Both the position numbers and the translations under genes were made by a program. A stretch of DNA of 64,000 nucleotides from a virus (lineage: Duplodnaviria > Caudoviricetes). The stretch is taken from IMG/VR virus record IMGVR_UViG_3300032310_000320, positions 10,432-74,431 of that record. The stretch is one strand, 5' to 3'. Below the pieces are notes generated by a model. That model was not told where the DNA came from, did not search any database, and saw only the letters and a list, made by a program, of their open reading frames with translations. Every line of letters begins with the position of its first letter. Positions within the stretch are counted from its first letter, which is position 1. Below are positions 1 to 64,000 of this stretch, in pieces.

Positions 1-12
1 AGGTTGCTAACC

Positions 13-41
13 CTAATAGCAGGCTTGAGTTAGGGCATCAA
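13..41 (-). promoter_or_regulatory. sigma70-like promoter directly after cassette terminator T1
   Basis: Minus strand TTGATG-N17-TATTAG; the -35 begins right after TAGCTG of the terminator tail. Confidence 0.45.
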
Positions 42-84
42 CAGCTAAAAAAAACCCACCCAAGCCCAAAGGCAAGGGTGGGTT
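41..84 (-). terminator. Cassette terminator T1 (family ACCCACCC-UU-GCC-loop-GGC-UU-GGGUGGGU, U8, AGCTG)
   Basis: Hairpin plus U-tract 3 nt after the stop of 88..336. Confidence 0.85.
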
Positions 85-87
85 AAT

Positions 88-336
88 TTACTCAATATCC
101 TTTTTCATACCGAACAATTGACATTCCAACTGGAACCACAATAATTCTTCCTCCGGCGACACACTACACCGTTGACTGCTTTCCGCAATCAGCAGCCAAT
201 CTCGCAGTTTTTCCCGCGTTGATCTAATTCCAATTTTGTGACCCTCCCACGGGGTCCAATACGAGTCAATGTTTTTTTGAATTTTAGCAATTAAATCTTT
301 GGACGCGTCAAAAGCATAAAGTACGTAACCAGTCAT
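88..336 (-). CDS. Hypothetical protein, cassette 1 cargo
   Basis: ORF 88..363; start reset to ATG 336 (MTGYVLY) after GGAGG. Confidence 0.7.
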   Translation of the reverse strand: MTGYVLYAFDASKDLIAKIQKNIDSYWTPWEGHKIGIRSTREKLRDWLLIAESSQRCSVSPEEELLWFQLECQLFGMKKDIE

Positions 337-353
337 CGTGAGAAACCCTCCTA

Positions 354-397
354 GCATATTCACTATCTGAACAACAGCGTTCAGACAGCTAATATGC
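354..397 (-). other. Cassette 1 5'-leader hairpin (GCUGUU loop)
   Basis: GCAUAUU-A-GCUGUCUGAAC / GUUCAGAUAGU-G-AAUAUGC. Confidence 0.8.
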
Positions 398-401
398 GGT
401 A

Positions 402-435
402 CATGTAATATGACGCATTTAAGCTTTGGATTTAG
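402..435 (-). promoter_or_regulatory. Cassette promoter-like box P1
   Basis: CTAAATccaaagcttaaatGCGTCATATTACATG; one of nine copies. Confidence 0.8.
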
Positions 436-442
436 ATGCTCT

Positions 443-488
443 GATAGCTAAAAAAAACCCACCCAAGCCCGAAGGCAAGGGTGGGTTT
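443..488 (-). terminator. Cassette terminator T2 (C-UUCG-G loop, tandem UU/UU mismatch, U8, AGCTATCAGAG)
   Basis: Hairpin plus U-tract 4 nt after the stop of 493..858. Confidence 0.9.
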
Positions 489-492
489 AAAC

Positions 493-858
493 TTAAACCG
501 ACACGCCGTCTGCCCACGTAGGGCAGCCGCATTCTCGGGCGATCTCAATCAATTGGCGAGACAGCTCAACGCTGTCTCGGCCAAACCTAAAATTTATCTT
601 ATTTGCATCTACCATGATCAACACATTTGCTGGAGTTGCGATAAGCAACTCCCAGACAGATCTTTTGGCAACGAAACCGGCGTAACCGGACGGGTTTGTC
701 GCCGCATCGCGTGCAATTGCCGTGGCAATTGCATCGTGCAATTCGTCCCACGACTCTGGAGTTTCGTTCAACGTTAGCGAGCCAAAGGCCTTTAACAGCC
801 TTTGGATTGACTCATAAACATTGCCGCGATGAAACAGTTCAACTCTAAGTTCACGCAT
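493..858 (-). CDS. Hypothetical protein, cassette 2 cargo
   Basis: ORF 493..882; start reset to ATG 858 (MRELRVE) after AGGAG. Confidence 0.75.
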   Translation of the reverse strand: MRELRVELFHRGNVYESIQRLLKAFGSLTLNETPESWDELHDAIATAIARDAATNPSGYAGFVAKRSVWELLIATPANVLIMVDANKINFRFGRDSVELSRQLIEIARECGCPTWADGVSV

Positions 859-879
859 AACAAAGACTCCTATTGAATC

Positions 880-917
880 CACACACCTCTAACCCGAAAT
901 GGCTTAGATAGCGTGTG
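880..917 (-). other. Cassette 2 5'-leader hairpin (CC-AUUUC-GG loop, bulged A)
   Basis: CACACGCU-A-UCUAAGCC AUUUC GGGUUAGA-GGUGUGUG. Confidence 0.8.
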
Positions 918-924
918 TCTTCCA

Positions 925-958
925 CATGTAATATGACGCGTTTCTGCTTCCAATTTAG
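925..958 (-). promoter_or_regulatory. Cassette promoter-like box P2
   Basis: CTAAATtggaagcagaaacGCGTCATATTACATG. Confidence 0.8.
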
Positions 959-960
959 GC

Positions 961-989
961 TTGACATTCATTCCCAACAAGACCACAAT
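961..989 (+). promoter_or_regulatory. sigma70-like promoter for 1044..1283
   Basis: TTGACA-N17-CACAAT, back-to-back with P2. Confidence 0.65.
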
Positions 990-1043
990 CCCTCTTCGCT
1001 AGGCAGGTGATTTGGTTTCTGTTTAGCTTGTTGAGGATTAGCT

Positions 1044-1283
1044 ATGTTGAAGTACGTTGCTCTCAGTTTCATATGCGTAACCGGTTTTGCCTTTGGTGGC
1101 GAAAAGGGCCAAGATGCTAAGGCTCCCGAGAAGGTCACACTTAAGTCGGCCAACAAGGTCATCGTGGAACAGAAGACCACAGAGTATGCTCCTGTCGCTA
1201 AGAAAAGGAAGTTGCTCTATCGTCCAGTCAGCGTCAAGAAGGTTGTGGGCGAAGTTGAAACCTGTCCTAACTGCAAGAAGTAA
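1044..1283 (+). CDS. Small secreted/periplasmic protein with C-terminal CxxC
   Basis: GAGGA RBS; signal-peptide-like N-terminus MLKYVALSFICVTGFAFG; ends CPNCKK; own promoter and T3 acts bidirectionally. Confidence 0.7.
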   Translation: MLKYVALSFICVTGFAFGGEKGQDAKAPEKVTLKSANKVIVEQKTTEYAPVAKKRKLLYRPVSVKKVVGEVETCPNCKK

Positions 1284-1291
1284 GTTTGGTT

Positions 1292-1341
1292 GATAGCTAA
1301 AAAAAAGCCCACCCAAGCCCGAAGGCAAGGGTGGGTTTTTT
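1292..1341. terminator. Cassette terminator T3, bidirectional
   Basis: Same core as T2; U8+AGCTATC on minus, T6 on plus; lies between convergent genes. Confidence 0.9.
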
Positions 1342-1343
1342 AT

Positions 1344-1622
1344 TTACTGGTTTGGCTGGTTACGCCAAACCCGGTCTAGTGCACCCATCGCCGCGTATGC
1401 GGCGCCTCCTATAACATAAATTACAAAAACTATACTTGCAGGAACTGGGATTGTTACCCAGTACCATAGTATCCATTCGGGTCCTTCGAAAATTTGCGGT
1501 ACCCATAAAAATTCGACTAGACTCGCCATCAATACAATTGCCGCGACTATAGCGGCAACTTTTAGCACAACACCAATTGCCGTAATATATACAGCTACAA
1601 ATTGAAACATGAAATTCTTCAT
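1344..1622 (-). CDS. Small membrane protein, cassette 3 cargo
   Basis: Two hydrophobic stretches; start reset to ATG 1622 (MKNFMFQ). Confidence 0.7.
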   Translation of the reverse strand: MKNFMFQFVAVYITAIGVVLKVAAIVAAIVLMASLVEFLWVPQIFEGPEWILWYWVTIPVPASIVFVIYVIGGAAYAAMGALDRVWRNQPNQ

Positions 1623-1638
1623 AGCCGAATCCCCCAAT

Positions 1639-1683
1639 AACAACTACGCCACCAAACCGAAGTGGTCTGATGGCGTAGTCGTC
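1639..1683 (-). other. Cassette 3 5'-leader hairpin (20-bp stem, CC-ACUUC-GG loop)
   Basis: GACGACUACGCCAUCAGACC ACUUC GGUUUGGUGGCGUAGUUGUU. Confidence 0.85.
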
Positions 1684-1685
1684 TA

Positions 1686-1719
1686 CATGTATTATGACAC
1701 GTTACTGGGTTGGATTTAG
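1686..1719 (-). promoter_or_regulatory. Cassette promoter-like box P3
   Basis: CTAAATccaacccagtaacGTGTCATAATACATG; begins 1 nt after the csrA stop. Confidence 0.8.
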
Positions 1720-1720
1720 G

Positions 1721-1906
1721 CTAGCTGACTTCCCCTATTTCGGGCAGTAACTCTTCCCTGATAATGTTCAAGGAAGGATCAGCCGCTATGCCTATTCTTG
1801 CCGTTCTGTCGGGTGCGTCTATGTTCACCAGCATCAGGACAATATCAGGTTTATTGTCCTGCCTGAGAATAATCCTCTGGCCAATCTTGCGGGTGAGTAC
1901 AAGCAT
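1721..1906 (-). CDS. csrA: CsrA/RsmA-family translational regulator
   Basis: MLVLTRK N-terminus, RIGIAAD and IIREEL match the CsrA fold including the RNA-binding Arg of REE. Confidence 0.85.
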   Translation of the reverse strand: MLVLTRKIGQRIILRQDNKPDIVLMLVNIDAPDRTARIGIAADPSLNIIREELLPEIGEVS

Positions 1907-1913
1907 CCATACC

Positions 1914-2366
1914 TCACGAAAGAGTTACCATCTGATTGAACTTAAATAGCTTCTTGAAAGACTGCTTGTGCTTTTCCATTTCTTTCAAGAAGGGTACAAG
2001 AGCTTTGGCAGTAACTGGGTCATCGTAGAAAGAAAAGAGTTGGACCTTGTTGGCGATGGCACCTACAGCGGCAATGACTATGTTGTGGGCACTGCAAATC
2101 TGATTGTTGATCCTTTTGCCAGCGTTCCCAATGATCGTGACTTCAATTCTTTTGCAAGGAACAGATGCCAAGTCAATCTTGCTGTTAATGCAATGCTTGG
2201 GATCTATTACCTCAAACATGTCAGCCAAAGATTTGAAATAATCACAACCAATGCGGGCAGGGCCATCTGTCCAATATTCAACTCTCCACGTGAAGTAAGG
2301 CTTGGAAACTTTAGGCTTGGATTTGGTTTTAGAAACTTTGGACTTTGGCGCTTCAACCTGTGACAT
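1914..2366 (-). CDS. Hypothetical protein, Lys-rich N-terminus, co-transcribed with csrA
   Basis: ORF with GGAGG RBS; stop 7 nt before the csrA start. Confidence 0.75.
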   Translation of the reverse strand: MSQVEAPKSKVSKTKSKPKVSKPYFTWRVEYWTDGPARIGCDYFKSLADMFEVIDPKHCINSKIDLASVPCKRIEVTIIGNAGKRINNQICSAHNIVIAAVGAIANKVQLFSFYDDPVTAKALVPFLKEMEKHKQSFKKLFKFNQMVTLS

Positions 2367-2425
2367 GCGACCTCCATGTGAGAAACAATAAACACTTATA
2401 ACGAGTTTGGGTTACTCGTGGAGGA

Positions 2426-2454
2426 AGTTTAAAAGTAATAAGATGAGGAGTCAA
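2426..2454 (-). promoter_or_regulatory. sigma70-like promoter for the 2366/csrA operon
   Basis: TTGACT-N17-TAAACT; the -35 starts right after TAGCTA of T4. Confidence 0.65.
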
Positions 2455-2504
2455 TAGCTAAAAAAAAGCCTACCTAAGCCCTAAGGCAAAGGTAGGCTTT
2501 TTTT
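2453..2504. terminator. Cassette terminator T4, bidirectional
   Basis: Variant of T1-T3 (GCCTACC/GGTAGGC stem); U8+AGCTATT on minus, T7 on plus. Confidence 0.85.
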
Positions 2505-2706
2505 AATGGCCCATGATCTCCATGAGCCATTTCCACTCATCGGCGCCTTCGTAGGGAAGACTTACTTCCCGCACTTGCCAGTTTCCATACTGCGCAGCGG
2601 CCTTCTGGGCCGCTGCGCGCGATGCATACTGCTGGGGATATGGTCCCCATTCAGCATTCCGATATGCGTTGGTGGCAAGATCAGAAACTAGGATGTACAC
2701 TTTCAT
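2503..2706 (-). CDS. Hypothetical protein, cassette 4 cargo
   Basis: Start reset to ATG 2706 (MKVYILV) after AGGAG. Confidence 0.7.
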   Translation of the reverse strand: MKVYILVSDLATNAYRNAEWGPYPQQYASRAAAQKAAAQYGNWQVREVSLPYEGADEWKWLMEIMGH

Positions 2707-2728
2707 CTCACGACTCCTAACCGAATCC

Positions 2729-2764
2729 ACACACCTCTAAACCGAAATGGCCTAGATAGCGTAT
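2729..2764 (-). other. Cassette 4 5'-leader hairpin (CC-AUUUC-GG loop, bulged A)
   Basis: AUACGCU-A-UCUAGGCC AUUUC GGUUUAGA-GGUGUGU. Confidence 0.8.
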
Positions 2765-2772
2765 AGCTTTCA

Positions 2773-2806
2773 CATGTATTATGACGCGTTTTTGGGTTGG
2801 ATTTAG
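2773..2806 (-). promoter_or_regulatory. Cassette promoter-like box P4
   Basis: CTAAATccaacccaaaaacGCGTCATAATACATG. Confidence 0.8.
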
Positions 2807-2814
2807 GCTCACCT

Positions 2815-2865
2815 AATAGCTAAAAAAAAGACCACGAACACAGGACTAGCCTGTGTCGTGGTCTT
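2815..2865 (-). terminator. Cassette terminator T5 (bulged stem, U8, AGCTATT)
   Basis: CCACGAACACAGGACTAGCCTGTGTCGTGG, identical core to T7. Confidence 0.85.
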
Positions 2866-2868
2866 AGA

Positions 2869-3510
2869 CTATTTTTTGCGGGGGCGACGGGGAATTTCTT
2901 CCCCAGTATGCGTAATATAAATCACGCCACTTTCTTTTGACTCAGGCGCGCGGGCCTTGTCGAGGGCCGCCACCAAATCTTGCGACAACGCCATATCGGC
3001 GTTGGGCGCGTTGATAACAAACACCCACCGGCGGGGTTTGACTTCGCGCACGGCGAAGTCTATTGACGGCATGATCTTGCCGTCAAGGTAGATCCAAGTT
3101 GGACCTACCACCAGTTCCCAAGCTCCAAGCATCGGAGCCTCGGGAACACCCTTTTTTGCGGCAATGGCCGCGCGGGTTTCGAGCGGCACCGACAGCTTGG
3201 GGCCTTCGATTATATCAAAGGCCCCTCCTTGCTCGTTCATGCATCTCCGGGTTGAGCCCGGAGATGGTTTCTCAAGTTCTGCGAGCGCTTGCTCGCAGAG
3301 TTTCACCAATGCCCTCTCAGACTTTAAGTCTGCAAGGGCATTGGTTACGTCAGCTCTTAAAGCTGACGTAAGTGAAACCTCAGCTTCATATCGCTTCTCC
3401 CAGTGAGCGGCGCGATATTGCAATTCGTTGATTTGCACCGCAGCATTAGCGGTGTAAATCAGAAAAGTTGCCGCAAGCGCGAGCGCCAAACCCAAGATGA
3501 AATCCTTCAT
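2869..3510 (-). CDS. Membrane-anchored coiled-coil protein, cassette 5 cargo
   Basis: N-terminal hydrophobic helix then heptad-like region; start ATG 3510 after GAGGAG. Confidence 0.75.
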   Translation of the reverse strand: MKDFILGLALALAATFLIYTANAAVQINELQYRAAHWEKRYEAEVSLTSALRADVTNALADLKSERALVKLCEQALAELEKPSPGSTRRCMNEQGGAFDIIEGPKLSVPLETRAAIAAKKGVPEAPMLGAWELVVGPTWIYLDGKIMPSIDFAVREVKPRRWVFVINAPNADMALSQDLVAALDKARAPESKESGVIYITHTGEEIPRRPRKK

Positions 3511-3535
3511 CGTGGTACTCCTCACACAGCCAAGT

Positions 3536-3565
3536 CACCTCTAACCAGAAATTGGTTTGATAGCG
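3536..3565 (-). other. Cassette 5 5'-leader hairpin (A-AUUUC-U loop, bulged A)
   Basis: CGCU-A-UCAAACCA AUUUC UGGUUAGA-GGUG; loop-closing pair is A-U instead of C-G. Confidence 0.75.
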
Positions 3566-3576
3566 TATGGCCGTCT

Positions 3577-3610
3577 CATGTTATATGACGCGTTTCTAGC
3601 TTGGATTTAG
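3577..3610 (-). promoter_or_regulatory. Cassette promoter-like box P5
   Basis: CTAAATccaagctagaaacGCGTCATATAACATG; its TAA is the stop of the 3607 ORF. Confidence 0.8.
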
Positions 3611-3816
3611 TTTGTGTTTGCGTTGCCACCCTTAGGATCTTCAGCCATGTCAGCTTCCATCCACAGGTTCCATTTCTTAACCACTCTTCTGCCTTTGTAG
3701 TAAAGCACAGGCGTGGACAACTTACCTTCGTAATCAACCCACATCAAAGAATAGTCAGACGTCAATTCAACATCCACACCATCCACACTCAACAACTGAT
3801 ATTTCACGCCAGACAT
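3607..3816 (-). CDS. Hypothetical protein
   Basis: Start reset to ATG 3816 (MSGVKYQ) after GGAGGT. Confidence 0.6.
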   Translation of the reverse strand: MSGVKYQLLSVDGVDVELTSDYSLMWVDYEGKLSTPVLYYKGRRVVKKWNLWMEADMAEDPKGGNANTN

Positions 3817-3892
3817 ATCACCTCCACAAAAAAGAAACAGGCGGGGAATTGTACCCCCACCTGTAAGAAAAACATACCACTTTTTCTTAGAC

Positions 3893-6214
3893 CTAGAACG
3901 CGCAGGCACCACCAACACATGCATAATTCTGCGCCGATTCCGTTTGATCGTCATCTTCGTACTGACACAACTTGGACCAATCCACCACAGGGAAATCCTT
4001 GGAGAACATAGCGTACTGTTCTGGCGTTAATTCCTCATTGGGTGCGTGCTTGTACACACCATTATCTTTAGGAAGGAAACTGAGGCCTGTGATTTCATCG
4101 AAGTGATCATAGACCCAAGAGCCGACTTGAAACCACTCATAGGGCTCCACATAAATAGTCGCGGATACAGAATGCTCGGCCCAGTTACGTTTCCAGCAGA
4201 GCCAGTTTTCCAGTTGTTCAATGGCCGTCATGGAGTTACGTGTGAGACAACCATCAGGAGCAGTCTTGGGGAAACCAAACACGTACAAGTCATTAGGCCT
4301 TTCGGGAGAATCATGGTACGGAACGCCTTGGTCAATTAGGAACTTGGCCACAGGTGAATGCTTTGATTCTCTTACCCACCTGATTTGCCTGTCTGCGTAA
4401 CGAGGACTAACACCAGAAGCACAATCAAAGAACACGCTGCTGTCGCCTCCCGGTTTGATGCACGTGTCAGCCGCCGAACGAGAAATACCAAAGCGCCGAG
4501 TAAGGGCTTCATTGGTTTCGTTAACGACTGCTTTGAGTTTGCGGAGAAGCTCAGGTCTGTTGGGATGTGATGGATGTAGAAGAGGACAATCAGCATGTCC
4601 CGTAATATCCACACCCAGAAGCGCTTCCTCCTCACAGTTCCTACGCCACTGGTCTCTGATGTAATTGAAACGAGTACACGTGGCCTGCATGGTACCGAAG
4701 TAAGTCGCAACAAGGACTTTCTTCATGAGAGTCGTTTCAGTGTCGTCAGGTCTGGCTACAGCAATAGAAAGGTTGCAGAACTCATAGGGTCTAAGTTGAA
4801 TTTCACCGCATGGGTTAAAGCCCCAATCATGTCCCTTCTGCCTACGCTCGGGTGCCTGCATATCCATGGCTTGGCGATTGCAAATACCACGTTCGCCTGA
4901 GTAACTACGAATGAGGGACAGCCACTCATCCATGAACACGTCAGTTGAAGGTTTGGAATGGTACACGGCTGAGTTGTTGGCCATGCTGCGATGCTTGTTG
5001 TCTATGTACCACTGACCCGACTTAGCAGAACGCATTTCATGGCTGCCCAAGTCAGACAATGAAATAAGAGCTGCGCGTCGTACACCACCTACCTGCACAA
5101 TGTTGCCAATCATGCAGCAGATGTCGTGAACGTCTATGTCACTGAGATGACGGGTTTGACGGGACAATACAATCCGTCTGATGAAAGTCATTAATTCATG
5201 GAATGGCTCTGGTCCTGATGCACGTCCGCCTTTGGTCTTGAGACGTGTGCCTTTGGGCCTGACAGCCGACGTGTCGAGAATAAAGTCACGCCCCTGAAAC
5301 AGAAATTCAAGACAGTGGAACAGAGCATCACACCATCCCTCTGTGCTGTCCTCAACCACAACCGAAATGGGAAGTTCACCCGTCTGCTTGGCGATACGAG
5401 GTAACGTAGAAATTTGATCGTACTCAACAGAAAACCCCATTCCTGTACCTTGCATAAGTACATATAGCAACTCGGCGAATGAGCGCAGGTCGGTAATTGG
5501 CGCGTAGGCACAATTATACACACCCACATGACATCTTTCGAGTGCAGGTCCAGCCATCTGCACCACACGCATAGCAGGTGATGCCTCTAGCTGATACATA
5601 GATTTGGAAAGCATATCCCATTCATCTTGGGTCAGTTTGTTCTTGACCTTAGGAAGATTCTGGAACCAAGGGATGACACGGTTGAATACAGTTTCCTTCC
5701 AAGTCTCGCGGCGTTTCTCGGTGTCATTCCAGCGAGAGAACTTGCCAATAAATTGGTAATACTGTAGATCCGTCTGAAAGTGAGTACGGTCCTCGGATAC
5801 CGCCGAAGCATACGCCGTTGGAACTGGGCGATTGAGTCTGGCTCTGCGCCTGTCTTCTCTGTAGTTCTGGTAGTGTTCTGCAAACTCAGAGAGGCTTGTG
5901 ATCCAGAGTTGGGCAATGATGGTTCTTTGAATCTCTTCAACATCGATAGGACCCGTTGCGTTTCGTGTGATTAGCCCCAAAACTACATACTCAAGAATAG
6001 GATCGACATCAGGCATAGCCACGTTCTGTTCAGATACCACGTTGTTGAAACACCTGAGAAGAGCAGCTTTGATCTTCTCAATGTCAAAAGCAACAATCGA
6101 GCCATCCCTCTTGCGAACTGTCCAACCTTTAGTTGATTCAGCAATGGGTTGTTCGAGCTTCTCAAGAAACTCAGGTTGAACAGAACGTACACGGTAAGGT
6201 GAATAAGTTTGCAT
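3893..6214 (-). CDS. nrdJ: Class II (adenosylcobalamin-dependent) ribonucleotide reductase with N-terminal ATP-cone
   Basis: VRKRDGS ATP-cone; YNCAY, GTGMGFS, GGVRRAALISL, NPCGE, FCNL, IKPGG and C-terminal ACVGGAC; likely start MQTYSPY at 6214. Confidence 0.92.
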   Translation of the reverse strand: MQTYSPYRVRSVQPEFLEKLEQPIAESTKGWTVRKRDGSIVAFDIEKIKAALLRCFNNVVSEQNVAMPDVDPILEYVVLGLITRNATGPIDVEEIQRTIIAQLWITSLSEFAEHYQNYREDRRRARLNRPVPTAYASAVSEDRTHFQTDLQYYQFIGKFSRWNDTEKRRETWKETVFNRVIPWFQNLPKVKNKLTQDEWDMLSKSMYQLEASPAMRVVQMAGPALERCHVGVYNCAYAPITDLRSFAELLYVLMQGTGMGFSVEYDQISTLPRIAKQTGELPISVVVEDSTEGWCDALFHCLEFLFQGRDFILDTSAVRPKGTRLKTKGGRASGPEPFHELMTFIRRIVLSRQTRHLSDIDVHDICCMIGNIVQVGGVRRAALISLSDLGSHEMRSAKSGQWYIDNKHRSMANNSAVYHSKPSTDVFMDEWLSLIRSYSGERGICNRQAMDMQAPERRQKGHDWGFNPCGEIQLRPYEFCNLSIAVARPDDTETTLMKKVLVATYFGTMQATCTRFNYIRDQWRRNCEEEALLGVDITGHADCPLLHPSHPNRPELLRKLKAVVNETNEALTRRFGISRSAADTCIKPGGDSSVFFDCASGVSPRYADRQIRWVRESKHSPVAKFLIDQGVPYHDSPERPNDLYVFGFPKTAPDGCLTRNSMTAIEQLENWLCWKRNWAEHSVSATIYVEPYEWFQVGSWVYDHFDEITGLSFLPKDNGVYKHAPNEELTPEQYAMFSKDFPVVDWSKLCQYEDDDQTESAQNYACVGGACAF

Positions 6215-6257
6215 ACCAAGCCTCGTAGACACAGAACAAAATTGGAGTGGAGAAGCC

Positions 6258-6285
6258 ATTCTAAGGGAGACCCCCCGAGCGTCAA
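6258..6285 (-). promoter_or_regulatory. sigma70-like promoter for nrdJ
   Basis: TTGACG-N16-TAGAAT just after T6. Confidence 0.55.
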
Positions 6286-6296
6286 GCAAAGTCTCT

Positions 6297-6342
6297 GATA
6301 GCTAAAAAAAGGAACACTGGAGGGTTTAAACCCCAGTGTTCC
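6297..6342 (-). terminator. Cassette terminator T6 (bulged stem, U7, AGCTATCAGAG)
   Basis: GGAACACTG / CAGTGTTCC outer stem with an asymmetric bulge. Confidence 0.85.
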
Positions 6343-6352
6343 TCAGAAAGTT

Positions 6353-6616
6353 CTAAGCCGCATTCCATGCAGCCAGAACTTCCTTTCCGCTGTAAATTAC
6401 CCCGTCAGGGGTAACAGCGGCGACGTCCCCGCAAGGGGACATGTGAAACTTAAAGCCTAAGGCTTTAAGTTTCACAAGGATTTGCACAGACGCGCCCTCG
6501 GTAGGGCGCCCCTCGCGCTGTAGCAAAGCAGCGAAATACATCGCTGCTTTGCTGAAGTTCTTAGCCTGAAAGTGCTTTTGCACTTTCAGGCCCAAGAAGA
6601 TTTGATTGCAAAGCAT
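6353..6616 (-). CDS. Hypothetical protein, cassette 6 cargo
   Basis: GGAGG RBS; enclosed by P6 and T6. Confidence 0.75.
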   Translation of the reverse strand: MLCNQIFLGLKVQKHFQAKNFSKAAMYFAALLQREGRPTEGASVQILVKLKALGFKFHMSPCGDVAAVTPDGVIYSGKEVLAAWNAA

Positions 6617-6629
6617 TGCAATCCTCCAT

Positions 6630-6671
6630 GCGTAACATTACCCAAACAACAGCGTTTGGATAGCGTTACGC
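6630..6671 (-). other. Cassette 6 5'-leader hairpin (GCUGUU loop)
   Basis: GCGUAACG-C-UAUCCAAAC GCUGUU GUUUGGGUA-A-UGUUACGC; same loop as cassette 1 with a different stem. Confidence 0.8.
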
Positions 6672-6675
6672 GCCT

Positions 6676-6709
6676 CATGTTATATGACGCAGTTTTGCTG
6701 TGAATTTAG
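6676..6709 (-). promoter_or_regulatory. Cassette promoter-like box P6
   Basis: CTAAATtcacagcaaaactGCGTCATATAACATG. Confidence 0.8.
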
Positions 6710-6717
6710 GTTTAGCC

Positions 6718-6768
6718 AATAGCTAAAAAAAAGCCCACGAACACAGGACTAGCCTGTGTCGTGGGTTT
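6718..6768 (-). terminator. Cassette terminator T7
   Basis: Core identical to T5; U8+AGCTATT. Confidence 0.85.
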
Positions 6769-6772
6769 TGGA

Positions 6773-7153
6773 TTAGGTTATCTTAATGCCCTCCTTTTGG
6801 AGCATGTCAAGCCTTTGGTTTTCTTCCTTCATTTCTTCGGCGCTCAGTATCGTGGGCCGAACCCAGACATCGCTTACGTAGCCCTTTATGGGCCCTAAAC
6901 TTCGAGCGTCCGTAGACGCCCTCACCCACAATTCCTTTGTCAGTGCGTCAATTAGGATTACGCGACCATATGAGTCGCGTAAGTTTGTGTTGAACATCGA
7001 TCTGTTATTAATGTCTTGACACTGCGCTCGTGAGAATTTAATTCTCAATATCTCTCTGTATCGGGATGCCAACACCGTTCCGGTGCCGTGGCGGACGGGG
7101 ACAAAATTCACATTTTGAATTTTATTCAGAAAGTCTGCGATTGTACGGATCAT
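6773..7153 (-). CDS. Hypothetical protein, cassette 7 cargo
   Basis: Start reset to ATG 7153 (MIRTIAD) after AAGGAG. Confidence 0.75.
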   Translation of the reverse strand: MIRTIADFLNKIQNVNFVPVRHGTGTVLASRYREILRIKFSRAQCQDINNRSMFNTNLRDSYGRVILIDALTKELWVRASTDARSLGPIKGYVSDVWVRPTILSAEEMKEENQRLDMLQKEGIKIT

Positions 7154-7174
7154 GACGATACTCCTTCTAAAGCC

Positions 7175-7210
7175 ACACACCTCTAAACCGAAATGGCTTA
7201 GATAGCATAT
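7175..7210 (-). other. Cassette 7 5'-leader hairpin (CC-AUUUC-GG loop, bulged A)
   Basis: AUAUGCU-A-UCUAAGCC AUUUC GGUUUAGA-GGUGUGU. Confidence 0.8.
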
Positions 7211-7218
7211 GGCTTTCA

Positions 7219-7252
7219 CATGTATTATGACGCGTTTTTGCTGTGGATTTAG
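7219..7252 (-). promoter_or_regulatory. Cassette promoter-like box P7
   Basis: CTAAATccacagcaaaaacGCGTCATAATACATG; its TAA is the stop of the 7249 ORF. Confidence 0.8.
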
Positions 7253-7698
7253 GGCTTCATGATTTGAGCGAGAACAGCCCAAAGAGACATGACGAGTGTG
7301 GCTACCATGCTGGCCACCGCAGTTACGATCTGACCTTTAGTGACTGTCTTGGCAGTCTGAAAATTGTCTACGGCTTTCTTGACATCTTCCACGCACGATT
7401 TCATGTCATCAATGTCTGCTTCGATGTGTTGCAAACTAGCTTCTACTTTGGTGAGCCTGTCCATGATGGATGGCTGCCCGTTACCGTCGCGAATGATCTT
7501 GAACAATTTGCTTTGGTTGTCGTTGTAGTTCTTAATGTTGGAATCAATAAGCTTGATCTGAGTAACGACTTCTCCCAATCTTTCTTGGTTGGTAGCGACA
7601 GATGATTTAAGGTCAGTCAGATCTTTTGTGATATGCAATACGTTGTTGGACGTGGTTGTAATCAGCGAGATCATTTCCTGTGTTGCTGACGGTGCCAT
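7249..7698 (-). CDS. Coiled-coil protein with C-terminal membrane anchor
   Basis: Heptad pattern plus hydrophobic tail IVTAVASMVATLVMSLWAVL; start MAPS after GGAGG. Confidence 0.7.
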   Translation of the reverse strand: MAPSATQEMISLITTTSNNVLHITKDLTDLKSSVATNQERLGEVVTQIKLIDSNIKNYNDNQSKLFKIIRDGNGQPSIMDRLTKVEASLQHIEADIDDMKSCVEDVKKAVDNFQTAKTVTKGQIVTAVASMVATLVMSLWAVLAQIMKP

Positions 7699-7977
7699 CA
7701 GTCGTGCCTCCAAGAAAGTCCGTTGAATAGATCTCTTCGAGTTCCCCACTGCCCGAAGTACCGATGCTTGTACAAGACAAGCCGAAGAGACGCTAAAAGG
7801 CGTGCGTTCCCTTCACCACCTCGATCCCGGTCTTCTCACCATGGATCAGCCCGTGAATACGCATAAAGCGAATTCCACATCACCAACCGACGCCTGCGGT
7901 AAACCTATCCAACAGACTTAATGATTGTACCTTAGGCGCGGAGTTACACCGAATGTACGTGACGTGGTTGAAATAAA

Positions 7978-8883
7978 TTATGCGTCGTTAACAGATTCCC
8001 GCACAACATCAGGCATTTCTAATTTCGGCATTGGCGTTACGACGTGATTGATCCACTGATTGAAATCCGGCACTGAGAATTTAAATCCAGATCCATCCAC
8101 ACCCTCAACATCAATCTCAGGGTGATCCCATTTAAATTGTATAAGTGCTTTTACAATCTCTTCCTGATTGAGTTTTAACCACGTTGCCGTTTTGGTACCC
8201 AGTGCGTTGGATGCCAGTGTCCTGTAATACTCAAAAGGTTTTATGTGTCCAACGAAATGAATCCCTGCAAGAAACAAGTTTTCACGGCTGCGCAGGATAT
8301 TGACCTTGATGTGATTGAAGTTATTGGCGCAGTAATTCAACATGTCGGCAGAAGGATAATTGCGCGTGGATGCATCTAACGGAGGTAATAGGTCTCGAGG
8401 ATAAATTGCCGAAGGTGTGCAACAACGGTGAGACACAGGTAGAGAAGCATCATTGTCCGAAAAATCAACGACAAATAATTCATTGGTGTCCCTGTAATAG
8501 TACATGGCATTGGCTAAAACTGTAACACCCGTCTGACCCACAAGAAGCTGCCTGTCCATTTGAGCTGCAAGGCGTCTAGGATCACTCAGGTTGTCGTCAT
8601 CCCATATGGCGATGTAATCCCCTCTCGCCACGGTTAAGGCTTGTACGAGGCCATCTAAGACCTGCCTGATGTATGGCCTAGAGATGACTTTGATTTTGTG
8701 TCCACCACAACGAGAAGTGTTGTTGATTAGGAATGATTGTATTTGAACGGCGTGCTTGGAATCAGACGTGACAATGATCAACTCTTTGGCGGCATATGTT
8801 TGTTCACAGTAATTAAGAATGGCTCTCTGTAAGTGAGGGAACCGGGAAGGGATTGTTGTGCAGATGCAGGACACAAGACTCAT
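7978..8883 (-). CDS. GT2-family (GT-A) glycosyltransferase
   Basis: LVSCICTT N-terminus; YIAIWDDDNLSDPRRLAAQ. Confidence 0.8.
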   Translation of the reverse strand: MSLVSCICTTIPSRFPHLQRAILNYCEQTYAAKELIIVTSDSKHAVQIQSFLINNTSRCGGHKIKVISRPYIRQVLDGLVQALTVARGDYIAIWDDDNLSDPRRLAAQMDRQLLVGQTGVTVLANAMYYYRDTNELFVVDFSDNDASLPVSHRCCTPSAIYPRDLLPPLDASTRNYPSADMLNYCANNFNHIKVNILRSRENLFLAGIHFVGHIKPFEYYRTLASNALGTKTATWLKLNQEEIVKALIQFKWDHPEIDVEGVDGSGFKFSVPDFNQWINHVVTPMPKLEMPDVVRESVNDA

Positions 8884-9518
8884 AGATCTGCTCCAATAAG
8901 ATTATCAGCCATGGCCCTGATAATAGTCAGTTCTTTGGGGCAGGTGACATCAAGGGTTTCAAGTACGTTGGTGGAAACCCTCAGTTGTTTATTCATGAGC
9001 TGAGAACAGAACTCATCTTCAGAGAAATCAAACTTGGAATTGAAAGCAATGAACTGTTTCGTCCAATGTCCCGATTGCGTCAACCTTACCGCGCCACTCT
9101 GGAAATCACTAAAACCATCAAACTCACGTACGGGAAGAGATAACTGCCCTTTGTTTGCCAGAACGTTGTGAACACAATGCTCCACAACGTTAGGAGTTAT
9201 GAATGGAGAAATAGGTCTCCACACAAAATAATTGGCGTGAGATAGATGGGCTTTGATGGCGCCGCATGCTTCAAAGAATGTGGCGTTGGCAGGCACAACA
9301 TCTAAAACGACTTTGTGCCGAGGTAGAGTTTTATTCAATAAGTGCTTATTCAAACTTGCATACAAGGCACTGGATGTCACGACGGTTACTGAGTCGGTAA
9401 CGTTGCGGACATGCTTTAAGGTATTAACTGTTTTTTCTAATACCGTGGCAGCCAACGACGAGAAGAGATGCTTTTGGCATGCCAGTGAATCCAAGTAAGC
9501 AATGGATGTAGCACGCAT
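8880..9518 (-). CDS. Divergent nucleotidyl/cytidylyltransferase-like protein
   Basis: VVVTSS and RPISPFITPNVVEHCV resemble NeuA/KdsB-type RPTSP..t...i; N-terminal nucleotide-binding motif not evident. Confidence 0.45.
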   Translation of the reverse strand: MRATSIAYLDSLACQKHLFSSLAATVLEKTVNTLKHVRNVTDSVTVVTSSALYASLNKHLLNKTLPRHKVVLDVVPANATFFEACGAIKAHLSHANYFVWRPISPFITPNVVEHCVHNVLANKGQLSLPVREFDGFSDFQSGAVRLTQSGHWTKQFIAFNSKFDFSEDEFCSQLMNKQLRVSTNVLETLDVTCPKELTIIRAMADNLIGADL

Positions 9519-10312
9519 TAAAAAAGATCCCTCGCCATAATGTCTCCACGTACGTCATTGGGAAGTTCCGCAAGGATCTTATCGAGCTGAAATACGCGTT
9601 CTGGAAGTGTGGTGTTAGTCAGTCTGTGTACGGCAGGCGCATGCGACGTCGTTACCACTGTCTCCAAAAACTTTAAAACTGTATTTAATACCGAATCAAA
9701 ATCAAAGTACATGTTCTGATACTGAATGCGACAGACATCATGACACACAGCATTTATCTTGTCTCTGACGTAACTGTGTTCTCTGACAAAGTCCGTCAAT
9801 TCCTCAGAGTCCAACCAAATCTTGCTAGGTATCTTGTCAGTTACAGTGCGTGACGTTTTGTAATAAATGCTTGAAGCTTCTGATTGTTTTTTGGATACGA
9901 AACAAGCTAATGGATTGCGCTCAACATGGATGACACAGAAATCGCCTTCATTGGTGTGCTCTTTAAGTAAGTCAAACAAATCGTGCTTGCGCATCTGATC
10001 ATACGTAATGCGCACACCGACAATTGTTTCGTTGTGAAGAGGTCTGTCGAAAATGCGATTGCGCAAGAAATGATGCGCGCTATTTTCTTCTGAGTTAAAC
10101 GGTAATCCACACTGCTTAAAATAGTGAGAATAAGCTTTGGTTCTTACTTGCGCGTTGTCATGGAGTAAATGAGCGTGTGCCGCAATCGTAGGTATTGTTG
10201 CCAATGCCGTATGCAGTGGGTACGTCCCTGCCCGAACATCGCCAACAAGGACGAAGTTCAGGCATTGCGTTTTGGGAGCGAACCCATACTCTGGCTTGGC
10301 GTTGTGGGACAC
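9518..10312 (-). CDS. Sulfotransferase-like protein (Stf0-type)
   Basis: FVLVGDVRAGTYPL (5'-PSB-like loop); VIHVERNPLACFVS (3'-PB-like). Confidence 0.6.
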   Translation of the reverse strand: MSHNAKPEYGFAPKTQCLNFVLVGDVRAGTYPLHTALATIPTIAAHAHLLHDNAQVRTKAYSHYFKQCGLPFNSEENSAHHFLRNRIFDRPLHNETIVGVRITYDQMRKHDLFDLLKEHTNEGDFCVIHVERNPLACFVSKKQSEASSIYYKTSRTVTDKIPSKIWLDSEELTDFVREHSYVRDKINAVCHDVCRIQYQNMYFDFDSVLNTVLKFLETVVTTSHAPAVHRLTNTTLPERVFQLDKILAELPNDVRGDIMARDLF

Positions 10313-10319
10313 ACATACC

Positions 10320-11279
10320 TCACGACGTGAAAGATACCAAAGAAGGAGATGGCGTTAGATAAGAAGAATTTGTATTGGCGCCTTCCATTTTGTAGCCAAA
10401 GCTCACAAGGATTTCTTTCAAACGATCCGTAGCCGCTGGATCATTTAAAGAAATTGTTCCCGTGTCATGCTTGCCCTGCATAAACACCGGAGCATTAATT
10501 TTGTTCAGCCCGTGATGTACAGCAACCATGTACATGTTGTAAGGGAATGTATTGTTGGGCACCACTACAACATCATTGGCCCAATACATGCGGTAGAAAC
10601 CTTCGTCTTCAAGATCCCCATCAGGATAACGGCGATTACCATTTGGAAAAATAAGCGTGCTTGGATGGCCGCTATATGTTGTACGCATATGTGCAGATGG
10701 AGAAAATACCGTAACGTCTTTGTCTGTCTTGACTTGCAGAGCTACTTGCGTCGCCAGCATCAAAGCTTTGCCTTCTTCCGCAAACCCCATTTGATACGAC
10801 AACAAATGAGGATCCCTGTAATCATCATCATCCCATTGCGCAATCCACGGTTTAGTGGCGCGCTCAATACCCAGATTGCGCATGGCTCCGACAGACAAGT
10901 TCGGCGGAGCCATGACTTCGATTAACAACGGATGCGTAGAATCCAGCAGAGAATTACCCGTGGCGTTGATGATGATCATTTCCCTGTCGGGATATCGTTG
11001 CTGCAAGAAACGATTGACACACGCGCGGGCCATGGTTCTGCGCCGACGATCTGCAATCGGCAACAGACAGGACACGCCATAACCATAAGAATTCTTAACC
11101 GGTGTCGCCGTAACCACAGAAGGTTGTGGCACGACTGCTGTAACCTCGGTTGGAACAAGTGCAGAGTTCGATGGCAACGGCAATCCCTTAGACAACGCTT
11201 CAAGTTGTTCTTTTGACGCGTTGGGAAACATGTCGAACAAGCTTAACGTGGCTCTGCTTGAGATATTCTTACTGGTCAT
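10320..11279 (-). CDS. GT2-family glycosyltransferase
   Basis: VSCLLP...NRFLQQRYPDREMII; WIAQWDDDDY; start MTSKN after GGAG. Confidence 0.8.
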   Translation of the reverse strand: MTSKNISSRATLSLFDMFPNASKEQLEALSKGLPLPSNSALVPTEVTAVVPQPSVVTATPVKNSYGYGVSCLLPIADRRRRTMARACVNRFLQQRYPDREMIIINATGNSLLDSTHPLLIEVMAPPNLSVGAMRNLGIERATKPWIAQWDDDDYRDPHLLSYQMGFAEEGKALMLATQVALQVKTDKDVTVFSPSAHMRTTYSGHPSTLIFPNGNRRYPDGDLEDEGFYRMYWANDVVVVPNNTFPYNMYMVAVHHGLNKINAPVFMQGKHDTGTISLNDPAATDRLKEILVSFGYKMEGANTNSSYLTPSPSLVSFTS

Positions 11280-11310
11280 GGTCACTCCTAAATCCAAACA
11301 ACTTAACAGA

Positions 11311-12108
11311 TTAAACAAAAGCCTGCGCATCTCTGTCAACATACGTTGCATTAAGTTCGGGAGATTGCGGATATTGCCAGCTAGGCAAACGCTCACGAAT
11401 GGCTTTATACAAGTCGTAATAGGTGCCTGTGAAGTTTGCGTTTAGTACTTCGAGCGCCACATGTGAGAACGCACCATTGGGCCGACCATTGAAGCGCGCG
11501 TCACATGAATATTCGGCATCACCACACCCAGAGATGTGAATGAAACCTTTAACAGGTTGATCTCCCAAAGACGTAGGAGAAAACCGTTGAGCAATCTGAG
11601 CGTTGTTTAAATCCTTCTGATCCGTAAAGATGTTGGCTGGAGGTATGTATCGGATGTGAGATACATATGGCTCTGCGCCCGGTTCTCCGCCTGCAAACCT
11701 AAACACGGTACCTGAGTGACAAGCGTCTGTGATAAACACAAGTTGAGCACCGGGTTTAATTTCAACCCAACATTCAGCCAACTCATCATCTACAAGCAAA
11801 CAATCAGCAGACATGTCATATGGACACAAGCATTCATCACGTCCGTCCACTTCGTCTCCATGCGCATCGGGAACCCATGTGCCGTGACCTGCGAAGAAAA
11901 CAACGCCCTTATCTCCCGGCTGTAATGATTGCACCAACGTACGGATGCCCGTGTATATTGCGGCTTTCGTAGCAGCGGAATCTAATAGCGTTGTTGAGGC
12001 GTAACCACGTATTGTTAGAAACTTAGCCCAATCCAACGCATCATTAACACATCCAGCTAGTGGTGCAGATGCGTAAGAGTTGATACCGATGCACAATGCT
12101 TTTTTCAT
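11311..12108 (-). CDS. Caspase-family peptidase C14 (metacaspase/orthocaspase, p20 domain)
   Basis: ALCIGINSY..LAGCVNDA; FFAGHG (His); ITDACHSG (Cys); GAFS. Confidence 0.92.
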   Translation of the reverse strand: MKKALCIGINSYASAPLAGCVNDALDWAKFLTIRGYASTTLLDSAATKAAIYTGIRTLVQSLQPGDKGVVFFAGHGTWVPDAHGDEVDGRDECLCPYDMSADCLLVDDELAECWVEIKPGAQLVFITDACHSGTVFRFAGGEPGAEPYVSHIRYIPPANIFTDQKDLNNAQIAQRFSPTSLGDQPVKGFIHISGCGDAEYSCDARFNGRPNGAFSHVALEVLNANFTGTYYDLYKAIRERLPSWQYPQSPELNATYVDRDAQAFV

Positions 12109-12119
12109 GGAAACACTCC

Positions 12120-12764
12120 TTAGTTATGCACAAACAAGGCAGCGTCTAATTTTCGAGTACGTTTTGCAGACGCAACCAGTGCTTCAATGTAAGCCCCATC
12201 ACCGGAAAATGAGAAATCTGTCCATGGCACTTTGGCAATTAAATCTCGAGATGCCATGAAACAACCCAAATCAATGCGGCCTTTCTTGGGAGTTGTTATG
12301 AACGGCTGCCAAAGTCTGTGACTGTGTACCATGTCGCAGTACGTGAAATCACTTTTAGTACTTACGGCTTCAGCAAGCATCCACTCAAGAAACACAGGCA
12401 TGTAGTAATTGTCGTCGTTAGTAAAAACGATGTACTCAGGTTGTTGCACGGTACTAGGTGAACCCTTGTACGTAAACGGAGCTAAAGCCTGTTCTCTTCT
12501 GTGAGGATGCCCGTGTTGTTTAGTGCGATTAGGTGTGCAGATAAAATCAATGCGCGGATCAAGGGTGATGTGATTGGCAGGCAACGCACTATCCACGGGG
12601 CCGTCATGCACGATCTTGACCGACCAGTTAGGATATGTCTGAGCCACAATTGAAGACAGGAAACACATCAACGCGTCTTGGCGCCTTGAGTCGTCGTTAA
12701 GGTACGACGCAACGACGATTCCAACTGTGGGACCATCTTTTAGTTTGGTTTTCCAGTACCGCAT
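12120..12764 (-). CDS. GT2-family glycosyltransferase
   Basis: IVAQTYPNWSVKIVHDG; VFTNDDNYY; SGDGAYI. Confidence 0.8.
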   Translation of the reverse strand: MRYWKTKLKDGPTVGIVVASYLNDDSRRQDALMCFLSSIVAQTYPNWSVKIVHDGPVDSALPANHITLDPRIDFICTPNRTKQHGHPHRREQALAPFTYKGSPSTVQQPEYIVFTNDDNYYMPVFLEWMLAEAVSTKSDFTYCDMVHSHRLWQPFITTPKKGRIDLGCFMASRDLIAKVPWTDFSFSGDGAYIEALVASAKRTRKLDAALFVHN

Positions 12765-13363
12765 CAGAGTAGCTTCTCGTAAGTAATAATCCCGTTACGG
12801 CCATCGTAGTCAGGGTAGGCAACTTCTTCCACCAATTTATAATCTTGGCGAATGCATGGAAGTAATCCCAATTCCGTCAAAGCCATGCGCGTTCCTAATA
12901 TATGAAATTCAGGTCTATCCCGAGGCCCGTGTTCTTGGTAATCGCGAAATAGGGGCAACTTATCAAACGTATCGTGCACGGCCATCTCACCGCCCTGCAT
13001 CAGTCTTCTCCCATAGTGCCCTACATCAGCCATGGTGTGATTAATACAATGACAGCCATCGACAAATACCCAATGCAAATTCAAAGGAACAAGATGGAAC
13101 GTTTCTGCTGAATCTCCCCAGATCATACGCATTTCTGGATACGGCTTTTCTTTAGCCCACAGCCCAATATCTATCGCCCAGTTTTCGACATTCGTAACAT
13201 TCAATGAGTTCAAGTAATCTTTAATCCCACGTGATGTTCTACCGTCATGCACTCCAATTTCAAGGATGCGTAGAGTTTCGCCTTTAAACCGTTCGACTAC
13301 ACGCGCTAGTGAACGCTCTAAGGCTGCGGCTTCCTCAAAACTTACAAGACCATAGACAGGCAT
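12764..13363 (-). CDS. Class I SAM-dependent methyltransferase (Methyltransf_24-like)
   Basis: ILEIGVHDGRTS; VFVDGCH; GGEMAVHD. Confidence 0.85.
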   Translation of the reverse strand: MPVYGLVSFEEAAALERSLARVVERFKGETLRILEIGVHDGRTSRGIKDYLNSLNVTNVENWAIDIGLWAKEKPYPEMRMIWGDSAETFHLVPLNLHWVFVDGCHCINHTMADVGHYGRRLMQGGEMAVHDTFDKLPLFRDYQEHGPRDRPEFHILGTRMALTELGLLPCIRQDYKLVEEVAYPDYDGRNGIITYEKLL

Positions 13364-14169
13364 TATTTAAATTCCTTAAAAGCCTCAACAACTTGGTCTG
13401 TGTAATTTACCAATTTGGCTATGCAGTGGTGAGGACACGCATGTAATAAACACACGCTAAAGCACCCGTCAATCGCAAAGACACAGGAAGGGTGCCTGTT
13501 TGCAGTGACAGATGTTCCTCCAGCGAAGAAAGCATATGGCACATCTAGAGCACCCGCCACATGTCCTAGCCCACTCTCGTAACCAATGAATGCCGAACCT
13601 GTAGCCATGAAATCAACAATGGCTTTGCAATTCGACATTTGAGCAGTATCGAGTTTCAAATCCACAAGTTCGTTTTCCCATGCCGCTTGTGTGCCGTAAT
13701 CCCATTTCTTGGTACGGCCTATTAAATGAATAACGTCCCAACCGTCTGCCATCATTCCTGCGACGACTTCTTTTAAATAGGGATATCCTTTTCGATTAGG
13801 CCAGCCAGCTTCGTCACATACTATCAACCGGCGAGGCACAGGTTTGCGAGGAAGATAAAGATTAGGTCTTACTTCAACTGCCGTTGCCGGTTTGCCTGTC
13901 AATTCTCCAAAGAAATAAACAGGTTTGTAAACTTGACTGTATACCAAGCGCCCCATGGATTCTGGCGGAGTCAATAAGCACTTATGCGGTCTTGTCCCTT
14001 GGTACTCGACGTAAGGATTTCGTTCCCAGAGATAGGCGTAAGCTGAAGACGGGCAACTCACGGCAAGCTTTAATCCCGTCAGGCGGTGATATGCTGCGGG
14101 CAATCCTGTGAATGCAGCATTGTCTCCCATGGTTTGAAGTACTTGTAATTCTTTGTCAACTTCAACCAT
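13363..14169 (-). CDS. GT9-like (heptosyltransferase-type) glycosyltransferase
   Basis: MGDN motif; FIGYESGLGHVAGALDVP. Confidence 0.75.
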   Translation of the reverse strand: MVEVDKELQVLQTMGDNAAFTGLPAAYHRLTGLKLAVSCPSSAYAYLWERNPYVEYQGTRPHKCLLTPPESMGRLVYSQVYKPVYFFGELTGKPATAVEVRPNLYLPRKPVPRRLIVCDEAGWPNRKGYPYLKEVVAGMMADGWDVIHLIGRTKKWDYGTQAAWENELVDLKLDTAQMSNCKAIVDFMATGSAFIGYESGLGHVAGALDVPYAFFAGGTSVTANRHPSCVFAIDGCFSVCLLHACPHHCIAKLVNYTDQVVEAFKEFK

Positions 14170-14986
14170 TGGTCAGAACTTCCTGTAATTTGTTAACAAT
14201 CAAATCGTTGTAGTTGGGTAATTTCTGCATGCAAGCTTTTTGGCAACTCATATTCATGCAAGGACTAACACACGGACACACGGCAAAAATACAGGAAGGG
14301 TGACGATTGATTTCGGCATTGTTTAAAGTTGAAAACATTACATAGGGAATATTTAATGCCCCTGCGACGTGCGCTAACCCACTCTCATACCCAAGATATG
14401 CGTGCGCCGTAGACATGAATTCAATTGTAGTTTTAGCATCTGCACATTGTGCTGCGTCATATACGCCGTAAACTTCGTGCCCGCTCAATTCGTTGTGGTT
14501 TTCTTGCAGTCGTTTAACACCATTGCGCAAAACAACAATGTCCCAACCACTACGTTTAAGTTCTTTTACCAACATATCCATGTAAGGATATCCACGCCGA
14601 ATAGGTCGCCCGGCTTCGTCGTTAACGATTAAACGTTTTTTAACGCGTTTGATTGGATAAAAAAGCTTAGGTCTAACGCTATCAGGATTTATTGATTTTT
14701 TTGTTAACGCTTGATATAGCCACATTGGTTTATATACAGAATTCCAAAGGTAAGCTTCATCTTTTGAAAAAACAAGCGGGTACTTAAACCAGCGTGTTGC
14801 GGTTCCTTCCCACAACACATGAGGATTGTTGTGCCAAACCGCAGCCATTTGCGAACTGCGTGCATCTAGTCCGACAGACCTTACGGCTAATTTATTACCA
14901 GTAGTATTGAAATACGCAGTTGGCACTCCGGTGTAACAGACGTTATCACCGAGTGCCTCAAGAAGAATTACACCGTCGTAAATCAT
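14162..14986 (-). CDS. GT9-like glycosyltransferase, paralog of 13363..14169
   Basis: LGDN; YLGYESGLAHVAGALNIP; shared NRHPSC.FA. Confidence 0.75.
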   Translation of the reverse strand: MIYDGVILLEALGDNVCYTGVPTAYFNTTGNKLAVRSVGLDARSSQMAAVWHNNPHVLWEGTATRWFKYPLVFSKDEAYLWNSVYKPMWLYQALTKKSINPDSVRPKLFYPIKRVKKRLIVNDEAGRPIRRGYPYMDMLVKELKRSGWDIVVLRNGVKRLQENHNELSGHEVYGVYDAAQCADAKTTIEFMSTAHAYLGYESGLAHVAGALNIPYVMFSTLNNAEINRHPSCIFAVCPCVSPCMNMSCQKACMQKLPNYNDLIVNKLQEVLTNG

Positions 14987-15618
14987 GCCGGATAGACACT
15001 CACTACTTGGATGTCGAGATTGTTTTTAGGAATATGATCTGTCGGAGTTAACGGCAAGCCCACGTATTTGCCTTCTTCATTAATACGCTTAATCAGCGAC
15101 TGACAACCCACGTCTGCACGATTTACGTAATAGTCGTCCATCAAAAAGATTCTAGATTCGGAAATAAGGTGCTCCAAGTTACTAAAATCCGAATTAATTG
15201 TTTCAAGGCTGTGCCCGCCATCAATGAAAATAAAGTTAGGCTCGACTAAATGCCCTAAGTCTTCTTTCCATTGTTTAATCGTGTCCTTGGTATTGCCTTT
15301 AAATAAACGAGCCCCGGCAAACCTTTCACCGTATTTTTTACCTAACGTGTTTGCAAACATAGCCTGAACGTTTTCAACAGACGCCGGTAATGTACTTTTA
15401 CTGAATTCTGCCTTAGACATTTCCACCGTCATGTCTTCAAATAAATCAAATCCAATGTAACGAGCTTGTCTGTTTGCGCTGATGTTTAAAAAATAATCCA
15501 TTAAACTTACTGCGCGGGCACCATTAAATGTACCGACTTCCAAGTACACCAAGGTGTATGAGCGAATAGCCAAATCATCGAGTTTGCGTAACAGGTTTAC
15601 ATAACGACCGCCAAACAT
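14983..15618 (-). CDS. Class I SAM-dependent methyltransferase
   Basis: YLEVGTFNGA; IFIDGGHS; LMDDY; start MFGGRY after AAGGAG. Confidence 0.85.
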   Translation of the reverse strand: MFGGRYVNLLRKLDDLAIRSYTLVYLEVGTFNGARAVSLMDYFLNISANRQARYIGFDLFEDMTVEMSKAEFSKSTLPASVENVQAMFANTLGKKYGERFAGARLFKGNTKDTIKQWKEDLGHLVEPNFIFIDGGHSLETINSDFSNLEHLISESRIFLMDDYYVNRADVGCQSLIKRINEEGKYVGLPLTPTDHIPKNNLDIQVVSVYPA

Positions 15619-15628
15619 AAGACACTCC

Positions 15629-16249
15629 TTAAATTGAAGGCTTTCTAACGCTAAATGTATTGTGCACGGGTATGACTTGCACTGGCAACGACAAGGGGTC
15701 ACCGCCAAAACATTCAGTTACGGCACGATCAACTCCGGGAAACGTTGTGCCGTAATCGTGTCCACATAAGTATCCGCCGGGACGAACCTTAGGCCACCAT
15801 GCCTCAATATCTGCTCTGGCTGGACCGTAGTCATGATCACCGTCAATAAATACAGCGCCTAAAAAATTATCAGGAAAAACGCGCGCGGCTTGGGGTGACG
15901 GCATGGTTAATACGTGACATCGTTTTTCAACGCCTGTCGCTACAAAGTTGTCGTAAAAGCTTTGCAATTGATATGCGCCTGCGATGTCAGTGTAATATTT
16001 TAAACTGCCGCCAACACCGTACAAACCATCTACAACAATGATTTCGTTGTCCTTTAACAATTCGATTGTTTTCCGTGCAATATATGTAGATGACTTGCCA
16101 AGGAAGCCGCCAACCTCAACAAAAACATCATTGTTTTTAAAAGACTGGGCTAAGAAATCGTACAAGACGGTGTAATCAAGACCCGTTGGAATTGCATGCC
16201 AATTTGTCCAATACTCGTGCCGCGTTAACTCTGGCAATGTAATTTTCAC
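15629..16249 (-). CDS. Class I SAM-dependent methyltransferase (Methyltransf_24-like)
   Basis: FVEVGGFLGKS; VFIDGDHDY; WWPKVRPGGYLCGHDY. Confidence 0.88.
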   Translation of the reverse strand: MKITLPELTRHEYWTNWHAIPTGLDYTVLYDFLAQSFKNNDVFVEVGGFLGKSSTYIARKTIELLKDNEIIVVDGLYGVGGSLKYYTDIAGAYQLQSFYDNFVATGVEKRCHVLTMPSPQAARVFPDNFLGAVFIDGDHDYGPARADIEAWWPKVRPGGYLCGHDYGTTFPGVDRAVTECFGGDPLSLPVQVIPVHNTFSVRKPSI

Positions 16250-16944
16250 TGAGTGTTACCTTTGCGTAAATAGGTGCTTGTATCTTCGGGAGGCGGTAAC
16301 CACGGTAAATTGAATTCAGTAAGAAGTCGTTTGTAATCTTCCTCGCCGTGTACCGCACCGATAAACGGACTTAGCGTAAACGTATTAATGCCACCTTGCC
16401 GCAAAATATTGCGTATTTTGGCGGTACCTTGCCTGTACTCTTTGTAAACATCTTTGGGTGCCATTCCGTGAAACTTGACGTGTTGATCATGTCCGTGGTG
16501 TTCGCCTGCAAGATCTGTCATATCTACGCCGACCAAGAAAATGTTTTTAGCTCCCATCAACATTGCCATATGCATAGCCGTTTGCTGCACGCCACACTCG
16601 ATAAATAATGTATGCTCTTTAGGCTTGTAAAACAAATCGTAATTTTTTTGCTCCGTGACAAACACGTAATATTCGGGGTCATCGAATTTTAGATGCGCCA
16701 TCGGTGCTTTTTTCTTAACAATCCATTGTGTGTGATTACGGGTGCGTGTCTTGTTGTACAGCTTAAGCAATTCTGGATGCACCGTAATGCTGTATGTCAA
16801 AGTCCTGTAGCGCCACGCCTGATTTAATCCAAGCGTAATCTTGCCGTCTAAAATCTCTAAAGGGAATACGCGCATGCTGGGGCCTGTGCCCACAATGTAA
16901 ATATCTTGACCTTTGTGTTTGTTGTATAAATCAGCAATGTGCAT
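16246..16944 (-). CDS. DUF115/MAF_flag10-like protein
   Basis: HKGQDIYIVGTGPSM; LGLN; IFLVGVDM. Confidence 0.75.
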   Translation of the reverse strand: MHIADLYNKHKGQDIYIVGTGPSMRVFPLEILDGKITLGLNQAWRYRTLTYSITVHPELLKLYNKTRTRNHTQWIVKKKAPMAHLKFDDPEYYVFVTEQKNYDLFYKPKEHTLFIECGVQQTAMHMAMLMGAKNIFLVGVDMTDLAGEHHGHDQHVKFHGMAPKDVYKEYRQGTAKIRNILRQGGINTFTLSPFIGAVHGEEDYKRLLTEFNLPWLPPPEDTSTYLRKGNTQ

Positions 16945-16946
16945 GA

Positions 16947-17753
16947 TTAAAAGATTCCTAACTTGCGGCCGTGCCTGCCTTTGTCGTGCGTGATGTAACC
17001 ACGCAACGCACTGTTCTCGACAACATCTGCGTTGCCGGTAACAGCTTCGGCAAGATCCACAGCACTGACACCGGGATCCAACAAAACCCTCTGAAGTTGC
17101 ATACTGTCGTCCCAGCGATCTTCTTGTCTAAAGTCGCCGGACGTATAACGAGCAATCAACTTTTCCAACAAAGCTTCGCCGTTGCCTTTAAGATTAAAAC
17201 CAAAGACACCTGTTTCCATGACAGGCCGTTTGTTCTTAAGGTAAAACGCGTCTTTACCGTTAAACCAACTATCAATGACTTGAGAAGAAACACTTGAAGT
17301 AAATACACAGTCGGCATCAATCCACAAGATGCTGGAATACTGCGTGTGCGTTTTGTGTCTCGCCAAGGCCACACGCAAAGTCACGATCTTACGAAACCAG
17401 CGCGCGGCATTGTAATTAAACCACGCGGCAGGACACTTAGGCTTATGGCTTTTACTGTTAGGGCCGTGAGGTCCCTTAGGGCACTTACACGTATTGTCAG
17501 ATTTGCCACCGAATTGAATTGGAACGATGTCACTGTTTTTGTCTAACCACTGTTTGAGGAAATCATCGGCCAATACGTTGTGGTGTTGAAACAACGGTGA
17601 CAAAGGTAATTGTTGGTAGTTAACGTGTTCCAGCCCCAACAGAAAATCAAATGCGTTCTCGTTCTGTAAATAAGACTGCACCAACGGAATACCACTCTGA
17701 TGTAGTATTCGGTCAGAGAAAGAAGTAACCCACAGCGGTTTAGGTCCAGCCAT
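16947..17753 (-). CDS. Putative GT-A glycosyltransferase
   Basis: ARWFRKIV, ILWIDAD, ETGVFGF, RWDDS, H.KG pattern. Confidence 0.65.
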   Translation of the reverse strand: MAGPKPLWVTSFSDRILHQSGIPLVQSYLQNENAFDFLLGLEHVNYQQLPLSPLFQHHNVLADDFLKQWLDKNSDIVPIQFGGKSDNTCKCPKGPHGPNSKSHKPKCPAAWFNYNAARWFRKIVTLRVALARHKTHTQYSSILWIDADCVFTSSVSSQVIDSWFNGKDAFYLKNKRPVMETGVFGFNLKGNGEALLEKLIARYTSGDFRQEDRWDDSMQLQRVLLDPGVSAVDLAEAVTGNADVVENSALRGYITHDKGRHGRKLGIF

Positions 17754-17755
17754 GA

Positions 17756-18535
17756 TTACAATCCTTTGATGTGCTCGAGATAAATAGGATGCAGCCCATT
17801 CGTGTTGCGCCAGTCTTCCTTAACGTTGAACTTGGCAACTGCATCCTTAACCTCGGCCTCTGTAATAATTGCATTACGGTAAGCATTTTTAAATTCTTCT
17901 ATCCACAAATACGCTAAGGGATGATCAGGTTTGTACCAAGGCTGTTCTGGCTCTTTGGTGTAATGCAACAATGCCGTGGTGTTGGGATTGTAAACGTTTA
18001 AATGATTCCATTCGATTGGCAAAATTCCCGGGGCAGGTTGCATCCACTTGGCGTGCATAAAATCAGCATATGCTTGTTTGGTTGGATTCTTCTTCAACCA
18101 ATCAAACATGTAACGGCGGCTCCACTCAAAATAATTCTTGGCCTTGAGACAATCAATCACCATGACAGATGATTGTGGCCATGGCTTAGGATTGAACTTG
18201 TCGGGCTGATACGTCATAGCGGCTGAGGTCCTATCCTTCATGGCCTCAATGCCCATCTGCAACAAGCCTGCAATGTCCTTAAAGACAATCTGATCAGCAT
18301 CCAGATAGATAGCGTGTCCTTGCCAATTACACGCTTCGGGAATCATCCATCTGCGCAACGAGAAACCTGTACCGACTTGAATACCTTCTGTTGCGTATTC
18401 CCATTCAGCGCCGATCATAGGTGTGAACGTGACAATCGATGCTGTGCGGCGTTGAATGGAGTGTTGAAGAACTTTGCGCGCTATTTCGGTCTTGGGCTCG
18501 GTGCCAATAAACACCTTGATATCCGGCATGCGCAT
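17756..18535 (-). CDS. GT8-like glycosyltransferase
   Basis: GFSLRRW, IYLDADQI, SSVM, EWNHL, LHYT..PWY. Confidence 0.8.
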   Translation of the reverse strand: MRMPDIKVFIGTEPKTEIARKVLQHSIQRRTASIVTFTPMIGAEWEYATEGIQVGTGFSLRRWMIPEACNWQGHAIYLDADQIVFKDIAGLLQMGIEAMKDRTSAAMTYQPDKFNPKPWPQSSVMVIDCLKAKNYFEWSRRYMFDWLKKNPTKQAYADFMHAKWMQPAPGILPIEWNHLNVYNPNTTALLHYTKEPEQPWYKPDHPLAYLWIEEFKNAYRNAIITEAEVKDAVAKFNVKEDWRNTNGLHPIYLEHIKGL

Positions 18536-18556
18536 TCTCCGTGGTTAAAGCGCATT

Positions 18557-19165
18557 TTACAATTTAACTATGCGAACGCCAGATGACTTTACGGTTTTCT
18601 CAAACTCGTCAAACTGTATATCGAACGAACTGCGACCATTGGATAAACGGTCTTTGTTGTCAAATGCCGGGTTGTAACGCGTGCCGCCGTCAACACCTAA
18701 TGTGTAAATTTCTTCTGTGTGTCCTGCGGCTACCAACAGATTGATTGCGGCTACGGCACTGAAATACCTAACTCTTATTACTGGGTAATCGGGATTAGGT
18801 TTTAAGGAACTGGTGGTACTGTTGAAGGTGTACACGTTTCCGGCGTCAGCGTAAGCCTTCCAATAAGCACTTATAGAGAACAAGGCATCGAGAGAATCTT
18901 TGCCTGACTTGGAGTTCTGGTGTGGCCTCCACGGCAATATGACTTTAATGTTCTTTGCTTTAAGTTCATCAAAACATTCTGCAAAGGCTTCACGGTCAAT
19001 AAACAGAGCAGCAGATGGTGTCGTCAGCCTGAACGCATGATTAAGCGTTAAGACGTTAACAATGTCTGTGCTAAAGTTTTTGACTTTTTCGGATGTGGGG
19101 CCTTTGCCTACAACCAGCCAACTCTTAGAAGAATCTTTAAGCAAATCAAGCGCATTAAGAAACAT
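18557..19165 (-). CDS. DUF115-like protein (second copy)
   Basis: LVVGKGPTS; LTLNHA; YTLGVDG. Confidence 0.6.
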   Translation of the reverse strand: MFLNALDLLKDSSKSWLVVGKGPTSEKVKNFSTDIVNVLTLNHAFRLTTPSAALFIDREAFAECFDELKAKNIKVILPWRPHQNSKSGKDSLDALFSISAYWKAYADAGNVYTFNSTTSSLKPNPDYPVIRVRYFSAVAAINLLVAAGHTEEIYTLGVDGGTRYNPAFDNKDRLSNGRSSFDIQFDEFEKTVKSSGVRIVKL

Positions 19166-19538
19166 TAGATTTTTTCGGTGTAATACCGCCCTCATCCGCA
19201 CGAACAATGTCTGAAGGGTCAAGACTTACCCAGTAGGTCTCAATCAATTCCACGTCCGTGATCGCCTCAAAACGGTGCTCCACATTGGCATGCACCGAAA
19301 ACCTATCTCCGCAATTCAGTGTAACCGTTTGTATCTCGTTACCAGCGGCGTCGTACACAATGACTTTCAACGTACCTTCAACGAGGTAGAAGTCATTAGC
19401 CTTGGCTTTGTGGTGGTGCCGGGAGCTGTAACCTCCCGCAAAGATTTGAGCATGGTGTACTTCAAAGTTGGCATCAGAAAAGATGCAACGATTAGTTCCC
19501 CAAGCTTTAGACAAGACGGGCACCGTAGATGCTTTCAT
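19155..19538 (-). CDS. Cupin (sugar isomerase/epimerase type)
   Basis: SSRHHHKAKANDFYLVEG and VEHRFEA cupin motifs. Confidence 0.8.
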   Translation of the reverse strand: MKASTVPVLSKAWGTNRCIFSDANFEVHHAQIFAGGYSSRHHHKAKANDFYLVEGTLKVIVYDAAGNEIQTVTLNCGDRFSVHANVEHRFEAITDVELIETYWVSLDPSDIVRADEGGITPKKSNVS

Positions 19539-20203
19539 GTCAGTTTATCCACACCTAATTGACGTACCCAACGTTGCATGATGCCGGCACGCTGTGAAAC
19601 CGATCCACAACCTGCGGCGTGCAAAATGCGAAAACCCTGCGACGTAAAAAATCCTTGCCGCGTAAACGGTGCAACATTCCATGAATAGTCTAGATCAAAT
19701 AACTTCTGGGCATATTCGTTTGATGGTTCCACAGACGCGTAAGGATAGACAGGAGGAATGCCTAATAATTGCAATATAGTGTTTTGCTCCCACCACGCAG
19801 GAACAGCAGCTTCCACAGGTCCGGTAGCCCAGACAGCTTCTAGAAACGGTAAAGCTTCTTTGCGCAGATACCATACTCCTGCGTTAATTGCATTAGTGCC
19901 GTTAACGTCGCCATGCGTAACCATGGCTTGATGCATGACGTCAGGTACAGAAATGTCTTCAAAAGGATTAATGATGATAAGATCTGCGTCGAGCCACAAC
20001 GCAACGTCGTAACCATCCCTGAAAGCTTCGATCAACCTAATGATCTTGTTCCACGCCGGAGGAAGAGTTGTTGCGTTGTCTGCGTGCGCGCGTATGTCGT
20101 ATCCATGCTTATGCGCAAACACTTGAATAGACGGTCTGGCTATGTTGTACAGTTCTTCGTAGCCCGGGAAAGCCATGACAATTGTTTTTTTAAGTGTAGA
20201 CAC
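19535..20203 (-). CDS. GT34-like (GMA12/MNN10) glycosyltransferase
   Basis: PAWNKI; LWLDAD; INAGVW; WWEQ; probable GTG start 20203. Confidence 0.8.
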   Translation of the reverse strand: MSTLKKTIVMAFPGYEELYNIARPSIQVFAHKHGYDIRAHADNATTLPPAWNKIIRLIEAFRDGYDVALWLDADLIIINPFEDISVPDVMHQAMVTHGDVNGTNAINAGVWYLRKEALPFLEAVWATGPVEAAVPAWWEQNTILQLLGIPPVYPYASVEPSNEYAQKLFDLDYSWNVAPFTRQGFFTSQGFRILHAAGCGSVSQRAGIMQRWVRQLGVDKLT

Positions 20204-20211
20204 AAAACACC

Positions 20212-23007
20212 TTATCGGGGTGAAGGTGGCGTCGCAGGGGTCGGCGGCAATTGACCAGTGTATACATTTGTCCGCGGGAGACTCAAGCCGTATTGACGTT
20301 GCAACCAAGGATTAGCCATGCCACCAAAATGAGGATACAAACCAGCACCAAGGCCGAGAGCTCCAGCACCCATCATGTACGGACTACCCGCAAGCAAACC
20401 CACACCACCAAGACCAGCTGCACCCAACATACCGTAACGTTGCCACAAAGCTAATTGCTTTGGATCAATCCCCATAGCTTCATAAATTGGATCTGTATAA
20501 CTATTTATATAATTATGCGCCTTATTAAGTACGTTACTACTGACGTCAATTCCGTATTGTTTTAAAAGTTTACCAATGCCTTCTCTACTGGGTCGTTTAG
20601 TGCCGGGTTCAAATACCTCACCAAGACCACCTTCTTGAAATGACTTACGCAATCTATCAGTTTGTTCATCTACTCCGGCAGCAGCTAATCGTCTAGCAAG
20701 CGCAGTCGCAAGCTGACCGCTTGGTTTTCTATTTTCATCAAAAATCGGAAGACCACCTTCTCGTGTAGCGTCGGCAAGTCTGTCTACTTGTCTAGTTGCA
20801 TTTTTATCTAATATATCTTGCACATATTTTTGAAGTTTAGATTCACTTAAATTACCTGTGTCCGGATCTATAAGATCGATTCCTCTTCCGTCGTTATTTA
20901 TTTTTTTAAGTACATTAGCTAGAGCCGCAGCTGCCGCAGGTTCTGTCAGTTCTCTTAATTTCGGACCAATCAATGCCTTAAAGCGCTCTTCATCTATTGT
21001 ATAGCCAGGGCTAGCTGGATAACCGCCTCTTACTTCTAAAATTTTATTTTTTTGAGCATCATTTAATTTTTTAAATACCGCTTTTTCTTCTTCTGATATT
21101 GGTTGTGTTTTATCTTTGTCCCATGCGTAATAAAATAGTTTTGTTTTCTCGTCTTTAATTTTTGGTGCATACCATTTAGTGAACAAATCTTGTGATATGC
21201 TTTCAGGAGGTCCATCTTTATGTGCTATAGTTATACTTTGCGGTTTAGTTGGTAGAAAAACCTTGCCCAGACCCGGCACCGTACGTTCTGCTATTTGCGG
21301 GATTGCTCGACTTCCCGTAGATGTCAGAACGTCCGCAGGTAATTGAATTAAATCGTCAGCTACCTGAGATCGATACTTGGGTAATTGCCCTGACAATACT
21401 GGGGTAAGATCAGTCATAGCTTCTGTAAACCCAAGACCGGCGCCGGCCGCTGTCATAGGCAAAGGACCAACAGATGTGGGTTTCGGTACATCGTAAAATC
21501 GGTTGTATCCAAATGCCTTGAACAATCCGCCACCAAATCCTAAATCGCGACCAAGTCTTGCAAATGTAGTTTTAGGCGGCAATGGTTTTCCATCTTTGTC
21601 GGTTTGTTCTCCTACAAGCTGTGCTACGCCTGTGTCTATACCCGTACCAATAGCTTGACCTCTGCCACCAAAAGCAAGACCAGTTGCAAGACCTTCAATT
21701 GTAGTTTGACCTGCGTTTTGACCTTTAGGTAATGCTTGTGTTTTTTGGACCATTCCTAACTCTGGCATGTGTTGTTCTTGCTGAGTCCACGTCTTACCAC
21801 TCCAGCGAGAGTCGAGGAACGGCGCCGACGGTCCCGCATCTGGGGGCAACATGCGTTGTTTTGTAACGCTACTATGTTCGCGTGCCGTTGGCGTTATCGC
21901 AGACGCCGCACCACCCATAGTTGCGTGTGCAAGAATTTTAGGGATATACCAAGGACTATCTTTTTCATTTTCGTAAAATCTAGCTGCATTGTTTGCGCCG
22001 CCGGCGGCACCAAGACCACCCAATACTACGGTTTTACCTGTAATACCTTTATTTTGACTCCATAGATTTTTAGCTCCTTCGACTAAACCAGAACCATAAT
22101 TTTTAATTACCTGAGAAATTGGCGTATCGGCTGCAATTTTTTTAATTCCTTGCATCAATTCTACAAAAATAGATTGGTCAAAATCATTACCTACTTTAAT
22201 CACAGCATTTGCAATTTGATCTAAGTTCATGCCATTGCTTGCACAAGTGTCTACAAACGTATTTGCAAGCAAAGCATCGTTGGCTTTTTTATGTTTAAAC
22301 CTGTCTAAAGAAGCCCACGCATCAGCACCGGTCGCATGATCTTCCTTACGTTGCGCATATGTCAGGCCATTCTGTTCGCCCATACCGCTGCGTGACGGTT
22401 TGGAATTATCTTGCTTTGATTTTTTGTAAAGCGCTGCAAATTTACTAAAAGCACTTATAGAATCTGATCCAATTTTGCCGCGTGTCATTAAATCGTTTTC
22501 GAGTTCCGCAATTGGAGCCTTATCCGGCATTGCGCGAGCACGTTCTCCATCAGAAACTAATCCCGCAAGAACAGATTGTTGTCTATCATCTGATCGTGTT
22601 CGTGCCCGCAATGGCTGCTGCCTCGGATTCATAGGAATAGGCGTAGGCCCGGGAGGTGGTGGTGGGGTCGGCCCGGGAGGCGCAGGCGGTACAACTGTGG
22701 CAGTTCCCGGTGTCGGAGGAAGTCCTGCCGGTCCGGGAACGGGAGCGCCACCCTGAGCAGACTTCAGCATAAACAAAAGAGCAGCAGTCTTTGTTGGCTG
22801 AGTCATGGTTTGTACTCCAGTAGCGGTCGCCGGTACTGCTTTAGGTGGTGCAATTTTTGCGGCTGAATTAGGGTTTTGTTTGCCCGCAGTCGCCGCAGCT
22901 GACAAATTTTGACCAAGTCCCATTCCGGGCATACCCGAAACAGGACGCCCACTGTTGCCAAAAACAAAGGGCGACGTGCGATTAAAAGATGATGCGTTGT
23001 TAAACAT
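20212..23007 (-). CDS. Large Gly/Pro-rich probable internal virion protein
   Basis: 931 aa; Pro-rich N-terminus, Gly-rich hydrophobic segments, repeated K-x-A-A motifs; function inferred from context only. Confidence 0.55.
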   Translation of the reverse strand: MFNNASSFNRTSPFVFGNSGRPVSGMPGMGLGQNLSAAATAGKQNPNSAAKIAPPKAVPATATGVQTMTQPTKTAALLFMLKSAQGGAPVPGPAGLPPTPGTATVVPPAPPGPTPPPPPGPTPIPMNPRQQPLRARTRSDDRQQSVLAGLVSDGERARAMPDKAPIAELENDLMTRGKIGSDSISAFSKFAALYKKSKQDNSKPSRSGMGEQNGLTYAQRKEDHATGADAWASLDRFKHKKANDALLANTFVDTCASNGMNLDQIANAVIKVGNDFDQSIFVELMQGIKKIAADTPISQVIKNYGSGLVEGAKNLWSQNKGITGKTVVLGGLGAAGGANNAARFYENEKDSPWYIPKILAHATMGGAASAITPTAREHSSVTKQRMLPPDAGPSAPFLDSRWSGKTWTQQEQHMPELGMVQKTQALPKGQNAGQTTIEGLATGLAFGGRGQAIGTGIDTGVAQLVGEQTDKDGKPLPPKTTFARLGRDLGFGGGLFKAFGYNRFYDVPKPTSVGPLPMTAAGAGLGFTEAMTDLTPVLSGQLPKYRSQVADDLIQLPADVLTSTGSRAIPQIAERTVPGLGKVFLPTKPQSITIAHKDGPPESISQDLFTKWYAPKIKDEKTKLFYYAWDKDKTQPISEEEKAVFKKLNDAQKNKILEVRGGYPASPGYTIDEERFKALIGPKLRELTEPAAAAALANVLKKINNDGRGIDLIDPDTGNLSESKLQKYVQDILDKNATRQVDRLADATREGGLPIFDENRKPSGQLATALARRLAAAGVDEQTDRLRKSFQEGGLGEVFEPGTKRPSREGIGKLLKQYGIDVSSNVLNKAHNYINSYTDPIYEAMGIDPKQLALWQRYGMLGAAGLGGVGLLAGSPYMMGAGALGLGAGLYPHFGGMANPWLQRQYGLSLPRTNVYTGQLPPTPATPPSPR

Positions 23008-23029
23008 AGCGCAATATAAACTCTTTTAG

Positions 23030-23833
23030 TTAGTCTTCATCGCGGCGTTTTTTGCGTCCCATCATGCGTGACACACCATATGCTCCAAGACCAAGACCAC
23101 CAATACCTAATGCACCAAGCAAGTACGGGTTTATGCCAGAAAATGGACCAGACTCAGGCGCAGGCGGTTTAATTGCGCCAGCCGTAACGCCTGAAATTAC
23201 ACCGGGAAGTACTTTTTCTACTTGTTGACCTGCGCGCTGCGCCATACCACCCATTTGCGAAAATCCCGGTCCGAACGTCCGCGCAGCCGTAGACGGCGTG
23301 GCAGCTAAACTGGAAAGTATGCGGCTGAATGCAGCACTGTTTTCCGGTGTTGCAAGTGTGTCAAGTCCCGCAGGAGCTGGTTCTGCTGGTGGCGACATCG
23401 GCAGATCTTCAGGTACACCCATCTCACCCGGACCTTTAGCATTTTTTATTTGATTTGGTGGTTGTTTACGGTTTTTACCAAACAATTTTGCTCTAGAATA
23501 TTTCTCACGCATCAATTTATTGCCTTCCTTGACAGGAACGGCAAATGACTCAAATGTGCGTTTTTTATATTCTGAATCGGCCGCACACTTGCAAAGATTA
23601 ACTGCAAGCGCACCACGCTGTTCTCCTGACAACCGAGGAAACGCTACCTTGATAGCGTGATTTAAAGTGTTGCCACTAGACAATTCAGTTTGAATCGCGC
23701 GAAATGCTGCCCGCTTAGCCATAGGCAATGCGGCTGCTACCTTGGTAAGAAATGAGTCAAGCGTAAGCAACGACGCTTGCTTTACCACAAATTGCCGCAA
23801 AAAAGCAGCAGTCTTTTCCGTAAATGTTGCCAT
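23030..23833 (-). CDS. Probable virion protein with C-terminal hydrophobic helix
   Basis: Start MATFTEKTAA after GGAG; KTAA/KQAS/KVAA/KCAA; C-terminal LLGALGIGGLGLGAYG then basic tail. Confidence 0.6.
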   Translation of the reverse strand: MATFTEKTAAFLRQFVVKQASLLTLDSFLTKVAAALPMAKRAAFRAIQTELSSGNTLNHAIKVAFPRLSGEQRGALAVNLCKCAADSEYKKRTFESFAVPVKEGNKLMREKYSRAKLFGKNRKQPPNQIKNAKGPGEMGVPEDLPMSPPAEPAPAGLDTLATPENSAAFSRILSSLAATPSTAARTFGPGFSQMGGMAQRAGQQVEKVLPGVISGVTAGAIKPPAPESGPFSGINPYLLGALGIGGLGLGAYGVSRMMGRKKRRDED

Positions 23834-23881
23834 GGAACGCTCCAAACTTATGGGAATATGCCGCCTAACGAAGCAGAACGT

Positions 23882-25447
23882 TTATTGTACGCCAGACCCT
23901 TCCTCACGCAAAATCTGCCGGAACCGTTCATTCAAAGCTTCTTTACCCCGAGCCAAACCACTGATGATTTCGTCGCCAGTACGTGTGCGTTGCCACCCTA
24001 AAATCTTACCTAACGTGCTTGGTTCTTGCGACGAGCTAATGTACTTCTGGATCAATACGTTTTTCAATTCAGCGGGCAAGCCTTCATGTGAATCAAATCT
24101 TAATCCTCGACCTTGCGCTTGATTGGATCGAGATTCGTGCCAGTGCGGGTCAAGCAACTGAATAAGATTCGTACCCTTCGTACTAATGCCTTCGGCGCCA
24201 GCAGGGCCTATCAGCAATGCGCGTAACTTACCGGCATTGTATTCGTTCAATGCTTTCTTGCGCGCCTCTACAGAAATACCCCCGTGAAAAATACCATAGG
24301 GAATTTGAGCTTTAGCTAATCCTGCGGCATATGGATTTAAACCTGCGCCTACAAAGTTTGAATAAACAATTGCTTTCTTGCGTTCGTCCTTAGATAAAAA
24401 CTCTTTAAGGCGTTTGGCCGCTTCCTGAAGTTTACCCGATTGTTCATATGCCTTGAGAGGATCTTTGTCAGCTCTAAATGGTTGCGTAGACAAAGATGAT
24501 TGTCTTAGCCCTGTCATGAACGCATTGAGCTTGTTAACTTCTTCAGCCGACAATGGAAATTCTTGATCCAACTTCCACAAAAACTTTAAAGGAATTTTTT
24601 TACGGATAGCATCTTGAATTCTTGTCTGCTCTGCGCTCAAAGGTACGTTAACAATCTCTTCGTTGACGTTGACTCCCTTAGGTGTTTTGCTTGGCTGATA
24701 ATCAATGTGCCCTGCAAGTAATTTACGCAAGTCAGCTTCGTTCTTAACAACTGTGCGTTCACCCGGCGAAATGCCTCGCAAGCTATTAAAAAATCCCGGG
24801 CTGACTTTTTCTGTGCCCATAAATCGTTCTTCAAACTGTTGCGGTGAAATGTCTTGGCCCGTCAACATGCTCAAAGGTGACGCTAGATCCGTAGGTGAAT
24901 TAACAATAGGCGACCCGGATAGCAACAACAATCGTTTGGCTTTGGCTGCGGTATCTGCAATGGCGCGAGTAGCTGCTGATTGCGGATTGCGTAGCCTGTG
25001 GGCTTCGTCAACGATTAACGTCTCAGGTTGCAGCGCAAATTGTTTACCAAGGCCTAGCCCCGTGTAAGACATAATCTCTGGTGTGCTGCCTTTTGTAAAT
25101 TTATCAACTTCTTTAGAAAAGTTTTCACGCAAACTTGCAGGTGTGACAATCCCATAATCTTCGTTGAATTTCTTCTTAGCTGTTTCAGCGCCAAGAATAG
25201 ACGCTAACGACTTTCCTGTACCAAGACCGTGATACAGCAACATGCGAGGATTGTCAGTTGTTAAACGGTTGGCAACGCGTTGTTGGTGTTCTTGTGGTTC
25301 AATTTCTGACCGCATCGCAGCTATTTTGCCTAGCTGCCGTGCTGTCATCGGGTGGCTTTGATCTTCTTCTGGTTCTTCTTCGTTGCGGTTAGGTAAGAAC
25401 CAGTTAGGGTCGTAGCTGCCCGGACGTGCTGCTTTCTTATTGAGCAC
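23882..25447 (-). CDS. SF2 (SNF2-like) DEAH helicase/ATPase
   Basis: HGLGTGKS; LIVDEAH; LLSGSP; QAQGRGLR. Confidence 0.88.
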   Translation of the reverse strand: MLNKKAARPGSYDPNWFLPNRNEEEPEEDQSHPMTARQLGKIAAMRSEIEPQEHQQRVANRLTTDNPRMLLYHGLGTGKSLASILGAETAKKKFNEDYGIVTPASLRENFSKEVDKFTKGSTPEIMSYTGLGLGKQFALQPETLIVDEAHRLRNPQSAATRAIADTAAKAKRLLLLSGSPIVNSPTDLASPLSMLTGQDISPQQFEERFMGTEKVSPGFFNSLRGISPGERTVVKNEADLRKLLAGHIDYQPSKTPKGVNVNEEIVNVPLSAEQTRIQDAIRKKIPLKFLWKLDQEFPLSAEEVNKLNAFMTGLRQSSLSTQPFRADKDPLKAYEQSGKLQEAAKRLKEFLSKDERKKAIVYSNFVGAGLNPYAAGLAKAQIPYGIFHGGISVEARKKALNEYNAGKLRALLIGPAGAEGISTKGTNLIQLLDPHWHESRSNQAQGRGLRFDSHEGLPAELKNVLIQKYISSSQEPSTLGKILGWQRTRTGDEIISGLARGKEALNERFRQILREEGSGVQ

Positions 25448-25451
25448 GGGC

Positions 25452-26093
25452 TTACCTCTGCTGCATTCGTTTGCCTATTTCCGTCATTGCCGTTGTAAAT
25501 GGTTTTTGTGTAGGGGCGTAAAGTTGTGAGCTAGGATCACGCATCATTGCTATCTGCTGATCAGGCTCCGCTGTTGCAAACGCCGTGGCTTTCAACATAT
25601 CGGTACCCGCGTTCCAATAATTTCCTTTTGCTGAGTGATCGGCAATTGTTTTGCGCAGGTGTTCTTGTACGGACGGAGCAACGATATGTCTGCGTACAAG
25701 ATCGGTTTCAGCAATACGCGCGCCTAAATTGTTTAAGGCGCCTTCATTAAAATGTCCAAGCGCTGCGCCACCAAGACCACCCGCTAACGTGCCACCAAGT
25801 GCGCCACGCAACATGCCGCCAAAACGACTGCGACCTTTTTCGGGAGTTGAGAATGCACCATAAAGACCGCCGAGTCCTGCGCCAGCAAGTGCGCCAAGAC
25901 CACCTGCACCTAACGTAACAGCGGTATCCGCCGCCATCTTTCCTAGCTCGGCTGCGGTAACATAGCTTTTCTTTTCGGTGTCTACAGTTTCAGGAAGCTT
26001 CTTAATGTCAGGCGTGTGCTCCGCCCAACGCTTAGCCATTTCTGGATGATTTGCGAACATCCATTTTTGCTGCGCTTTGGATTTAAATGGCAT
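25452..26093 (-). CDS. Probable virion protein (MPFKSKAQ N-terminal phage motif, TAAELG motif, Gly-rich hydrophobic segment)
   Basis: Start reset to ATG 26093 after AAGGAG. Confidence 0.65.
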   Translation of the reverse strand: MPFKSKAQQKWMFANHPEMAKRWAEHTPDIKKLPETVDTEKKSYVTAAELGKMAADTAVTLGAGGLGALAGAGLGGLYGAFSTPEKGRSRFGGMLRGALGGTLAGGLGGAALGHFNEGALNNLGARIAETDLVRRHIVAPSVQEHLRKTIADHSAKGNYWNAGTDMLKATAFATAEPDQQIAMMRDPSSQLYAPTQKPFTTAMTEIGKRMQQR

Positions 26094-26100
26094 GACACGC

Positions 26101-26115
26101 TCCTTATAAGTGCTT
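26101..26115 (-). promoter_or_regulatory. Candidate late-promoter motif AAGCACTTATAAGGA fused to SD
   Basis: Same 15-mer precedes 29662 and 34767. Confidence 0.55.
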
Positions 26116-26150
26116 ATGCCATTATGCCAGAATTGTCGGCGCACTCAAAA

Positions 26151-26954
26151 CTACGTGTCGAAGAACTTATCAATCTCGTCGTCAATTTCGTCTAGCTGCG
26201 CTTCAAATTCCGCATTCATGTCAAAAGTGCCTTCGGGATAGCTTGCGGCACTGAACCCAGAATCTTTAGCGTCATTCGACGGTGCGAATACTCCAGCCAC
26301 AAATTGTTTAAGGAAGTCTAAGTTTGCAGCCAACTTATCCTTAAACAACATTGCAGTTTTACCCAGCAAGTTGTACACGAAATACGCCGACGCTACAGAG
26401 ATGTTGTTCTGCGTGTGAATCTCATCAATACCTTTGTCGGCAATGATCGTGACAAGAGATTCAAGCGTGGACGTTAGGGCAAGAAGTGCCGACGCATCGT
26501 TCAAAGGTGTATCGTCGTCAGGATCCGTACGACTACAAAGGGTCTGACTCTGGACAATGGCTGTAGTCGCATCGTCGTAGCAAAAGGCAATGCTCACTGT
26601 CAAAGCATTGATGCGCTTGGTAGGATCTGTGCGCGTGGCCATGGTGTAGATAGGCCACAGCGTCAGAATGATGTCCTGCCCCGAATGATTGTCGAGCATG
26701 GTCTCTAGCTGATTGTAAACGTCTACCTTAACTTCAGCTTCGTGACACAACTGCTTCTGATCAAAGTCATGAAACTTATCAATCAGCCAAAACAGAAAAG
26801 CTGCTCGCGACGCACTGTGTTTGTGCTCTGATGCTTTAACTGTGTCTGCATCATCCCAGAACCGGTCGTACAGTACCCTCAACAGATACGGTACGCCGGG
26901 ATCCATGAACTCGCTATCGTCATCGTCATCAGAAGAGTCGTCGTATTTGCGCAC
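26151..26954 (-). CDS. Hypothetical acidic protein
   Basis: 267-aa ORF packed in operon. Confidence 0.7.
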   Translation of the reverse strand: MRKYDDSSDDDDDSEFMDPGVPYLLRVLYDRFWDDADTVKASEHKHSASRAAFLFWLIDKFHDFDQKQLCHEAEVKVDVYNQLETMLDNHSGQDIILTLWPIYTMATRTDPTKRINALTVSIAFCYDDATTAIVQSQTLCSRTDPDDDTPLNDASALLALTSTLESLVTIIADKGIDEIHTQNNISVASAYFVYNLLGKTAMLFKDKLAANLDFLKQFVAGVFAPSNDAKDSGFSAASYPEGTFDMNAEFEAQLDEIDDEIDKFFDT

Positions 26955-26962
26955 GGCTAACC

Positions 26963-27307
26963 TCAGAAAATGGCATTAACAGACGTAGCACTCACGCCGT
27001 TCTGTCCGGGCTGTGATCTTGCAACACTAATAGACACGGCTTCAGATGGTTGCATTGTACCTGAGGTCGCATCTGTCGTCGTAGTGATGCGAACGTTGTT
27101 GCTCAAGCAAAGACCAATGTTGCCAGAGCCGTCAGGGTAGAACAACTCAATGACACGATTCTGATCCATGTAATTCTTGGCAAACGCAATAAACGCATCC
27201 AGAGTCTTGTCCGTAACTGTTGTGTCCGCATCAAATGCCGTCTTGAGATGTGTCACGATGTCAGGTAAAGACGATGCGTTTACAAATGCCGGAATCGTAC
27301 TCATCAC
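26963..27307 (-). CDS. Hypothetical protein
   Basis: ORF overlapping the previous stop (ATGA). Confidence 0.65.
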   Translation of the reverse strand: MMSTIPAFVNASSLPDIVTHLKTAFDADTTVTDKTLDAFIAFAKNYMDQNRVIELFYPDGSGNIGLCLSNNVRITTTTDATSGTMQPSEAVSISVARSQPGQNGVSATSVNAIF

Positions 27308-27918
27308 GCCTCCACATCAAAAAAGAAGATCTGGAACAACCTTGAGGTTTCGTCGTCGTAACCAAAGTAATCCGCAGCAGCATGAATCAACTGCGCATCC
27401 CACAGCACGATACGATTGTAGACATTACCAATTAAATCCACTGTGTCCCATGCCGTTCCGTCTAAAAGTTTGTTGGCATACGTCAGATGCAGCAACGTGT
27501 TTACATCCATGTTTAAATTTCTGGCATCTGCTTCTGTGGGAGGCCGTCTAAGCTTCGTCAGCTTAGATCTTACCGTGCGCAAACCAGCTTCAAGAGGCGC
27601 ACCCGGAGTCAGAAACACGACAGCGGCATACGTCTGCATGTCAGAATGGTAAACCAGTTGATCTCCAGACGTGCAGATTTGAAACACCCCATTGTGTGGA
27701 TGCTCTGCCCAGAACGTAATGCGTTTTTGGAGAATAGCTTCAAAACGTTCTTTGATGCCCGGAAACAAGAATTGCTGGTTAGTACGCCGCCCCTTGTGAT
27801 ATTTTTCGTTGAGCTGAAACTCCTGCTGCAAAGCAAACCGGCGTACTGCATCTGGGTCTTGGTAAAAATCATCAACAACAACAACCTTAGGCGCAATTGT
27901 CGGATTCAGTTGGAACAC
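27304..27918 (-). CDS. 2OG-Fe(II) oxygenase (DUF6445-like)
   Basis: VVDDFYQDPDAVR; HSD; NRIVLWDAQLIHAA; RLFQIFF (HxD...H...R). Confidence 0.82.
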   Translation of the reverse strand: MFQLNPTIAPKVVVVDDFYQDPDAVRRFALQQEFQLNEKYHKGRRTNQQFLFPGIKERFEAILQKRITFWAEHPHNGVFQICTSGDQLVYHSDMQTYAAVVFLTPGAPLEAGLRTVRSKLTKLRRPPTEADARNLNMDVNTLLHLTYANKLLDGTAWDTVDLIGNVYNRIVLWDAQLIHAAADYFGYDDETSRLFQIFFFDVEA

Positions 27919-28048
27919 AAGGCCCCCTACTCTTTAATGTTCATAGTCACAAACACACCCAGAAAAAAGCATAGCGTACACGACACCGCATCAATAGAGT
28001 GTCTTATCAAATCGTGCAAATTTTGGTCAAAGTTGAAATGCCCAAACA

Positions 28049-29290
28049 TCAGTCAACACCCAAGAACGAAGCGATGTTGCTAGCGGCATTAGCGGCCGTA
28101 ACACTACCAACGCGGGCAAGCTTAGATAGGGTTTCACGGGGTGGCTCAAGATCACCAATCAAGGTGTAACACTGGATGCCCGAATCGTCATACCCTGTGT
28201 AGATGCCTCTGTGCAAAACAGTCGCAGGTTTCTCGGGATATCCACTACCTAATAGCTGATCCAATTGCTCAAATCCCGACATGAGGTAATCATCGGAAAA
28301 GGTCTGCTGTACTTCGGGACTGGTAACAAAGACACAGACACCCTTCTTACCTCGCCGCAGATCACAGGCTGACAAGACATTGTTGGCCAGCTCGTCTCTA
28401 ATGACGCTGCGCACATCAGCAGGCGACGATACCTTGTTGGGATCGATGTAGGCTGAACCCATGACAAGGATGCCCGAGTCAAGAAGCTGGAAGAATTCGC
28501 TCTGGTCAAACGTTACAAGGCCCTTACGATTAGCCGCGTAGTAATTGAAGACGTTGAACAGTTCCGCCACTACAGAGTTAGCCTTGGGATAAAGATCAGC
28601 CATGGAAGACGAGTAAATGTTTTTGACTCTGGCGTTGTCAATCACAATCAAAGGACTGACCTTGGCAGCCATCAGTTCAGAAAACGCTTGAATGGCATTG
28701 CGGCACGTCAATTGGCCTTCGCCCGGTTGTGGCAATGAAACGATGGCGCCTACACGAGTATCTTCTCCCGTGGTCTGTGCCATGTGCTTGCGAGCTAACG
28801 CTACGAGGCTGGAGCTCATGCCTCCACCTGTACCACCACCGAGACCCGCGCAGATCAGAATGCAATCTAAAGGGCCGGAACCCCATGCCCTAAACAACAA
28901 GTCCCTTACGTCTGCGTCTCGGCTAGCCAAAACTTGCTTGGCCAACTTCATATCCTTGGATGCTCCGCCCACGTCCAAAGACAGTTTGGGCATCTCAGCA
29001 TCTAGGCCATCAAAGTCGTTTACCGTGGTATTGAGAACACCTACACGTCGATATCCCAAGGCCCAGAATGCTTGAGCAATACGACCACCTGCCTGACCAC
29101 ATCCCAACACGCCGATACGTGCTGCGACAGGGAAATACAAATTATCTTCAATTGGAGCTACTTGTTTAGTCGCTTGCTTAGATTGCGCCACAGATGTTGT
29201 CAGCGCAATGTTGCCGGGACGAGACGGCATAGGAGGACCAGATGGCTTCAATTGTTCCGCAGCGTTCAGAGACTTGGAAAAATCAGACAT
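28049..29290 (-). CDS. Tubulin/FtsZ-family GTPase (TubZ/PhuZ/CetZ-like)
   Basis: IGVLGCGQAGGRIA; LNT; AGLGGGTGGG signature; IVIDN; FDQSE. Confidence 0.9.
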   Translation of the reverse strand: MSDFSKSLNAAEQLKPSGPPMPSRPGNIALTTSVAQSKQATKQVAPIEDNLYFPVAARIGVLGCGQAGGRIAQAFWALGYRRVGVLNTTVNDFDGLDAEMPKLSLDVGGASKDMKLAKQVLASRDADVRDLLFRAWGSGPLDCILICAGLGGGTGGGMSSSLVALARKHMAQTTGEDTRVGAIVSLPQPGEGQLTCRNAIQAFSELMAAKVSPLIVIDNARVKNIYSSSMADLYPKANSVVAELFNVFNYYAANRKGLVTFDQSEFFQLLDSGILVMGSAYIDPNKVSSPADVRSVIRDELANNVLSACDLRRGKKGVCVFVTSPEVQQTFSDDYLMSGFEQLDQLLGSGYPEKPATVLHRGIYTGYDDSGIQCYTLIGDLEPPRETLSKLARVGSVTAANAASNIASFLGVD

Positions 29291-29293
29291 GTC

Positions 29294-29662
29294 TTACTCC
29301 GCAGACTTGGGTTGTTGTGGCTTCGTCCGTCCATACCTGTACGGATCCTGCCTAGCACCCTGACCTTCCATAATGTCCTTGTGGGCATTCTGGATGTTTG
29401 AGCCGGTAGCTGGTACCGTCTGTGACATTATTGTGAGCTTGGCTTGTTTGACAAGCATATCTGCGGCCATGCGTCCTAAGTCTGCGGCAGTGACAACTTT
29501 AGAAGGATTGATTTTAGTTAACATCTTTGAAACACCAGAAATTGTATCAGCTGGCGTCCTATCGCGGCGAATTTTATCTAGACCCTTGGTGACTTCTTCA
29601 ATCTGACGATCTGAAGCTTCGTCTTCAACTGGATCATATTTCTTTACGCGTTTGCGTGGCAT
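29294..29662 (-). CDS. Probable virion protein with TAADLG motif
   Basis: Start MPRKRVKK after AAGGAG. Confidence 0.65.
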   Translation of the reverse strand: MPRKRVKKYDPVEDEASDRQIEEVTKGLDKIRRDRTPADTISGVSKMLTKINPSKVVTAADLGRMAADMLVKQAKLTIMSQTVPATGSNIQNAHKDIMEGQGARQDPYRYGRTKPQQPKSAE

Positions 29663-29669
29663 GTGCAAC

Positions 29670-29684
29670 TCCTTATAAGTACTT
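29670..29684 (-). promoter_or_regulatory. Candidate late-promoter motif AAGTACTTATAAGGA
   Basis: 14/15 identical to the copies at 26101 and 34776. Confidence 0.55.
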
Positions 29685-30737
29685 TTACGGTGCCAACAAA
29701 TCACACCACGTATCGTTAAACTTAGACGGCGTGTCGTCGGATTGTACGGCCATTGTCTCAAAAATCTTCTCTTGAGAAAACGCTAAGGCTGCGTATTTCA
29801 CAAAATTGGACGTGTCGTGAATAGCCGCCGGAGCTTGCATCCAATTAGTTTTAACCTCACACGGTACTAAAACACCTGTCTCGTCGTTTCTGATAATTTC
29901 GTTGAATGGCGCAATGTCCCAAGCCAACACGGGACAACCACAAGCTAAAGCCAAGTTTGCAAATGTACCAAAATTGGATTTGCGAGACGCTAGCCACACC
30001 CAATCGTGGTTGTGAAAATCACTAGCGACGTTTTCCAGTGATGGCATTGAACGGAAAATCAACCTTGCGGGAAAATCTCGAAGCAGGTTTCTTATGGTTT
30101 GTTTGTCAGCAGGCGTAAACGACTTGGAATGCAATACGGTAAATTCCAAATGCCCGTGTGAATTAAGAAGCTCGTCTAATGCCGTCAAGATAAAATTGGC
30201 GCTGTTGCTTACTGCGTCAGAATCGACAACAACACATACCTTGATGCAGTTCTTGCGCACGCGTCCTTTTCGTTTAGTCGTAGGCATCCGCGTATCCCAA
30301 GGCATCTGAATCAATTTCTTGGTGCGCACTTTACCGTAAACACACTGAGTAAATGTTTTTTTAATTGTCGTAGTTGGTACCACACAATAATCAAAAAACG
30401 ATTGAATTGAGGCGACAGAATCTACACGCGTTGAATGCCAAAGAGGTACCAAGATCTGAGTACACTTCTTGGCAATAGTTTTACGGTAGTGCTTAATCAT
30501 GTTGATGTATTCGGGGTCAACACCGATGTGCACGATAGATGTGGCAGACAAGATCGCCGGCAACAGATTGATGCGTGACAGAACATGCGTATCCCAGAAG
30601 GGAGAAGCCACGCCTGCCTTTGGGCCATTAGGCAAAATGAATACTTCTCTGTTGGCTGTTTCAAGCGCAGCTTGGGCTACGCGCAACGCAGTAAAAGTAG
30701 TTTCATCTCGGCGATACGGGCTGTAGATGTAGATCAT
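29685..30737 (-). CDS. GT4-family (GT-B) glycosyltransferase
   Basis: SNFGTFANLALACGCPVLAWD...IIRNDETGVLV; canonical E-x7-E not obvious; start couples to the upstream stop (ATGA). Confidence 0.75.
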   Translation of the reverse strand: MIYIYSPYRRDETTFTALRVAQAALETANREVFILPNGPKAGVASPFWDTHVLSRINLLPAILSATSIVHIGVDPEYINMIKHYRKTIAKKCTQILVPLWHSTRVDSVASIQSFFDYCVVPTTTIKKTFTQCVYGKVRTKKLIQMPWDTRMPTTKRKGRVRKNCIKVCVVVDSDAVSNSANFILTALDELLNSHGHLEFTVLHSKSFTPADKQTIRNLLRDFPARLIFRSMPSLENVASDFHNHDWVWLASRKSNFGTFANLALACGCPVLAWDIAPFNEIIRNDETGVLVPCEVKTNWMQAPAAIHDTSNFVKYAALAFSQEKIFETMAVQSDDTPSKFNDTWCDLLAP

Positions 30738-31540
30738 TGTCGTGTCCAATCGCCTTTGTTGTAACGCGGTCCTCGCGTCACCGAGCGATAGTGGAACACA
30801 TAGCTCGATAGCGCTACGCCTGATTTTAACCCAAGCTTGTGCCATCTTGCTTGTAATTCGTATTCTTGTAAAGTCATGGCCGGTGTTGGATTAGGTTGAC
30901 CCTTACTGTTAAACGGATTTGAATCCCTGAATGGCTGATCCACGGTATACATATTGTTCTGCCATGTGGACGCTTTAGCCATCATGCAAAAACCATTAAG
31001 TGTCATGTCTTTTACTTTTGTGGAATGCTTTGCGAGCAGTTCGTTCTGCACGACATCTATAGCCGTGATGTCAGGACCTCGGTAATTGTCAGAGTACAGT
31101 TTAATGTATTGATTTTCTTCCGTGCCCGGAGCATTGGTGACAGGACCAACCAAATCTAACCGATTGCTTTTAAGCGCCGATATCATGCCTATGTCGTAAG
31201 ACTTGGGGAATACCACATCACTGTTAGTCACGCATATATAAGAAAAAGTGGAATTCCTAATAGCGGCAAGGATACCCGCATTCCACGTTTTAGTAAGCCC
31301 AACGTTTTCACAATTAACAAGTAAACGCAAACGTCTAGGATACTTTTCCGCAAGCGACCTGACGATGCTATTGGGTACGTGCTCCCCGGTAGCATCTCTC
31401 TCGTGAAAATCAGGGCTGGCATCATCTACAAGAAAGACATGCGCCTCGACAGCAAATGCCGACTCTATGGCTGAGGTCACTGCCTTGGCCGCATAATCAA
31501 ATTTACCGTAGGTGGGAATGATTACGCATAAGCGATCCAT
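30734..31540 (-). CDS. GT2-family glycosyltransferase
   Basis: VIIPTY; VDDAS; NVGLTKTWNAG; TNSD; YVFH. Confidence 0.88.
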   Translation of the reverse strand: MDRLCVIIPTYGKFDYAAKAVTSAIESAFAVEAHVFLVDDASPDFHERDATGEHVPNSIVRSLAEKYPRRLRLLVNCENVGLTKTWNAGILAAIRNSTFSYICVTNSDVVFPKSYDIGMISALKSNRLDLVGPVTNAPGTEENQYIKLYSDNYRGPDITAIDVVQNELLAKHSTKVKDMTLNGFCMMAKASTWQNNMYTVDQPFRDSNPFNSKGQPNPTPAMTLQEYELQARWHKLGLKSGVALSSYVFHYRSVTRGPRYNKGDWTRQ

Positions 31541-31557
31541 GCTTACCTCGAATTAAC

Positions 31558-32217
31558 TTAAACTGCGGGAGAAGACGTTGGTGGCGGTGGTGGCGCTGGC
31601 ACCGGTTTTGGTACCGGTCGCGTTATAGTACGCTTTATCGTATGTCCGGGAATAGTGTCGGTATCGTCATATGTGACTTGTTCTTGCGGATGCGCCGCAG
31701 GAGGTTCTGGTAATTTGGGTGCGGGCGGTGCGGGTAATTTTGGTGCTGCTTGTGTTGTGGTACGCCTTATCGTACGTCCCGGATAAGTTGTATCATCGTC
31801 GTATGTCAAGCCTTCAACAGGTTGCGGACTTGGCGCTGGAGGTGGCGGTGCTTTGGGCTGGCGTGCTGGATATGCTCCAACAGGAGATTTATAACTTTGT
31901 CTACTTCTTGATAAAAACTCTTCAATAGGGTCATTACTAATTGCTTTTTCGCGGTCCGCCTGTACCTTTGCGCGATGTGCATTTATTTCTGCTGGATCGG
32001 TGGTGCCCGTGGTCCGTCTTATTCTAAAACCCGGAATAGTTGTATCGTCAGCATATGTTACCTCTTCCCGTGGAACAGTTCGTGACGGCATCGGAGGTTC
32101 CGGCGCTGCTGATTTAAACAAAGCCGACCCAGTACCTAATTCAAACGCTGTTTTTGTTTGCGCAATATGCTTGCGTGCAACCGCTACACCAAGATCGTAA
32201 GCAGTTACAATTTTCAT
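31558..32217 (-). CDS. Pro-rich protein with three internal repeats and TAYDLG N-terminal motif
   Basis: 3x [EQG][VL]TYxDxxTxPGxxIxRT separated by Pro linkers. Confidence 0.7.
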   Translation of the reverse strand: MKIVTAYDLGVAVARKHIAQTKTAFELGTGSALFKSAAPEPPMPSRTVPREEVTYADDTTIPGFRIRRTTGTTDPAEINAHRAKVQADREKAISNDPIEEFLSRSRQSYKSPVGAYPARQPKAPPPPAPSPQPVEGLTYDDDTTYPGRTIRRTTTQAAPKLPAPPAPKLPEPPAAHPQEQVTYDDTDTIPGHTIKRTITRPVPKPVPAPPPPPTSSPAV

Positions 32218-32321
32218 AGCAGCTTACTCACAATAAATAAAATTAATTTACTTAAAACGCCGGACATGCTTCGTATTGTACGGCATGCCCGGCGTTTTAA
32301 AGAAAAGCTAGAACTTAATGT

Positions 32322-32837
32322 TTAATCTGAGTCAACAGAGTTACCCAAATCGTTTTGACGTTCAAGTTCCTCGGCCCGACGCCGTTGCATTTCAAGTGCA
32401 TGCGCATTTGAAGGTTTTTGCGTATCCAACGATCTTGGTATTGCCGCTTGACGGTGATATTCCCTAATTTTGGCAACCGCAGGATCAACTGGACGCGGCG
32501 GCACGGGAGTTGGACGCAACGGATCTGGTCGTTGCGCAATCTCAGCTAATCTAAGATCCCTGTGATGTTTGTTAACGGGATTATTTCCTGAGGGTTTAAA
32601 CGGGATCGTAGTATTGGGTTTAGACCCTTGCAGTTCTGCGGGCGGGCCGACAAATTTATTAGGTTGCCATGCATTTGCTGGATCTTGCGTAGCTTTATTA
32701 AACTGTGAAAACATGTTTAAATTTGCCGATGGTTTTGCTGGAGCCTGAGGTCCTAGCAAAGGACCGTTCATAGCCGTCTTCTCAAACACAGATCTACTTG
32801 CTAATGCACCCAAATCAAACGCCGTCATAGTACGCAT
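32322..32837 (-). CDS. Pro-rich probable virion protein with TAFDLG motif
   Basis: Start MRTMTAFDLG after AAGGAG. Confidence 0.65.
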   Translation of the reverse strand: MRTMTAFDLGALASRSVFEKTAMNGPLLGPQAPAKPSANLNMFSQFNKATQDPANAWQPNKFVGPPAELQGSKPNTTIPFKPSGNNPVNKHHRDLRLAEIAQRPDPLRPTPVPPRPVDPAVAKIREYHRQAAIPRSLDTQKPSNAHALEMQRRRAEELERQNDLGNSVDSD

Positions 32838-32847
32838 ATCTATCTCC

Positions 32848-34767
32848 TTATTGTGGAGGTGGTGCTCCACCGCCTTGTTGTGCCATAGCCGCACCATTTG
32901 CGGCATTTGTCTTTGTCTCGCGCCGCATCTGAGTCATGCGCTCTTTAACCAGCGCATGCATCGTAGGATTGGCCTGCTTCAACTTACGCAGTTCCGAATC
33001 CTTAACACCTTCAGGGATACCGAGCAACTGCTGCGCAATACTGTCCGCAGCTGCCATCATATCCTGAGGCGTCTGTTGTACGTTAGGTCCTGTTGCCGCC
33101 AGATACTGCGTAACAGGTCCTTGAGGCATACCACCCTGCGAAGGATCACCACCGGGAGGAGCAGCGCCGCCTTGAGGAGGAGCACCGCCGGGAGGAGCAG
33201 CGCCACCTTGAGCCGGATCGCCTGTCTGACCTTTGGCGATCTGCTGCGCAAATCCCTGCTGTTCCATTTCTTCCTGCATCCGAGATTGCGTTTCGGACTG
33301 GAACCGTGCTTCTTCCGCAATTTGCTTCTGTTCTTGGCGCCAGTCGTAACCCATGTCGCGCAACACAGTGGAACCCGACAACTGCTGAGACATCATCATC
33401 TGCGCAGCCATCATTTGCTTTTCGAGGTTGTCCGCAATCGTGATCCTCTTGAGAGACGTCTTGACCGTTTCCCACGAGCGGATACGACTGATTTCCGAAG
33501 TCAACCAACGCAAAAACTTGTTGGCGTCATTGACCAACGGATGGTGAGTAGCCTCAAACAACCTCAGAGCCACAGGAGCAGTCTGAAGTTGGAGACTACC
33601 ATTGTACAATTCCACAGGAGTACCGCAGTCATTCAAAAGGCGTTCATAGCCTTGAGCGATAAGATCTGTCGGAGCCAGTTGCTTGGCGTCGGCACCAAAC
33701 ATCTGGAAATTAACAGGGAATGGGAAAACTTGAATCGAGGCTGGGTCTCTGCGCCTGCGTCTAATCATTTGCAGAGCTTGGTTACGGAAGTCACCTCCGT
33801 CATACATCATCAGAGGATCGCTTGCGCCACCTGAAGGACCACCTGCGCCTTGTCGTGGCTGTGGTGTGATGATCCTAAAAGGAATGACGTAATCAAGAGC
33901 AATGGCTTCGTTGAATCTGTGCAAAACCTGTACGTACCAGATCTGCCTGAAGTTGGACAACAACCTTGGAATGCCCCAACCACGATTGATCATTCCCGAA
34001 AGAGTTGGTTCTTTCATGTGGTAAATAGCGTCAGGATGGAAACGGAATACTTGGTTGTGCTGAACGGCTTTCAACACTTCCATGTCCACGCGCTCTAAGT
34101 GAAACAGATTACCCTGTCGGATCTGGCGCCTATAGTCTTCGGGGATACGCCAGATGTAATGCACGTCTTCGGTGTAGAGATCATGCAGCAATTCAATTTC
34201 GTGTACGTTCCAGTGCTTGACCTTGATCTTGGTTTCGTCTTTCTCGTCCTTAACTTTCCACGGACCTCTGTAAGATTCTTTGCCCCGGGTCTTGCACACA
34301 GGACACGAGGCTATGAAGTCAGGCATCGACCATGAGAAATTAAAAACCTTATTCTCAAAGATTTCCTTGAGTGGCGCTTGGTATCCACACTTGGGACAAC
34401 TTAGAAACCTACGGAAAGGAACAACGACACTACTGAAACCGTTGCCATAGCACATACGATTGCGCAAGGCCTTTTGGATCTCACCAATAATGTCCAAGTC
34501 ATCTCTAAGGTATTCTTCCCACTTAGTTCTTTCGTCTTCAGAAGCTCCGTCGATAATGACATCTGTAAGGAAGTAACTGATGATGCGTTCCATGGCCATA
34601 CGATAGGTGCCATGGTAATTCCAAATAAACTCACACCAGTACAACGCTGATCTGATGTTTTGGGGAATGGAGAGACTGGCTACGTCCATGAACGGATCTG
34701 GAAACTCAGCGCCACCGCCAAGTCCCGAGAAACGTGTGAACTGCCCACGCATCAACGCCGAAGTCAT
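32848..34767 (-). CDS. Probable portal protein with CxxC...CxxC insert and Gly/Pro/Gln-rich tail
   Basis: Size 639 aa; CYGNGF, IYHMK...GWGIP and coiled-coil C-terminus are portal-like; structural-gene context. Confidence 0.6.
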   Translation of the reverse strand: MTSALMRGQFTRFSGLGGGAEFPDPFMDVASLSIPQNIRSALYWCEFIWNYHGTYRMAMERIISYFLTDVIIDGASEDERTKWEEYLRDDLDIIGEIQKALRNRMCYGNGFSSVVVPFRRFLSCPKCGYQAPLKEIFENKVFNFSWSMPDFIASCPVCKTRGKESYRGPWKVKDEKDETKIKVKHWNVHEIELLHDLYTEDVHYIWRIPEDYRRQIRQGNLFHLERVDMEVLKAVQHNQVFRFHPDAIYHMKEPTLSGMINRGWGIPRLLSNFRQIWYVQVLHRFNEAIALDYVIPFRIITPQPRQGAGGPSGGASDPLMMYDGGDFRNQALQMIRRRRRDPASIQVFPFPVNFQMFGADAKQLAPTDLIAQGYERLLNDCGTPVELYNGSLQLQTAPVALRLFEATHHPLVNDANKFLRWLTSEISRIRSWETVKTSLKRITIADNLEKQMMAAQMMMSQQLSGSTVLRDMGYDWRQEQKQIAEEARFQSETQSRMQEEMEQQGFAQQIAKGQTGDPAQGGAAPPGGAPPQGGAAPPGGDPSQGGMPQGPVTQYLAATGPNVQQTPQDMMAAADSIAQQLLGIPEGVKDSELRKLKQANPTMHALVKERMTQMRRETKTNAANGAAMAQQGGGAPPPQ

Positions 34768-34775
34768 GCTGCCAT

Positions 34776-34790
34776 TCCTTATAAGTGCTT
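34776..34790 (-). promoter_or_regulatory. Candidate late-promoter motif AAGCACTTATAAGGA
   Basis: 8 nt upstream of the portal-candidate ATG. Confidence 0.55.
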
Positions 34791-34796
34791 ATTGAA

Positions 34797-34973
34797 TTAC
34801 TTGCGGCGGCAGGCATCCGCAGCTTCGTCCATCAACCGGGAAGCTATGTGCTGATCCACGGCGGACTCGGCTTGCTTCTCTGTAGAACAAGCACTGCCAC
34901 ATTTACCCGAACAACCCTTTTGGATGGGACTGTCGGGTGTCTGCTCAGTAATAATACCGCGCTTTTCAATCAT
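34797..34973 (-). CDS. Small 58-aa protein absent from the ORF track
   Basis: GGAG RBS; MIEKRGIITEQ...GCSGKCGSACSTEKQAES...DACRRK*; fills the intergenic gap. Confidence 0.6.
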   Translation of the reverse strand: MIEKRGIITEQTPDSPIQKGCSGKCGSACSTEKQAESAVDQHIASRLMDEAADACRRK

Positions 34974-34985
34974 GACAGGACTCCA

Positions 34986-36068
34986 TCAATCATCTACATC
35001 TTCAACGTCATCTTTATCTACTGTAACAAGGATGATGCAGTCAAACACGCCGAACGCAAACTTAAGCCCGAAATACTTGGTGTCGTATATGGTGTCCTTC
35101 TCCTTAGTCTTGTTGGGCTTGGGTGCCGGAACAATGACTTTGAGAGGCAAACCATCGGGATGTGTTTCGTGATTGTAGGGTGGGCAAAACTGTTGGCCGT
35201 CAGCGTAGCGCGTGTCATATACAAGGACCACGCAGCCATCTCCGGCAAAAATACCGTGGAACCAAGTAGACATAGACCCAAAACCGGGGAGCTCGATAAA
35301 GACCTGAGTCTTGGCCTTTTGAGGATTAGGCCCAGTCACGAAAGGAATTTCCAAAGCCTCGTAACCCATGCTGCCACTTACGTCTGGTGCATCTTCTGAC
35401 ATGACAGGCTCCTCAGGTGTAACGATCTTTTTAACAGGGGAAGGCGCTGATTCGGATCTGGGCATGTTGGCTTGCATCATGGCTGCAAGTTGAGAAACTT
35501 GCGCCATAAGTTGAGCCATGACTAATTGATTGGGATCAGTAGCCGGAGCAGCTTGAGGTAAAGGTGCGGGTCCGCCGATAGGTGGCAACACCGGTTCCAT
35601 GTTTGTCGTGGCATTGGCAGGAATGACATAGGCTTCGGGACTACCTTCACTATCGGCCTTGGGCACGATGTAGGTATTGGGCATCAAGTGGTTTGCCCTG
35701 TCCGCTTTGGCCGCTGGTTTTTTAGTGGCCAATTTCTTGGATGCACTGAGTTCAGCAAAGATCTTGACGGGATCTTCTGCACCGTGCTTAGCGAATACAC
35801 GTTGATATGTGGCTTTGTCAATGTTGGCTAAATCCACGACAATGTTGCCACCCTTCTCGTCAGGGTCCACGCAAACAACATCAGGAACGTTGTGATCAAA
35901 GCCTTTACTGCGTCCGTCATTCTTGCCGTAAGAACCGGGAATGACAGCGTAATCTCCCGTAATACCGCCCCCAAGCAAATACCTTTGTCTATCATCCGGC
36001 TGATGATAATGCGCGTCATCAGGGGTGAAACGCTTGGTACCCTCAGGCAACACCATCGGATCAGACAT
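34986..36068 (-). CDS. Hypothetical protein (Pro/Ala-rich linker)
   Basis: 360-aa ORF with GGAG RBS and own promoter. Confidence 0.75.
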   Translation of the reverse strand: MSDPMVLPEGTKRFTPDDAHYHQPDDRQRYLLGGGITGDYAVIPGSYGKNDGRSKGFDHNVPDVVCVDPDEKGGNIVVDLANIDKATYQRVFAKHGAEDPVKIFAELSASKKLATKKPAAKADRANHLMPNTYIVPKADSEGSPEAYVIPANATTNMEPVLPPIGGPAPLPQAAPATDPNQLVMAQLMAQVSQLAAMMQANMPRSESAPSPVKKIVTPEEPVMSEDAPDVSGSMGYEALEIPFVTGPNPQKAKTQVFIELPGFGSMSTWFHGIFAGDGCVVLVYDTRYADGQQFCPPYNHETHPDGLPLKVIVPAPKPNKTKEKDTIYDTKYFGLKFAFGVFDCIILVTVDKDDVEDVDD

Positions 36069-36100
36069 GCGTTAAATACTCCACAAGGTTAATAGCTGCA

Positions 36101-36129
36101 AGTGTATGAAGGAAGGGGTTTTGGTACAA
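36101..36129 (-). promoter_or_regulatory. sigma70-like promoter
   Basis: TTGTAC-N17-TACACT just after T8. Confidence 0.55.
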
Positions 36130-36141
36130 GTTCGGTTCTCT

Positions 36142-36191
36142 GATAGCTAAAAAAAAGACTAGGACACCCGGGAGTTACCCGGATGTCCTAG
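36142..36191 (-). terminator. Cassette terminator T8 (internal mismatch, U8, AGCTATCAGAG)
   Basis: CTAGGACA / TGTCCTAG outer stem, CCGGG/CCCGG inner stem. Confidence 0.85.
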
Positions 36192-36199
36192 CCTAAACA

Positions 36200-36448
36200 T
36201 TAGTTGTTCAGCATCAAGTGCTGAACTGCTTTAAGAGTTTCAATTAACAAATGGCGCGCGCCATTTGTTAATCGGCCCTCCTCGGTCCATCTAATTTGCC
36301 CGCAGGGCAAATTAGACTTGGCCGCTGAAGCAGCGGCCTTGAACAATTTCTGTTCTGAGGGCGTCATTTCAACGCCCTCTATCAGTCCTGTTACTATGTA
36401 TGCCGCCTCAATGGCGGCGTGATCCGAAACTAGAACTTCGCTGTGCAT
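36200..36448 (-). CDS. Hypothetical protein, cassette 8 cargo
   Basis: Start reset to ATG 36448 (MHSEVLV) after GGAGG. Confidence 0.7.
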   Translation of the reverse strand: MHSEVLVSDHAAIEAAYIVTGLIEGVEMTPSEQKLFKAAASAAKSNLPCGQIRWTEEGRLTNGARHLLIETLKAVQHLMLNN

Positions 36449-36468
36449 TGCGAAACCTCCACTCAAGA

Positions 36469-36505
36469 GCCAGTAGTCCTTACTGGCGCACAGGTAAATA
36501 CCTGT
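36469..36505 (-). other. Cassette 8 leader: two short hairpins, the second with an AGGAC loop
   Basis: ACAGGUA-UU-UACCUGU; GCCAGUA-AGGAC-UACUGGC. Confidence 0.7.
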
Positions 36506-36506
36506 A

Positions 36507-36540
36507 CATGTTATATGACGCATTTTTGCTGCGAATTTAG
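36507..36540 (-). promoter_or_regulatory. Cassette promoter-like box P8
   Basis: CTAAATtcgcagcaaaaatGCGTCATATAACATG; its TAA is the stop of the 36537 ORF. Confidence 0.8.
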
Positions 36541-36749
36541 CTGCGTGGTTTGTAGGGTGTCCAGTCTTCTGCGACTGTGCACCAACGCCGAGCATCCTTC
36601 TTAGCCATAATTACATTCGTGACTTTGCAATAATTCACGGCGCCACACTTACAGGCATCATCGAACATGCTGTAGAGATGCAATGATTCAGGCGTAGGAT
36701 CATCAGGTGCGATTACAACTTTCTTGCACACAGAACATTGAACCACCAT
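36537..36749 (-). CDS. Small Cys-rich (Zn-ribbon-like) protein
   Basis: CSVC and CKC..C; CAGGAG RBS. Confidence 0.65.
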   Translation of the reverse strand: MVVQCSVCKKVVIAPDDPTPESLHLYSMFDDACKCGAVNYCKVTNVIMAKKDARRWCTVAEDWTPYKPRS

Positions 36750-36773
36750 GACGATCTCCTGTGATTACACGCA

Positions 36774-36801
36774 ATGGTAGTTTATTAAAACACCTGTGCA
36801 A
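36774..36801 (-). promoter_or_regulatory. sigma70-like promoter
   Basis: TTGCAC-N16-TACCAT; the -35 starts right after TAACTA of T9. Confidence 0.4.
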
Positions 36802-36847
36802 TAGTTAAAAAAAAGATCCCGTCCAAGCCCGAAGGCAAGGACGGGAC
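36800..36847 (-). terminator. Cassette terminator T9 (T2 family with compensated stem)
   Basis: CCCGTCC/GGACGGG replaces CCCACCC/GGGTGGG; same UU-GCC-UUCG-GGC-UU core; U8+AACTATT. Confidence 0.88.
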
Positions 36848-36855
36848 CTAATCGC

Positions 36856-37914
36856 TTAGGACGCAAGGATGTTGCGTTCAAAAGCAAGGTCGATCACTAA
36901 TCCTCCGGGATACCGGAGGAATGGAGTATCCCACCCCTCCGTAATTACGGGAGGCGTGAGAACAAATGTGTCCGCCTCCTCCAAGTAATTATCCTGCACG
37001 AGGCTTGTCACCTCATAGCAGTGCCCGTTGGAACTAGGAAGTTCCAACAGACCGCGCCCCGCAAGGCGGGTGGGGAACAACATGTCCCCACCCGCAAGCT
37101 GCACGCCTTGAGCGCGCAACCAATCACAAAGGACATCGACGGTATCACCGCCGATGTGGTTAATAATTTCCTGCCACCCTGCGGTGGCACGATTGTTAGT
37201 AACGTCCCAATTGGACAATGGCGGCCGTTGACCGGGCAACAGTCCGAGCGATGCCGCAACGGCGACCTCGCTAATTAAAACCCGGGGGAAATGATTCCCC
37301 TCCCAGACAGCGGCGTTCAAGAACGCCTCTATCAAATCCGCCGGAACCCGGCACATTGGCACGGGTTCCCCCTGCCCTTTTGGTTGATACGGGATAACTT
37401 TACCCTCGAAAGGGTTGATTAAGATTTGCCCCGGGGCAAACTCAATCCCTGCCTCTTTGAGGTCCGACACAAACATGGGACGCAGATCGTCCCATGTTGC
37501 GCGGACCGTTGCCGCAGTGGACATTGCAACGTCCACGGCCACCGCCGCCACGAACTGGCGTGGTGCCAGTTCGTGGTCAAGATTGACGTTTCGCCATCCC
37601 ACCGCATCGGTGGTGGCGTTCATGCCCCCAACGTAGGGGCCGAACGGCAAACAGCGAATAATCGCTGCCGTGGGCCGTGTGCCGGCGTACTGCCGGCCAT
37701 CCAAGAAGGCTGGCGGTGCGTCTTGCACCACCAGCCATTCCCCCGAGGTGACAAAGCACCTCGAGTTGACCATTTCGATGGAATCGGCCATAAGGCCGAT
37801 CCCAACATTGCCTCGGTATTTACCGAGGACAAGGTCATGGTGCCATCCGAAGATGGCCTGCGCGCCCTCGATGGCGCCATCAAGTTTAGAAACCACGGTC
37901 GCATCCATAGCCAT
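36856..37914 (-). CDS. Hypothetical protein, cassette 9 cargo (GC-rich)
   Basis: Start reset to ATG 37914 (MAMDAT) after GGAG. Confidence 0.75.
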   Translation of the reverse strand: MAMDATVVSKLDGAIEGAQAIFGWHHDLVLGKYRGNVGIGLMADSIEMVNSRCFVTSGEWLVVQDAPPAFLDGRQYAGTRPTAAIIRCLPFGPYVGGMNATTDAVGWRNVNLDHELAPRQFVAAVAVDVAMSTAATVRATWDDLRPMFVSDLKEAGIEFAPGQILINPFEGKVIPYQPKGQGEPVPMCRVPADLIEAFLNAAVWEGNHFPRVLISEVAVAASLGLLPGQRPPLSNWDVTNNRATAGWQEIINHIGGDTVDVLCDWLRAQGVQLAGGDMLFPTRLAGRGLLELPSSNGHCYEVTSLVQDNYLEEADTFVLTPPVITEGWDTPFLRYPGGLVIDLAFERNILAS

Positions 37915-37935
37915 CTTAAAGACTCCAAATGCATA

Positions 37936-37972
37936 CGACCGCTGCTCATCCGAAGTGGATAAACAACGGTCG
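37936..37972 (-). other. Cassette 9 5'-leader hairpin (16-bp stem, CC-ACUUC-GG loop)
   Basis: CGACCGUUGUUUAUCC ACUUC GGAUGAGCAGCGGUCG. Confidence 0.85.
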
Positions 37973-37974
37973 AG

Positions 37975-38009
37975 CATGTAATATGACGCGTTTCGGTCTA
38001 TCTATTTAG
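37975..38009 (-). promoter_or_regulatory. Cassette promoter-like box P9 (spacer 1 nt longer)
   Basis: CTAAATagatagaccgaaacGCGTCATATTACATG; its TAA is the stop of the 38006 ORF. Confidence 0.78.
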
Positions 38010-38641
38010 TCGTCGAAATCATCGTCGGTCAAAGGTGGTTTTGGTTGTTGCCGTACTGCCGGTTTCTTATCTTCTTTAAACGTGACGCTAGTAATCATTT
38101 CAATCGGACCAAAGTAATAATCGGCTTGCATCTTAACTGTGTCTCTCAACACTTCGGTATCCACTTCGGTCACAGCCCCGTTCTTGACAACAGGGATTGT
38201 GACCGCCGTAGCTCCGTCAGGCAGATACAAATAACGCTGAGGTCCCTTACTCACCGGCAGAGCAATTCCATACAGAGGAAACACGTAAACATCTTTGCCT
38301 TCAGCCGAACTAAGATACTTAGCCAATGCCACCAGTGTCTTCATGTTCTTGAGCTTGGGTGTCTCGCCATCAGCACACTCAACGATCCAATACCCTACAG
38401 AAGCAAAGTTAGGAACAACATCACCGGGAACCATCTCAGCCGTGGCTTCTTCTTGAATGATGGTTCTGGCAAAATCACTTAGCTTGGCAAAACTGTTCTT
38501 GAAGTGTTGTTCGTCATCGTACGTAACAGATTTCTGTGCCGCAAAGTCTCTAGCAATAAACCCACCATACGGTTCCTGTGCCGCAAGCTTGGCTACGTTT
38601 GTCAAATGCGCCCACCATGCATCCCATTGTGACAGCGCCAT
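38006..38641 (-). CDS. Hypothetical protein
   Basis: 211-aa ORF, coupled to neighbour. Confidence 0.7.
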   Translation of the reverse strand: MALSQWDAWWAHLTNVAKLAAQEPYGGFIARDFAAQKSVTYDDEQHFKNSFAKLSDFARTIIQEEATAEMVPGDVVPNFASVGYWIVECADGETPKLKNMKTLVALAKYLSSAEGKDVYVFPLYGIALPVSKGPQRYLYLPDGATAVTIPVVKNGAVTEVDTEVLRDTVKMQADYYFGPIEMITSVTFKEDKKPAVRQQPKPPLTDDDFDD

Positions 38642-39285
38642 TAGTTACCACTTTCCGCCAAAGGGTTTTTGCCTGCAATGAACGCGTCAAGAAATCGTTG
38701 CATCTCAGGCTCAGGATCTAGACGTATCGGGAAGGGCATAATCTCGTCAGGCTTAAACGCAATGGTGCTGGTGTTGGAAATAATCCCAAACGCTTTTATA
38801 GGGATGACACTATTTACAAGCGTGTGTAAATCCGCAGCCAGAGGATCCAAGATGTTGAAAGCCTGTATTCCGTACTTCGCAACCAATTTGCGTTCGACAC
38901 TCAGCATCGTAATACCGCAGATATGATTCTCTACAGCAGGCCATTGATCCTTGGTGACTGCAAACAACGTGCGATTCCAGTCTGTAACTCCGGGCTTGAC
39001 GGGCAAATGCTGGAACATTGGGGAATAGAACTTATGCTTGTAGAGCTTCAAAGGCTCAAACATGTCTTTCTGCAAATCGATGAAATGTCCATCAACAAAA
39101 GCACCGTGCAAATTAGCCAACGCAGGCGTGAAAAACACAAAGTCACCCGTCATCTCGTAAAGAGATTTTGCCGCACCAATTGGCAAAGGGTGCTTCATGA
39201 ATTTCTCGTTGAAGTCATAGGCTGTGCCTAGACTCACTATGTCTTGCGTCGGTCTATTTGCACGGTCTTGTTGTTGACGTGACAT
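38641..39285 (-). CDS. Hypothetical protein
   Basis: 214-aa ORF, coupled. Confidence 0.7.
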   Translation of the reverse strand: MSRQQQDRANRPTQDIVSLGTAYDFNEKFMKHPLPIGAAKSLYEMTGDFVFFTPALANLHGAFVDGHFIDLQKDMFEPLKLYKHKFYSPMFQHLPVKPGVTDWNRTLFAVTKDQWPAVENHICGITMLSVERKLVAKYGIQAFNILDPLAADLHTLVNSVIPIKAFGIISNTSTIAFKPDEIMPFPIRLDPEPEMQRFLDAFIAGKNPLAESGN

Positions 39286-39286
39286 A

Positions 39287-39991
39287 TTAGTCGTTCAAAA
39301 ACCCTAGTTGTGCAGCCAACTCAGTTATCAGCCAGCTATCGTGTTGTACATTAACGTGGGGCTTTGTCCAATTGCAAATATCCCACTTCTTGGCCGAGTC
39401 TTCAGAACTCCATGGCTTTCGCAGCTTAAGTACAATCGGCCACGACAGCGAGAACTCAGATGGCATCACAGCTTCCGTGATATCTCTGTGATTAGGATTG
39501 TTGTACCAAAGCCTCAAAGGAACCTTAACCTTGCTGTCTGGCAACGTACAATCCAACCCAAGCATCTTCAAGAACAGGCGCGTATCAAACCCAATGAACA
39601 CAACATTAGAATGCGTCGTGTCCAGTATATCCCCAGCAAACGCGTCAGGGTTATTGCGCAAGATCCACGAGGCTGCGGCTTCTGCAACCGTCAAACCATC
39701 TTCAGCATCCCGGTCTTTGCTGGACCACTTACCAATGATCTGCTTCTGCAAGTCCACAAGCATGATCTCATCGAACGTACCCGTGTAAGGTTGATTAGCT
39801 GCATCGGCCTCGAAACTATCCTTGCGTTCCTTAATGTACTTAGCGATCTTGTCGGCGTCCTTGTAGTTAGAGGGCGCCTTGAACTCTGGAGTCATCGAAG
39901 CAATGTTATCGGGATCAACGAGAGTAGTCGTGAACGAAACAATGATCCGCGTAGTCTTGTTACTCATACGTTCCTCAGGTGATGTTGCCAT
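39287..39991 (-). CDS. PolB-exonuclease-like (DNA_pol_B_exo2-type) protein, ExoI motif degenerate
   Basis: APSNYKDADKIAKYI and PYTG..DEI are typical of the family; SFTT where DIET is expected. Confidence 0.55.
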   Translation of the reverse strand: MATSPEERMSNKTTRIIVSFTTTLVDPDNIASMTPEFKAPSNYKDADKIAKYIKERKDSFEADAANQPYTGTFDEIMLVDLQKQIIGKWSSKDRDAEDGLTVAEAAASWILRNNPDAFAGDILDTTHSNVVFIGFDTRLFLKMLGLDCTLPDSKVKVPLRLWYNNPNHRDITEAVMPSEFSLSWPIVLKLRKPWSSEDSAKKWDICNWTKPHVNVQHDSWLITELAAQLGFLND

Positions 39992-40871
39992 TGTCGTCTA
40001 CCCGGCGCAACTGGCTGAATACGCGCAGTTGCTCATACTCGGGTCCGGTAATATCTGAATCCGTCGTCGGCACCGCTCCAAGCAATGCCGAACCTAGCTG
40101 TTGACACATACGCCAAATAACCTTGTGCGCGTTACCAGCCGTAGCGCCGACAGGTTGACCCACGAATAACTCAGGGTGGGCCAACGCCAAATCATCAACA
40201 ATAACCAAGTCAGGCGGTACATCCATTTGCTTGAGAATGGATATAGACGTGAACTTGCCAAAGGTGCTGGGATTCTTAGCGACATCTTTCCACTGTTCTG
40301 CCGAAAACGAACAGTACATGGCAGACTGCTTATCAGGCTCAGGCTGCATGCCAAAGCGTAGAACTACCATACCAGCTATTTCTGCTGCGGCGGACGTGGC
40401 GTTCAACAAGGCACTGACTTGAGTTGGATCACCCGCCAGCGTCAAAGACCTGTCTCTAGCAAGTGTCATCGTGTCAGATGGGAGCCTGAACCCTAGCGGT
40501 ACAGGTGTCTCCCTTCGGCGTTGTTCCAGTACAAGAAGCTGCTCTTCCTCAATCTTGGAATGTTCAACCATCTTTTCCTGAAGCCACGGAAGCACAGCAC
40601 TATGCAATCCCGTGAACAGTTGCTTTTCCTGAAACGGCTTAGCGGCAGCGTGCATGGCCGACTGCACGATAATGTCACACGACAAGGGATGGTACTCAGC
40701 ATCATCCTTGGGAGTGTCAAGCATCTTCTGCAATTCCGAATACGCTACCACATAGGCTCGGCGCAACGACAGAAGCACATTGAAAATGCGTAAGCCTTCG
40801 GGGTCTTCTAGAAACCTAGACACGTCCTGAGTTGCTTCGACCTGTGCCTTGTCCGCTTCTGTCACTTCCAT
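39975..40871 (-). CDS. Hypothetical protein, possible degenerate RecA/DnaB-fold domain
   Basis: PDLVIVDDL is Walker-B-like; no GKT/S. Confidence 0.5.
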   Translation of the reverse strand: MEVTEADKAQVEATQDVSRFLEDPEGLRIFNVLLSLRRAYVVAYSELQKMLDTPKDDAEYHPLSCDIIVQSAMHAAAKPFQEKQLFTGLHSAVLPWLQEKMVEHSKIEEEQLLVLEQRRRETPVPLGFRLPSDTMTLARDRSLTLAGDPTQVSALLNATSAAAEIAGMVVLRFGMQPEPDKQSAMYCSFSAEQWKDVAKNPSTFGKFTSISILKQMDVPPDLVIVDDLALAHPELFVGQPVGATAGNAHKVIWRMCQQLGSALLGAVPTTDSDITGPEYEQLRVFSQLRRVDDNGNIT

Positions 40872-40880
40872 TACACACTC

Positions 40881-41117
40881 CTAAGAAAAATGCCGGGCCA
40901 GTACGGAACGCTTGCTGCACGAAGGCATCAACAAACGTTTCTTGTAACCATTGCCTACATTAACGCCACGGTAGTAAATCACAGCCTGAATCAACTTACC
41001 AACAAACTTGTACTGCGTCTTGTAGCTACTTTTGCCTTTACCAACTTGTATCAAGAATTCAGTCTCATCGGTGTACGCAATATTCTTGCCGTCAAGCTCA
41101 GATATGTATGTCTGCAT
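40881..41117 (-). CDS. Small hypothetical protein (paralog of 41127..41372)
   Basis: FLIQVGKG...KKRLLMP...VLAR. Confidence 0.7.
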   Translation of the reverse strand: MQTYISELDGKNIAYTDETEFLIQVGKGKSSYKTQYKFVGKLIQAVIYYRGVNVGNGYKKRLLMPSCSKRSVLARHFS

Positions 41118-41126
41118 GGTCGTCCC

Positions 41127-41372
41127 TTAAACGTTGTAAGTACGTGCCAGTATGTGACGCTTGGTTCCGTAAGGCATCACTAATCGTTTTTTATCGCCCT
41201 TCTCAAGTTGAATGCTGTCGTAACATTCAAGAGCCAACTTTAGATTTCCTCTTATCGACTTTGCGACGGAATAGGCATCGCTGCCCGAACCTACTTGCAG
41301 TAAGAACAATGTGGAGCTGTGCCAAATGATCTGTCTTCCCTTGTAAATAATCGATCGTAACTTTGTCATCAC
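41127..41372 (-). CDS. Small hypothetical protein (paralog of 40881..41117)
   Basis: FLLQVGSG...KKRLVMP...ILAR. Confidence 0.7.
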   Translation of the reverse strand: MMTKLRSIIYKGRQIIWHSSTLFLLQVGSGSDAYSVAKSIRGNLKLALECYDSIQLEKGDKKRLVMPYGTKRHILARTYNV

Positions 41373-41935
41373 GCACCATATACCTTTCTGCGTAAATACT
41401 CCGCCAGCAACAAACCCTCCGCGCGATTGTGATCAGCCTTGCGGGTAAGTTTGACGTTGGGGAACATGGCTGCGGCTTTCATGCGGCTGAATTCTTTATC
41501 CTTGCCCTGAAGCCCCATGTTTTTCTTCCATGAAATAGGAGCTACGACTTCGTGGTAATAATCTAGCGCCGTAAAGAACAAAGACCACATGCCAAAACCA
41601 ACACCTACACGAAAACCTGTGTAGGCATTAGCTCCTTTACCTTTGATCTGAACCTGCGCCTCTTCCACACAAACCCTGATCCGTTTACGCAAAGGATTGA
41701 AGGGCTCAAACAATTCAACAATAGCTCTGTGATCAAACAGAGTTTTGGTTTTGGAAGAACCATCTAGTTTCTTGCCAGAACGTTCCGTTTTGTATGTGGG
41801 TATGTCCACCACACACGCAAAGTTGCCACACAGAAATCCAATGGCGCCTTCCGATCCGGGATCAATTCCCACAAAGATGAGTTCTTCGCTGCCAGTGACA
41901 TTTCGCAGAAACTCATCCATGTGTTGACTCACCAT
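41369..41935 (-). CDS. RuvC-like Holliday junction resolvase
   Basis: VGIDPG; VCVEE; P..WKK..GL; DHNRAEGLLLA. Confidence 0.85.
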   Translation of the reverse strand: MVSQHMDEFLRNVTGSEELIFVGIDPGSEGAIGFLCGNFACVVDIPTYKTERSGKKLDGSSKTKTLFDHRAIVELFEPFNPLRKRIRVCVEEAQVQIKGKGANAYTGFRVGVGFGMWSLFFTALDYYHEVVAPISWKKNMGLQGKDKEFSRMKAAAMFPNVKLTRKADHNRAEGLLLAEYLRRKVYGA

Positions 41936-42125
41936 AAGTACTTATAAGTTTCGTCAAGTAATCCTGAGCCTTCTTCAAATCGTCCACACCATTCTTGTCT
42001 CTGTACCGCGCAATGTACTTGATGACATTGCCTTGCAGAAAACCTTGAAACTGATCCTTCGTCATCCACGCTTCCATGGCGTCCCATGGCTGAATTGATT
42101 TGTTGTAATGTTCAGGTGTCGCCAT
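41913..42125 (-). CDS. DUF3310 (SaV-like) protein
   Basis: PEHY...QPWD...FLQGNVIKYIARYRDKNGVDDLKKA. Confidence 0.88.
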   Translation of the reverse strand: MATPEHYNKSIQPWDAMEAWMTKDQFQGFLQGNVIKYIARYRDKNGVDDLKKAQDYLTKLISTYGESTHG

Positions 42126-42339
42126 GGTTATCCTCCGGATCAGCATCAAGGGAATCCCACAACAGCAGGTCGTGGCGATATGGCTTATATAAGTGATGCC
42201 TGTCCCTTTCCCGATGCAGATCAATTGCGCGTCTCAAGCGTTTGACTTCTGCCATCAGCCGCCGCGCAGATACTACTGTGTCTGTCGGCGTGCTGATGGT
42301 CAACATAGCTTCGATGATTCTCAATTCATTTTCAGTCAT
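42112..42339 (-). CDS. Hypothetical protein
   Basis: Overlapping starts and stops with neighbours. Confidence 0.55.
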   Translation of the reverse strand: MTENELRIIEAMLTISTPTDTVVSARRLMAEVKRLRRAIDLHRERDRHHLYKPYRHDLLLWDSLDADPEDNHGDT

Positions 42340-42568
42340 GAGGACACAGCAGGTCGCGCGCCCACTCCTGTACCATCATTTCGCCTTTTACCGTCACCGA
42401 ACAGTTATCGACAATCGCTCCGCGCAATTCTTGAATGGTGTCAATCAACTTGGCAATGGCACAGGCAGAGTGCCGCAAGTGACATTCTTGCCAATGTGTT
42501 GCACCTTCGTTGGATTGCTTGTCCACGAAATTCAATTTCATAAACACCAGATCTGCATCGCTTAACAT
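42332..42568 (-). CDS. Hypothetical protein
   Basis: Coupled small ORF; HxxCH...C. Confidence 0.55.
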   Translation of the reverse strand: MLSDADLVFMKLNFVDKQSNEGATHWQECHLRHSACAIAKLIDTIQELRGAIVDNCSVTVKGEMMVQEWARDLLCPHD

Positions 42569-42717
42569 CCTACAGGCCTTTCACTTACAAGCTTTTCAGC
42601 GTTAAGTCTGCGCACGATTTCACGCAAACGTTTAAGCTCCGCTACCAACTGATCGACTGTTTCAACGGGCAATGGCTTTCCCAACATGTCTTCTAATGCA
42701 GCATCTGTAAAAAGCAT
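42562..42717 (-). CDS. Small 51-aa protein absent from the ORF track
   Basis: GAGGG RBS; MLFTDAALEDMLGKPLPVETVDQLVAELKRLREIV...; fills the gap. Confidence 0.5.
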   Translation of the reverse strand: MLFTDAALEDMLGKPLPVETVDQLVAELKRLREIVRRLNAEKLVSERPVGC

Positions 42718-42718
42718 G

Positions 42719-42949
42719 TCAGTCCCTCACGTGCAAACGTTGGCCGCGTACCATGACGAAGCAACTACCAACATTGCTGATCAGCGTGCAGTACACCCGG
42801 TATTTACGTTTGTCTCCCGCAAAAATCAACATCTTATCGGTGGCAATCTTCCGCCCGTATCCGGAAGGAGATTGTCCGGGGCGCAAACCACCGGGAGACA
42901 CTCTTACCGGTTTTTCAATTAGCGTATAGTTCTCAGCATATGCAATCAT
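42719..42949 (-). CDS. Small conserved-looking phage protein
   Basis: SGYGRKIAT...RKYRVYC...SNVGS pattern. Confidence 0.65.
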   Translation of the reverse strand: MIAYAENYTLIEKPVRVSPGGLRPGQSPSGYGRKIATDKMLIFAGDKRKYRVYCTLISNVGSCFVMVRGQRLHVRD

Positions 42950-43773
42950 TAACTATTCCTCTGGCCTCTGTAACGCGTCAGAGACTCTGGATGAATGACA
43001 GTTGGAGATGCGGCGACAAGCGTCTCTGTCTCCGTCTCTGGCACCAGCAATTGCCGGAATTTCTCCATCAGAATGTGCACACAGAATGCGTCTACACTCG
43101 CATTGTGCATCTGTGATTTGTTGACGTGCTGGTCGAAACCGTATTTAACAAAACAATGTTCGCCCAGATTGGATTTGAGTCCCTTAATTCTGAGCGCATT
43201 CAACCGCATGAAATACGACCTCAGCGTGTCCGTCGGCTTTGGCACCGTGACAGGCGTTGGTCCTAGTCCATTAGCTTTCTCAATTCCGTTTGTGTCGATG
43301 ATGCAATTGTCGTGGAACGTTACTTTGGGAAACTTAAACCTTTGAATGTTGTTAAGAAACATTGGTTCATCAAAGGCGTAGATGTTATGCCCAATGACAG
43401 GCACACCTTTATCTAAAAGCGTGTTAATCATTTGCGCGTAGAACGTAAACACTTCTTCGGGAGGCTTACCTTCCCGTTTCATTCGCTGGAAATCTACATG
43501 AAACTGGACACCCCTTGCAGCCATAGCATTAGAAACATTCTGCAATTTGCCTTCGATAGCATCAGCCAAATCCGATTGATGCTTGGTCCAGTCCACGATC
43601 GTTGTGAGGCGATCGACTACTGTACCGTTGCGCACCAAGCAATGGCCAAACTCCACAATCAAATCGTTCTGAAGATCTAGCCCCGTGGTTTCAACATCAA
43701 TGACGAAGTAATCACGTGGCCAGCCACCGCCATAAAGTTTACGAAACGTAGCTGGCCAGTGATTAACAATCAT
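42949..43773 (-). CDS. DEDDh 3'-5' exonuclease (DnaQ-like)
   Basis: IDVETTG; GHNIYAFD; IDT; HNASVD; start couples to the upstream TGA. Confidence 0.88.
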   Translation of the reverse strand: MIVNHWPATFRKLYGGGWPRDYFVIDVETTGLDLQNDLIVEFGHCLVRNGTVVDRLTTIVDWTKHQSDLADAIEGKLQNVSNAMAARGVQFHVDFQRMKREGKPPEEVFTFYAQMINTLLDKGVPVIGHNIYAFDEPMFLNNIQRFKFPKVTFHDNCIIDTNGIEKANGLGPTPVTVPKPTDTLRSYFMRLNALRIKGLKSNLGEHCFVKYGFDQHVNKSQMHNASVDAFCVHILMEKFRQLLVPETETETLVAASPTVIHPESLTRYRGQRNS

Positions 43774-44294
43774 CACGCTCTCCGTGTCAGAATGTGAAAC
43801 GCATCTTTGATCCGCTGCCATCCGACATACAAACCGCGCCGCCATTTAGGAATGGTCATGCGGCGACTCAGGTCACGACCATAGTTGGCCAATTCTTGAT
43901 AGTTTTCACACGGAGAATGCTCCGCAACGGAAGCTTCTCTTACCCCGGCCCAGTACACGCCTGAGATAACGGTACCGAGCAACGCCATATACAAAAACTG
44001 CGCAGGCTCTTCCACCTCAAACCAGCCAGACTCAGACAACGATTCCACCATAGATTTGGTCTTAGGATCTGCCGCAGCAGGCACGAACTTGCAGAATGCC
44101 GCACAGGCCTGACCAAGTTGCTCATCCGTCACATTGAAGTGTTTCTTAAACGCCGTAAGACAGTTAGGGTTGTTTTCCAACTCCTCAAGCCTTTGCGCTA
44201 CAACCATAGCAATGCTGCCAAAGTTGTGCGCTACGTCTCTCTCCGGACGGTATAAGCGCTTATCGTCTGCTGAGAACCGTGCCTGCAATCCCAT
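43773..44294 (-). CDS. Hypothetical protein
   Basis: 173-aa coupled ORF. Confidence 0.7.
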   Translation of the reverse strand: MGLQARFSADDKRLYRPERDVAHNFGSIAMVVAQRLEELENNPNCLTAFKKHFNVTDEQLGQACAAFCKFVPAAADPKTKSMVESLSESGWFEVEEPAQFLYMALLGTVISGVYWAGVREASVAEHSPCENYQELANYGRDLSRRMTIPKWRRGLYVGWQRIKDAFHILTRRA

Positions 44295-44295
44295 G

Positions 44296-44862
44296 TCAAA
44301 CCTCCTGCATCAAATCGTCAACATCGTCACCTAAATAAAATTTCGCCTGCTCTTTTATATAATCCTGTGGCAAGCATCCGTCTTTAGGTAATTCCTCAGA
44401 AAAGTACCGACAGTCCCAACCGGCAGCCTCGTCTCCCGTTACCAGCAAATTGTCTGAGTCGTAATATGTGCCGTTTCCTGAAATTATCGGTTCCCTCACG
44501 TAATTGGCTTCTCCATGCACGCCATGGACTAACAACTTGCCGCCGATTGTGATTGTGAACTTAGCGCCGGGCGGTATTTCACCCAAATCTGAATACTGCT
44601 TTCGTGCACCGTCGTCTATCCCGGCATAAGTAAATCCGTAATCGTGACACTCTGGACCGTCGGGAGTTACCAATAACGCTGCGCCGTACTCAGATTCAGC
44701 CAATTCATCCATGGCTGCATCTACACATTTTGCCTCTACTGCAAAGTGCTCAGGGAAGAAACTATCGTCAATAGTCACGAGCCAAATAATACCGCCTGCA
44801 CCCGGATTGATCACCGTTGCTGTGATTGGCTGGCCGCGAAATTTACCTTCTGCACGCACCAT
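44296..44862 (-). CDS. Hypothetical protein
   Basis: GGAG RBS; 188 aa. Confidence 0.7.
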   Translation of the reverse strand: MVRAEGKFRGQPITATVINPGAGGIIWLVTIDDSFFPEHFAVEAKCVDAAMDELAESEYGAALLVTPDGPECHDYGFTYAGIDDGARKQYSDLGEIPPGAKFTITIGGKLLVHGVHGEANYVREPIISGNGTYYDSDNLLVTGDEAAGWDCRYFSEELPKDGCLPQDYIKEQAKFYLGDDVDDLMQEV

Positions 44863-44863
44863 G

Positions 44864-45694
44864 TCACTCTCCCTTAGGCTGAGCCAGTTCGTAAGGCGTT
44901 GTTCTCATGCCATACACTTCTGGCAAATCCTCAACCATCCGAACCTTTGCGTCGCTAAACATGTGTGGATACTTCTTGCTCAGGATCTCGTAGATCTGGG
45001 CAAAGACGTATCTGATTTCCCATTCCGCGTGAGCTGACGTGCGCATCTGAATCATGTGCCTCGCCGCTCTTACATTCATTGAAAACCCAATCTCGTTTGC
45101 CACGCCATTGGGTAGGAACATCCGCCGTAACGCTGATGTCACTTTTTTCTTGTAATCGAACGACTGCTTGGGGTCGTTCAGATTCATGTCCTCGCACGCC
45201 ATCCGATACTTCATTTCCAAATACTCAAGCGTCAACTCGATGTCGTGCTTGATGGGCGCCAAGATCGGATCCCACACAACCTTCAGCTTGTCCGTACGCA
45301 CATACCTGCCAGACGTCTGACTGTATTCCGTACCGACGTGATGCCGCACTAACTCGTGCGTGAACACCCTACTACAGTTCGTAATGACAAAGTTAAAATT
45401 CACGTGCCCAAAAACAGATCCATGCCCGTGAGCTAAGCACGCAGCAAGATTCGCCGGAATATCCCGAGTTTTATCAATGTTGTCATTCTTGCCGGGAGAC
45501 AAAGAGGCGTAGCACAGTTTCGCATAGAAGCTTACGAGGCATTCCGCTGGCGACAGTCCCAGCTCCAAGGCATGCCTGTATTGCTGGATAAAGGCTTGAT
45601 TGCCTGTGTCCTCCAGATACCTAATCAGTTCCGTATCGTTTACTTCTGTGAATCCCAACAAATACACAGACGGCGTAACAAACGGGGATGGCAT
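44864..45694 (-). CDS. thyX: Flavin-dependent thymidylate synthase
   Basis: HGSVFGH; SRVFTHELVRH...YSQTSGRY; R...HAEWEIR. Confidence 0.92.
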   Translation of the reverse strand: MPSPFVTPSVYLLGFTEVNDTELIRYLEDTGNQAFIQQYRHALELGLSPAECLVSFYAKLCYASLSPGKNDNIDKTRDIPANLAACLAHGHGSVFGHVNFNFVITNCSRVFTHELVRHHVGTEYSQTSGRYVRTDKLKVVWDPILAPIKHDIELTLEYLEMKYRMACEDMNLNDPKQSFDYKKKVTSALRRMFLPNGVANEIGFSMNVRAARHMIQMRTSAHAEWEIRYVFAQIYEILSKKYPHMFSDAKVRMVEDLPEVYGMRTTPYELAQPKGE

Positions 45695-45701
45695 AAAATC
45701 C

Positions 45702-46505
45702 TCACTTAAAGGCCACGGCTACCGGATACTTAGGAACTGCGTCATCGCCTATCGTTAGATCGAAGTAAGCGACTTCTACCGACTGCCGGAGGTACTTGTC
45801 GGGTTTACGCAGCAATTCATCCTGTGTTACCAGTGTCTTAGGCAATACAACCTCGAACTCATCGTGCGTAGCTGTCTCACAAATGACAACCCCGAAACCT
45901 GTAAATTCGCCGTAACCCTTTTTTACGTCTACAGGTTTAAATTCTTTAAGTTTTGCTGTGTTAACTTCTAGGAAAAACATAGACGGGCCGGGACGGTAAT
46001 TCTCAGCGGAATGCCTGAGATAGATGCCCGGATACCCCAACATCAAACAACGCGATTGATAGTAGTTAAGATCTTCTCTGTTGCGGATTTTGACTGTTTC
46101 CGCGCACGTCACAGCACCGGTAGAGAAACTTCCCAGCATTTTGTAACGTTCAGAGAAAGCCGCCGGAGCGACCTGATCACACAAGACCAAACGCACTGTC
46201 TTGTTGCCTGTCGTATTTTTCTTCAAACGTTGTTGCAATACGGCTGGCGCAACATCATCTACAAGGAAACCATCCAAGATTGCTGTTGCCTGCTGCGCCA
46301 TAGGGTATCGAAGCGCCGTGGCCAAGTGAGGCACCGTTGGGATGGGCTCACCGGCCACGTCGCAAATATGAACTGTGTCATTCTCAAACCGCACAATACA
46401 CCGATGTCCTTGAATCTGCGGTTGCCCAAGCGCATTATCCCAGCGCACCTTGGACGAATAATCCGCGTAGTTCAAAGGCAACATCGGTGTCAGTGCAGTT
46501 GTCAT
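45702..46505 (-). CDS. ATP-dependent DNA ligase homolog lacking the catalytic lysine
   Basis: QPQIQGHRC (vs QPKxDGxRC); ILDGFL; KLKEF; LT..D.VPKYPV OB-end motif. Confidence 0.7.
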   Translation of the reverse strand: MTTALTPMLPLNYADYSSKVRWDNALGQPQIQGHRCIVRFENDTVHICDVAGEPIPTVPHLATALRYPMAQQATAILDGFLVDDVAPAVLQQRLKKNTTGNKTVRLVLCDQVAPAAFSERYKMLGSFSTGAVTCAETVKIRNREDLNYYQSRCLMLGYPGIYLRHSAENYRPGPSMFFLEVNTAKLKEFKPVDVKKGYGEFTGFGVVICETATHDEFEVVLPKTLVTQDELLRKPDKYLRQSVEVAYFDLTIGDDAVPKYPVAVAFK

Positions 46506-47419
46506 GAATTAGCGTTCCTTGCCGCGTAACAGTTAATACATAAATCCTGAGCAAGACCTTCGTCAAAATATGCTTCTGTGGCACAGGATGGACACAGTTT
46601 TACAGCATAGGTCGCAGGATGACAACCCGCTCTGCACTGTAAATAACCTATAGGACACGTATGACACGCAACTGTTAATGGATAGTTTTGCGGACATTTG
46701 TACGCGTCAGTCTTGCGAGCCCTGTAACGCATTTGTTCTTTATTCCAACGCATAAGTCCTTGCGTTGAAATGAGTTCTGAAAACACAAGCAATTTTTCTG
46801 ACTTGTCATAATCAATTAGCGCAGACAGTCTTAGCGTCACAAGATCCATGCCGTGTTTGTAGCGAAACGTTTCTTGCTTACGCGTCCCGGGTTGTTGAGT
46901 TTTAACCATGCCAAACATTTTCCAAGCAACAAACCGGCAGTACGCACGTGACCACCAAGCTGTCGTAGTCTCAAGTGTGGGGAAACCTGCCAACACTTTG
47001 AACGTCATATTGAAGCCATCCCCTTTCTTGGAATGACTACAAGTATCCGCTCTCATGATCTGGATAGGAACCCATTCCTTGCCCTCGACTCTTGCGTACG
47101 GTCTAACCGGTTTATTTTCTTTCAGCGTCCATTTATTACCCAACAGCCGATGCATTAGATCGACCGCACTTGTTTGCGTGAGAGTCGTTCCAGCGTAAGG
47201 CCGTAACGACTCTTGTATCACGTCAAATTGCAACAACGGCATTTGCAAAGCCAAGGATACCTGTGAAAACACAAAACGCACAAATTGCTGGAAGACAACG
47301 CCTGCCAGTTTTTGTTGCGCAAACTTATGGTACAGGTCTAGACCAATACTGTTCTTCTGCGCAATGATGCGTTCGACGTCATAGCGCAGTCGTGTAACCG
47401 TTTCCTTACTCTCCGTCAT
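46502..47419 (-). CDS. Hypothetical protein with C-terminal Cys clusters (Zn-binding)
   Basis: CHTC, C..GCH, CPSC, CINC. Confidence 0.7.
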   Translation of the reverse strand: MTESKETVTRLRYDVERIIAQKNSIGLDLYHKFAQQKLAGVVFQQFVRFVFSQVSLALQMPLLQFDVIQESLRPYAGTTLTQTSAVDLMHRLLGNKWTLKENKPVRPYARVEGKEWVPIQIMRADTCSHSKKGDGFNMTFKVLAGFPTLETTTAWWSRAYCRFVAWKMFGMVKTQQPGTRKQETFRYKHGMDLVTLRLSALIDYDKSEKLLVFSELISTQGLMRWNKEQMRYRARKTDAYKCPQNYPLTVACHTCPIGYLQCRAGCHPATYAVKLCPSCATEAYFDEGLAQDLCINCYAARNANS

Positions 47420-47957
47420 CGCAGAATTCCTTGTAGGGTACGACACAAACACCCGTACTTTCATTCACTTCAATAATCGGTGTCGTATCCTCAAGTGGTT
47501 TGTCTGTCGGTGCGTACGCGTGGACGTACGAATATGTTGCGGTTATGTCCGCATCCACCGTTTCATCTACTGCAATCGCCAGAAAAGACTTGATCAGTTG
47601 GTAGGGCATGTGATCTGCACTACCCACACCATTCTTCTGTAAACATGAAAACAATACACCGAGTTCATTCCAACACCCACCTGTATTGAAAAACCGTGCG
47701 ATTGCGTCGGCCAGTAAATACAGTCGGTGCGCTTCTCCTCTTTGAAACTCGTCAGGAGATGCCCAAAACCCCAGCGTCAACGTTTCTCGTTTTTCTTTGG
47801 GTGTATCCAACAACCGCACATACTGATCGTCTAAACGTAAATTGAAATACACCCCGACAGATTTGTCTTGATCGAGAAGCGTTGCGACATAGCCATCACC
47901 CGGTTTTAATTTGCTCAACGTCTTTGACAACAAATCGATGCTTGGTGTTGTGTTCAT
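47406..47957 (-). CDS. Hypothetical protein
   Basis: 183-aa ORF. Confidence 0.65.
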   Translation of the reverse strand: MNTTPSIDLLSKTLSKLKPGDGYVATLLDQDKSVGVYFNLRLDDQYVRLLDTPKEKRETLTLGFWASPDEFQRGEAHRLYLLADAIARFFNTGGCWNELGVLFSCLQKNGVGSADHMPYQLIKSFLAIAVDETVDADITATYSYVHAYAPTDKPLEDTTPIIEVNESTGVCVVPYKEFCDDGE

Positions 47958-48477
47958 AAATTAACTTGCCAACTTCCTTCCAGTAATGTGCCTCGATAGC
48001 ACGTAAAGGATATCCCCACGTATCTCTAATTTCGCGCGAAATACTTCTAACTTCTTTGACTGGCGGGTAAATGTATTCCCATTTGACTACATCCTGCGCA
48101 GCCAATTTCTGCAACTCCTGAATCGTCTCAGCGGTATATGCAAGTTTGGCCATGGCATGCCCATCTGCCTTCTTTTCCAACACAGGTTCTGCTGGCGCTA
48201 CACTCTGTTTACGCCACGCTTTACCACTGACACCTTGCGCTAGACTGGCATACGCTTGGTCAAGAGTCAGAACTGTCTTAACAATCCTGTCGTGTGTTGC
48301 ACCGTCGTAGATAACGGCAAACACAATCTTATGTTCCACGTTCAGTAACAATTGCTCAGTCGTCGTTTTCTGTCCGCCAAACGGCACAGTTGCCGCAAGC
48401 GCGTCTTCAATTGTGAGCGGAGCATACGGAAAACGCTCGGTGTAACGACACCGAGCGTGATTGGAAATCAACAACAT
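47896..48477 (-). CDS. Hypothetical protein
   Basis: 193-aa ORF; AGGG RBS. Confidence 0.65.
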   Translation of the reverse strand: MLLISNHARCRYTERFPYAPLTIEDALAATVPFGGQKTTTEQLLLNVEHKIVFAVIYDGATHDRIVKTVLTLDQAYASLAQGVSGKAWRKQSVAPAEPVLEKKADGHAMAKLAYTAETIQELQKLAAQDVVKWEYIYPPVKEVRSISREIRDTWGYPLRAIEAHYWKEVGKLIYEHNTKHRFVVKDVEQIKTG

Positions 48478-48486
48478 AAAACACCC

Positions 48487-49194
48487 TTAGATGCGGCACA
48501 CAATGTCCGCGATTATAGGATGGCGTACGATGTGATCATCGCTAATATGAATCACAGCGACGCCAGAAACGTTCTTGATCTTGTCAACAAGATCCATCAT
48601 TGCGATTCTTCCTACAAGGTCACTTTGACGGGGGTCACCCGTAATTATGATCTTGGAGCCTATGCCGATACGTGTGATGAACAGCTTCAACTGCGCATAT
48701 GAGCAGTTCTGAGCTTCGTCCAAAATACACACGGCATTTTTAAGCGTACGGCCACGCAGATAGGCAATCGGCGCAACCTCTAAACCCTTATCGATGTGCT
48801 TGCGCTGCGCGTTTTCCTTACCAACCAAATCATCCAACGCATCGTACAACGGCAGCATAAACGGATGCACTTTTTCCTCAAAGGATCCGGGCAAGAATCC
48901 CAGACGTTCTCCTGCTTCAACTATCGGACGTGAGATGATGATCTTCTGCGTCTTGGCTTCTAGTGCGCTGTGAATGGCATAGGCCGTAGCCAGAAAACTT
49001 TTGCCAGTACCAGCACTACCAATCAGAAACACCACGTCATTACGTGCGATAGTTTCCCAGCAAGATCGTTGAAACGCGTTCAGAAACTCGAGACTAAAAC
49101 CTTTTCGCTTCGGAGTCGGAACAATTATTTCCTGTTCGTTAAAGTCCTCAGGTTCGTTTAAGTTCTTCCGTTGCCGAACACGTCGTTTTGGCAT
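48487..49194 (-). CDS. phoH: PhoH-family ATPase
   Basis: GSAGTGKS; SRPIVEAGERLGFLPG; YLRGRTL; LDEAQN; GDPRQSD. Confidence 0.93.
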   Translation of the reverse strand: MPKRRVRQRKNLNEPEDFNEQEIIVPTPKRKGFSLEFLNAFQRSCWETIARNDVVFLIGSAGTGKSFLATAYAIHSALEAKTQKIIISRPIVEAGERLGFLPGSFEEKVHPFMLPLYDALDDLVGKENAQRKHIDKGLEVAPIAYLRGRTLKNAVCILDEAQNCSYAQLKLFITRIGIGSKIIITGDPRQSDLVGRIAMMDLVDKIKNVSGVAVIHISDDHIVRHPIIADIVCRI

Positions 49195-49257
49195 AGGTGC
49201 ACTTCCGTGGGCAGGTTACCCGCATTCTACCCCGCCGGCAAAGGTCAACACGAACAT

Positions 49258-49638
49258 TCACAGCGCACTTGTACTTGTCACGGCAAACCCAGCGTAAAAC
49301 CGCATAGATTGTTCGATTGTGTGAACTTGCTGTCCGACAAAAAGAAGCACTTCCTCAATTTCCAGACGTGGTGCTTCTTCTTTAAGCTTGCCAATAAACC
49401 TGAGAACTCTTTCCATACTTGCAGCTACAAGATGTTGTGGTTCCAGCGCAGGCACACGAAACGCATTGATGGGAATTCGTGCTAGCTCACCTGCGGCCGT
49501 ATACAGGAATTTCTCTTCATCGTCAGCGTTGAAACTGACCGAGATCCACAACTTGTTGTCACGCGGTACAACAATGACTGGCTGCTCTTTGCTCGCCAAA
49601 TGTGGTGCCACATCAACCCACACTACATTGACTTGCAT
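49258..49638 (-). CDS. Hypothetical protein
   Basis: 126-aa ORF. Confidence 0.6.
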   Translation of the reverse strand: MQVNVVWVDVAPHLASKEQPVIVVPRDNKLWISVSFNADDEEKFLYTAAGELARIPINAFRVPALEPQHLVAASMERVLRFIGKLKEEAPRLEIEEVLLFVGQQVHTIEQSMRFYAGFAVTSTSAL

Positions 49639-50420
49639 ATCTCAACCTCTACCTGTTTGTCCGCATCGTACTGTTCCACGGTGTAAACAAACGGTTTGCA
49701 CGGCGTGCTTGTTCCGTCGTACCACAAAGGCCGTGTACTCAATCCCCGGCGAGGTGCCCGAGACTCTTGCTGCTGCGCATCAGCATTGATGGCAACATGC
49801 TTGTTGTAATGAAACAAGCGGTAATTTTGCTGATACAACAATTCTCCCAGAATAGCGTCACCGCCATTGTGATGCATGTCCACAAACGGATAATCGTGTT
49901 TCTTGATCAACGACATACGTGCCGCCCACCAGCCACCCGTAGCGAACTTAACCTTGTACCCGTCAGGCCATTCTTTGCCTGTGTACCAAGGCTGCTGTCG
50001 AATCACGTTCTTCTGGTTGCCACTCCATGTTCCTTGCAGTCTGTACACGGAACCGACCATCTCAGCGTCAACCAAATAAGTACTTATAGCTTTCCAGAAA
50101 TCAGGCGGCGTAGGCCTCTTAATGCAACTGTCGTCGTCAAACCACATGACGTGCTGTTGCTGAGGATCTGCGTATCTCAACATCTGCCGCATCAACGGAT
50201 ATTTACCGACGTTCTCATTGTTACTCTCCGCAAAAAGAAGCACGGGGACATTGAATCCCCGTGCTTCTTCAATCAAATAATTTCGCACATCAGGCGTTAC
50301 TGCGTTCATACCGATGCGTAACTGTGAAACACCGGGGTAACGTGTACTTTCCCGGATAGACGACACACACCGTTCAATTAGATCGAAGTGGTCGCCGTAA
50401 CACAAAACGCATACAAGCAT
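49623..50420 (-). CDS. GT2-like glycosyltransferase
   Basis: NVGKYP; VMWFDDDS; GGWW; GGDAILG. Confidence 0.7.
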   Translation of the reverse strand: MLVCVLCYGDHFDLIERCVSSIRESTRYPGVSQLRIGMNAVTPDVRNYLIEEARGFNVPVLLFAESNNENVGKYPLMRQMLRYADPQQQHVMWFDDDSCIKRPTPPDFWKAISTYLVDAEMVGSVYRLQGTWSGNQKNVIRQQPWYTGKEWPDGYKVKFATGGWWAARMSLIKKHDYPFVDMHHNGGDAILGELLYQQNYRLFHYNKHVAINADAQQQESRAPRRGLSTRPLWYDGTSTPCKPFVYTVEQYDADKQVEVEICKSM

Positions 50421-50422
50421 TA

Positions 50423-51322
50423 TCAGGTTCCGGTCGGAGTACGCTTGGCTGCGCGTGGCCTGCGTACCTTCTTAGGTTCTGCTGCTTCCTGAGCAACAGG
50501 ATTGGACTTGTGCCGAGCGACATCGACTTCATCGTCAGGCACTTCTGCTGGATGCGCCGCAACAATACGATTAACCCGCTCCAAAGACTTGTTCAGACTC
50601 TTGAGAGCCGCCTGCGAAGATTCAAGCATAGCAACCAGCTTGTCACGTGCTTCTACAAGGGTGTCGCTCAGTGCCGATGTCACGACATCTGGAGAAAGGT
50701 GTGACAACGGATCAAAAATGTAATCGTCGGCGACATCCGTAATGTAGTTATTAAGCTTCTGCGCCAGCTTGCCGATACGCGTGACACCCGCGACTGGAGT
50801 CGTAGGTGGCTTTGGCGAACGGCCTGCTGTCGAAGACCCAGTCGTGCGATCTTCTACGCCCGACACATATTCCAACAATTCATTAGCCGTCATGCCTTCC
50901 CTGACAGCCTTTTCAATGACTGCCTTCTGCTCCCGTGGATCATCGAGACGGGCAGCATACACCCAGTGATACACAGACAAAGACAAACCACTGGCGGTCA
51001 GCTTATTCTGCTGCTCAACCACGTAGTTGATGTCTGGGAATGCACGAGCAAAGCTGCGGTAATCCCGCAGAGTGGCACCACGCACGTTAAGGAAGATCTC
51101 CAGCTTCTCAAGAGCCTTAGCCCCGTAGTGATTGCTGGCGTCCGTCAACACTGAATCCACCAGCGTTCCAATACGGTGGAAGTGATGCACGATCTTCCGA
51201 GTACCCGTAGTAAATTCTCGCTGCATCTGAACAGCGATCTCTCGCAACGATTCAGGCATCTGCTCGTACACTTCTTGACGTTGCGCTGACAACGGACCAG
51301 CCATCATTTCCATATCCGACAT
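50423..51322 (-). CDS. DUF1016_N/YhcG-like or ParB-like helical DNA-binding protein
   Basis: RIG...YGAKALEKL...LRDYRSFARAFP...LSVYHW...GMTANEL pattern. Confidence 0.5.
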   Translation of the reverse strand: MSDMEMMAGPLSAQRQEVYEQMPESLREIAVQMQREFTTGTRKIVHHFHRIGTLVDSVLTDASNHYGAKALEKLEIFLNVRGATLRDYRSFARAFPDINYVVEQQNKLTASGLSLSVYHWVYAARLDDPREQKAVIEKAVREGMTANELLEYVSGVEDRTTGSSTAGRSPKPPTTPVAGVTRIGKLAQKLNNYITDVADDYIFDPLSHLSPDVVTSALSDTLVEARDKLVAMLESSQAALKSLNKSLERVNRIVAAHPAEVPDDEVDVARHKSNPVAQEAAEPKKVRRPRAAKRTPTGT

Positions 51323-51348
51323 GCTCTACTCCTAGATCAACATTACCG

Positions 51349-51924
51349 TTAAGGCGCCCAACCCGATTGTTGGACACCTTTTAACAAATTGTCAAAACGC
51401 TGAACATACAAATTTGCCTTGCCGTGCGGCCATGTCAGCACCGGTCCGACATGATCGCAATTCAATGTGTGCACAACAAGACCGTGCGGAAATCCTTTTC
51501 GCGGCACAATCAATCCCGCCGGGCGGTTAGAAATCGTATCGAGTTTCTCTTCAAAAAAACTCGACAACAATTTAAACACCGTTGATCGTGCAAACTCATT
51601 AAACAGGTTAGGCAAAAAACACGACTCGTCAAGGTGCAATGCTTTGGTTGGCTTGATTGCACCCAAGAATACAGGAAACGACGGGAACATATTAGCAAAA
51701 CCTGCAAAAGTCAGCTCCGAACCATTGCTGGCTCGAAGCTCTTGTTCCAGTTTGCTTGCGGCTCTAGGTAGAAAAAACTTCAACAAAAACCGCACCCGTG
51801 TCTCTTCGTATCCTTCGTAATACGAGGGCTGCCGGGATAATCCCGCCAGCATTTCTTGCTGCCGCTGGATCAATTCAGGATCCACACGTGCTTCAAACAA
51901 ATCATCGTCGTCATCACTTGGCAC
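51349..51924 (-). CDS. Hypothetical protein
   Basis: 191-aa coupled ORF. Confidence 0.65.
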   Translation of the reverse strand: MPSDDDDDLFEARVDPELIQRQQEMLAGLSRQPSYYEGYEETRVRFLLKFFLPRAASKLEQELRASNGSELTFAGFANMFPSFPVFLGAIKPTKALHLDESCFLPNLFNEFARSTVFKLLSSFFEEKLDTISNRPAGLIVPRKGFPHGLVVHTLNCDHVGPVLTWPHGKANLYVQRFDNLLKGVQQSGWAP

Positions 51925-53395
51925 GGTTGATCAATCGCTCCAAATGGTTTGCGTAATCCCCCGTCAGTGTCGGGATGTGCGCAATACACAAACCTTTCCT
52001 GATCTTTTTAACTATCTCGGGATTGGCGTGAAGCATCGCTCCCAGACGACTCCATGACACGGCGTCCTTACCGCTCATGCCCAACGTCTTGGACCATGCT
52101 TTATTCTCCACATCCGCACGCGTTGGGCATGTTACGTGAATGCCCAATGCCTCCAATCGTGGCTTAAAGTAACTGTGACCTCCTTGATTCAGAATGTAAT
52201 CCAGCAACCAAACAAGAGACCAGTTCCAATCCCAGATCGTATGTTGACGCGCTGGTGCCATCTCCATGTCACCGTCAATGACTTCTTCAACATTGTTGTG
52301 CCGCCACAACAATCTTGTCGCAATCTTTTTGACGCCTTCGCTGTACGAGTTCTTGAACGTTTCAACGTTCACCTCGTAACCAACAAACTTAGACGACACG
52401 ATCTTGTGCTTCGGTCCCTTGGCTTTGGACAACTGAAGCTCAACGGATTCCTGAAACCCTAACTGCTTGCCCCCACCGATTGAACGAGTTGGCAATCCTC
52501 GTTCGTCCATACCGGTCTTCAACTGATTGACGGTCACCAGCGAGAACGGCCACCCGTCAAACTCCTGCGGGATGGCTTTGATGAACTTGGTATTAACCAA
52601 CGCTTCTGTGGCAAAACCACGTGCTGCGTTACCAATACCTTTACCCCTCAAACCATCCTTACCAATCTTGCCAAGTATCTTTTCCTGTTCGGTTTCAGAA
52701 GCTTTACCCGACACAGAATCGACTCCGAACAAGAACGGGATCTTGCGGCCAAAACCCTGAGAGTCGGCAGACCTCTTGGTGATCTTGATGGCGTCGGTAA
52801 GGTTACGCTGCCATTCTTCCAACGAGCCTGCACGTAAAAGCTGCGTCATCCCAAACATCTGTTTACCCATAATTGATTCGTACCAATCAGGGTTAAACTT
52901 AGTCTCGGTCTCGACCAGCCAGAATCCCCCGCCGAAACTCATGAACCACCGAGCAAACTCTGCCAGCATCGCAGACTTGCCCACACCCGTCTCAGCCACC
53001 AACTGGTACATCAAACCCAACGGCAACGCATCCAAACCCAACAGATACTCCATTGGCAACGACGGTGTCGGAATACCAACCATCAACTCTCGGGATTCCG
53101 AACCGATGAAGTAATTGGCCGGTGTGGTTTTGCGGGCTTCTTCAACCAACGCCGTCATGAACTTCCATTGCTGGTCAGGTCGAATCTTGCTCTTACCCTT
53201 GTCTATGTCGGTGTTGATCAATTGCGCAGGCAACAGATCATCGTCTGGCATGTCTGGAGCCGTAAATTCAGGTTCTTCTTCAATCTCTTCGACCTTGGGC
53301 TTACGCCCTTTCTTCTTAGGTTTAACTTCCGTGTCTTCCGTAACAGGAGTTACTCCCGTCATCTCTTCGTCATCATCCAGCGGTGGCAATTGCAT
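51914..53395 (-). CDS. recA: RecA/UvsX-family recombinase with acidic N-terminal extension
   Basis: AETGVGKS; VDSV; VNQLK; GGKQLGF; likely start MQLPP. Confidence 0.82.
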   Translation of the reverse strand: MQLPPLDDDEEMTGVTPVTEDTEVKPKKKGRKPKVEEIEEEPEFTAPDMPDDDLLPAQLINTDIDKGKSKIRPDQQWKFMTALVEEARKTTPANYFIGSESRELMVGIPTPSLPMEYLLGLDALPLGLMYQLVAETGVGKSAMLAEFARWFMSFGGGFWLVETETKFNPDWYESIMGKQMFGMTQLLRAGSLEEWQRNLTDAIKITKRSADSQGFGRKIPFLFGVDSVSGKASETEQEKILGKIGKDGLRGKGIGNAARGFATEALVNTKFIKAIPQEFDGWPFSLVTVNQLKTGMDERGLPTRSIGGGKQLGFQESVELQLSKAKGPKHKIVSSKFVGYEVNVETFKNSYSEGVKKIATRLLWRHNNVEEVIDGDMEMAPARQHTIWDWNWSLVWLLDYILNQGGHSYFKPRLEALGIHVTCPTRADVENKAWSKTLGMSGKDAVSWSRLGAMLHANPEIVKKIRKGLCIAHIPTLTGDYANHLERLINRAK

Positions 53396-53454
53396 AGAGT
53401 CCCCCAGAGGGGCACCGCAACCGAAATTGCGGTGCCCACGAAACAACCGGATTC

Positions 53455-55059
53455 TTACTTCTTACGAGGCTTTGGCGCTGGGCTCTTAGGAGGAGCGTTG
53501 CGCGCGGACTTTGGTGGCGGCGGCATATCGTCATCGTCGTCGCCGTCTTCTTCAAACTCGTCGGCGTCGTCAGCTTCGCCTTCTTCCAAATCATCTTCAT
53601 CGACAGGTGCAGCCTTTGTCGGCACCGACAACTCTGCATCGTCTTCATCGTCATCAAGCACTGGTGGCCGGATCGGAGTCGGTACGACAGCGTCGTCCTC
53701 ATCGTCATCATCCACAACTGGCGCTGCAACCTTCTTTAAAACAGGCAGATCCAAATCGTCATCGTCGTCTGTAAACGTTTGATTGTTTGCAGGACGCACA
53801 GGTGCTGCGGGTTTCTTGCTGACAGGCGGCGAGAAATCATCGTCGTCTTCAACGTCCTGAATTATTGCAGCTTTCTTGGGACGAGGTGCTTCTTCCGCCG
53901 CAGGCACACTACTCTTGGCATTACCCAAGATCTTGCGAACGTCTGCGGTCATATACTCGGACCGATCAAACCACGCCCACTCCACCAACTTAGGAATAGA
54001 GCGAAACGCCTGTGCAATGATCACACACTTTTCTTCGTTAGACGGGAAGTGCAAGATGCCTGCATTCACGCCAGAGGGAGTCCAGAAGAATGACGATTTA
54101 ACAACACGTTCAACCTGCTCTGTAGACAGAGATGGTTTAAATTTCTGTCCGCCTATACCGAGCACTCGACTAATCGCAAACTCGTAGCCCGTTGGTTTCT
54201 TTGGGTCGATGGTGCCTGACCACGACATAGACAACCACTGGCTCTTTGGATTAACAGCGTTCCGTGCCTGAAGCTTAGTTACCTTCGGGTTGAACGCACA
54301 CACGAAATAACCACCCGCAACGGTGCGGGTGTCGGGATCAAACGTACCGACAGGATCTCCGTAAAGATACGGTGCGTTGTAATCCACATCTGGATTTCCA
54401 TCGAACGAATCCGCTGGCGTGTCGAATATGTTGAACAAGCTATTTGCCGAAGCAGGTAGCTGGATCACGCACATTGCTTCACCGGGGGCTTCACCCAGTG
54501 CATGCTCACGACCATTGCCGATATGCTCGACATCGCCGTTGGCATACACAAAACCCTGCATGAAGTTCAGGGTAGTGGGTCGCGTGATTGACGCACCCTT
54601 GCCCGCAGAACCAACCATCAGTTGATTCCAACGAGCATCCCACGAACGGCCGCCGGCAAACACACCTTCCTTGTGCGCACGGAAACAAGACCAATAGAAA
54701 TTGGTATACGGCTCGTTACGGCGTGATGCCTCGTCTCCGGGCTGATGCAACAAGATCGTGTACTTATCGCGATCATCTCCACCGAAATACTTAGCCGCAG
54801 GCACGGGAAACATGAAGTGCGAGTAATGCCGCTGCGCAGCACTCTCACGACCACCCGTCAGATTGTTGGGGTTGTCGTAATCTCTGCCCGGCACCGGACG
54901 GAACAGCAACGGTCCCTTGGTGTAGTTCGGACGGATTAGCTGGAACGGGAGGGAACAACGTGGATCCAGTGTCTTATCGTCAGGCGGTGCGCTGCTGCGC
55001 TTGTCATTGCTACCGTGTGCCCGTGAATCGTAGCTCGGTCTCTGCCATTTATCAGACAT
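53455..55059 (-). CDS. Probable single-stranded DNA-binding / recombination mediator protein with long acidic tail
   Basis: Lies between polymerase and recA; aromatic-rich core, FRPVPG near N-terminus, D/E-rich C-terminus; inferred from context. Confidence 0.45.
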   Translation of the reverse strand: MSDKWQRPSYDSRAHGSNDKRSSAPPDDKTLDPRCSLPFQLIRPNYTKGPLLFRPVPGRDYDNPNNLTGGRESAAQRHYSHFMFPVPAAKYFGGDDRDKYTILLHQPGDEASRRNEPYTNFYWSCFRAHKEGVFAGGRSWDARWNQLMVGSAGKGASITRPTTLNFMQGFVYANGDVEHIGNGREHALGEAPGEAMCVIQLPASANSLFNIFDTPADSFDGNPDVDYNAPYLYGDPVGTFDPDTRTVAGGYFVCAFNPKVTKLQARNAVNPKSQWLSMSWSGTIDPKKPTGYEFAISRVLGIGGQKFKPSLSTEQVERVVKSSFFWTPSGVNAGILHFPSNEEKCVIIAQAFRSIPKLVEWAWFDRSEYMTADVRKILGNAKSSVPAAEEAPRPKKAAIIQDVEDDDDFSPPVSKKPAAPVRPANNQTFTDDDDDLDLPVLKKVAAPVVDDDDEDDAVVPTPIRPPVLDDDEDDAELSVPTKAAPVDEDDLEEGEADDADEFEEDGDDDDDMPPPPKSARNAPPKSPAPKPRKK

Positions 55060-55075
55060 GTCTACCTCACCTTAG

Positions 55076-58000
55076 TTACTTTGCAAATCTCTCAGGTATC
55101 CCCAGCCGCGTGCAATCTTCAAGACTGTATGGTTCACCCCAGTACTTTTCAACCACGATGTCCACGCCTAAGCGATACGGACCACCGGGTCGAGGACTAC
55201 CGTCCAAACCACTGGGATAAATTGGCACACACTCCTGCATTGCATAGGGAATAAGCTCGTCCACAACGTATTCGATCAAATCGTAACGAACTTCAAGCAA
55301 CGCCGCATCGTGAATTTGCAGCAGCATTTTAATTTCGTTTTGTAACTCGTTGTCGTAGATGATTTTACGCATCCACGCCAAACCACGATTTACACACGAA
55401 GCCACCATGCTCTGAATAGGAAAGTTCTGCGCTTGTCGTTGAAACTCGCCAAGGATCTTTTCATCAGACGTGTGGGCGAACCGGCGATACCTCCCAAAAC
55501 ATGAAGTCAGCCAGCGATGATTTTCAGCCCGATCCCGCGCGGAATCGAAGAAAGGCCTCAATCCTCCATACATCTGGAAGATCGTGTCAATCACTTGCTG
55601 TGCTTCGTCTACAGTAACCTCGACACCTTGCTCCTTGGCCTGAAGCGCAATTGCTTTTGCACCACGACCATAGGCAATGCCGAAGATCACATTCTTGGCC
55701 AAGGTTCTGAAGTGCGCCTTGCCGAGGCTTTTAAGTCCTGCCTTTGTTGGCGCACAATCCAACCTGAAAGCAAGTTTGGCTACATTCGAGTGAATGTCGT
55801 AATAGTCCGGATGCGGGTGTTTTCCGCCCTTCACAAGATTGCCTTCTGCATTATATCCCTCGTCAGGATGCAGCGCACGTGTTGCATGCGAAATCATAGT
55901 CGCATCGTCGGCCATTACCGCCATGCCAAACAATTCTGCGCCCTTGTAGTCAAACTCCACAAAGGCATACCCGTCCGTTGCTTTTAAGATGGAACGCAAC
56001 TTGTGCTTGTAGCGATCCCCAAGCATACGGAAATAGTCAGGATCTCGTGATTTACTGACGTTCTGCAAATTAGGCCGTGCTGATCTCCAACGCCCAGTTT
56101 CTGTTGTAGGAAACAGATTGGTACGCGCACGACCGTCAGGATCAATGAATTCAGCAAGTCCGCCGTCGTAGGTCAGATTGCCGTCTTCATCCTCGTACTC
56201 TCCGGACTCTTGTTGACACGGTGGCCTCAATATAGATTTGAGCACCTGATCCAAAAACCTCTGATCCCGCAACAAATTGATCTGATCCATCTGCGCTGGA
56301 TTGTCTTGCGCCAGAATTGACAGAATCATTTTGGACGTGCCGGGTGACGCTGACTTAGTCAAATTCTTCTGCTTCAGTTCATGCCATCTGCGTGGAGGCT
56401 TGCTGGTGTCAAGCAACGGCTCCAGATACAAACTGCGGCCTTCTTCAGGACGTAACCGCACAGGCTTACCGTCAGCATCCGTACGTCCGTTTAACGTCTC
56501 ACCGAACAGAAACTCCTTGACGTGCTGCGTTGACCTGCCGTTGAAGTCCGGCCAGTTCGCCCAGTTCTTGAGCTGCTCTTCTTTCTCCGAACGTGTCTCC
56601 ATGAACGCAAACGTCAACGTGTCGATTCTGTCTCTGTCAATCAAGATACCGTTGCTGTGCATGTCGTAGATGACAGGCAACGTCAGCATCGATTCCCACA
56701 GAGCTTCCCAACAATCGTTTCCGCAATAGTCGTACGAGACATACTTCAACAACTCTATACAGATACGTCGCGTTACATCGGCATCGTAGTTGGCGTAGGG
56801 AATCAGGATTTCATCGGGAACATCACCGTAGCCGTAGATGGCTTGTCCCAGTCGCTTCTTCTCGTCTCGTTTCCATTTCTCCAAAGGCAAGTCATACCGA
56901 GGTGCCGTCGTGTAACGCGTGCTCAATACTTCCAAACCCAACTGTGCGGTTTCCTCGACAGCGTGTGCCATCATTCCTGTGTCGAGCCAACCGTGACCCT
57001 GCTGTAAGTACTTATAGGCTTCAATCGCCGGATCAGGACTTTCTACCAATACAGGGCAATCCCGTATCGGATCAAAGTTGTACATCCTCAACCATTCCAA
57101 GTCAGCATTGAGGAAGTGTCCCACCGCTCTCTTGTCTTGCATGAATGTCTGCAACAATTCCATCAACGCAGGAACGGCATTCTCACCAGCCGCATTGACG
57201 AAACACGGGTTGCCTCCCGGTTCCGTCAAGACAAAGCATATCGCCTTCTTATGTCCCCACGACGCCTGAAGCGTACGCATGTAGCCACCGGGTTTACGGG
57301 GACTTGCACCATGCCATTCAGCATCCCAAGCAATCAACCTGTCCTTCAAAGGCAACTGCGTAAACTCATAATTAACTTCCGCAATCCAGTCTTCTACTTC
57401 TTCCAATGTCCTGACAGCCCGGTGATCAACGTCTACTTCGGTGTTGTCTAGCGTCGCTCCTGAAATCAACATCTTGAACCGAGTCAGATTGCGCTCAAAC
57501 TGCCGAGCTTTGACAGGATCTCTTGTCACTTCGCTTGGGTGGATCGAGACCAACACTGAACACTCGTGGAATTCTTCAGGCTGGTCTTCTGCCGTGTGAA
57601 TCGGAAACCTGTACGTAAGCACTTGCCCTTCCGATTCAGATACTTTGGCATTCTTACCAAACAACGCTTTCAGTGCATCCGCTCCCAAGCACAAGATGTA
57701 CTTGGGCTGCACGATACGCAATTCCTGATGCAACAGCGGTAAGCAATCCGCTAGCCATGCCGCCTTGATTGTCGCAGCATTGGCCGGCAACAAAAACTTG
57801 ATAACGTTCGTGACATACCACTTGTCGTAATTAGTAATCCCTACCGTCTGCAACGCATCTTTGAGGGCTTGTCCTGCCGGTCCCACGAAGTTGGCATAGA
57901 CCCTTGCCTCTTCCTTCCACGGTACTTTGCCTATTACCATCACGTCAGTAGGCACAGGCCCAAGTGAGAAATTGAATGCCCCTGACAGATTCTCCAATGC

Positions 58001-58432
58001 AAAACTAATGTTGCCGGCGTACCGTCCCCACAGATGCCCCGGCACAAAATTCACAGGTTCTGAATACCCCGGACGAACTACTACAGGCAAAGTAAACCCA
58101 CGTTCACGCAACGCCCGCGTGTACAACTTCAACAGCGTCGCAGCAGGGATATATTGCTGCTCCGACTTTTTCTTTGAGTTCTTCTTAGGCAGAATCGTTG
58201 CATCGTGCCCATCCAGATGCGTTGCGTGCAGCAAGAAGTTAGGACCGGGCGGCGGCATGCCGGGCGCGTTGTACGCCCAGCAACCATGCTTGTTAATACG
58301 ACTGCCGATGACACGCCGTTTAAGGCGCGCATCGTCAGCAGTGGGATCCAGCAAACGCCGCCTGATTTTCTTGGGCTGCGGCGTATCGTCGGGCGAATCA
58401 AACAGATCACCCTTATGAATGTTCCGCATCAC
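55076..58432 (-). CDS. polA: Family A DNA polymerase with N-terminal family-4 uracil-DNA-glycosylase-like domain and 3'-5' exonuclease
   Basis: UDG-like: FVGPAG, YVTNVIK, IHPS; Exo: WDAE, YANYD; Pol: TETGRWRSARPNLQN, DYKGAEL, RTLAKNVIFGIAYG, QIHD. Confidence 0.92.
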   Translation of the reverse strand: MMRNIHKGDLFDSPDDTPQPKKIRRRLLDPTADDARLKRRVIGSRINKHGCWAYNAPGMPPPGPNFLLHATHLDGHDATILPKKNSKKKSEQQYIPAATLLKLYTRALRERGFTLPVVVRPGYSEPVNFVPGHLWGRYAGNISFALENLSGAFNFSLGPVPTDVMVIGKVPWKEEARVYANFVGPAGQALKDALQTVGITNYDKWYVTNVIKFLLPANAATIKAAWLADCLPLLHQELRIVQPKYILCLGADALKALFGKNAKVSESEGQVLTYRFPIHTAEDQPEEFHECSVLVSIHPSEVTRDPVKARQFERNLTRFKMLISGATLDNTEVDVDHRAVRTLEEVEDWIAEVNYEFTQLPLKDRLIAWDAEWHGASPRKPGGYMRTLQASWGHKKAICFVLTEPGGNPCFVNAAGENAVPALMELLQTFMQDKRAVGHFLNADLEWLRMYNFDPIRDCPVLVESPDPAIEAYKYLQQGHGWLDTGMMAHAVEETAQLGLEVLSTRYTTAPRYDLPLEKWKRDEKKRLGQAIYGYGDVPDEILIPYANYDADVTRRICIELLKYVSYDYCGNDCWEALWESMLTLPVIYDMHSNGILIDRDRIDTLTFAFMETRSEKEEQLKNWANWPDFNGRSTQHVKEFLFGETLNGRTDADGKPVRLRPEEGRSLYLEPLLDTSKPPRRWHELKQKNLTKSASPGTSKMILSILAQDNPAQMDQINLLRDQRFLDQVLKSILRPPCQQESGEYEDEDGNLTYDGGLAEFIDPDGRARTNLFPTTETGRWRSARPNLQNVSKSRDPDYFRMLGDRYKHKLRSILKATDGYAFVEFDYKGAELFGMAVMADDATMISHATRALHPDEGYNAEGNLVKGGKHPHPDYYDIHSNVAKLAFRLDCAPTKAGLKSLGKAHFRTLAKNVIFGIAYGRGAKAIALQAKEQGVEVTVDEAQQVIDTIFQMYGGLRPFFDSARDRAENHRWLTSCFGRYRRFAHTSDEKILGEFQRQAQNFPIQSMVASCVNRGLAWMRKIIYDNELQNEIKMLLQIHDAALLEVRYDLIEYVVDELIPYAMQECVPIYPSGLDGSPRPGGPYRLGVDIVVEKYWGEPYSLEDCTRLGIPERFAK

Positions 58433-59489
58433 ATATCCTCCGATTGAACGTCACGGTAACGCCCTGTAACGCTGCTTGTTCTTTAACATACTTGCGCAAG
58501 ACCCTACGGTTTGTAGACCCGGGATCCGTACCTTCTGGCAACTTGACGTGAACAAACCCGCCAGAGTGCGCAAGCAAACGAGGATTGTGCAGCAAGTTCT
58601 GCACATGCTTCTCGGCATACGCTTCAGGATCGAACAGTAACACAATCGGTCGTGCTGGACGCCTGAACGCCGCTGTAATTAATTCCAATTGCCTGTCGCT
58701 TATGGAATGGCCGAAAGTGCATACAGCACCATCACCAAAACCCCATACGTCAACAACGCCTTCCGTGATGACACAAGCGTCGAACAACCTAGACCTGTCA
58801 AGGTTGTACACGACTGTGCTTTTCGACATCCCCGGCATCGTGAAATACTTTGGAGGTAAGTTCTTCTGCGTCTTCCAGTCCAGTTCACCAACATACCGGG
58901 CCTGCCATCCTTTCAATACTTTGTTCTGGTAAACAGGAATCACCAAGCGGTCTCTGGCCAGACTGTAACGACTGGCCAGACAATACCGCACATCGTAAAC
59001 GCGTTGCAGGCGCGCAGGATCATACCCACGCGCCTGCACATATTGGATTGCTGCATGCTCTTGAGGCAATGTCAGCAAGGGAACACATTCGCCCGGCCAC
59101 ACAGCAATCGTGTCGCTTTCGGCTATTCTGCGTCCGGGTTTTACCTGCACCTCGCTCAACGGAATCAACAAGGGTGATTCCAGCTTGTCCACGAACTCGG
59201 CATAATACTGGGGATTACTCAAGCAATTCTCGTTGAAGCAATGTGCCAAAAACCTCATCGGTTTACCGTCAGAACCGTTCTGCCCAAACATGTACGAGAT
59301 GTACAGGCGGAACCGAGAATCCGTACAGAATGGGCAGCATACCTGATAGTACTCACCCTTACTCCTGAAATTCAAACGACGCTTGCCAGCCACCATCATG
59401 GTGTCAGCATCAAATTGTTGACCAGCGCTGGAAACCCGAACTCTGCCAAAAAGGGTTTCCAGCCGCTTGTGTAATGGGAAATTAAGCAT
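58413..59489 (-). CDS. DnaG-type primase (Zn finger plus Toprim)
   Basis: CCPFC...HCFNENC; ITEGVVD; FG; LLFDPE; DPG. Confidence 0.8.
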   Translation of the reverse strand: MLNFPLHKRLETLFGRVRVSSAGQQFDADTMMVAGKRRLNFRSKGEYYQVCCPFCTDSRFRLYISYMFGQNGSDGKPMRFLAHCFNENCLSNPQYYAEFVDKLESPLLIPLSEVQVKPGRRIAESDTIAVWPGECVPLLTLPQEHAAIQYVQARGYDPARLQRVYDVRYCLASRYSLARDRLVIPVYQNKVLKGWQARYVGELDWKTQKNLPPKYFTMPGMSKSTVVYNLDRSRLFDACVITEGVVDVWGFGDGAVCTFGHSISDRQLELITAAFRRPARPIVLLFDPEAYAEKHVQNLLHNPRLLAHSGGFVHVKLPEGTDPGSTNRRVLRKYVKEQAALQGVTVTFNRRICDAEHS

Positions 59490-61204
59490 TAGCCAGCTGC
59501 GCCCTGCGTCGCCACTGCCGGCGATGAGCGGCGTACTTCCGTAGGTGGAGGTACGGTACGGGTATCACTCTTGGAGATCACCATGTCTCCATCCAAAACC
59601 AACTTGTCAGAATAATCGATCAGACGACTAAACTTACCATCAACTTTCACCAGAGGATTCTGCATCACCGGCGCACCACGTCGAACCTTAGTGAACGCAA
59701 ACTTGACGATCTGTTCTTGACCGCTAGGACGCGTCGTAGTCACAGCCACATCCGCAAACTCACCAATGCTGGCACTCTGCGAACCGTCTGTGTGGTCAAT
59801 CTGCGTTGCGATGTTGCGAGCCATCTTGTTAGCCTTACCGGACAACTGATGCATGACCAACGCCGGGATGTTGTAGGTCTTGGCAATCTTCTCGCTTAGA
59901 GACCGACCTACCGTGTTGATGACAAGATGCATGTTGTCAAACGAGTCTTTCTTCTCGCAGATACGATTTGCCAACGCCGATACGTGATCCAATACAAACG
60001 CGTACGGATACAACTCGGCATTCATTCGCATGTGGTTATCCATGATCGTCTGGATATCCGCCACCCCGTTCTTGCCGTACTGCTTAAACTTGGGGTTGGA
60101 ATCCATGAACTCCACAAACAACAAATGCTTGCGCAATAGTTCGATCGCTGTGTTAATCCTCTGCCGTTCACTGACGTAGCGCATACTGCATCCGAAGATA
60201 TCCGGATTCAAATTGTGCTGCCGTAGTGCGTCTCGTTTCTGCGCTTCAATCTCGTGCTCATACTGTTGTGTCGGCACGTCAGAATCACTGAAGAAATTTA
60301 AGTCCCCGCGTGATTCAAGAATGCGTTCACGCGGTACCTCAGCCAGAAACGTCAAACATCTTTGCTGAAACTCGTTGCGTGTTGCTTCTGTCGATACGTA
60401 GAAAACCACAGGACATTTCTGCACTGCGGTACCGTCCGGGTGTGTCAAGAATGGTCCCTGCTGCGCTGTAAAGATGCGCTGACACGCCTTTGCCATATTG
60501 CATGCTGCCATGACTGCAAAGGTTGTCTTACAGGAGCCGAACGGTCCCATGAACAAAAGCATCTCGCCACCCAGCAATCCACCCCCAACATGCTTATCTA
60601 TGACAGATACACCTGTGGGAACGTATGTCACATCCGGCGGCACACCAAGACCATCAAAGAACAACTCGTCGATCAGCGGAGAATCCAAACCTTCCAGCCG
60701 TGTCTTGGTTGTTTCAAACGATTTAACCAACGTGTTAACACGATCAATATTCTTGCTGCCGCCTTGAAGTTCGCTAAACAACGACGAGGTCAAATTCACC
60801 GTAGCCAGATGCATCGACCAGCGTTTAATAATCGAAATGGCCATGTCTTGCAGTAATCTATCTGCGGCGTACCGTTCACTGCGTTGGTTCGGTGTTTTCA
60901 CAAACGCAACAAGCTCATAGACTTCGTCGAATACATCCGGTGCAACGTAATCGCCGTACCGTTCTCTGCGCCGTTCAATGATTCCACAGATTTCTTCGTG
61001 GAGCGGGAGCCTGTCGTACTTGTCCGCAAACCAGCAAATCAACTGGATCACTTCCGCGTACGCTGGGTTTTCCTGTCCAATCAGGTCTGGACGGAATACT
61101 TCCCGTACAAATTTCTGCACGTTGATGTTGCAAATGAACACCCGCAACGCACGTATCTTTTCTTTTTCCGTCGGGGCGTCGTTTTCATTAACTAGCTGTT
61201 CCAC
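59489..61204 (-). CDS. dnaB: DnaB-family replicative helicase
   Basis: GPFGSCKT; VLDHV; HQLS; EFADV; KVRRG. Confidence 0.85.
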   Translation of the reverse strand: MEQLVNENDAPTEKEKIRALRVFICNINVQKFVREVFRPDLIGQENPAYAEVIQLICWFADKYDRLPLHEEICGIIERRRERYGDYVAPDVFDEVYELVAFVKTPNQRSERYAADRLLQDMAISIIKRWSMHLATVNLTSSLFSELQGGSKNIDRVNTLVKSFETTKTRLEGLDSPLIDELFFDGLGVPPDVTYVPTGVSVIDKHVGGGLLGGEMLLFMGPFGSCKTTFAVMAACNMAKACQRIFTAQQGPFLTHPDGTAVQKCPVVFYVSTEATRNEFQQRCLTFLAEVPRERILESRGDLNFFSDSDVPTQQYEHEIEAQKRDALRQHNLNPDIFGCSMRYVSERQRINTAIELLRKHLLFVEFMDSNPKFKQYGKNGVADIQTIMDNHMRMNAELYPYAFVLDHVSALANRICEKKDSFDNMHLVINTVGRSLSEKIAKTYNIPALVMHQLSGKANKMARNIATQIDHTDGSQSASIGEFADVAVTTTRPSGQEQIVKFAFTKVRRGAPVMQNPLVKVDGKFSRLIDYSDKLVLDGDMVISKSDTRTVPPPTEVRRSSPAVATQGAAG

Positions 61205-61907
61205 AACGAGCTCCTTGTCGCAAAGCGTAAAACTGCTTATACAATTCCGGAGCGCTCTTCACGAACGTTTCCGGTAACAAATGCGTCCAGTGCGCCGTGT
61301 ATTCATTCTTGAAAAAATGAAACTGAACAGCAGCCTTGTGTTTAAACGCCTTGGCGATTTCCTTAAACTCGACCATCCGCGTTGCCATAAATGCCCGATA
61401 CGCATAACAGTACCGGAACAAAATTGAAATGCTCAGATTAAAATCAAGTAAGCTTTGTATAACAGCATCTAGTTTTTTGATACCTTGGTGTTCTAAGTAC
61501 GAAACATTCTGTTCAAACACGTTTTTGTTCACATCCAACAACGTGCGGATCTCATCGCCTTTAGCGTGTTTAAACTTTTCCCAGTGCTTCAGGCATTGTT
61601 CCGAAAACAGATGATTAGGCTCAGGTGGTCGGTGCGTAATATCCCGGGCGTCAAACTGTATAGAAATGTACGCCTCTGGATCAATTTCCAAAGTCACAAA
61701 TTTCTTAGCCAGCTTAGGCCACAACGGCGGTATGTCCTTCTCTAGACAAACGCCGTCATCGGTTTCTACTCCCTGCTTACCGTCGTACAGCTTGGGAATG
61801 ACGTACACCACCGGATGTCCCGCCTTGGCCGTTTCATACAGGCTACGAGTCAGACTGTACGCGGCACGCACAGTCTTGGCCAGATCATCAATGGCATTAT
61901 TTGTCAT
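61188..61907 (-). CDS. Hypothetical protein
   Basis: 239-aa coupled ORF. Confidence 0.7.
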   Translation of the reverse strand: MTNNAIDDLAKTVRAAYSLTRSLYETAKAGHPVVYVIPKLYDGKQGVETDDGVCLEKDIPPLWPKLAKKFVTLEIDPEAYISIQFDARDITHRPPEPNHLFSEQCLKHWEKFKHAKGDEIRTLLDVNKNVFEQNVSYLEHQGIKKLDAVIQSLLDFNLSISILFRYCYAYRAFMATRMVEFKEIAKAFKHKAAVQFHFFKNEYTAHWTHLLPETFVKSAPELYKQFYALRQGARCGTAS

Positions 61908-63423
61908 TGATCTCTCCAGACAGATATTCCAACAATCGGGATCGCTGCGTCGGGGCTAACTGCTCCCATCCCATCTGTGAATAGGATATCGCTCGCTTGT
62001 CCGCACGCTTGGCAAATCGACTGTTGAACTGGTCCTTGTAATCGTGCACGATGCCATACGACTTGTCGTGATGGAGTCGGGATGTTCGGCCCGGTATCTG
62101 CACGTCATTAATCGGAGAAGCGCCGCCGTCACCACGGATCAGCACCTGCAATTTACGAAAGTTTACGCCCCGATTCCATACCGTGGTTACAATAACTTTC
62201 TTAAGTTCGCCCTGCTCAAAGGCTTGTGTCAATTCTTGTCGTTTGCTGGCTGTCACTACTTCAAAGTCAGGCGGCAACAATCCGCGTTTGTCAAAATACC
62301 GTTGGTCGTTTTCATCAATCCCCATCTCGCGATACACCAGCGTGAACTCAGGTAACAGCCGTTTCAAATGCAACGCGTGTTCAATTGTCTCAACTGTAAT
62401 CAGTGTCTGCACACTAGCGTCATAAGATCTAGCATCTTCAGCTATGACACGGTTACGCGTTTCGTTCTGCCAGATGCCCAACCGTTTACGTTCGATTGGA
62501 TCGTCAATGCCTGCTACAGGATCGTAGTCCGCCATGACGTTGTTCCACTGCACCACAAGCGGCACTACCATTTCGTTCTGTACCGCTTCGTCGTAACTAA
62601 CTCTTAACCTTACTGGACCAAACAAGCCTTCGCAGATAACGTCCTTACCGTCGATACGCATATCGTGGGACGCCGAGAATCCCCACATATGCGCATGCGT
62701 GAATCGCGCTAGTTTGGCAGAGATTGAATCCACAGGCGCTTCGTGGCATTCGTCGTAAAACACGTAGTCCGCATCTGCGGGAGCGTGATGCAGACTGTCT
62801 GCCGTGACACAAAAAATTCTGTGCCCGGGAACCTTACGACCCCCACCAACCAAACCAACTTCAGGAATCATCTGCGCCAATTCTGGATACAGGCGTTGTG
62901 TCATGACATCAACAGACTTGGTAGACACCACGATCTTAGCGTGCGGGAAGAGAATCGCCGCACACCCAATGACAAACGATTTACCCCAACCGGGGGGACA
63001 GTCGATCCGCCCGTTGATGTACTTCTCAATAACTTGAAGTGCCTCGTCTTGCCGGTACCTCAGCTCAAAGTTCAAACTGTTAAGCCTATCCCAGTCCGCT
63101 ATGAACGCGTCAGGGCGGGGGTATTCAGTTAAGTTTTTGTACTTGACTGAATACCCGTGCGCTTTCAATTGCTTGGTGACACGCTTGTAAAAACCAAACG
63201 TTGTCACCAACCGGTTTTTTACATCCCGGGTAAACATGTCAATCGGTACCGTCATCATCAAAGACTTGTTTTCCCGTTTGGCTTTTACACGGGCTGCGCC
63301 ATACAACGGTTTGACTTCAATACAAGTCAACACGCGCCTGAGAAGATCAAAAACATGAGACTCTTGCGAATTGACAATCAGACGGTTGCCGTAACGAATC
63401 AGTTCTATTGCAGACTGCGGCAT
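61897..63423 (-). CDS. SF2 DExH helicase (UvsW-like)
   Basis: PPGWGKS; DECH; GFSAS; QIPGRTSR. Confidence 0.88.
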   Translation of the reverse strand: MPQSAIELIRYGNRLIVNSQESHVFDLLRRVLTCIEVKPLYGAARVKAKRENKSLMMTVPIDMFTRDVKNRLVTTFGFYKRVTKQLKAHGYSVKYKNLTEYPRPDAFIADWDRLNSLNFELRYRQDEALQVIEKYINGRIDCPPGWGKSFVIGCAAILFPHAKIVVSTKSVDVMTQRLYPELAQMIPEVGLVGGGRKVPGHRIFCVTADSLHHAPADADYVFYDECHEAPVDSISAKLARFTHAHMWGFSASHDMRIDGKDVICEGLFGPVRLRVSYDEAVQNEMVVPLVVQWNNVMADYDPVAGIDDPIERKRLGIWQNETRNRVIAEDARSYDASVQTLITVETIEHALHLKRLLPEFTLVYREMGIDENDQRYFDKRGLLPPDFEVVTASKRQELTQAFEQGELKKVIVTTVWNRGVNFRKLQVLIRGDGGASPINDVQIPGRTSRLHHDKSYGIVHDYKDQFNSRFAKRADKRAISYSQMGWEQLAPTQRSRLLEYLSGEINDK

Positions 63424-63459
63424 CGACTGCTCCTTTCAAGGCAGCAATGTGCCGCCCTC

Positions 63460-64000
63460 CTAATTTGTGGTTAATCCTATGTGCTTGTAAAACGCTTTAA
63501 GCTCATCTTCCCGTTTGAAGAACATGGACGGCATGAACTTAACTTCTTGATGAGTTGTTAATTTAGCCCGCCACAGCAAGTAAATGTAATCCAGCAACTT
63601 CTTAGAAACCTTTGTCAAACTAATGGCTGGATCAGAATTTGTCATGAAGATGCGCCACAAAAAATCTTCTGGCCTTGAGGGTTTCTGCTGTTTGTAATAC
63701 TCACATGCCTTTTCATTGTGCCACGCGTTAAACACTGATAACGCACGATCAAAATTCATGCCGGGAGTTTCGTCTTCAAAGAACCGTTTACCGTTCGAGT
63801 AGTTGACACCCATGTAAGCATACAGACGGCTTAATCGATTAGGTTTGAACGGATGCACAAATCTTCGAGGGTCACCGATTTCCGCCAGTATGTTGCCTAT
63901 TGAATGCTTGTCAATAAACGGAATGAACGACAAGAACGACCACGCAGGATGTTGCTTGAGTGCCTTGTCTATCTGTTCCGGCTCACTGTCAGCCTTCAGT
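63460..64000 (-). CDS. IS110-family recombinase C-terminal (HhH)-like protein, 5' end outside the window
   Basis: Frame is open to the window edge: HPAWSFLSFIPFIDKHSIGNILAEIGDPRRF...LYAYMG matches the Transposase_20 pattern. Confidence 0.55.
   Translation of the reverse strand, partial: LKADSEPEQIDKALKQHPAWSFLSFIPFIDKHSIGNILAEIGDPRRFVHPFKPNRLSRLYAYMGVNYSNGKRFFEDETPGMNFDRALSVFNAWHNEKACEYYKQQKPSRPEDFLWRIFMTNSDPAISLTKVSKKLLDYIYLLWRAKLTTHQEVKFMPSMFFKREDELKAFYKHIGLTTN

What the first reader, a model, noticed from the sequence alone, without database searches (positions are those of the whole stretch)
41..38009. Nine stereotyped single-gene expression cassettes with one-to-one promoter/leader/terminator pairing
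I find nine copies of a bipartite promoter-like box and nine U-tract terminators with a conserved AGCTAT-like tail. They pair one-to-one, each pair enclosing one mutually unrelated ORF of unknown function (88, 493, 1344, 2503, 2869, 6353, 6773, 36200, 36856). The order is fixed: box, 5' hairpin, SD, ORF, terminator within about 10 nt of the stop. I saw neither element on any of the other ~70 genes. Seven cassettes sit at 0-7.3 kb and two at 36-38 kb, interleaved with ordinary genes. Inference: a modular gene-capture/expression system, analogous to T4-type PeSL elements or lambdoid morons but with a different grammar, probably expressing host-takeover or anti-defence cargo as one regulon.
Basis: partly seen in the sequence, partly recalled or inferred. 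Interest (0 to 1): 0.92.

Follow-up and report, generated by a model that had tools for sequence, protein, structure and literature searches.

The report
Swappable one-gene cassettes in a giant phage
An uncultured giant phage, probably of Planctomycetes, wraps nine small unknown genes each in the same promoter, leader hairpin and terminator, and related phages carry different genes in the same wrappers, much like the known PeSL cassettes of T4-like phages.

Summary
The 74-kb record holds exactly nine 35-nt boxes (CCTAAATCCA-N-AAACGCGTCATAWWACATG, 33-55 bits; nothing else above 12 bits). Each is followed by a stable leader hairpin, an SD, one unrelated ORFan and a hairpin-T8-AGCTAT terminator.

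Comparison supports cassette exchange. In a 186-kb relative and dozens of metagenomic relatives the flanks stay 86-100% identical while the ORF between them is replaced. One slot holds seven unrelated cargo families in eleven genomes. Some cargo families also sit in different slots. No integrase or resolvase is detectable, but a UvsX-like recombinase is. This favours homologous recombination between repeated flanks, as in T4-type PeSLs and morons.

Three features differ from PeSLs. The box is not the host housekeeping promoter type. The phage lineage encodes a multisubunit RNAP and a sigma-like protein whose Salmonella phage Arash homologues are in the virion. The same box occurs sporadically in Planctomycetota chromosomes.

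Who reads the promoter, its timing, the role of the AGCTAT tail and the cargo functions remain untested. The scan already noted this cassette family on the relative genome, and PeSL-like cassettes in other jumbo phages. Verdict: real, a new variant of a known kind.

The parts
41..436 (-). Cassette 1: box 402-436, leader hairpin 337-401, ORF 88-336 (82 aa), terminator 41-87 (tail AGCTGT)
   Evidence: The cargo is absent from relative G001, whose equivalent promoter drives a different 82-aa ORF.
444..959 (-). Cassette 2: box 925-959, leader 859-924, ORF 493-858 (121 aa), terminator 444-490. This terminator abuts box 1 (8 nt between AGCTAT and CTAAAT).
   Evidence: This is slot 1, which holds 7 cargo families in 11 genomes with flanks 96-98% identical.
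1293..1720 (-). Cassette 3: box 1686-1720, perfect 20-bp leader hairpin, ORF 1344-1622 (92 aa, hydrophobic), bidirectional terminator 1293-1340
   Evidence: The cargo is conserved in G001 (88% nt) but replaced by another family in 3 relatives.
2454..2807 (-). Cassette 4: box 2773-2807, leader, ORF 2503-2706 (67 aa), terminator 2454-2500. A TTGACT-N17-TAAACT sigma70-like site follows.
   Evidence: The whole cassette is absent from G001.
2816..3611 (-). Cassette 5: box 3577-3611, leader, ORF 2869-3510 (213 aa, N-terminal hydrophobic helix), terminator 2816-2865. This terminator abuts box 4.
   Evidence: This is slot 2, which holds 3 cargo families and 1 or 2 cassettes in relatives.
6298..6710 (-). 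Cassette 6: box 6676-6710, leader, ORF 6353-6616 (87 aa), terminator 6298-6346. TTGACG-N16-TAGAAT and the RNR gene follow.
   Evidence: The cargo is conserved at 95% in G001.
6719..7253 (-). Cassette 7: box 7219-7253, leader, ORF 6773-7153 (126 aa), terminator 6719-6768. This terminator abuts box 6.
   Evidence: This is slot 4, which holds 4 cargo families in 7 genomes.
36143..36541 (-). Cassette 8: box 36507-36541, two-hairpin leader, ORF 36200-36448 (82 aa), terminator 36143-36196
   Evidence: Diverged homologous cargo occurs in relatives.
36801..38009 (-). Cassette 9: box 37975-38009 (one-base shifted CTAAAT), leader hairpin, ORF 36856-37914 (352 aa, GC 0.58), terminator 36801-36852 (tail AACTAT)
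   Evidence: Eleven homologues of 55-94% identity exist, none with a Pfam domain.

Best explanation
The nine units are autonomous, transcriptionally insulated one-gene expression cassettes of a ~190-kb jumbo phage whose host is probably a planctomycete.

Anatomy, as shown by sequence. A 35-nt promoter lies at a fixed distance from a GCTATC-type motif (+13 to +18 after ACATG). That motif is embedded in a stable 5' hairpin. Then come a strong SD, one ORFan, and a long bulged hairpin + U8 terminator with an invariant AGCTAT tail.

Function, inferred. The promoter starts a monocistronic mRNA, and the hairpins at its two ends stabilise it. The terminator stops read-through into neighbouring genes, some of which appear to have their own TTGAC-type promoters.

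Evolution, shown by comparison. The repeated promoter/leader (~90 nt) and terminator (~50 nt) act as portable homology arms. Cargo ORFs are therefore replaced, inserted or deleted between close relatives and moved between slots. The most likely route is the phage's own homologous recombination (UvsX-like recombinase), that is, the PeSL/moron principle.

Who reads the box is inferred at about even odds. It is not the host housekeeping type. It is most likely read by a holoenzyme carrying the lineage's own sigma-like protein, possibly together with the phage multisubunit RNAP delivered in the virion. That would make these early genes.
For: - Motif specificity.
- Fixed anatomy in 60+ cassettes from relatives, with stop-to-T-run of 33-43 nt, T8-9 and an AGCTAT tail.
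- Leader hairpins: dG -8 to -36 kcal/mol and z down to -6.7. The 7-nt outer arm is paired at 242 of 287 positions in 41 unique leaders, with at least 8 different complementary arm pairs.
- Cargo exchange: G000 versus G001 are collinear at 70-97%, but cargo is swapped or absent in 5 of 7 clustered cassettes. There are 24 cargo families in 12 slots, and families 3, 4, 7 and 11 each occur in two slots.
- Same slot with different cargo: identity is 0.95-1.0 in the flank, 0.86-1.0 in the box, 0.69-0.98 in the first 45 nt of the leader, 0.23-0.29 in the ORF and 0.63-0.91 in the terminator.
- Terminators: in whole relatives G001 and G002, clean hairpin + T>=8 terminators are almost only the tailed ones. 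Distant G002 keeps the box and one T10-AGCTATCAGAGA terminator.
- Recombination machinery: a UvsX-like recombinase is in the window. No tyrosine or serine recombinase is found.
- Promoter class: planctomycete rRNA promoters are TTGACN-N17-TAnnAT, unlike the box.
- Phage transcription genes: the lineage encodes a fused beta/beta'-N RNAP. It also encodes a 247-aa sigma-like protein with a Sigma70_r3 hit. That protein is 51% identical between G001 and G002 and homologous to Arash gp10. Arash RNAP and sigma are abundant in virions (PMC10585845).
Against: - No transcript data could be obtained, so start sites, ends, timing and strength are all inferred.
- The box also occurs in Planctomycetota chromosomes that lack the phage RNAP.
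- About half of the chromosomal copies have TG at -15/-14, so they could work as extended -10 sigma70 promoters.
- The sigma-like gene and the RNAP genes lie outside the 74-kb record of this window and are known only from relatives.
- Some 'same cargo, other slot' cases sit at contig ends and could be assembly chimeras across the repeat (L074).
- The AGCTAT tail and the +13 GCTATC motif have no demonstrated role.
- One gene outside the window starts 17 nt after a tailed terminator. Termination may therefore be leaky or regulated rather than purely insulating.
Confidence: 0.7

Rival explanations
1. The anatomy and shuffling are the same, but the box is read by host RNA polymerase alone, through an alternative host sigma or as an extended -10 promoter. 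The cassettes are then classic morons/PeSLs with a host-type promoter, and the phage sigma/RNAP serve other genes.
For: - The exact box occurs in 23 stretches of bacterial genomes, nearly all Planctomycetota, including complete chromosomes. There it lies upstream of operons such as DUF1257-DUF2997-AAA and an ExoX-like exonuclease.
- CATAAT lies 17 nt after CTAAAT, and TG sits at -15/-14 in about half of the chromosomal copies and in box 1686.
- CTAAA-N15-...ATAA resembles the sigma28/sigmaD promoter layout. This resemblance is from my own knowledge, not a test.
Against: - The core is typically one per genome and is found in few genomes, so it is not a host regulon pattern.
- Flagellin upstream regions do not show the box.
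- Host rRNA promoters are of another type.
- The chromosomal operon has homologues in the phages, with the AAA protein 33-41% identical. Those copies may therefore be phage-derived modules rather than independent host promoters.
Confidence: 0.35
2. An integron-like site-specific capture system. GCTATC at +13 of the leader and AGCTATC after the terminator are the two copies of a core site left by precise insertion of circular cassettes.
For: - The same hexamer class flanks hairpin, ORF and terminator in nearly all cassettes.
- In one indel (G001 versus L075/L058, slot 2) both boundaries fall immediately 5' of CGCYATC.
Against: - No tyrosine or serine recombinase is found in G000, G001 or G002.
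- In slot 1 seven different cargos share the whole hairpin and diverge only at the SD, so breakpoints are not fixed at the hexamer.
- AGCTAT and GCTATC occur at expected frequency all over the genome.
- The TAGC motif at +9 to +16 also follows the box in chromosomal copies that have no cassette.
Confidence: 0.07
3. Regulated gates. The leader motif plus hairpin is a nut-like antitermination site. The terminators hold back downstream genes (RNR, a glycosyltransferase and others) until a phage factor lets polymerase read through.
For: - Several ordinary genes lie directly behind tailed terminators. One starts 17 nt after the tail, with no room for a promoter.
- CGCTATC followed by a hairpin recalls lambda boxA (CGCTCTTA) plus boxB. 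This is from my own knowledge.
- Chromosomal copies of the box are followed by an ~85-nt leader that ends in a terminator before the operon.
Against: - The planctomycete rRNA leader boxA-like sequence (GATCTTTGACAATTT) does not resemble GCTATC.
- At least two downstream genes have plausible TTGAC-type promoters of their own.
- Three terminators are followed at once by the next box.
- No N- or Q-like factor was identified.
Confidence: 0.12
4. The repeats are remnants of local duplication or of a small non-autonomous mobile element and have no regulatory role.
For: The repeats are clustered (seven within 7.3 kb) and fall into sequence subfamilies.
Against: - Spacing to the SD, start and stop is fixed.
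- All copies have the orientation of the genes.
- Compensatory stems are maintained.
- The box and tail are conserved in a distant relative whose sigma-like protein is only 51% identical.
- The box is conserved across bacterial families.
Confidence: 0.02

Closest known systems
PeSLs (promoter-early stem-loops) of T4-type phages (Arbiol et al. 2010, PMC2839356; Comeau et al. 2014, PMC4122927)
   Same: - Repeated regulatory modules (terminator stem-loop plus promoter) flank ORFans in variable regions.
- Insertions, deletions and replacements between close relatives have breakpoints inside the modules.
- Transcriptional insulation lets genes be swapped without disturbing neighbours.
- Three junctions here are true composite terminator-promoter units.
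   Different: - The phage lineage is unrelated: a jumbo phage with its own multisubunit RNAP, a sigma-like protein and tubulin.
- The promoter is not the host sigma70 consensus.
- The mRNA carries an additional conserved 5' hairpin with a fixed GCTATC motif.
- The terminator has an invariant AGCTAT tail.
- The box also occurs in host-phylum chromosomes.
- Mini-circles were not examined.
Morons of lambdoid phages (gene flanked by its own promoter and factor-independent terminator, inserted between two phage genes; Hendrix/Juhala concept, from my own knowledge)
   Same: - Each unit is a single gene with its own promoter and intrinsic terminator.
- Units are present or absent between relatives.
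- Some cargo has atypical GC (0.42-0.58 against 0.48).
   Different: - Morons carry individual, unrelated sigma70 promoters and terminators and are typically expressed from prophages.
- Here all units share one stereotyped promoter, leader and terminator set, in what looks like a lytic jumbo phage with no integrase.
Early promoters of phiKZ-like jumbo phages read by virion RNAP (core TATATTAC; table in PMC7058600)
   Same: - A conserved phage-specific motif precedes small early-type ORFans in a tubulin-encoding jumbo phage that has its own multisubunit RNAP.
- The core CATATTAC in 3 of 9 boxes differs from TATATTAC by one base.
   Different: - There is no AT-rich upstream context.
- A CTAAAT element lies 17 nt upstream.
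- The RNAP here resembles cellular beta/beta' closely (E 1e-54) and is fused rather than phiKZ-like.
- A sigma-like protein is present.
- There are only 9 sites per genome.
Promoter/hairpin/RBS and terminator-promoter cassettes noted earlier in this scan in other jumbo phages (121Q-like, Lu11-like)
   Same: Repeated promoter plus leader-hairpin or terminator-promoter units precede small early genes, and all were compared to PeSLs.
   Different: - Those cassettes use host sigma70-type promoters.
- None was reported with a conserved terminator tail or with copies of the promoter in host chromosomes.

Membership tests
PeSL (T4-type promoter-early stem-loop cassette) | Composite unit: terminator stem-loop immediately followed by a promoter | tested here: met
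   Three junctions qualify: T444 to box 402-436, T2816 to box 2773-2807, and T6719 to box 6676-6710, with 8-9 nt between AGCTAT and CTAAAT. The other six promoters and terminators stand apart.
PeSL (T4-type promoter-early stem-loop cassette) | The promoter is a strong host sigma70-like early promoter | tested here: not met
   The -35 position reads CTAAAT. Host-phylum rRNA promoters read TTGACN-N17-TAnnAT. The sigma70 consensus scan does not pick up the boxes, apart from one weak overlapping hit at 6704-6677 (9 of 12).
PeSL (T4-type promoter-early stem-loop cassette) | Flank ORFans in variable regions, with indels and replacements between close relatives bounded by the elements | tested here: met
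PeSL (T4-type promoter-early stem-loop cassette) | Recombination between elements yields mini-circles | not testable with these tools
   This needs inverse PCR or long reads. One contig joining a slot-1 promoter to slot-4 cargo (L074) is compatible but may be an assembly artefact.
Moron | Single gene with its own promoter and factor-independent terminator, inserted between phage genes and variably present | tested here: met
Moron | Expressed autonomously from a prophage | tested here: not met
   No integrase or resolvase is found in G000, G001 or G002. Expression itself could not be tested.
Integron gene cassette | Tyrosine-recombinase integrase and a fixed crossover point in a core site | tested here: not met
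   No PF00589 or PF00239 match. Breakpoints vary in position.
phiKZ-type virion-RNAP early promoter | AT-rich promoter with a TATATTAC core | tested here: inconclusive
   The core is CATAWWAC, with CATATTAC in 3 of 9 boxes, against TATATTAC (PMC7058600). The upstream part is not AT-rich.
phiKZ-type virion-RNAP early promoter | Read by a virion-packaged phage RNAP, independently of host RNAP | not testable with these tools
   The support is indirect. RNAP and sigma-like homologues of Arash are abundant in Arash virions.
Lambda-type nut antitermination site | boxA matching the host rRNA-leader boxA, followed by a boxB hairpin | tested here: not met
   The planctomycete rRNA leaders carry GATCTTTGACAATTT, not GCTATC.

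The most novel reading that the evidence does not exclude
The box is specific to the phage's injected sigma-RNAP holoenzyme. The sporadic single copies of the same box in Planctomycetota chromosomes precede an ~85-nt terminated leader and a DUF1257-DUF2997-AAA operon that has homologues in the phages. On this reading they are infection-triggered modules (defence islands or satellites) that stay silent until the phage's own polymerase arrives.
Probability: 0.12. Interest if true: 0.85.

Novelty: new variant of a known kind. Interest (0 to 1): 0.55.

Why it matters
The cassettes show that the PeSL/moron principle also operates in an unrelated, uncultured jumbo-phage lineage, with different parts. 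That principle is repeated regulatory flanks that both express accessory genes and let them be exchanged.

The data give a ready-made catalogue of fast-turnover accessory genes to screen: at least 24 cargo families in defined slots.

The shared box provides a sequence-based host prediction (Planctomycetota) for a phage group with almost no cultured members. It also links a compact, high-information promoter to a candidate phage sigma/RNAP pair, which in vitro transcription can test directly.

The invariant terminator tail and the fixed +13 motif are unexplained signals tied to this transcription system.

Tried and rejected
- Cargo function. Pfam and PHROG gave nothing significant for all nine. 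The protein atlas had no usable hit for the 352-aa cargo. An AlphaFold model from 12 homologues had pLDDT 44, so I made no fold search.
- Sigma28 idea: flagellin upstream regions of four planctomycete genomes do not show the box. This was inconclusive and I dropped it.
- boxA/nut idea: the rRNA leader boxA-like sequence differs.
- Rfam: no known RNA family at the chromosomal copies and no tRNA genes next to them.
- Restriction or recognition-site idea for AGCTAT: the hexamers occur at expected frequency genome-wide.
- Single consensus structure by RNAalifold on MAFFT alignments of the leaders: it returned no structure, because the families differ in register by bulges. I replaced it with per-sequence folds and arm-pair counts.
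- Looking for the sigma and RNAP genes on the larger metagenome contigs that carry the box: those records are not held.
- Nucleotide search of phage GenBank records with window 1-8000: only two short RNR matches.

Full report
**What the window is.** It is bases 10432-74431 of a 74,431-b IMG/VR viral contig estimated to be 36% complete. All long ORFs lie on the - strand. The window encodes:
- a class II RNR with an ATP-cone, a PolA fused to a UDG-like domain, helicases and a tubulin/PhuZ-like protein;
- a primase and a UvsX-like recombinase.

A 186-kb relative (G001) is collinear with it at 70-97% nucleotide identity, and its ends overlap by about 614 nt. A more distant 219-kb relative is G002.

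**Observation.** The promoter-like box is real and highly specific.
- There are nine hits against 0.11 expected.
- A PWM built from eight of the nine copies, then rebuilt from all nine, finds exactly nine sites of 33-55 bits and nothing else above 12 bits in 74 kb.
- On the transcribed strand the consensus is CCTAAATCCA-N5-AAACGCGTCATAWWACATG.
- Nine terminators follow the same grammar: a long bulged hairpin of dG -20 to -31 kcal/mol, then T7-8, then A(G/A)CT(A/G)T.
- Boxes and terminators alternate one-to-one. Each pair encloses one SD-preceded ORF of 67-352 aa, and the hairpin starts within about 10 nt of the stop.
- Each leader holds a stable hairpin, with dG -8 to -36 kcal/mol and z as low as -6.7.
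- Seven of the nine leaders carry (A/C)GC(T/C)(A/G)TC exactly 10-11 nt after ACATG, inside the 5' arm of the stem.

Corrections to the finding are minor. ORF starts are the SD-preceded ATGs. A tenth tailed terminator lies just outside the window and closes a 48-aa lipoprotein mini-gene that has only a sigma70-like promoter. T1293 and T2454 are bidirectional.

**The hairpin is selected as a structure.** In 41 unique leaders from the window and its relatives, the 7 nt upstream of the motif are paired at 242 of 287 positions. At least eight different 5' arms each have a complementary 3' arm. Examples are GCAUAUU/AAUAUGC, CGCGUAA/UUACGC, AGACAUU/AAUGUCU and ACGACUA/UAGUCGU.

**Relatives and cargo turnover.** An exact-pattern scan of metagenome contigs returned 69 stretches. 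The high-scoring group consists of close relatives of this phage from freshwater and marine samples.
- *Architecture.* Among cassettes with complete ORFs, nearly all repeat the same layout, including T8-9 and the AGCTAT tail.
- *Cargo families.* The 62 complete cassettes scoring at least 40 bits fall into 24 cargo families and 12 slots, where a slot is defined by its upstream flank.
- *Slot occupancy.* The slot of box 925 holds seven unrelated cargo families in eleven genomes. The slot of box 7219 holds four in seven. The slot of box 3577 holds three in nine, as one or two cassettes.
- *Identity profile.* For the same slot with different cargo, pairwise identity is 0.95-1.0 in the flank, 0.86-1.0 in the box and 0.69-0.98 in the first 45 nt of the leader. 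It falls to 0.23-0.29 in the ORF and rises again to 0.63-0.91 in the terminator.
- *Slot changes.* Four cargo families occur in two different slots. One case (L074) lies at a contig end and may be an assembly chimera.
- *G000 versus G001.* Five of the seven clustered cassettes differ in cargo or presence, and two are conserved.
- *Base composition.* Cargo GC ranges from 0.42 to 0.58 against a genome value of 0.48.

**Mechanism of exchange.** Breakpoints are not fixed. In slot 1 they lie after the hairpin, near the SD. In a slot-2 indel they lie at the CGCYATC motif. No tyrosine or serine recombinase is detectable in G000, G001 or G002, whereas a UvsX-like recombinase is present. AGCTAT and GCTATC are ordinary hexamers elsewhere in the genome. 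This favours homologous recombination between the repeated flanks, the mechanism proposed and partly demonstrated for T4-type PeSLs (PMC2839356; PMC4122927). It argues against an integron-like system.

**Terminators.** In the whole of G001 and G002, clean hairpin + T>=8 terminators are almost exclusively the tailed ones. G002 has four boxes and a single T10-AGCTATCAGAGA terminator about 740 nt downstream of one of them. Box and tailed terminator thus travel together across a distance at which the sigma-like protein is only 51% identical. The role of the tail is unknown. A context effect on termination is my guess.

**Who reads the box?**
- *Not the housekeeping type.* Planctomycete rRNA promoters read TTGACN-N17-TAnnAT. 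Similar sites follow some cassette terminators, namely TTGACG-N16-TAGAAT before the RNR gene and TTGACT-N17-TAAACT after T2454.
- *The lineage has its own transcription proteins.* It encodes a 1498-aa fused beta/beta'-N RNAP and a 247-aa sigma-like protein. That protein has a Sigma70_r3 hit at E 3e-5 in G001 and a weak region-4 hit in its G002 orthologue. Its best host matches are 284-310-aa sigma genes at E 1e-3 to 1e-5.
- *Virion link.* Both proteins are homologous to proteins of Salmonella phage Arash. The RNAP is 29.6% identical over 97% of its length, and gp10 sigma matches at E 1e-8. In Arash these proteins are among the most abundant virion proteins by mass spectrometry (PMC10585845).
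- *Resemblance to phiKZ.* The core CATATTAC resembles the phiKZ early-promoter core TATATTAC, but the context differs.
- *Evidence pointing the other way.* The exact box occurs in 23 stretches of bacterial genomes, nearly all Planctomycetota, including complete chromosomes. There is usually one copy per genome. Each is followed by the same TAGC-type motif at +9 to +16. Often an ~85-nt leader ending in a terminator comes next, and then a DUF1257-DUF2997-AAA operon or an exonuclease gene. The AAA protein has 33-41% identical homologues in G001 and G002. These loci may therefore be phage-derived modules rather than an independent host regulon.

I put phage sigma-dependent recognition at about one half and host-only recognition at about one third.

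**Cargo function.** This remains unknown. There are no significant family hits. The 352-aa cargo has eleven homologues without domains. Its model was unusable, with pLDDT 44. 'Host takeover or anti-defence' remains a guess based on size, position and turnover.

**Comparison and novelty.** The system works like PeSLs and morons and meets their structural and evolutionary criteria. It fails the PeSL criterion of a host sigma70-type promoter and the moron criterion of prophage expression. The scan has already noted this same cassette family on the relative genome, and PeSL-like cassettes in several other jumbo phages. New here are four things:
- the promoter class;
- its link to a phage sigma/RNAP pair and to planctomycete chromosomes;
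- the invariant terminator tail and the fixed +13 motif;
- the breadth of comparative evidence for cargo exchange.

I rate it a new variant of a known kind, of moderate interest.

Noticed in passing
window 961-1283 (+ strand): A 79-aa ORF with a signal-peptide-like N-terminus (1044-1283) is the only clear + strand gene in this region. It has a TTGACA-N17-CACAAT site (961-989) back-to-back with box 925-959 and ends at the bidirectional terminator T1293. It is 95% conserved in G001.
   Followed up: partly
window 118-145 (+ strand): The best sigma70-like match in the first 8 kb (TTGACA-N16-AATAAT, 11 of 12) lies antisense inside cargo ORF 88-336. It resembles the 961-989 site in sequence and may be an antisense promoter.
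   Followed up: no
L001 10150-10472 (G000, just before the window start): A 48-aa lipoprotein mini-gene (lipobox LTGC) lies between T41 and a tenth tailed terminator. A 288-aa ORF of unknown family begins 17 nt after that terminator, leaving no room for a promoter, which implies read-through.
   Followed up: partly
L017:5918-10414 and L014:12088-12831 (relative G001): G001 has a fused beta plus beta'-N-terminal RNA polymerase ORF of 1498 aa and a divergent 247-aa sigma70-family protein. The sigma-like protein is 51% identical in G002 and homologous to the virion-associated gp10 of Salmonella phage Arash.
   Followed up: partly
L101, L112, L113, L103, L118 (Planctomycetota genomes): The phage box occurs at one to a few loci per genome. 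It is followed by an ~85-nt leader ending in an intrinsic terminator and then a DUF1257-DUF2997-AAA operon. In Planctomicrobium it occurs at four loci, three as tandem pairs, each before a 97-aa ORF. No Rfam family matches these leaders.
   Followed up: partly
G001 181042-183177 versus window about 1283-1293: G001 has about 2.1 kb of extra DNA between the + strand ORF and the T1293-equivalent terminator that G000 lacks.
   Followed up: no
L074 (metagenome contig, 4119 b): The slot-1 promoter and 5' hairpin arm are joined to slot-4 cargo, which is the product expected from recombination between two cassette promoters. Because the junction is at a contig end inside a repeat, it could be an assembly artefact.
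   Followed up: partly
window 28049-29290 and 55076-58432: A tubulin/PhuZ-like gene, and a family A DNA polymerase with an N-terminal UDG-superfamily domain.
   Followed up: no

What the first reader, a model, noticed from the sequence alone, without database searches (positions are those of the whole stretch)
354..37972. Family of 5'-leader RNA hairpins with conserved loops and compensatory stems
Six leaders carry an A(U/C)UUC pentaloop (880, 1639, 2729, 3536, 7175, 37936) on stems of very different sequence; loop-closing pairs covary (C-G vs A-U), and four share a single bulged A 8 bp below the loop. Two others (354, 6630) share a GCUGUU hexaloop on different ~17-bp stems. Keeping the loop while rewriting the stem implies selection on an RNA structure. 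It could be a protein-binding operator (MS2-like bulged A plus loop), an antitermination nut-like site, an RNase III substrate or a 5' stabiliser. It ends just upstream of each SD.
Basis: partly seen in the sequence, partly recalled or inferred. Interest (0 to 1): 0.8.

Follow-up and report, generated by a model that had tools for sequence, protein, structure and literature searches.

The report
Hairpin leaders of phage early-gene cassettes
Nine small genes of an uncultured giant phage of planctomycete bacteria each begin with the same promoter followed at once by a long RNA hairpin, and most of the genes are packed with further hairpins, which most likely makes these messages hard for the cell's RNA-degrading enzymes to attack.

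Summary
All nine copies of a conserved promoter-like block (CTAAAT-N13/14-GYGTCATAWWACATG, minus strand) are followed within 0-8 nt by a hairpin that ends 1-10 nt before the Shine-Dalgarno sequence.

- **RNA-level selection:** about 40 distinct relatives from viral and lake or marine metagenomes show compensatory changes. The sense strand folds better than the antisense in 40 of 40.
- **Overstated claims:** most leaders are paralogues (73% column identity) with a conserved 5'-arm box. The loops vary as much as the stems (AUUUC, ACUUC, AAUUUC, UGUC, UAUC, GCUGUU).
- **New here:**
  - The promoter motif recurs almost only in Planctomycetota chromosomes, which points to the host.
  - The record is a 36% fragment of a roughly 200 kb phage.
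  - The cassette coding regions are also saturated with conserved hairpins (z down to -18), unlike neighbouring genes.
- **Best reading (about 0.4):** portable early-gene cassettes whose messages are protected by structure, with the leader acting as a 5'-terminal stabiliser. An RNase III site, a protein or RNA-polymerase recognition element, and DNA-level palindromes remain open.
- **Not supported:** nut-like boxA, MS2-like operator, sigma-28 promoter.

The parts
354..397 (-). leader hairpin, cassette 1: about 18 bp with two 1x1 internal loops, GCUGUU loop
   Evidence: MFE -24.8, z -4.6; homologue L048 differs by 3 double compensatory changes in the lower stem and 4 one-sided pairing-preserving changes (sequences)
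880..917 (-). leader hairpin, cassette 2: AUUUC loop, unpaired A, one G.G mismatch
   Evidence: z -5.1
1639..1683 (-). leader hairpin, cassette 3: 20 bp without bulge, ACUUC loop (AUUUC in relatives L060, L081)
   Evidence: MFE -33.9, z -7.6
2727..2766 (-). leader hairpin, cassette 4: AUUUC loop, unpaired A
   Evidence: z -4.2
3526..3574 (-). leader hairpin, cassette 5: AUUUC loop closed by A-U, core 3536-3565
   Evidence: z -2.4, the weakest of the eight
6630..6671 (-). leader hairpin, cassette 6: 17 bp, GCUGUU loop
   Evidence: z -3.8; identical in L004, L020, L059, L060
7169..7216 (-). leader hairpin, cassette 7: 21 bp, AUUUC loop, unpaired A
   Evidence: z -6.7
37936..37972 (-). leader hairpin, cassette 9: 16 bp, ACUUC loop, stem unlike the others
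   Evidence: z -5.4; same leader before a different ORF in L003 and L044
402..435 (-). promoter-like block, cassette 1
925..958 (-). promoter-like block, cassette 2
1686..1719 (-). promoter-like block, cassette 3
2773..2806 (-). promoter-like block, cassette 4
3577..3610 (-). promoter-like block, cassette 5
6676..6709 (-). promoter-like block, cassette 6
7219..7252 (-). promoter-like block, cassette 7
36507..36540 (-). promoter-like block, cassette 8
37975..38009 (-). promoter-like block, cassette 9 (14-nt spacer)
88..336 (-). cassette 1 ORF, 82 aa, no family
   Evidence: structure z -1.8
493..858 (-). cassette 2 ORF, 121 aa, no family; hairpin-rich
   Evidence: z -3.5
1344..1622 (-). cassette 3 ORF, 92 aa, hydrophobic N-terminus
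   Evidence: z -2.6
2503..2706 (-). cassette 4 ORF, 67 aa; hairpin-rich
   Evidence: z -4.8
2869..3510 (-). cassette 5 ORF, 213 aa; saturated with hairpins
   Evidence: z -16.4
6353..6616 (-). cassette 6 ORF, 87 aa; chain of about 8 hairpins kept in place in homologues
   Evidence: z -10.3
6773..7153 (-). cassette 7 ORF, 126 aa; hairpin-rich
   Evidence: z -6.6
36200..36448 (-). cassette 8 ORF, 82 aa; hairpin-rich
   Evidence: z -7.4
36856..37914 (-). cassette 9 ORF, 352 aa; saturated with hairpins
   Evidence: z -17.9
444..490 (-). intrinsic terminator of cassette 2 (approximate limits): GC-rich stem, UUCG loop, T8 then AGCTAT. Like ones lie at about 41-87, 1293-1340, 2454-2500, 2816-2865, 6298-6345, 6719-6765, 36143-36195 and 36801-36850

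Best explanation
The hairpins are the 5' untranslated regions of nine self-contained expression cassettes. Each cassette is a promoter, a leader hairpin, an SD, one small orphan gene and a strong terminator. They belong to an uncultured jumbo phage that infects a planctomycete.

Transcription most likely starts 1-2 nt after the conserved ACATG. This is inferred, not mapped. On that reading the message begins almost directly with a 15-21 bp stem-loop and leaves only the ribosome-binding site single-stranded.

The proposed mechanism is inferred. A base-paired 5' end denies a single-stranded 5' end to the host's 5'-end-dependent decay route (RNase E/G, after pyrophosphate removal). The hairpin-packed coding region leaves few single-stranded entry sites. 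The GC-rich terminator hairpin blocks 3' exonucleases. The whole message is therefore protected by structure.

Because the leader folds on itself, it also keeps the ribosome-binding site free whatever gene is placed behind it. That suits a cassette which is shuffled between genes. On this reading the shared loops, the bulged A and the 5'-arm box are mainly inherited from a common ancestral cassette. The box may carry a second, promoter-linked function.
For: SHOWN.
- Nine of nine promoter blocks are followed by a hairpin whose base lies 0-8 nt after ACATG, most often 2 nt. The hairpin ends 1-10 nt before the SD. The distance from ACATG to the start codon is 53-68 nt.
- The pairing is kept by compensatory change.
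- The pairing depends on the strand. The sense hairpin averages -25.5 kcal/mol and the antisense -16.6. The sense strand is better in 40 of 40, and 17% of pairs are G-U.
- The ninth leader has only two 7-bp hairpins, yet the first again starts 1 nt after the block. The common feature is therefore a paired 5' end, not a long duplex.
- Cassette coding regions are far more structured than codon-order shuffles: z -16.4, -17.9, -10.3, -7.4, -6.6, -4.8, -3.5, -2.6 and -1.8. The 28 other genes range from +1.2 to -3.3. That set includes same-region neighbours that lack this promoter (orf1721, orf1914, orf3607, RNR, orf7249).
- 19 of 23 perfect hairpins in the record lie in the two cassette regions, against about 1 expected overall.
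- In relatives, gene bodies behind hairpin leaders have median z -3.9, against -1.3 for the rest.
- In four homologues of cassette 6 about nine hairpins keep their places. Eight pairs show double changes. The start-codon hairpin exists in three sequences at the cost of amino-acid changes.
- One leader type precedes unrelated ORFs in relatives. The cassette ORFs have no Pfam family and only one weak PHROG hit.
- The five planctomycete genomes tested, all carrying the promoter motif, each encode an RNase E/G-family enzyme. None shows the RNase J C-terminal domain.

FROM ESTABLISHED KNOWLEDGE. 5'-terminal stem-loops stabilise E. coli mRNAs (Emory, Bouvet and Belasco 1992; Bouvet and Belasco 1992; both listed in the review PMC3997798).
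Against: - No transcription start site is mapped. The start is inferred only from where promoter conservation ends and from sigma-70-like spacing.
- A stem of 15-21 bp is much longer than 5'-end protection needs, and it is in the size range of RNase III substrates.
- Seven of 40 leaders leave 7-8 nt unpaired before the main stem. That would weaken 5'-end protection unless weak outer pairs form.
- The A(U/C)UUC loop recurs on two unrelated stems (1639 and 37936). The 5'-arm box is more conserved than its pairing partner: summed entropy 1.3 against 3.6 bits. Both hint at sequence-specific recognition that pure stabilisation does not explain.
- The hairpins inside genes are perfect Watson-Crick palindromes, equally stable on both strands. 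They could act at the DNA level.
- The leaders are paralogues, so the covariation counts are not independent events.
Confidence: 0.4

Rival explanations
1. RNase III processing sites. The long leader duplex is cut by host RNase III, as in the early region of phage T7 and the lambda N leader. This would give a mature 5' end next to the SD and set the stability or translation of the message.
For: - Stems of 15-21 bp, several close to two helical turns, interrupted by a single unpaired A or a 1x1 loop, as in T7 sites.
- All five planctomycete genomes tested encode RNase III.
- The stems are longer than 5'-end protection needs.
Against: - The ninth leader has only 7-bp hairpins and could not be a substrate.
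- Stem length and bulges are not held constant among relatives.
- Cleavage would leave a monophosphorylated, single-stranded 5' end, which in RNase E organisms usually speeds decay.
- No RNase III gene was found in the phage fragment, though the fragment is only 36% of the genome.
Confidence: 0.17
2. A sequence-specific recognition element. The loop and/or the 5'-arm box is bound by a phage or host protein, or by RNA polymerase itself. It would act as a translational operator, as a loading site for antitermination (nut-, put- or LoaP-leader-like), or as a promoter-proximal pause signal.
For: - The CC-A(C/U)UUC-GG apex recurs on unrelated stems (1639, 37936).
- The box in the 5' arm is more conserved than its partner.
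- A similar box (about TTAGCYATC) lies 8-13 nt after ACATG in many independent leaders that lack the hairpin, including chromosomal ones. 21 of 61 match with at most 2 mismatches, against about 2 expected.
- In four other contigs the same promoter runs into a hairpin followed by a U-tract, which is a promoter-proximal terminator (L022, L045, L063, L091).
Against: - The box is not boxA of these bacteria.
- Loops change to UGUC, UAUC or AAUUUC in orthologous leaders, and the bulged A is absent from three types.
- Every cassette has its own promoter and its own strong terminator, so read-through is not obviously needed.
- No NusG-like, sigma-70 region 2 or T7-type polymerase gene was found in the fragment.
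- There was no Rfam match.
Confidence: 0.17
3. DNA-level palindromes. The inverted repeats in the leaders and the genes act in DNA, for example as cruciforms, recombination hot spots that shuffle cassettes, or products of template-switch 'perfecting' of quasi-palindromes. Any RNA folding is then a by-product.
For: - The hairpins inside genes are perfect Watson-Crick palindromes with no strand bias.
- Template switching copies a change from one arm to the other, which mimics compensatory evolution.
- Cassettes are clearly shuffled, and one relative carries a leader that looks chimeric (L012:6345-6405).
Against: - The leader hairpins carry 17% G-U pairs and fold much better as sense RNA in 40 of 40 cases. 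A DNA-templated process would not produce that.
- Hairpin density follows the promoter class, not the region. Neighbouring orphan genes with other promoters are not structured.
Confidence: 0.1

Closest known systems
PeSLs (promoter-early stem-loops), the composite terminator/promoter cassettes of T4-like phages (PMC2839356, PMC4122927)
   Same: - Conserved regulatory modules flank small orphan genes in a variable early region.
- A terminator stem-loop stands just before a conserved early promoter.
- The same module stands in front of different genes in close relatives, which implies modular shuffling.
   Different: - In a PeSL the stem-loop is the upstream terminator. Here there is an additional long hairpin downstream of the promoter, in the 5' UTR.
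- The promoter is not the sigma-70 consensus.
- The host is a planctomycete and the phage is a jumbo phage unrelated to T4.
- The coding regions are themselves hairpin-saturated, a feature the PeSL passages read here do not mention.
5'-terminal stem-loop mRNA stabilisers (E. coli ompA and papA leaders; the stem-loop at the start of phage T7 gene 10 transcripts; own knowledge plus the reference list of PMC3997798)
   Same: A stable hairpin sits within a few nucleotides of the inferred 5' end. The SD is left free. The sequence is free to vary as long as pairing is kept.
   Different: - The stems here are two to three times longer.
- They form a recognisable sequence family with a conserved box.
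- They come with structured coding regions.
- The 5' end is not mapped, so membership is inferred.
RNase III processing sites of the phage T7 early region (R0.3 and others) and of the lambda N leader (own knowledge)
   Same: Phage early transcripts carry an interrupted duplex of about 20 bp between the promoter and the first ribosome-binding site.
   Different: T7 uses them to cut one long polycistronic transcript. Here every gene has its own promoter and terminator. Cleavage is untested, and one leader lacks a long duplex.
Lambda nut sites (boxA plus boxB) and the HK022 put RNAs (own knowledge)
   Same: A promoter-proximal RNA hairpin with a pentaloop stands next to a short conserved box.
   Different: - boxB is a 5-bp stem with a purine-rich GNRA-like pentaloop. 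Here the stems are 15-21 bp with pyrimidine-rich loops.
- The box lies inside the stem.
- The box differs from the boxA found in planctomycete rRNA leaders.

Membership tests
PeSL cassettes of T4-like phages | strong sigma-70-like early promoter | tested here: not met
   The conserved block is not picked up as a sigma-70 consensus. rRNA promoters of the candidate hosts are TTGACT-N17-TATAAA.
PeSL cassettes of T4-like phages | stem-loop that acts as terminator directly upstream of the promoter | tested here: met
   A conserved intrinsic terminator with T8-AGCTAT ends each cassette and directly precedes the next promoter in three cases. This is not the hairpin of the finding.
PeSL cassettes of T4-like phages | flank orphan genes and mediate modular shuffling | tested here: met
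   The cassette ORFs have no Pfam family and one weak PHROG hit. One leader type stands before unrelated ORFs in relatives.
5'-terminal stem-loop stabiliser | hairpin within about 0-4 unpaired nt of the transcript's 5' end | tested here: inconclusive
   The hairpin base is 0-8 nt (mode 2) after the end of promoter conservation.
5'-terminal stem-loop stabiliser | host has a 5'-end-dependent decay route | tested here: met
   RNase E/G is present in 5 of 5 planctomycete genomes that carry the promoter motif. The RNase J C-terminal domain is present in 0 of 5.
5'-terminal stem-loop stabiliser | hairpin lengthens mRNA half-life | not testable with these tools
   Needs half-life measurements of wild-type and stem-mutant constructs.
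RNase III substrate | coaxial duplex of about two helical turns | tested here: inconclusive
   15-21 bp in eight leaders and 7 bp in the ninth.
RNase III substrate | specific cleavage by RNase III | not testable with these tools
   The hosts encode the enzyme. There are no cleavage data.
lambda-type nut site | boxA matching the host's NusB/S10-binding boxA | tested here: not met
   Planctomycete 16S leaders carry GATCTTTGAMAA. The leader box is ACGCYATC or TTAGCYATC.
lambda-type nut site | boxB: short stem with a GNRA-like purine pentaloop | tested here: not met
   Stems are 15-21 bp and loops are AYUUC, GCUGUU or UGUC.
MS2-type coat-protein operator | tetraloop with a bulged A two pairs below it on a short stem | tested here: not met
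   The unpaired A lies 8 pairs below a 5-nt loop and is absent in three leader types.
any Rfam family | match at or near the gathering score | tested here: not met
   No hit at gathering thresholds in the window. Only chance-level hits at E 0.2-5 in 1-7400.
sigma-28 (FliA) promoter | same motif upstream of flagellin genes of the host phylum | tested here: not met
   None of nine flagellin upstream regions in five planctomycete genomes carries the motif.

The most novel reading that the evidence does not exclude
The unit under selection may be the whole transcript rather than the leader alone. On this reading, messages started from this promoter class are kept almost fully double-stranded from the first nucleotides to the terminator. 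That would let them escape an RNA-directed host activity in the first minutes of infection by a jumbo phage. Candidate activities are Rho loading, direct-entry RNase E, toxin or abortive-infection RNases, and guide-RNA-based defence such as type III CRISPR.

The promoter and its downstream box would then be a transcription signal specific to mobile elements across Planctomycetota. It is shared by jumbo phages and integrated elements. Its reader would be a factor not yet identified.
Probability: 0.2. Interest if true: 0.75.

Novelty: new variant of a known kind. Interest (0 to 1): 0.55.

Why it matters
- **Host and early genes of an uncultured phage.** Almost nothing is known about gene expression in phages of Planctomycetota, and no close relative of this phage was found among 50,697 GenBank phage records. 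The work gives a testable host assignment. It also identifies the probable early genes of a roughly 200 kb phage clade found in lakes and seas.
- **A compact natural expression cassette.** The cassette has a promoter, an insulating 5' hairpin, an SD and a terminator. It could be tried as a genetic part in planctomycetes, where tools are scarce.
- **A case for studying mRNA armouring.** Hairpin density follows the promoter class rather than the genomic region, and it overrides amino-acid conservation. That is unusual for protein-coding phage genes. If armouring against decay or defence holds up, this would be a clear natural example.

Tried and rejected
- **Rfam:** nothing at gathering thresholds, and only chance-level hits at relaxed thresholds.
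- **Close relatives among cultured phages:** none by DNA. DNA polymerase identity is at most 25%.
- **Sigma-70 consensus scan:** it does not flag the conserved block.
- **nut-like reading:** rejected on boxA and on boxB geometry.
- **Sigma-28 reading of the promoter** (TAAA-N15 spacing resemblance): rejected, because flagellin upstream regions lack the motif.
- **Housekeeping-promoter reading:** rejected, because rRNA promoters in the same genomes are canonical.
- **Hairpin as part of the promoter class as such:** rejected. Chromosomal copies of the promoter have unstructured leaders, with median z 0 and no excess 5' pairing.
- **Known RNAs behind the chromosomal promoters:** none directly downstream.
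- **Phage-encoded RNase III, sigma-70 region 2, NusG or T7-type polymerase:** not found in the fragment. This says little, because the fragment is 36% complete. The T7-polymerase search also rang in none of its 14 control genomes, so it is uninformative.
- **Not used:** structure prediction, complex prediction and the large protein searches. The cassette proteins were not the question.

Full report
**What is in the window.**
- All long ORFs run on the minus strand.
- A conserved block, CTAAAT-N13/14-GYGTCATAWWACATG, occurs nine times on that strand. In plus-strand coordinates the cores start at 402, 925, 1686, 2773, 3577, 6676, 7219, 36507 and 37975.
- A pattern search allowing 2 mismatches finds 9 hits against 1.3 expected, all of them exact. 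In the whole 74,431-bp record no further copy appears on the gene strand even with 3 mismatches.
- Each block is followed by a leader, an SD, an ATG and one small ORF. Each ORF ends at its own strong intrinsic terminator.

**The hairpins.**
- Folding the 55-61 nt after each block gives one long hairpin in eight leaders: 15-21 bp, MFE -19.7 to -33.9 kcal/mol, z -2.4 to -7.6.
- The ninth leader (36507) has two 7-bp hairpins.

**Relatives.**
- Megablast found no similar GenBank phage.
- Scanning public collections with the promoter pattern found 13 viral stretches, 69 metagenomic stretches and 23 stretches from bacterial genomes.
- Many viral and lake or marine contigs carry the same leaders. I collected 40 distinct hairpin leaders.
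- A covariance model built from 34 of them finds 58 hits in the window and the relatives.

**Is the structure selected?**
- Sequence-only alignment: 80.2% of cells form standard pairs, against 30-48% when partners are slid by 1-3 columns. Nine of 21 pairs change on both sides. The covariation score is 0.236 against 0.179 for shuffles (0 of 500 reach it).
- Model-fitted alignment: 13 of 21 pairs have double changes.
- One clean natural experiment compares the leader at 354 with its homologue in L048. Three of seven lower-stem pairs are replaced on both sides. All four changes in the upper 3' arm keep pairing through G-U or G-C.
- The hairpins fold better as sense RNA than as antisense in 40 of 40 cases: mean -25.5 against -16.6 kcal/mol, with 17% G-U pairs. 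This argues for RNA rather than a symmetric DNA site.
- Caveat: the leaders are paralogues and orthologues of one ancestor, so the counts are not independent events.

- The leaders form a sequence family with 73% mean column identity. The 5'-arm box ACGCYATC is nearly invariant.
- The loop is no better conserved than the stem.
- Loops among relatives are AUUUC 19, ACUUC 9, GCUGUU 3, UGUC 3, AAUUUC 2, UAUC 2, GCGGUU 1 and UGC 1.
- The bulged A is missing from the 1639, 37936 and 354/6630 types.

**The promoter and the host.**
- Of the 23 genome hits, 21 are Planctomycetota: Bremerella, Planctomicrobium, Zavarzinella, Rhodopirellula, Gimesia, Novipirellula, Gemmataceae and others. The host is therefore very probably a planctomycete.
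- The motif is not the housekeeping consensus, because rRNA promoters in these genomes read TTGACT-N17-TATAAA. It is not found upstream of flagellin genes either.
- The chromosomal copies stand before short transcripts that end in terminators and before genes of unknown family. In Planctomicrobium they stand next to a large serine recombinase and a ThiF-family gene, which indicates an integrated mobile element.
- These chromosomal leaders are not structured: median z is 0 and there is no excess 5' pairing. The long hairpin is thus an addition made by the phage clade.
- What they do share is a box of about TTAGCYATC, 8-13 nt after ACATG. It matches in 21 of 61 independent leaders with at most 2 mismatches, against about 2 expected. 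In the phage leaders this box forms part of the 5' arm.

**The phage.**
- The record is an IMG/VR contig that CheckV rates 36% complete.
- Relatives of 186 kb (86% complete) and 219 kb (98% complete) carry the same promoter. They also carry an ORF with a strong RNA polymerase beta domain (E 4e-54 and 1e-52), but no sigma-70 region 2.
- The window encodes ribonucleotide reductase, a family A DNA polymerase, helicases, a UvsX-like recombinase, PhoH, ThyX and an exonuclease.
- I cannot say whether the host polymerase or a phage polymerase reads the cassette promoter. The two-block layout with 17-bp spacing and an invariant G at -14 favours a sigma-70-family holoenzyme. That is inference.

**Portability.**
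- The same leader type precedes unrelated ORFs. The 1639-type stands before a membrane-like protein here and before two other proteins in L049, L058 and L081. The 7175-type stands before at least four different N-termini.
- The cassette ORFs have no Pfam family and only one weak PHROG hit.
- This matches the logic of the PeSL cassettes of T4-like phages. There, however, the stem-loop is the upstream terminator.

**The unexpected part.**
- The cassette coding regions are themselves full of hairpins. Perfect Watson-Crick hairpins (stem at least 9 bp) number 23 in the record against about 1 in shuffles. Nineteen lie in the two cassette regions.
- Against codon-order shuffles, mean folding energy gives z of -16.4, -17.9, -10.3, -7.4, -6.6, -4.8, -3.5, -2.6 and -1.8 for the nine cassettes. 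The 28 other genes range from +1.2 to -3.3.
- That comparison set includes same-region genes that lack this promoter: orf1721, orf1914, orf3607, RNR and orf7249.
- Relatives behave alike.
- In four homologues of the 87-codon gene at 6353-6616 about nine hairpins keep their positions. Eight pairs show double compensatory change. The hairpin at the start codon has three different sequences and changes the N-terminal residues. All four homologues still keep an 87-codon open frame.
- These intragenic stems show no strand bias, so the level at which they act is open.

**Mechanism.**
- The reading that covers most facts is a structure-protected message: a paired 5' end, few single-stranded internal segments and a strong 3' hairpin. 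The leader would double as an insulator of the ribosome-binding site in a shuffled cassette.
- The candidate hosts have RNase E/G and RNase III but not the RNase J C-terminal domain.
- 5'-terminal stem-loops are known stabilisers (references in PMC3997798).
- I put this at about 0.4. The rivals are an RNase III site (0.17), a specific protein or polymerase recognition element (0.17) and DNA-level palindromes (0.1). The remainder is unassigned.
- The transcription start, the half-life effect and any cleavage are all untested.

**Earlier notes of this scan.**
My count of nine was made before that look-up.
One search confirms three of its promoter positions.
- A follow-up on another planctomycete genome described a prophage small RNA of about 85 nt with its own strong promoter (e1-3792975). 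The short terminated transcripts I saw behind the chromosomal promoters may be of that kind. I did not test this.

Noticed in passing
window 557-6982 and 36243-37576: The coding regions of the promoter-bearing cassettes are saturated with perfect inverted repeats. Nineteen of the record's 23 lie here, against about 1 expected overall. Folding z-scores reach -18, while neighbouring genes with other promoters are ordinary. The hairpins keep their places in homologues through compensatory changes that alter amino acids.
   Followed up: partly
L084-L106 (for example L103:3490-3780, L088:6916-7200, L097:7146-7270): The same 34-nt promoter motif occurs in chromosomes of many Planctomycetota (21 of 23 genome hits). 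It often appears as tandem pairs driving short transcripts that end in terminators. In Planctomicrobium it lies beside a large serine recombinase and a ThiF-family gene, so it looks like a signal of mobile elements across the phylum.
   Followed up: partly
8-13 nt after ACATG in the leaders; also window 444-457, 1293-1306, 2454-2467, 2816-2829, 6298-6310, 6719-6732, 36143-36156: A short box (about TTAGCYATC) recurs downstream of the promoter in phage, metagenomic and chromosomal leaders. Eight strong phage terminators end in T7-8 followed by AGCTAT; two more have close variants (AACTAT at 36801, AGCTGT near 41-87). Its role is unknown. It is not the boxA of these bacteria.
   Followed up: partly
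G006:167577-168554 and G007:54556-55575 (relatives of 186 and 219 kb): The near-complete relatives encode an ORF with a strong RNA polymerase beta domain (E about 1e-54), so the clade is a jumbo phage with polymerase genes of its own. The window's record is only about 36% of such a genome.
   Followed up: no
L022, L045, L063, L091: In four other contigs the same promoter runs, after about 10 nt, into a hairpin followed by a U-tract. That is a promoter-proximal terminator, and in L091 it stands ahead of an SD and a gene with a weak, sub-threshold DUF2997 match.
   Followed up: no
window 6258-6285 and 2426-2454: The ribonucleotide reductase gene and the ORF at 1914-2366 have ordinary sigma-70-like promoters (TTGACG-16-TAGAAT and TTGACT-17-TAAACT). 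Their leaders have no long hairpin and their coding regions are not unusually structured.
   Followed up: partly
window 961-1283: A candidate plus-strand ORF (79 aa, hydrophobic N-terminus) lies in the cassette region, with a sigma-70-like promoter (TTGACA-17-CACAAT). It ends at the terminator at 1293-1340, which would then work in both directions.
   Followed up: no
L012:6345-6405: A leader in the 186 kb relative looks chimeric. Its 5' end resembles the 3536-type leader, while its hairpin and 3' end resemble the 1639-type. This suggests recombination inside leaders.
   Followed up: no

What the first reader, a model, noticed from the sequence alone, without database searches (positions are those of the whole stretch)
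3577..38009. Cassette left edge coincides exactly with upstream stop codons; CTA core at both cassette ends suggests precise insertion
In P5, P7, P8 and P9 the TAA inside CTAAAT is the in-frame stop of the upstream non-cassette gene (stops at 3607, 7249, 36537, 38006). P3 starts 1 nt after the csrA TAG. P1, P4 and P6 follow another cassette's terminator by about 7-8 nt, and P2 abuts a divergent promoter. The right edge (AG-CTA-T) shares the trinucleotide CTA with the left edge (CTA-AAT). Downstream resident sigma70-like promoters start at or near that tail. Inference: this is the footprint expected of elements that insert between a gene's stop and the next promoter without disrupting either. 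Non-autonomous hairpin-ended units moved by an HUH (IS200/605-like) or IS110-like enzyme would be candidate mechanisms.
Basis: partly seen in the sequence, partly recalled or inferred. Interest (0 to 1): 0.85.

Follow-up and report, generated by a model that had tools for sequence, protein, structure and literature searches.

The report
Recombining promoter–terminator gene cassettes in phage
Nine small phage genes each sit between a copy of the same promoter and the same kind of terminator; the "CTAAAT edge" is part of that promoter, not a transposon scar, and related phages swap, gain and lose the genes by recombining within these repeated control sequences, as already described for T4-type phages.

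Summary
The sequence facts hold. Nine minus-strand units share one layout: CTAAAT, 13-14 nt, GCGTCATAWWACATG, a leader hairpin, SD/ATG, one ORF, then a terminator ending T8-AGCTAT. The TAA inside CTAAAT is the stop codon of the upstream gene at P5, P7, P8 and P9.

- CTAAAT is a fixed-register upstream box of a two-part promoter-like motif. It is kept in a distant 219-kb relative, and 30 of 37 genome hits to the motif are Planctomycetota.
- Relatives that lack a cassette keep the box and the overlapping stop. Cassette-free sites retain one hybrid promoter or one hybrid terminator.
- Breakpoints fall in the leader, near the SD, just after the box, or inside T8-AGCTAT. They do not fall at a CTA.
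- No HUH or IS110 transposase was found in three genomes.
- Stop/box overlap (4 of 5) is about what this compact genome gives anyway (35% of gene junctions overlap).

The cassettes are nevertheless truly modular: three sites carry 6-7 different ORFan cargos across 8-10 contigs. The best explanation is homologous exchange between repeated promoter and terminator modules, like the PeSLs of T4-type phages. Here it occurs in an unrelated, uncultured ~200-kb phage that probably infects a planctomycete, which makes it a new variant of a known kind.

The parts
402..435 (-). P1 promoter-like motif (CTAAAT box + core), 8 nt after a terminator tail
925..958 (-). P2 promoter-like motif; back to back with a divergent sigma70-consensus promoter at 961-989 (+)
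1686..1719 (-). P3 promoter-like motif, 1 nt after the csrA TAG
2773..2806 (-). P4 promoter-like motif, 9 nt after a terminator tail
3577..3610 (-). P5 promoter-like motif; the box TAA (3609-3607) is the stop of ORF 3607-3954
6676..6709 (-). P6 promoter-like motif, 9 nt after a terminator tail; the whole P6 cassette is absent in contig L043
7219..7252 (-). P7 promoter-like motif; the box TAA (7251-7249) is the stop of ORF 7249-7749; 7 different cargos follow it in 8 contigs
36507..36540 (-). P8 promoter-like motif; the box TAA is the stop of ORF 36537-36749
37975..38009 (-). P9 promoter-like motif (spacer 1 nt longer); the box TAA is the stop of ORF 38006-38641; same arrangement behind the G003 ortholog
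7154..7218 (-). Example leader (P7): long 5' hairpin with a UUUCGG-type loop, SD left unpaired; all nine leaders fold likewise
88..336 (-). cargo c1, 82 aa, no family, absent from G001 and G003
493..858 (-). cargo c2, 121 aa, no family, absent from G001 and G003; P2 site has 7 cargo types in 10 contigs
1344..1622 (-). cargo c3, 92 aa; G001 has a 65%-identical allele
2503..2706 (-). cargo c4, 67 aa, absent from G001 and G003
2869..3510 (-). cargo c5, 213 aa, ORFan in the viral collection; P5 site has 6 cargo types in 8 contigs
6353..6616 (-). cargo c6, 87 aa; 78% allele in G001; the cassette is missing in L043
6773..7153 (-). cargo c7, 126 aa, ORFan; replaced by an unrelated ORF in G001
36200..36448 (-). 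cargo c8, 82 aa; diverged alleles in relatives
36856..37914 (-). cargo c9, 352 aa; 39-49% allele in G001
41..88 (-). terminator after c1 (tail AGCTGT)
444..491 (-). terminator after c2, tail T8-AGCTAT
1293..1341 (-). terminator after c3, T-runs on both sides (bidirectional; also ends the + strand gene 1044-1283)
2454..2502 (-). terminator after c4; its tail overlaps a sigma70-like -35 (TTGACT-17-TAAACT)
2816..2861 (-). terminator after c5, tail T8-AGCTAT
6298..6344 (-). terminator after c6, followed by the sigma70-like promoter of the ribonucleotide reductase gene (TTGACG-16-TAGAAT)
6719..6765 (-). terminator after c7; its T8-AGCTAT is the crossover site of the P6-cassette indel
36143..36190 (-). 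terminator after c8, tail T8-AGCTAT
36801..36851 (-). terminator after c9 (tail AACTAT)
51914..53446 (-). UvsX-like recombinase gene, a candidate phage enzyme for the exchanges (inference only)
   Evidence: phrog_97, E 3e-16

Best explanation
CTAAAT is the upstream box, at the -35 position, of a two-part promoter: CTAAAT, 13-14 nt, then GCGTCA(T/C)A(A/T)(A/T)AC(A/T)TG. The motif matches one found mainly in Planctomycetota genomes, so it is probably read by the RNA polymerase of a planctomycete host.

Each unit is a self-contained expression module: promoter, 5' stabilising hairpin, SD, one small ORF, and a strong terminator ending T8-AGCTAT. In this compact genome the gene in front of such a promoter ends as close to it as possible. 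The invariant TAA inside the box is often used as that gene's stop codon.

The promoter-leader (about 100 nt) and the terminator (about 50 nt) are repeated many times in direct orientation. Homologous recombination between copies, within one genome or between co-infecting relatives, deletes, inserts and replaces the ORFs between them. A cassette-free site therefore keeps one hybrid promoter or one hybrid terminator. This is the PeSL type of modular shuffling.

Shown: the anatomy, the conservation of the motif, the indels and their junctions, and the hyperplastic sites. Inferred: promoter activity, the transcription start, and which polymerase and which recombinase act.
For: Motif:
- There are 8 matches at up to 2 mismatches in the 74-kb contig and none for the reversed control; P9 has a spacer 1 nt longer.
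- Searches with the core alone bring CTAAAT in fixed register at every family member in G001 and G003. In the viral collection 10 of 15 hits have it, one has the variant CTAAAA, and the rest look like chance hits inside unrelated sequence.
- G003 shares only 26-64% protein identity with the window. It has 4 copies, which drive one gene or several, and the ortholog of ORF 38006-38641 again stops on the box TAA.
- 30 of 37 genome hits are Planctomycetota. These genomes hold 2-12 clustered copies each, against about 0 for the control.
- In Blastopirellula marina three copies flank a large serine recombinase gene. One ORF there stops on a box TAA and another stops 1 nt before a box.

Exchange between relatives:
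- P7: window and G001 are 99% identical through the box, core and leader. They are unrelated from the SD to the stop codon, then identical again from the terminator on.
- L098 versus G001: a ~450-bp unit (leader, 95-aa ORF, terminator, next promoter) is present or absent. The junction lies in the shared leader pentamer TACGC between two promoter copies, and the box and overlapping stop are untouched.
- L043 versus window: the P6 cassette (~420 bp) is absent. The junction lies inside T8-AGCTAT, with the stem of one terminator joined to the downstream flank of the other.
- P5: identity drops just after CTAAATCCA and returns in the T-run.
- Cargo diversity is 7 types in 8 contigs at P7, 6 in 8 at P5, and 7 in 10 at P2. 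P6, P8 and P9 keep one family each.
- The cargos are ORFans.

Other:
- All leaders fold into 5' hairpins.
- Junction overlap is common in this genome.
- No Y1 or IS110 transposase was found.
- A UvsX-like recombinase is encoded in the window.
- The published precedent is PMC2839356 and PMC4122927.
Against: - There are no transcript 5' ends. Promoter function and the start site are inferred from position, orientation and the two-part architecture.
- The box is unlike TTGACA, and the simple sigma70 scan does not call these sites.
- No phage sigma factor or T7-type polymerase was detected. The reader of the motif is unknown.
T8-AGCTAT is only 14 nt, which is short for RecA-type exchange.
- The tail hexamer is invariant while the terminator stems covary. 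This is not explained by termination alone.
- Only four events were dissected.
- Group II introns that abut ...ACWTGA in bacterial contigs would sit at +1 if CATAAT were the -10 element.
Confidence: 0.68

Rival explanations
1. The cassettes are non-autonomous transposable units. Their ends are CTAAAT and AGCTAT, and they are inserted at a CTA target by an HUH (IS200/IS605-type) or IS110-type enzyme.
For: - The units have hairpins near both ends and conserved terminal hexamers.
- In the P5 comparison and the L043 indel, divergence starts or stops close to those hexamers.
Against: - Sites lacking a cassette keep the box at the stop codon, or keep a terminator.
- Other junctions lie in the leader or at the SD.
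- The box is conserved with the core in distant phages and in bacterial genomes, where it precedes ordinary genes and multi-gene units.
- The hairpins are a canonical terminator with a T-run and a 5' leader stem-loop.
- No Y1_Tnp or DEDD_Tnp_IS110 was found in G000, G001 or G003, while the controls rang.
- The shared CTA is expected by chance about 1 time in 5.
Confidence: 0.03
2. The motifs are ordinary regulatory signals and nothing more. Cargo differences arise from the general mosaicism of these phages, through illegitimate or gene-level recombination, and the repeats have no special role as crossover sites.
For: - Window and G001 are mosaic everywhere, with protein identity from 39 to 100% and whole blocks missing, such as 12764-14986.
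- P6, P8 and P9 cargos evolve as diverging alleles.
- In G003 the promoter drives normal operons.
Against: - All four dissected junction pairs lie inside the repeated promoter-leader or terminator sequence, not in coding DNA.
- Two indels remove exactly one repeat period, leaving a hybrid repeat.
- Cargo turnover is concentrated at three promoter sites whose flanks are 94-100% identical.
Confidence: 0.14
3. The invariant T8-AGCTAT and CTAAAT(CC) are sites for a dedicated phage recombinase or nuclease. This would be an integron-like or homing-like cassette exchange system with no recognised enzyme family.
For: - The tail hexamer is invariant across 10 terminators with six or more different stems, and it is present in G001 and once in G003.
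- Two junctions map to these short invariant blocks.
- Many window proteins have no family.
Against: - Other junctions lie elsewhere in the repeats.
- In some copies the tail overlaps sigma70-like -35 elements, which could explain part of its constraint.
- No candidate enzyme was identified.
Confidence: 0.07
4. The conserved 35-nt block is not a promoter. It is a transcribed RNA signal, such as a processing or antitermination site or a binding site for the phage CsrA, placed at the head of each unit.
For: - Conservation extends well beyond what sigma70 promoters need, and a further block (T/A)TAGCyAT lies 10-15 nt downstream.
- Group II introns that abut ACWTGA would need a transcribed 5' exon.
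- A csrA homolog is encoded next to P3.
Against: - Three copies lie 8-9 nt after strong terminators. Others, in bacteria, lie at the start of intergenic regions or after divergent genes, where no upstream transcript is expected.
- The two-box layout with fixed 13-14 nt spacing is that of a promoter.
- The leader hairpins begin only after the block.
Confidence: 0.08

Closest known systems
PeSLs (promoter-early stem-loops) of T4-type phages (Arbiol et al. 2010, PMC2839356; Comeau et al. 2014, PMC4122927)
   Same: - Repeated composite promoter/terminator motifs of ~100 nt that begin at the stop codon of the upstream gene and end at the SD and start codon of the next.
- They are concentrated in front of ORFans in hyperplastic regions.
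- Insertions, deletions and replacements between close relatives are bounded by the motifs.
- Loss of a cassette leaves one chimeric motif.
   Different: - The phage is not T4-like (family A polymerase at ~23% identity to any isolate, no close cultured relative).
- The promoter is not the E. coli sigma70 consensus but a CTAAAT/GCGTCATAAT motif shared with Planctomycetota.
- Promoter and terminator are separate modules at the two ends of the ORF, and are contiguous at only 3 of 9 sites.
- Each unit has a long 5' leader hairpin and an invariant AGCTAT tail.
- Mini-circles were not tested.
Morons of lambdoid phages (promoter-gene-terminator units between core genes; from general knowledge)
   Same: An autonomous transcription unit with its own promoter and terminator, carrying an accessory gene and sitting between conserved genes without disturbing them.
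   Different: - Here nine units share one stereotyped promoter, leader and terminator family. The repeats themselves act as exchange points.
- Classical morons are individually different and are defined in temperate phages.
IS200/IS605-derived non-autonomous elements (PATEs) and IS110 elements
   Same: Short units with hairpins near both ends that lie in intergenic DNA.
   Different: - No transposase.
- The hairpins are a terminator and an mRNA leader.
- Empty sites keep part of the 'element'.
- Junctions are not fixed.
- The 'left end' is a promoter box conserved across a bacterial phylum.

Membership tests
PeSL-type regulatory cassettes | Repeated composite motif spanning upstream stop codon, promoter boxes, stem-loop, SD and start codon | tested here: met
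   Nine copies run from the box (with stop overlap at 4) to an ATG 93-100 nt later. A terminator stem-loop lies 8-9 nt upstream at P1, P4 and P6.
PeSL-type regulatory cassettes | Promoter identical to the E. coli sigma70 consensus (early promoter) | tested here: not met
   The -35-position box is CTAAAT. The sigma70 scan does not call the nine sites, although it does call neighbouring TTGACx promoters.
PeSL-type regulatory cassettes | Preferentially upstream of ORFans in hyperplastic regions | tested here: met
   - The cargos have no Pfam or PHROG family.
- Six of nine are absent from G001 and G003.
- No relatives of c5 or c7 were found in the viral collection.
- There are 6-7 cargo types per site at P2, P5 and P7.
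PeSL-type regulatory cassettes | Indels and replacements between close relatives bounded by the motifs, leaving a chimeric motif | tested here: met
PeSL-type regulatory cassettes | Excised mini-circles carrying one ORF and one chimeric motif | not testable with these tools
Contig L097 joins the P2 upstream flank to P7 downstream sequence, but the unique flank is only 55 nt at a contig end, so it may be an assembly artefact.
PeSL-type regulatory cassettes | Host genome is a T4-type myovirus | tested here: not met
   The DNA polymerase is family A, about 23% identical to the nearest isolates. There is no DNA-level relative among 50,697 phage records.
IS200/IS605 (HUH) elements and derivatives | Y1 (HUH) transposase available | tested here: not met
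   PF01797 is absent from G000, G001 and G003, and the controls rang. A host copy cannot be excluded.
IS200/IS605 (HUH) elements and derivatives | Whole element present or absent at a fixed target, with the empty site lacking both ends | tested here: not met
   Empty sites keep the promoter box with the overlapping stop, or keep a terminator. Junctions lie in the leader or in T8-AGCTAT.
IS110 family | DEDD transposase | tested here: not met
   PF01548 is absent from G000, G001 and G003.
Moron (autonomous promoter-gene-terminator unit in a phage) | Own promoter and own terminator flanking an accessory gene between conserved genes | tested here: inconclusive
   The anatomy fits. Promoter and terminator activity were not measured.

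The most novel reading that the evidence does not exclude
T8-AGCTAT and CTAAAT(CC) are more than transcription signals. They would be the recombination sites of a dedicated, so far unrecognised phage enzyme, making this a cassette-capture platform comparable to an integron but built from promoter and terminator modules, in phages of Planctomycetota.
Probability: 0.07. Interest if true: 0.8.

Novelty: new variant of a known kind. Interest (0 to 1): 0.45.

Why it matters
- It extends promoter/terminator-mediated modular shuffling beyond the T4 superfamily, the only group in which I found it described (PMC2839356, PMC4122927), to an unrelated, uncultured ~200-kb phage lineage. It does so with nucleotide-level junctions taken from natural populations.
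- It shows that a stop codon buried in a promoter box is a packing effect, not an insertion scar.
- As a by-product it defines a long conserved promoter-like motif shared by these phages and Planctomycetota genomes. That gives a host prediction for a phage group with no cultured member, and a candidate strong promoter for a phylum with few genetic tools.

Tried and rejected
- DNA search of window 1-8000 against 50,697 phage records found only two short ribonucleotide reductase matches. One call failed on a length limit.
- Pfam and PHROGs gave nothing for the cargos or for most flanking genes.
- Relatives of cargos c5 and c7 were sought in the viral collection and none was found, so I could not show one cargo sitting at two genomic positions. 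The exception is the ambiguous contig L097.
- T7-type RNA polymerase (PF00940) and Sigma70_r2 were absent from G000, G001 and G003. The PF00940 control rang nowhere, so that result is uninformative.
- Rfam over window 1-8000 gave only sub-threshold noise.
- A literature search for a described planctomycete promoter consensus found nothing relevant.
- From memory, the motif resembles sigma28 (TAAA-N15-GCCGATAA) and sigma32 (CTTGAAA-N13/14-CCCCATnT) promoters in layout. This was not tested and is not claimed.
- A resemblance of the leader to boxA/nut sites was considered and left untested.

Full report
**Setting**

The window is bases 10432-74431 of a 74.4-kb IMG/VR virus contig that CheckV rates 36% complete, so the genome is about 200 kb. 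Almost all genes are on the minus strand. It encodes:
- a family A DNA polymerase, helicases and a UvsX-like recombinase;
- a ribonucleotide reductase, a CsrA homolog and glycosyltransferases.

No cultured phage is close. The polymerase is about 23% identical to the nearest isolates.

**Observation**

Nine minus-strand copies share one motif: CTAAAT, 9-10 variable nt, then AAAYGCGTCATAWWACATG. The contig holds 8 matches at up to 2 mismatches and none for the reversed control; P9 has a spacer one nt longer.

Each copy has the same layout:
- the motif is followed by a leader that folds into a long 5' hairpin and leaves the SD free;
- an ATG lies 93-100 nt after the box;
- one ORF of 67-352 aa follows;
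- 33-43 nt after the stop, a terminator ends in T7-8 A(G/A)CT(A/G)T.

The stop-codon claims are correct. The TAA inside the box ends ORFs 3607-3954, 7249-7749, 36537-36749 and 38006-38641, and csrA ends one nt before P3. P1, P4 and P6 lie 8-9 nt after a tail. P2 is back to back with a consensus sigma70 promoter for a + strand gene.

**Is it more than chance?**

- The hexamer alone is not enriched.
- A shared trinucleotide between two hexamers is expected about one time in five.
- In this window 28 of 79 same-strand gene junctions overlap and 20 more are within 12 nt. Four overlaps in five gene-abutting promoters is therefore only marginally above background (p about 0.05).
- Over three genomes the independent stop-to-box offsets are +1 four times, then -3, -4, -7 and -12.

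The pattern is tight packing against a motif that happens to contain an invariant TAA.

**What CTAAAT is**

Two related genomes were found through the motif. G001 is 186 kb; its reductase is 98-99% identical and its ends overlap by 614 bp at 95% identity. G003 is 219 kb and 98% complete, with 26-64% protein identity to the window.

- Searching with the core alone, every family member in G001 and G003 has CTAAAT in the same register.
- In the viral collection, 10 of 15 core hits have it, one has the variant CTAAAA, and the rest look like chance hits.
- G003 has four copies. These precede a two-gene unit that ends in T10-AGCTAT, a multi-gene operon and a 460-aa gene. The ortholog of ORF 38006-38641 (40% identity) again stops on the box TAA.
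- A scan of species-representative genomes gave 37 hits, 30 of them labelled Planctomycetota (Gemmata, Zavarzinella, Blastopirellula, Rhodopirellula, Novipirellula, Gimesia and others). Five of those genomes hold 2-12 clustered copies at up to 3 mismatches, against about 0 for the control.
- In Blastopirellula marina, three copies flank a large serine recombinase gene next to a host sulfatase gene. This looks like an integrated element. One ORF there ends on the box TAA and another ends 1 nt before a box.

The box is therefore an integral part of a two-part promoter-like motif of planctomycete type, sitting where a -35 element would be, 17 bp before CATAAT/CATATT/CATATA. No phage sigma factor or T7-type polymerase was detected, so the host enzyme is the likely reader. 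This is inference; no transcript ends are available.

**Are the cassettes mobile, and how?**

They are modular. Six of nine cargos are absent from G001 and G003, while flanking genes are 94-100% identical to G001. Four events could be read at nucleotide level.

1. P7. Window and G001 are 99% identical through the box, core and leader. They are unrelated from the SD to the stop, and identical again from the terminator on.
2. P5. Identity drops just after CTAAATCCA and returns in the T-run. The window has two cassettes where G001 has one 35-aa ORF.
3. L098 versus G001. A unit of about 450 bp (leader, 95-aa ORF, terminator, next promoter) is present or absent. The junction lies in the shared TACGC of the leader, between two promoter copies. 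The box and the stop of the upstream gene are untouched.
4. L043 versus window. The P6 cassette (about 420 bp) is missing. The junction lies inside T8-AGCTAT, joining the stem of the P7 terminator to the flank of the P6 terminator.

Across viral and metagenome contigs:
- P7 carries 7 cargo types in 8 contigs;
- P5 carries 6 in 8;
- P2 carries 7 in 10;
- P6, P8 and P9 keep one diverging family each.

So empty sites exist, but they keep a hybrid promoter or a hybrid terminator, and the junctions vary within the repeats. That is what homologous exchange between direct repeats gives. It is not what insertion at a CTA target gives. No HUH or IS110 transposase was found in the three genomes.

**Comparison with what is known**

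This matches the PeSL model in T4-type phages. PeSLs are composite motifs that run from the upstream stop codon through the promoter and stem-loop to the SD and start. They are concentrated before ORFans, and recombination between them deletes, inserts or replaces genes and leaves a chimeric motif (PMC2839356; PMC4122927).

The differences here:
- the phage lineage is unrelated to T4;
- the promoter is not sigma70 consensus;
- promoter and terminator are separate modules;
- each unit has a long leader hairpin and an invariant tail hexamer.

Contig L097 joins the P2 upstream flank to P7 downstream sequence. That is the joint expected of a circle or a duplication, but the unique flank is only 55 nt at a contig end, so I do not rely on it.

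**Unexplained**

- AGCTAT is invariant while the terminator stems covary.
- A further conserved block (T/A)TAGCyAT lies 10-15 nt into the leaders of phage and bacterial copies.
- Group II introns abut ...ACWTGA in five unrelated bacterial contexts.

These leave room for a dedicated recombination or RNA-level role. I rate each of those readings below 10%.

**Verdict**

The insertion-scar and transposase interpretation is not supported. The best explanation (0.68) is a promoter box used as a stop codon in a compact genome, together with PeSL-like recombinational shuffling of promoter-ORF-terminator modules. This is a new variant of a known kind, of moderate interest.

Noticed in passing
genome hits L136-L172; window promoter sites: The promoter-like motif is found almost only in Planctomycetota genomes: 30 of 37 hits, with 2-12 clustered copies per genome. 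This predicts a planctomycete host for this uncultured ~200-kb phage group.
   Followed up: partly
L054:2207-2800; also L055/L150, L081, L102/L166, L119: Group II introns begin (GTGCGACCAGATAG...) directly after ...ACWTGA of the motif in five unrelated bacterial contexts. L054 holds an ORF-less intron of ~555 nt with domains V/VI at 2723-2797, followed by a normal leader, SD and ATG. The motif may be a homing target for an intron lineage.
   Followed up: partly
L173 (Blastopirellula marina G008:C2:758000-776000), motif copies at L173 7348, 8844 and 11431: Three motif copies flank a 683-aa large serine recombinase gene beside a host sulfatase gene, which looks like an integrated element. ORF 11099-11434 stops on the box TAA, and ORF 8165-8842 stops 1 nt before a box.
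   Followed up: partly
L097 (4119-nt metagenome contig), first 55 nt of its reverse complement: The P2 upstream flank is joined through a promoter copy to the P7 cargo and downstream genes. This is the joint expected of a 6-kb circle or a tandem duplication, but it could also be an assembly error across the repeat.
   Followed up: partly
window 41-54, 444-457, 1293-1306, 2454-2467, 2816-2829, 6298-6310, 6719-6732, 36143-36156, 36801-36814: The terminator tail A(G/A)CT(A/G)T after the T-run is nearly invariant although the stems differ (six or more stem sequences with compensating changes). At 2454 the last T of the tail begins a sigma70-like -35 (TTGACT), and at 6285 a TTGACG promoter follows.
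   Followed up: partly
window 961-1283 (+); L014 11104-13189: A + strand gene for a 79-aa protein with a signal-peptide-like N-terminus is driven by a consensus sigma70 promoter and ends at a bidirectional terminator. G001 has two extra + strand genes (332 and 361 aa, 2.1 kb) in the same unit.
   Followed up: partly
G001 contig ends (L014 end, L015 start): The two ends of the 186-kb relative overlap by 614 bp at 95% identity, inside the ribonucleotide reductase gene. The genome is therefore circular or circularly permuted, and was assembled from two strain variants.
   Followed up: yes
window 7978-11396, 12764-14986, 19535-27918: Outside the cassettes the window and G001 are strongly mosaic. 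The glycosyltransferase block is only 53-62% identical, genes at 12764-14986 are absent from G001, and several large genes at 19535-27918 are absent or partial.
   Followed up: no
G001 184450-184557 (-); L098 ~10850-10960: A 35-aa hydrophobic peptide gene (MEFELFIGAV...) is the sole P5 cargo in G001 and the second cassette in L098 and L072. It is followed by two hairpins.
   Followed up: no
G003 72650-73205 versus window 11278-11311: G003 has a motif copy, a 49-aa ORF, a terminator and a second small ORF between the orthologs of window genes 11311-12108 and 10320-11278. The window has only a 30-nt intergenic spacer there. In G003 the upstream stop is 9 nt before the box.
   Followed up: partly
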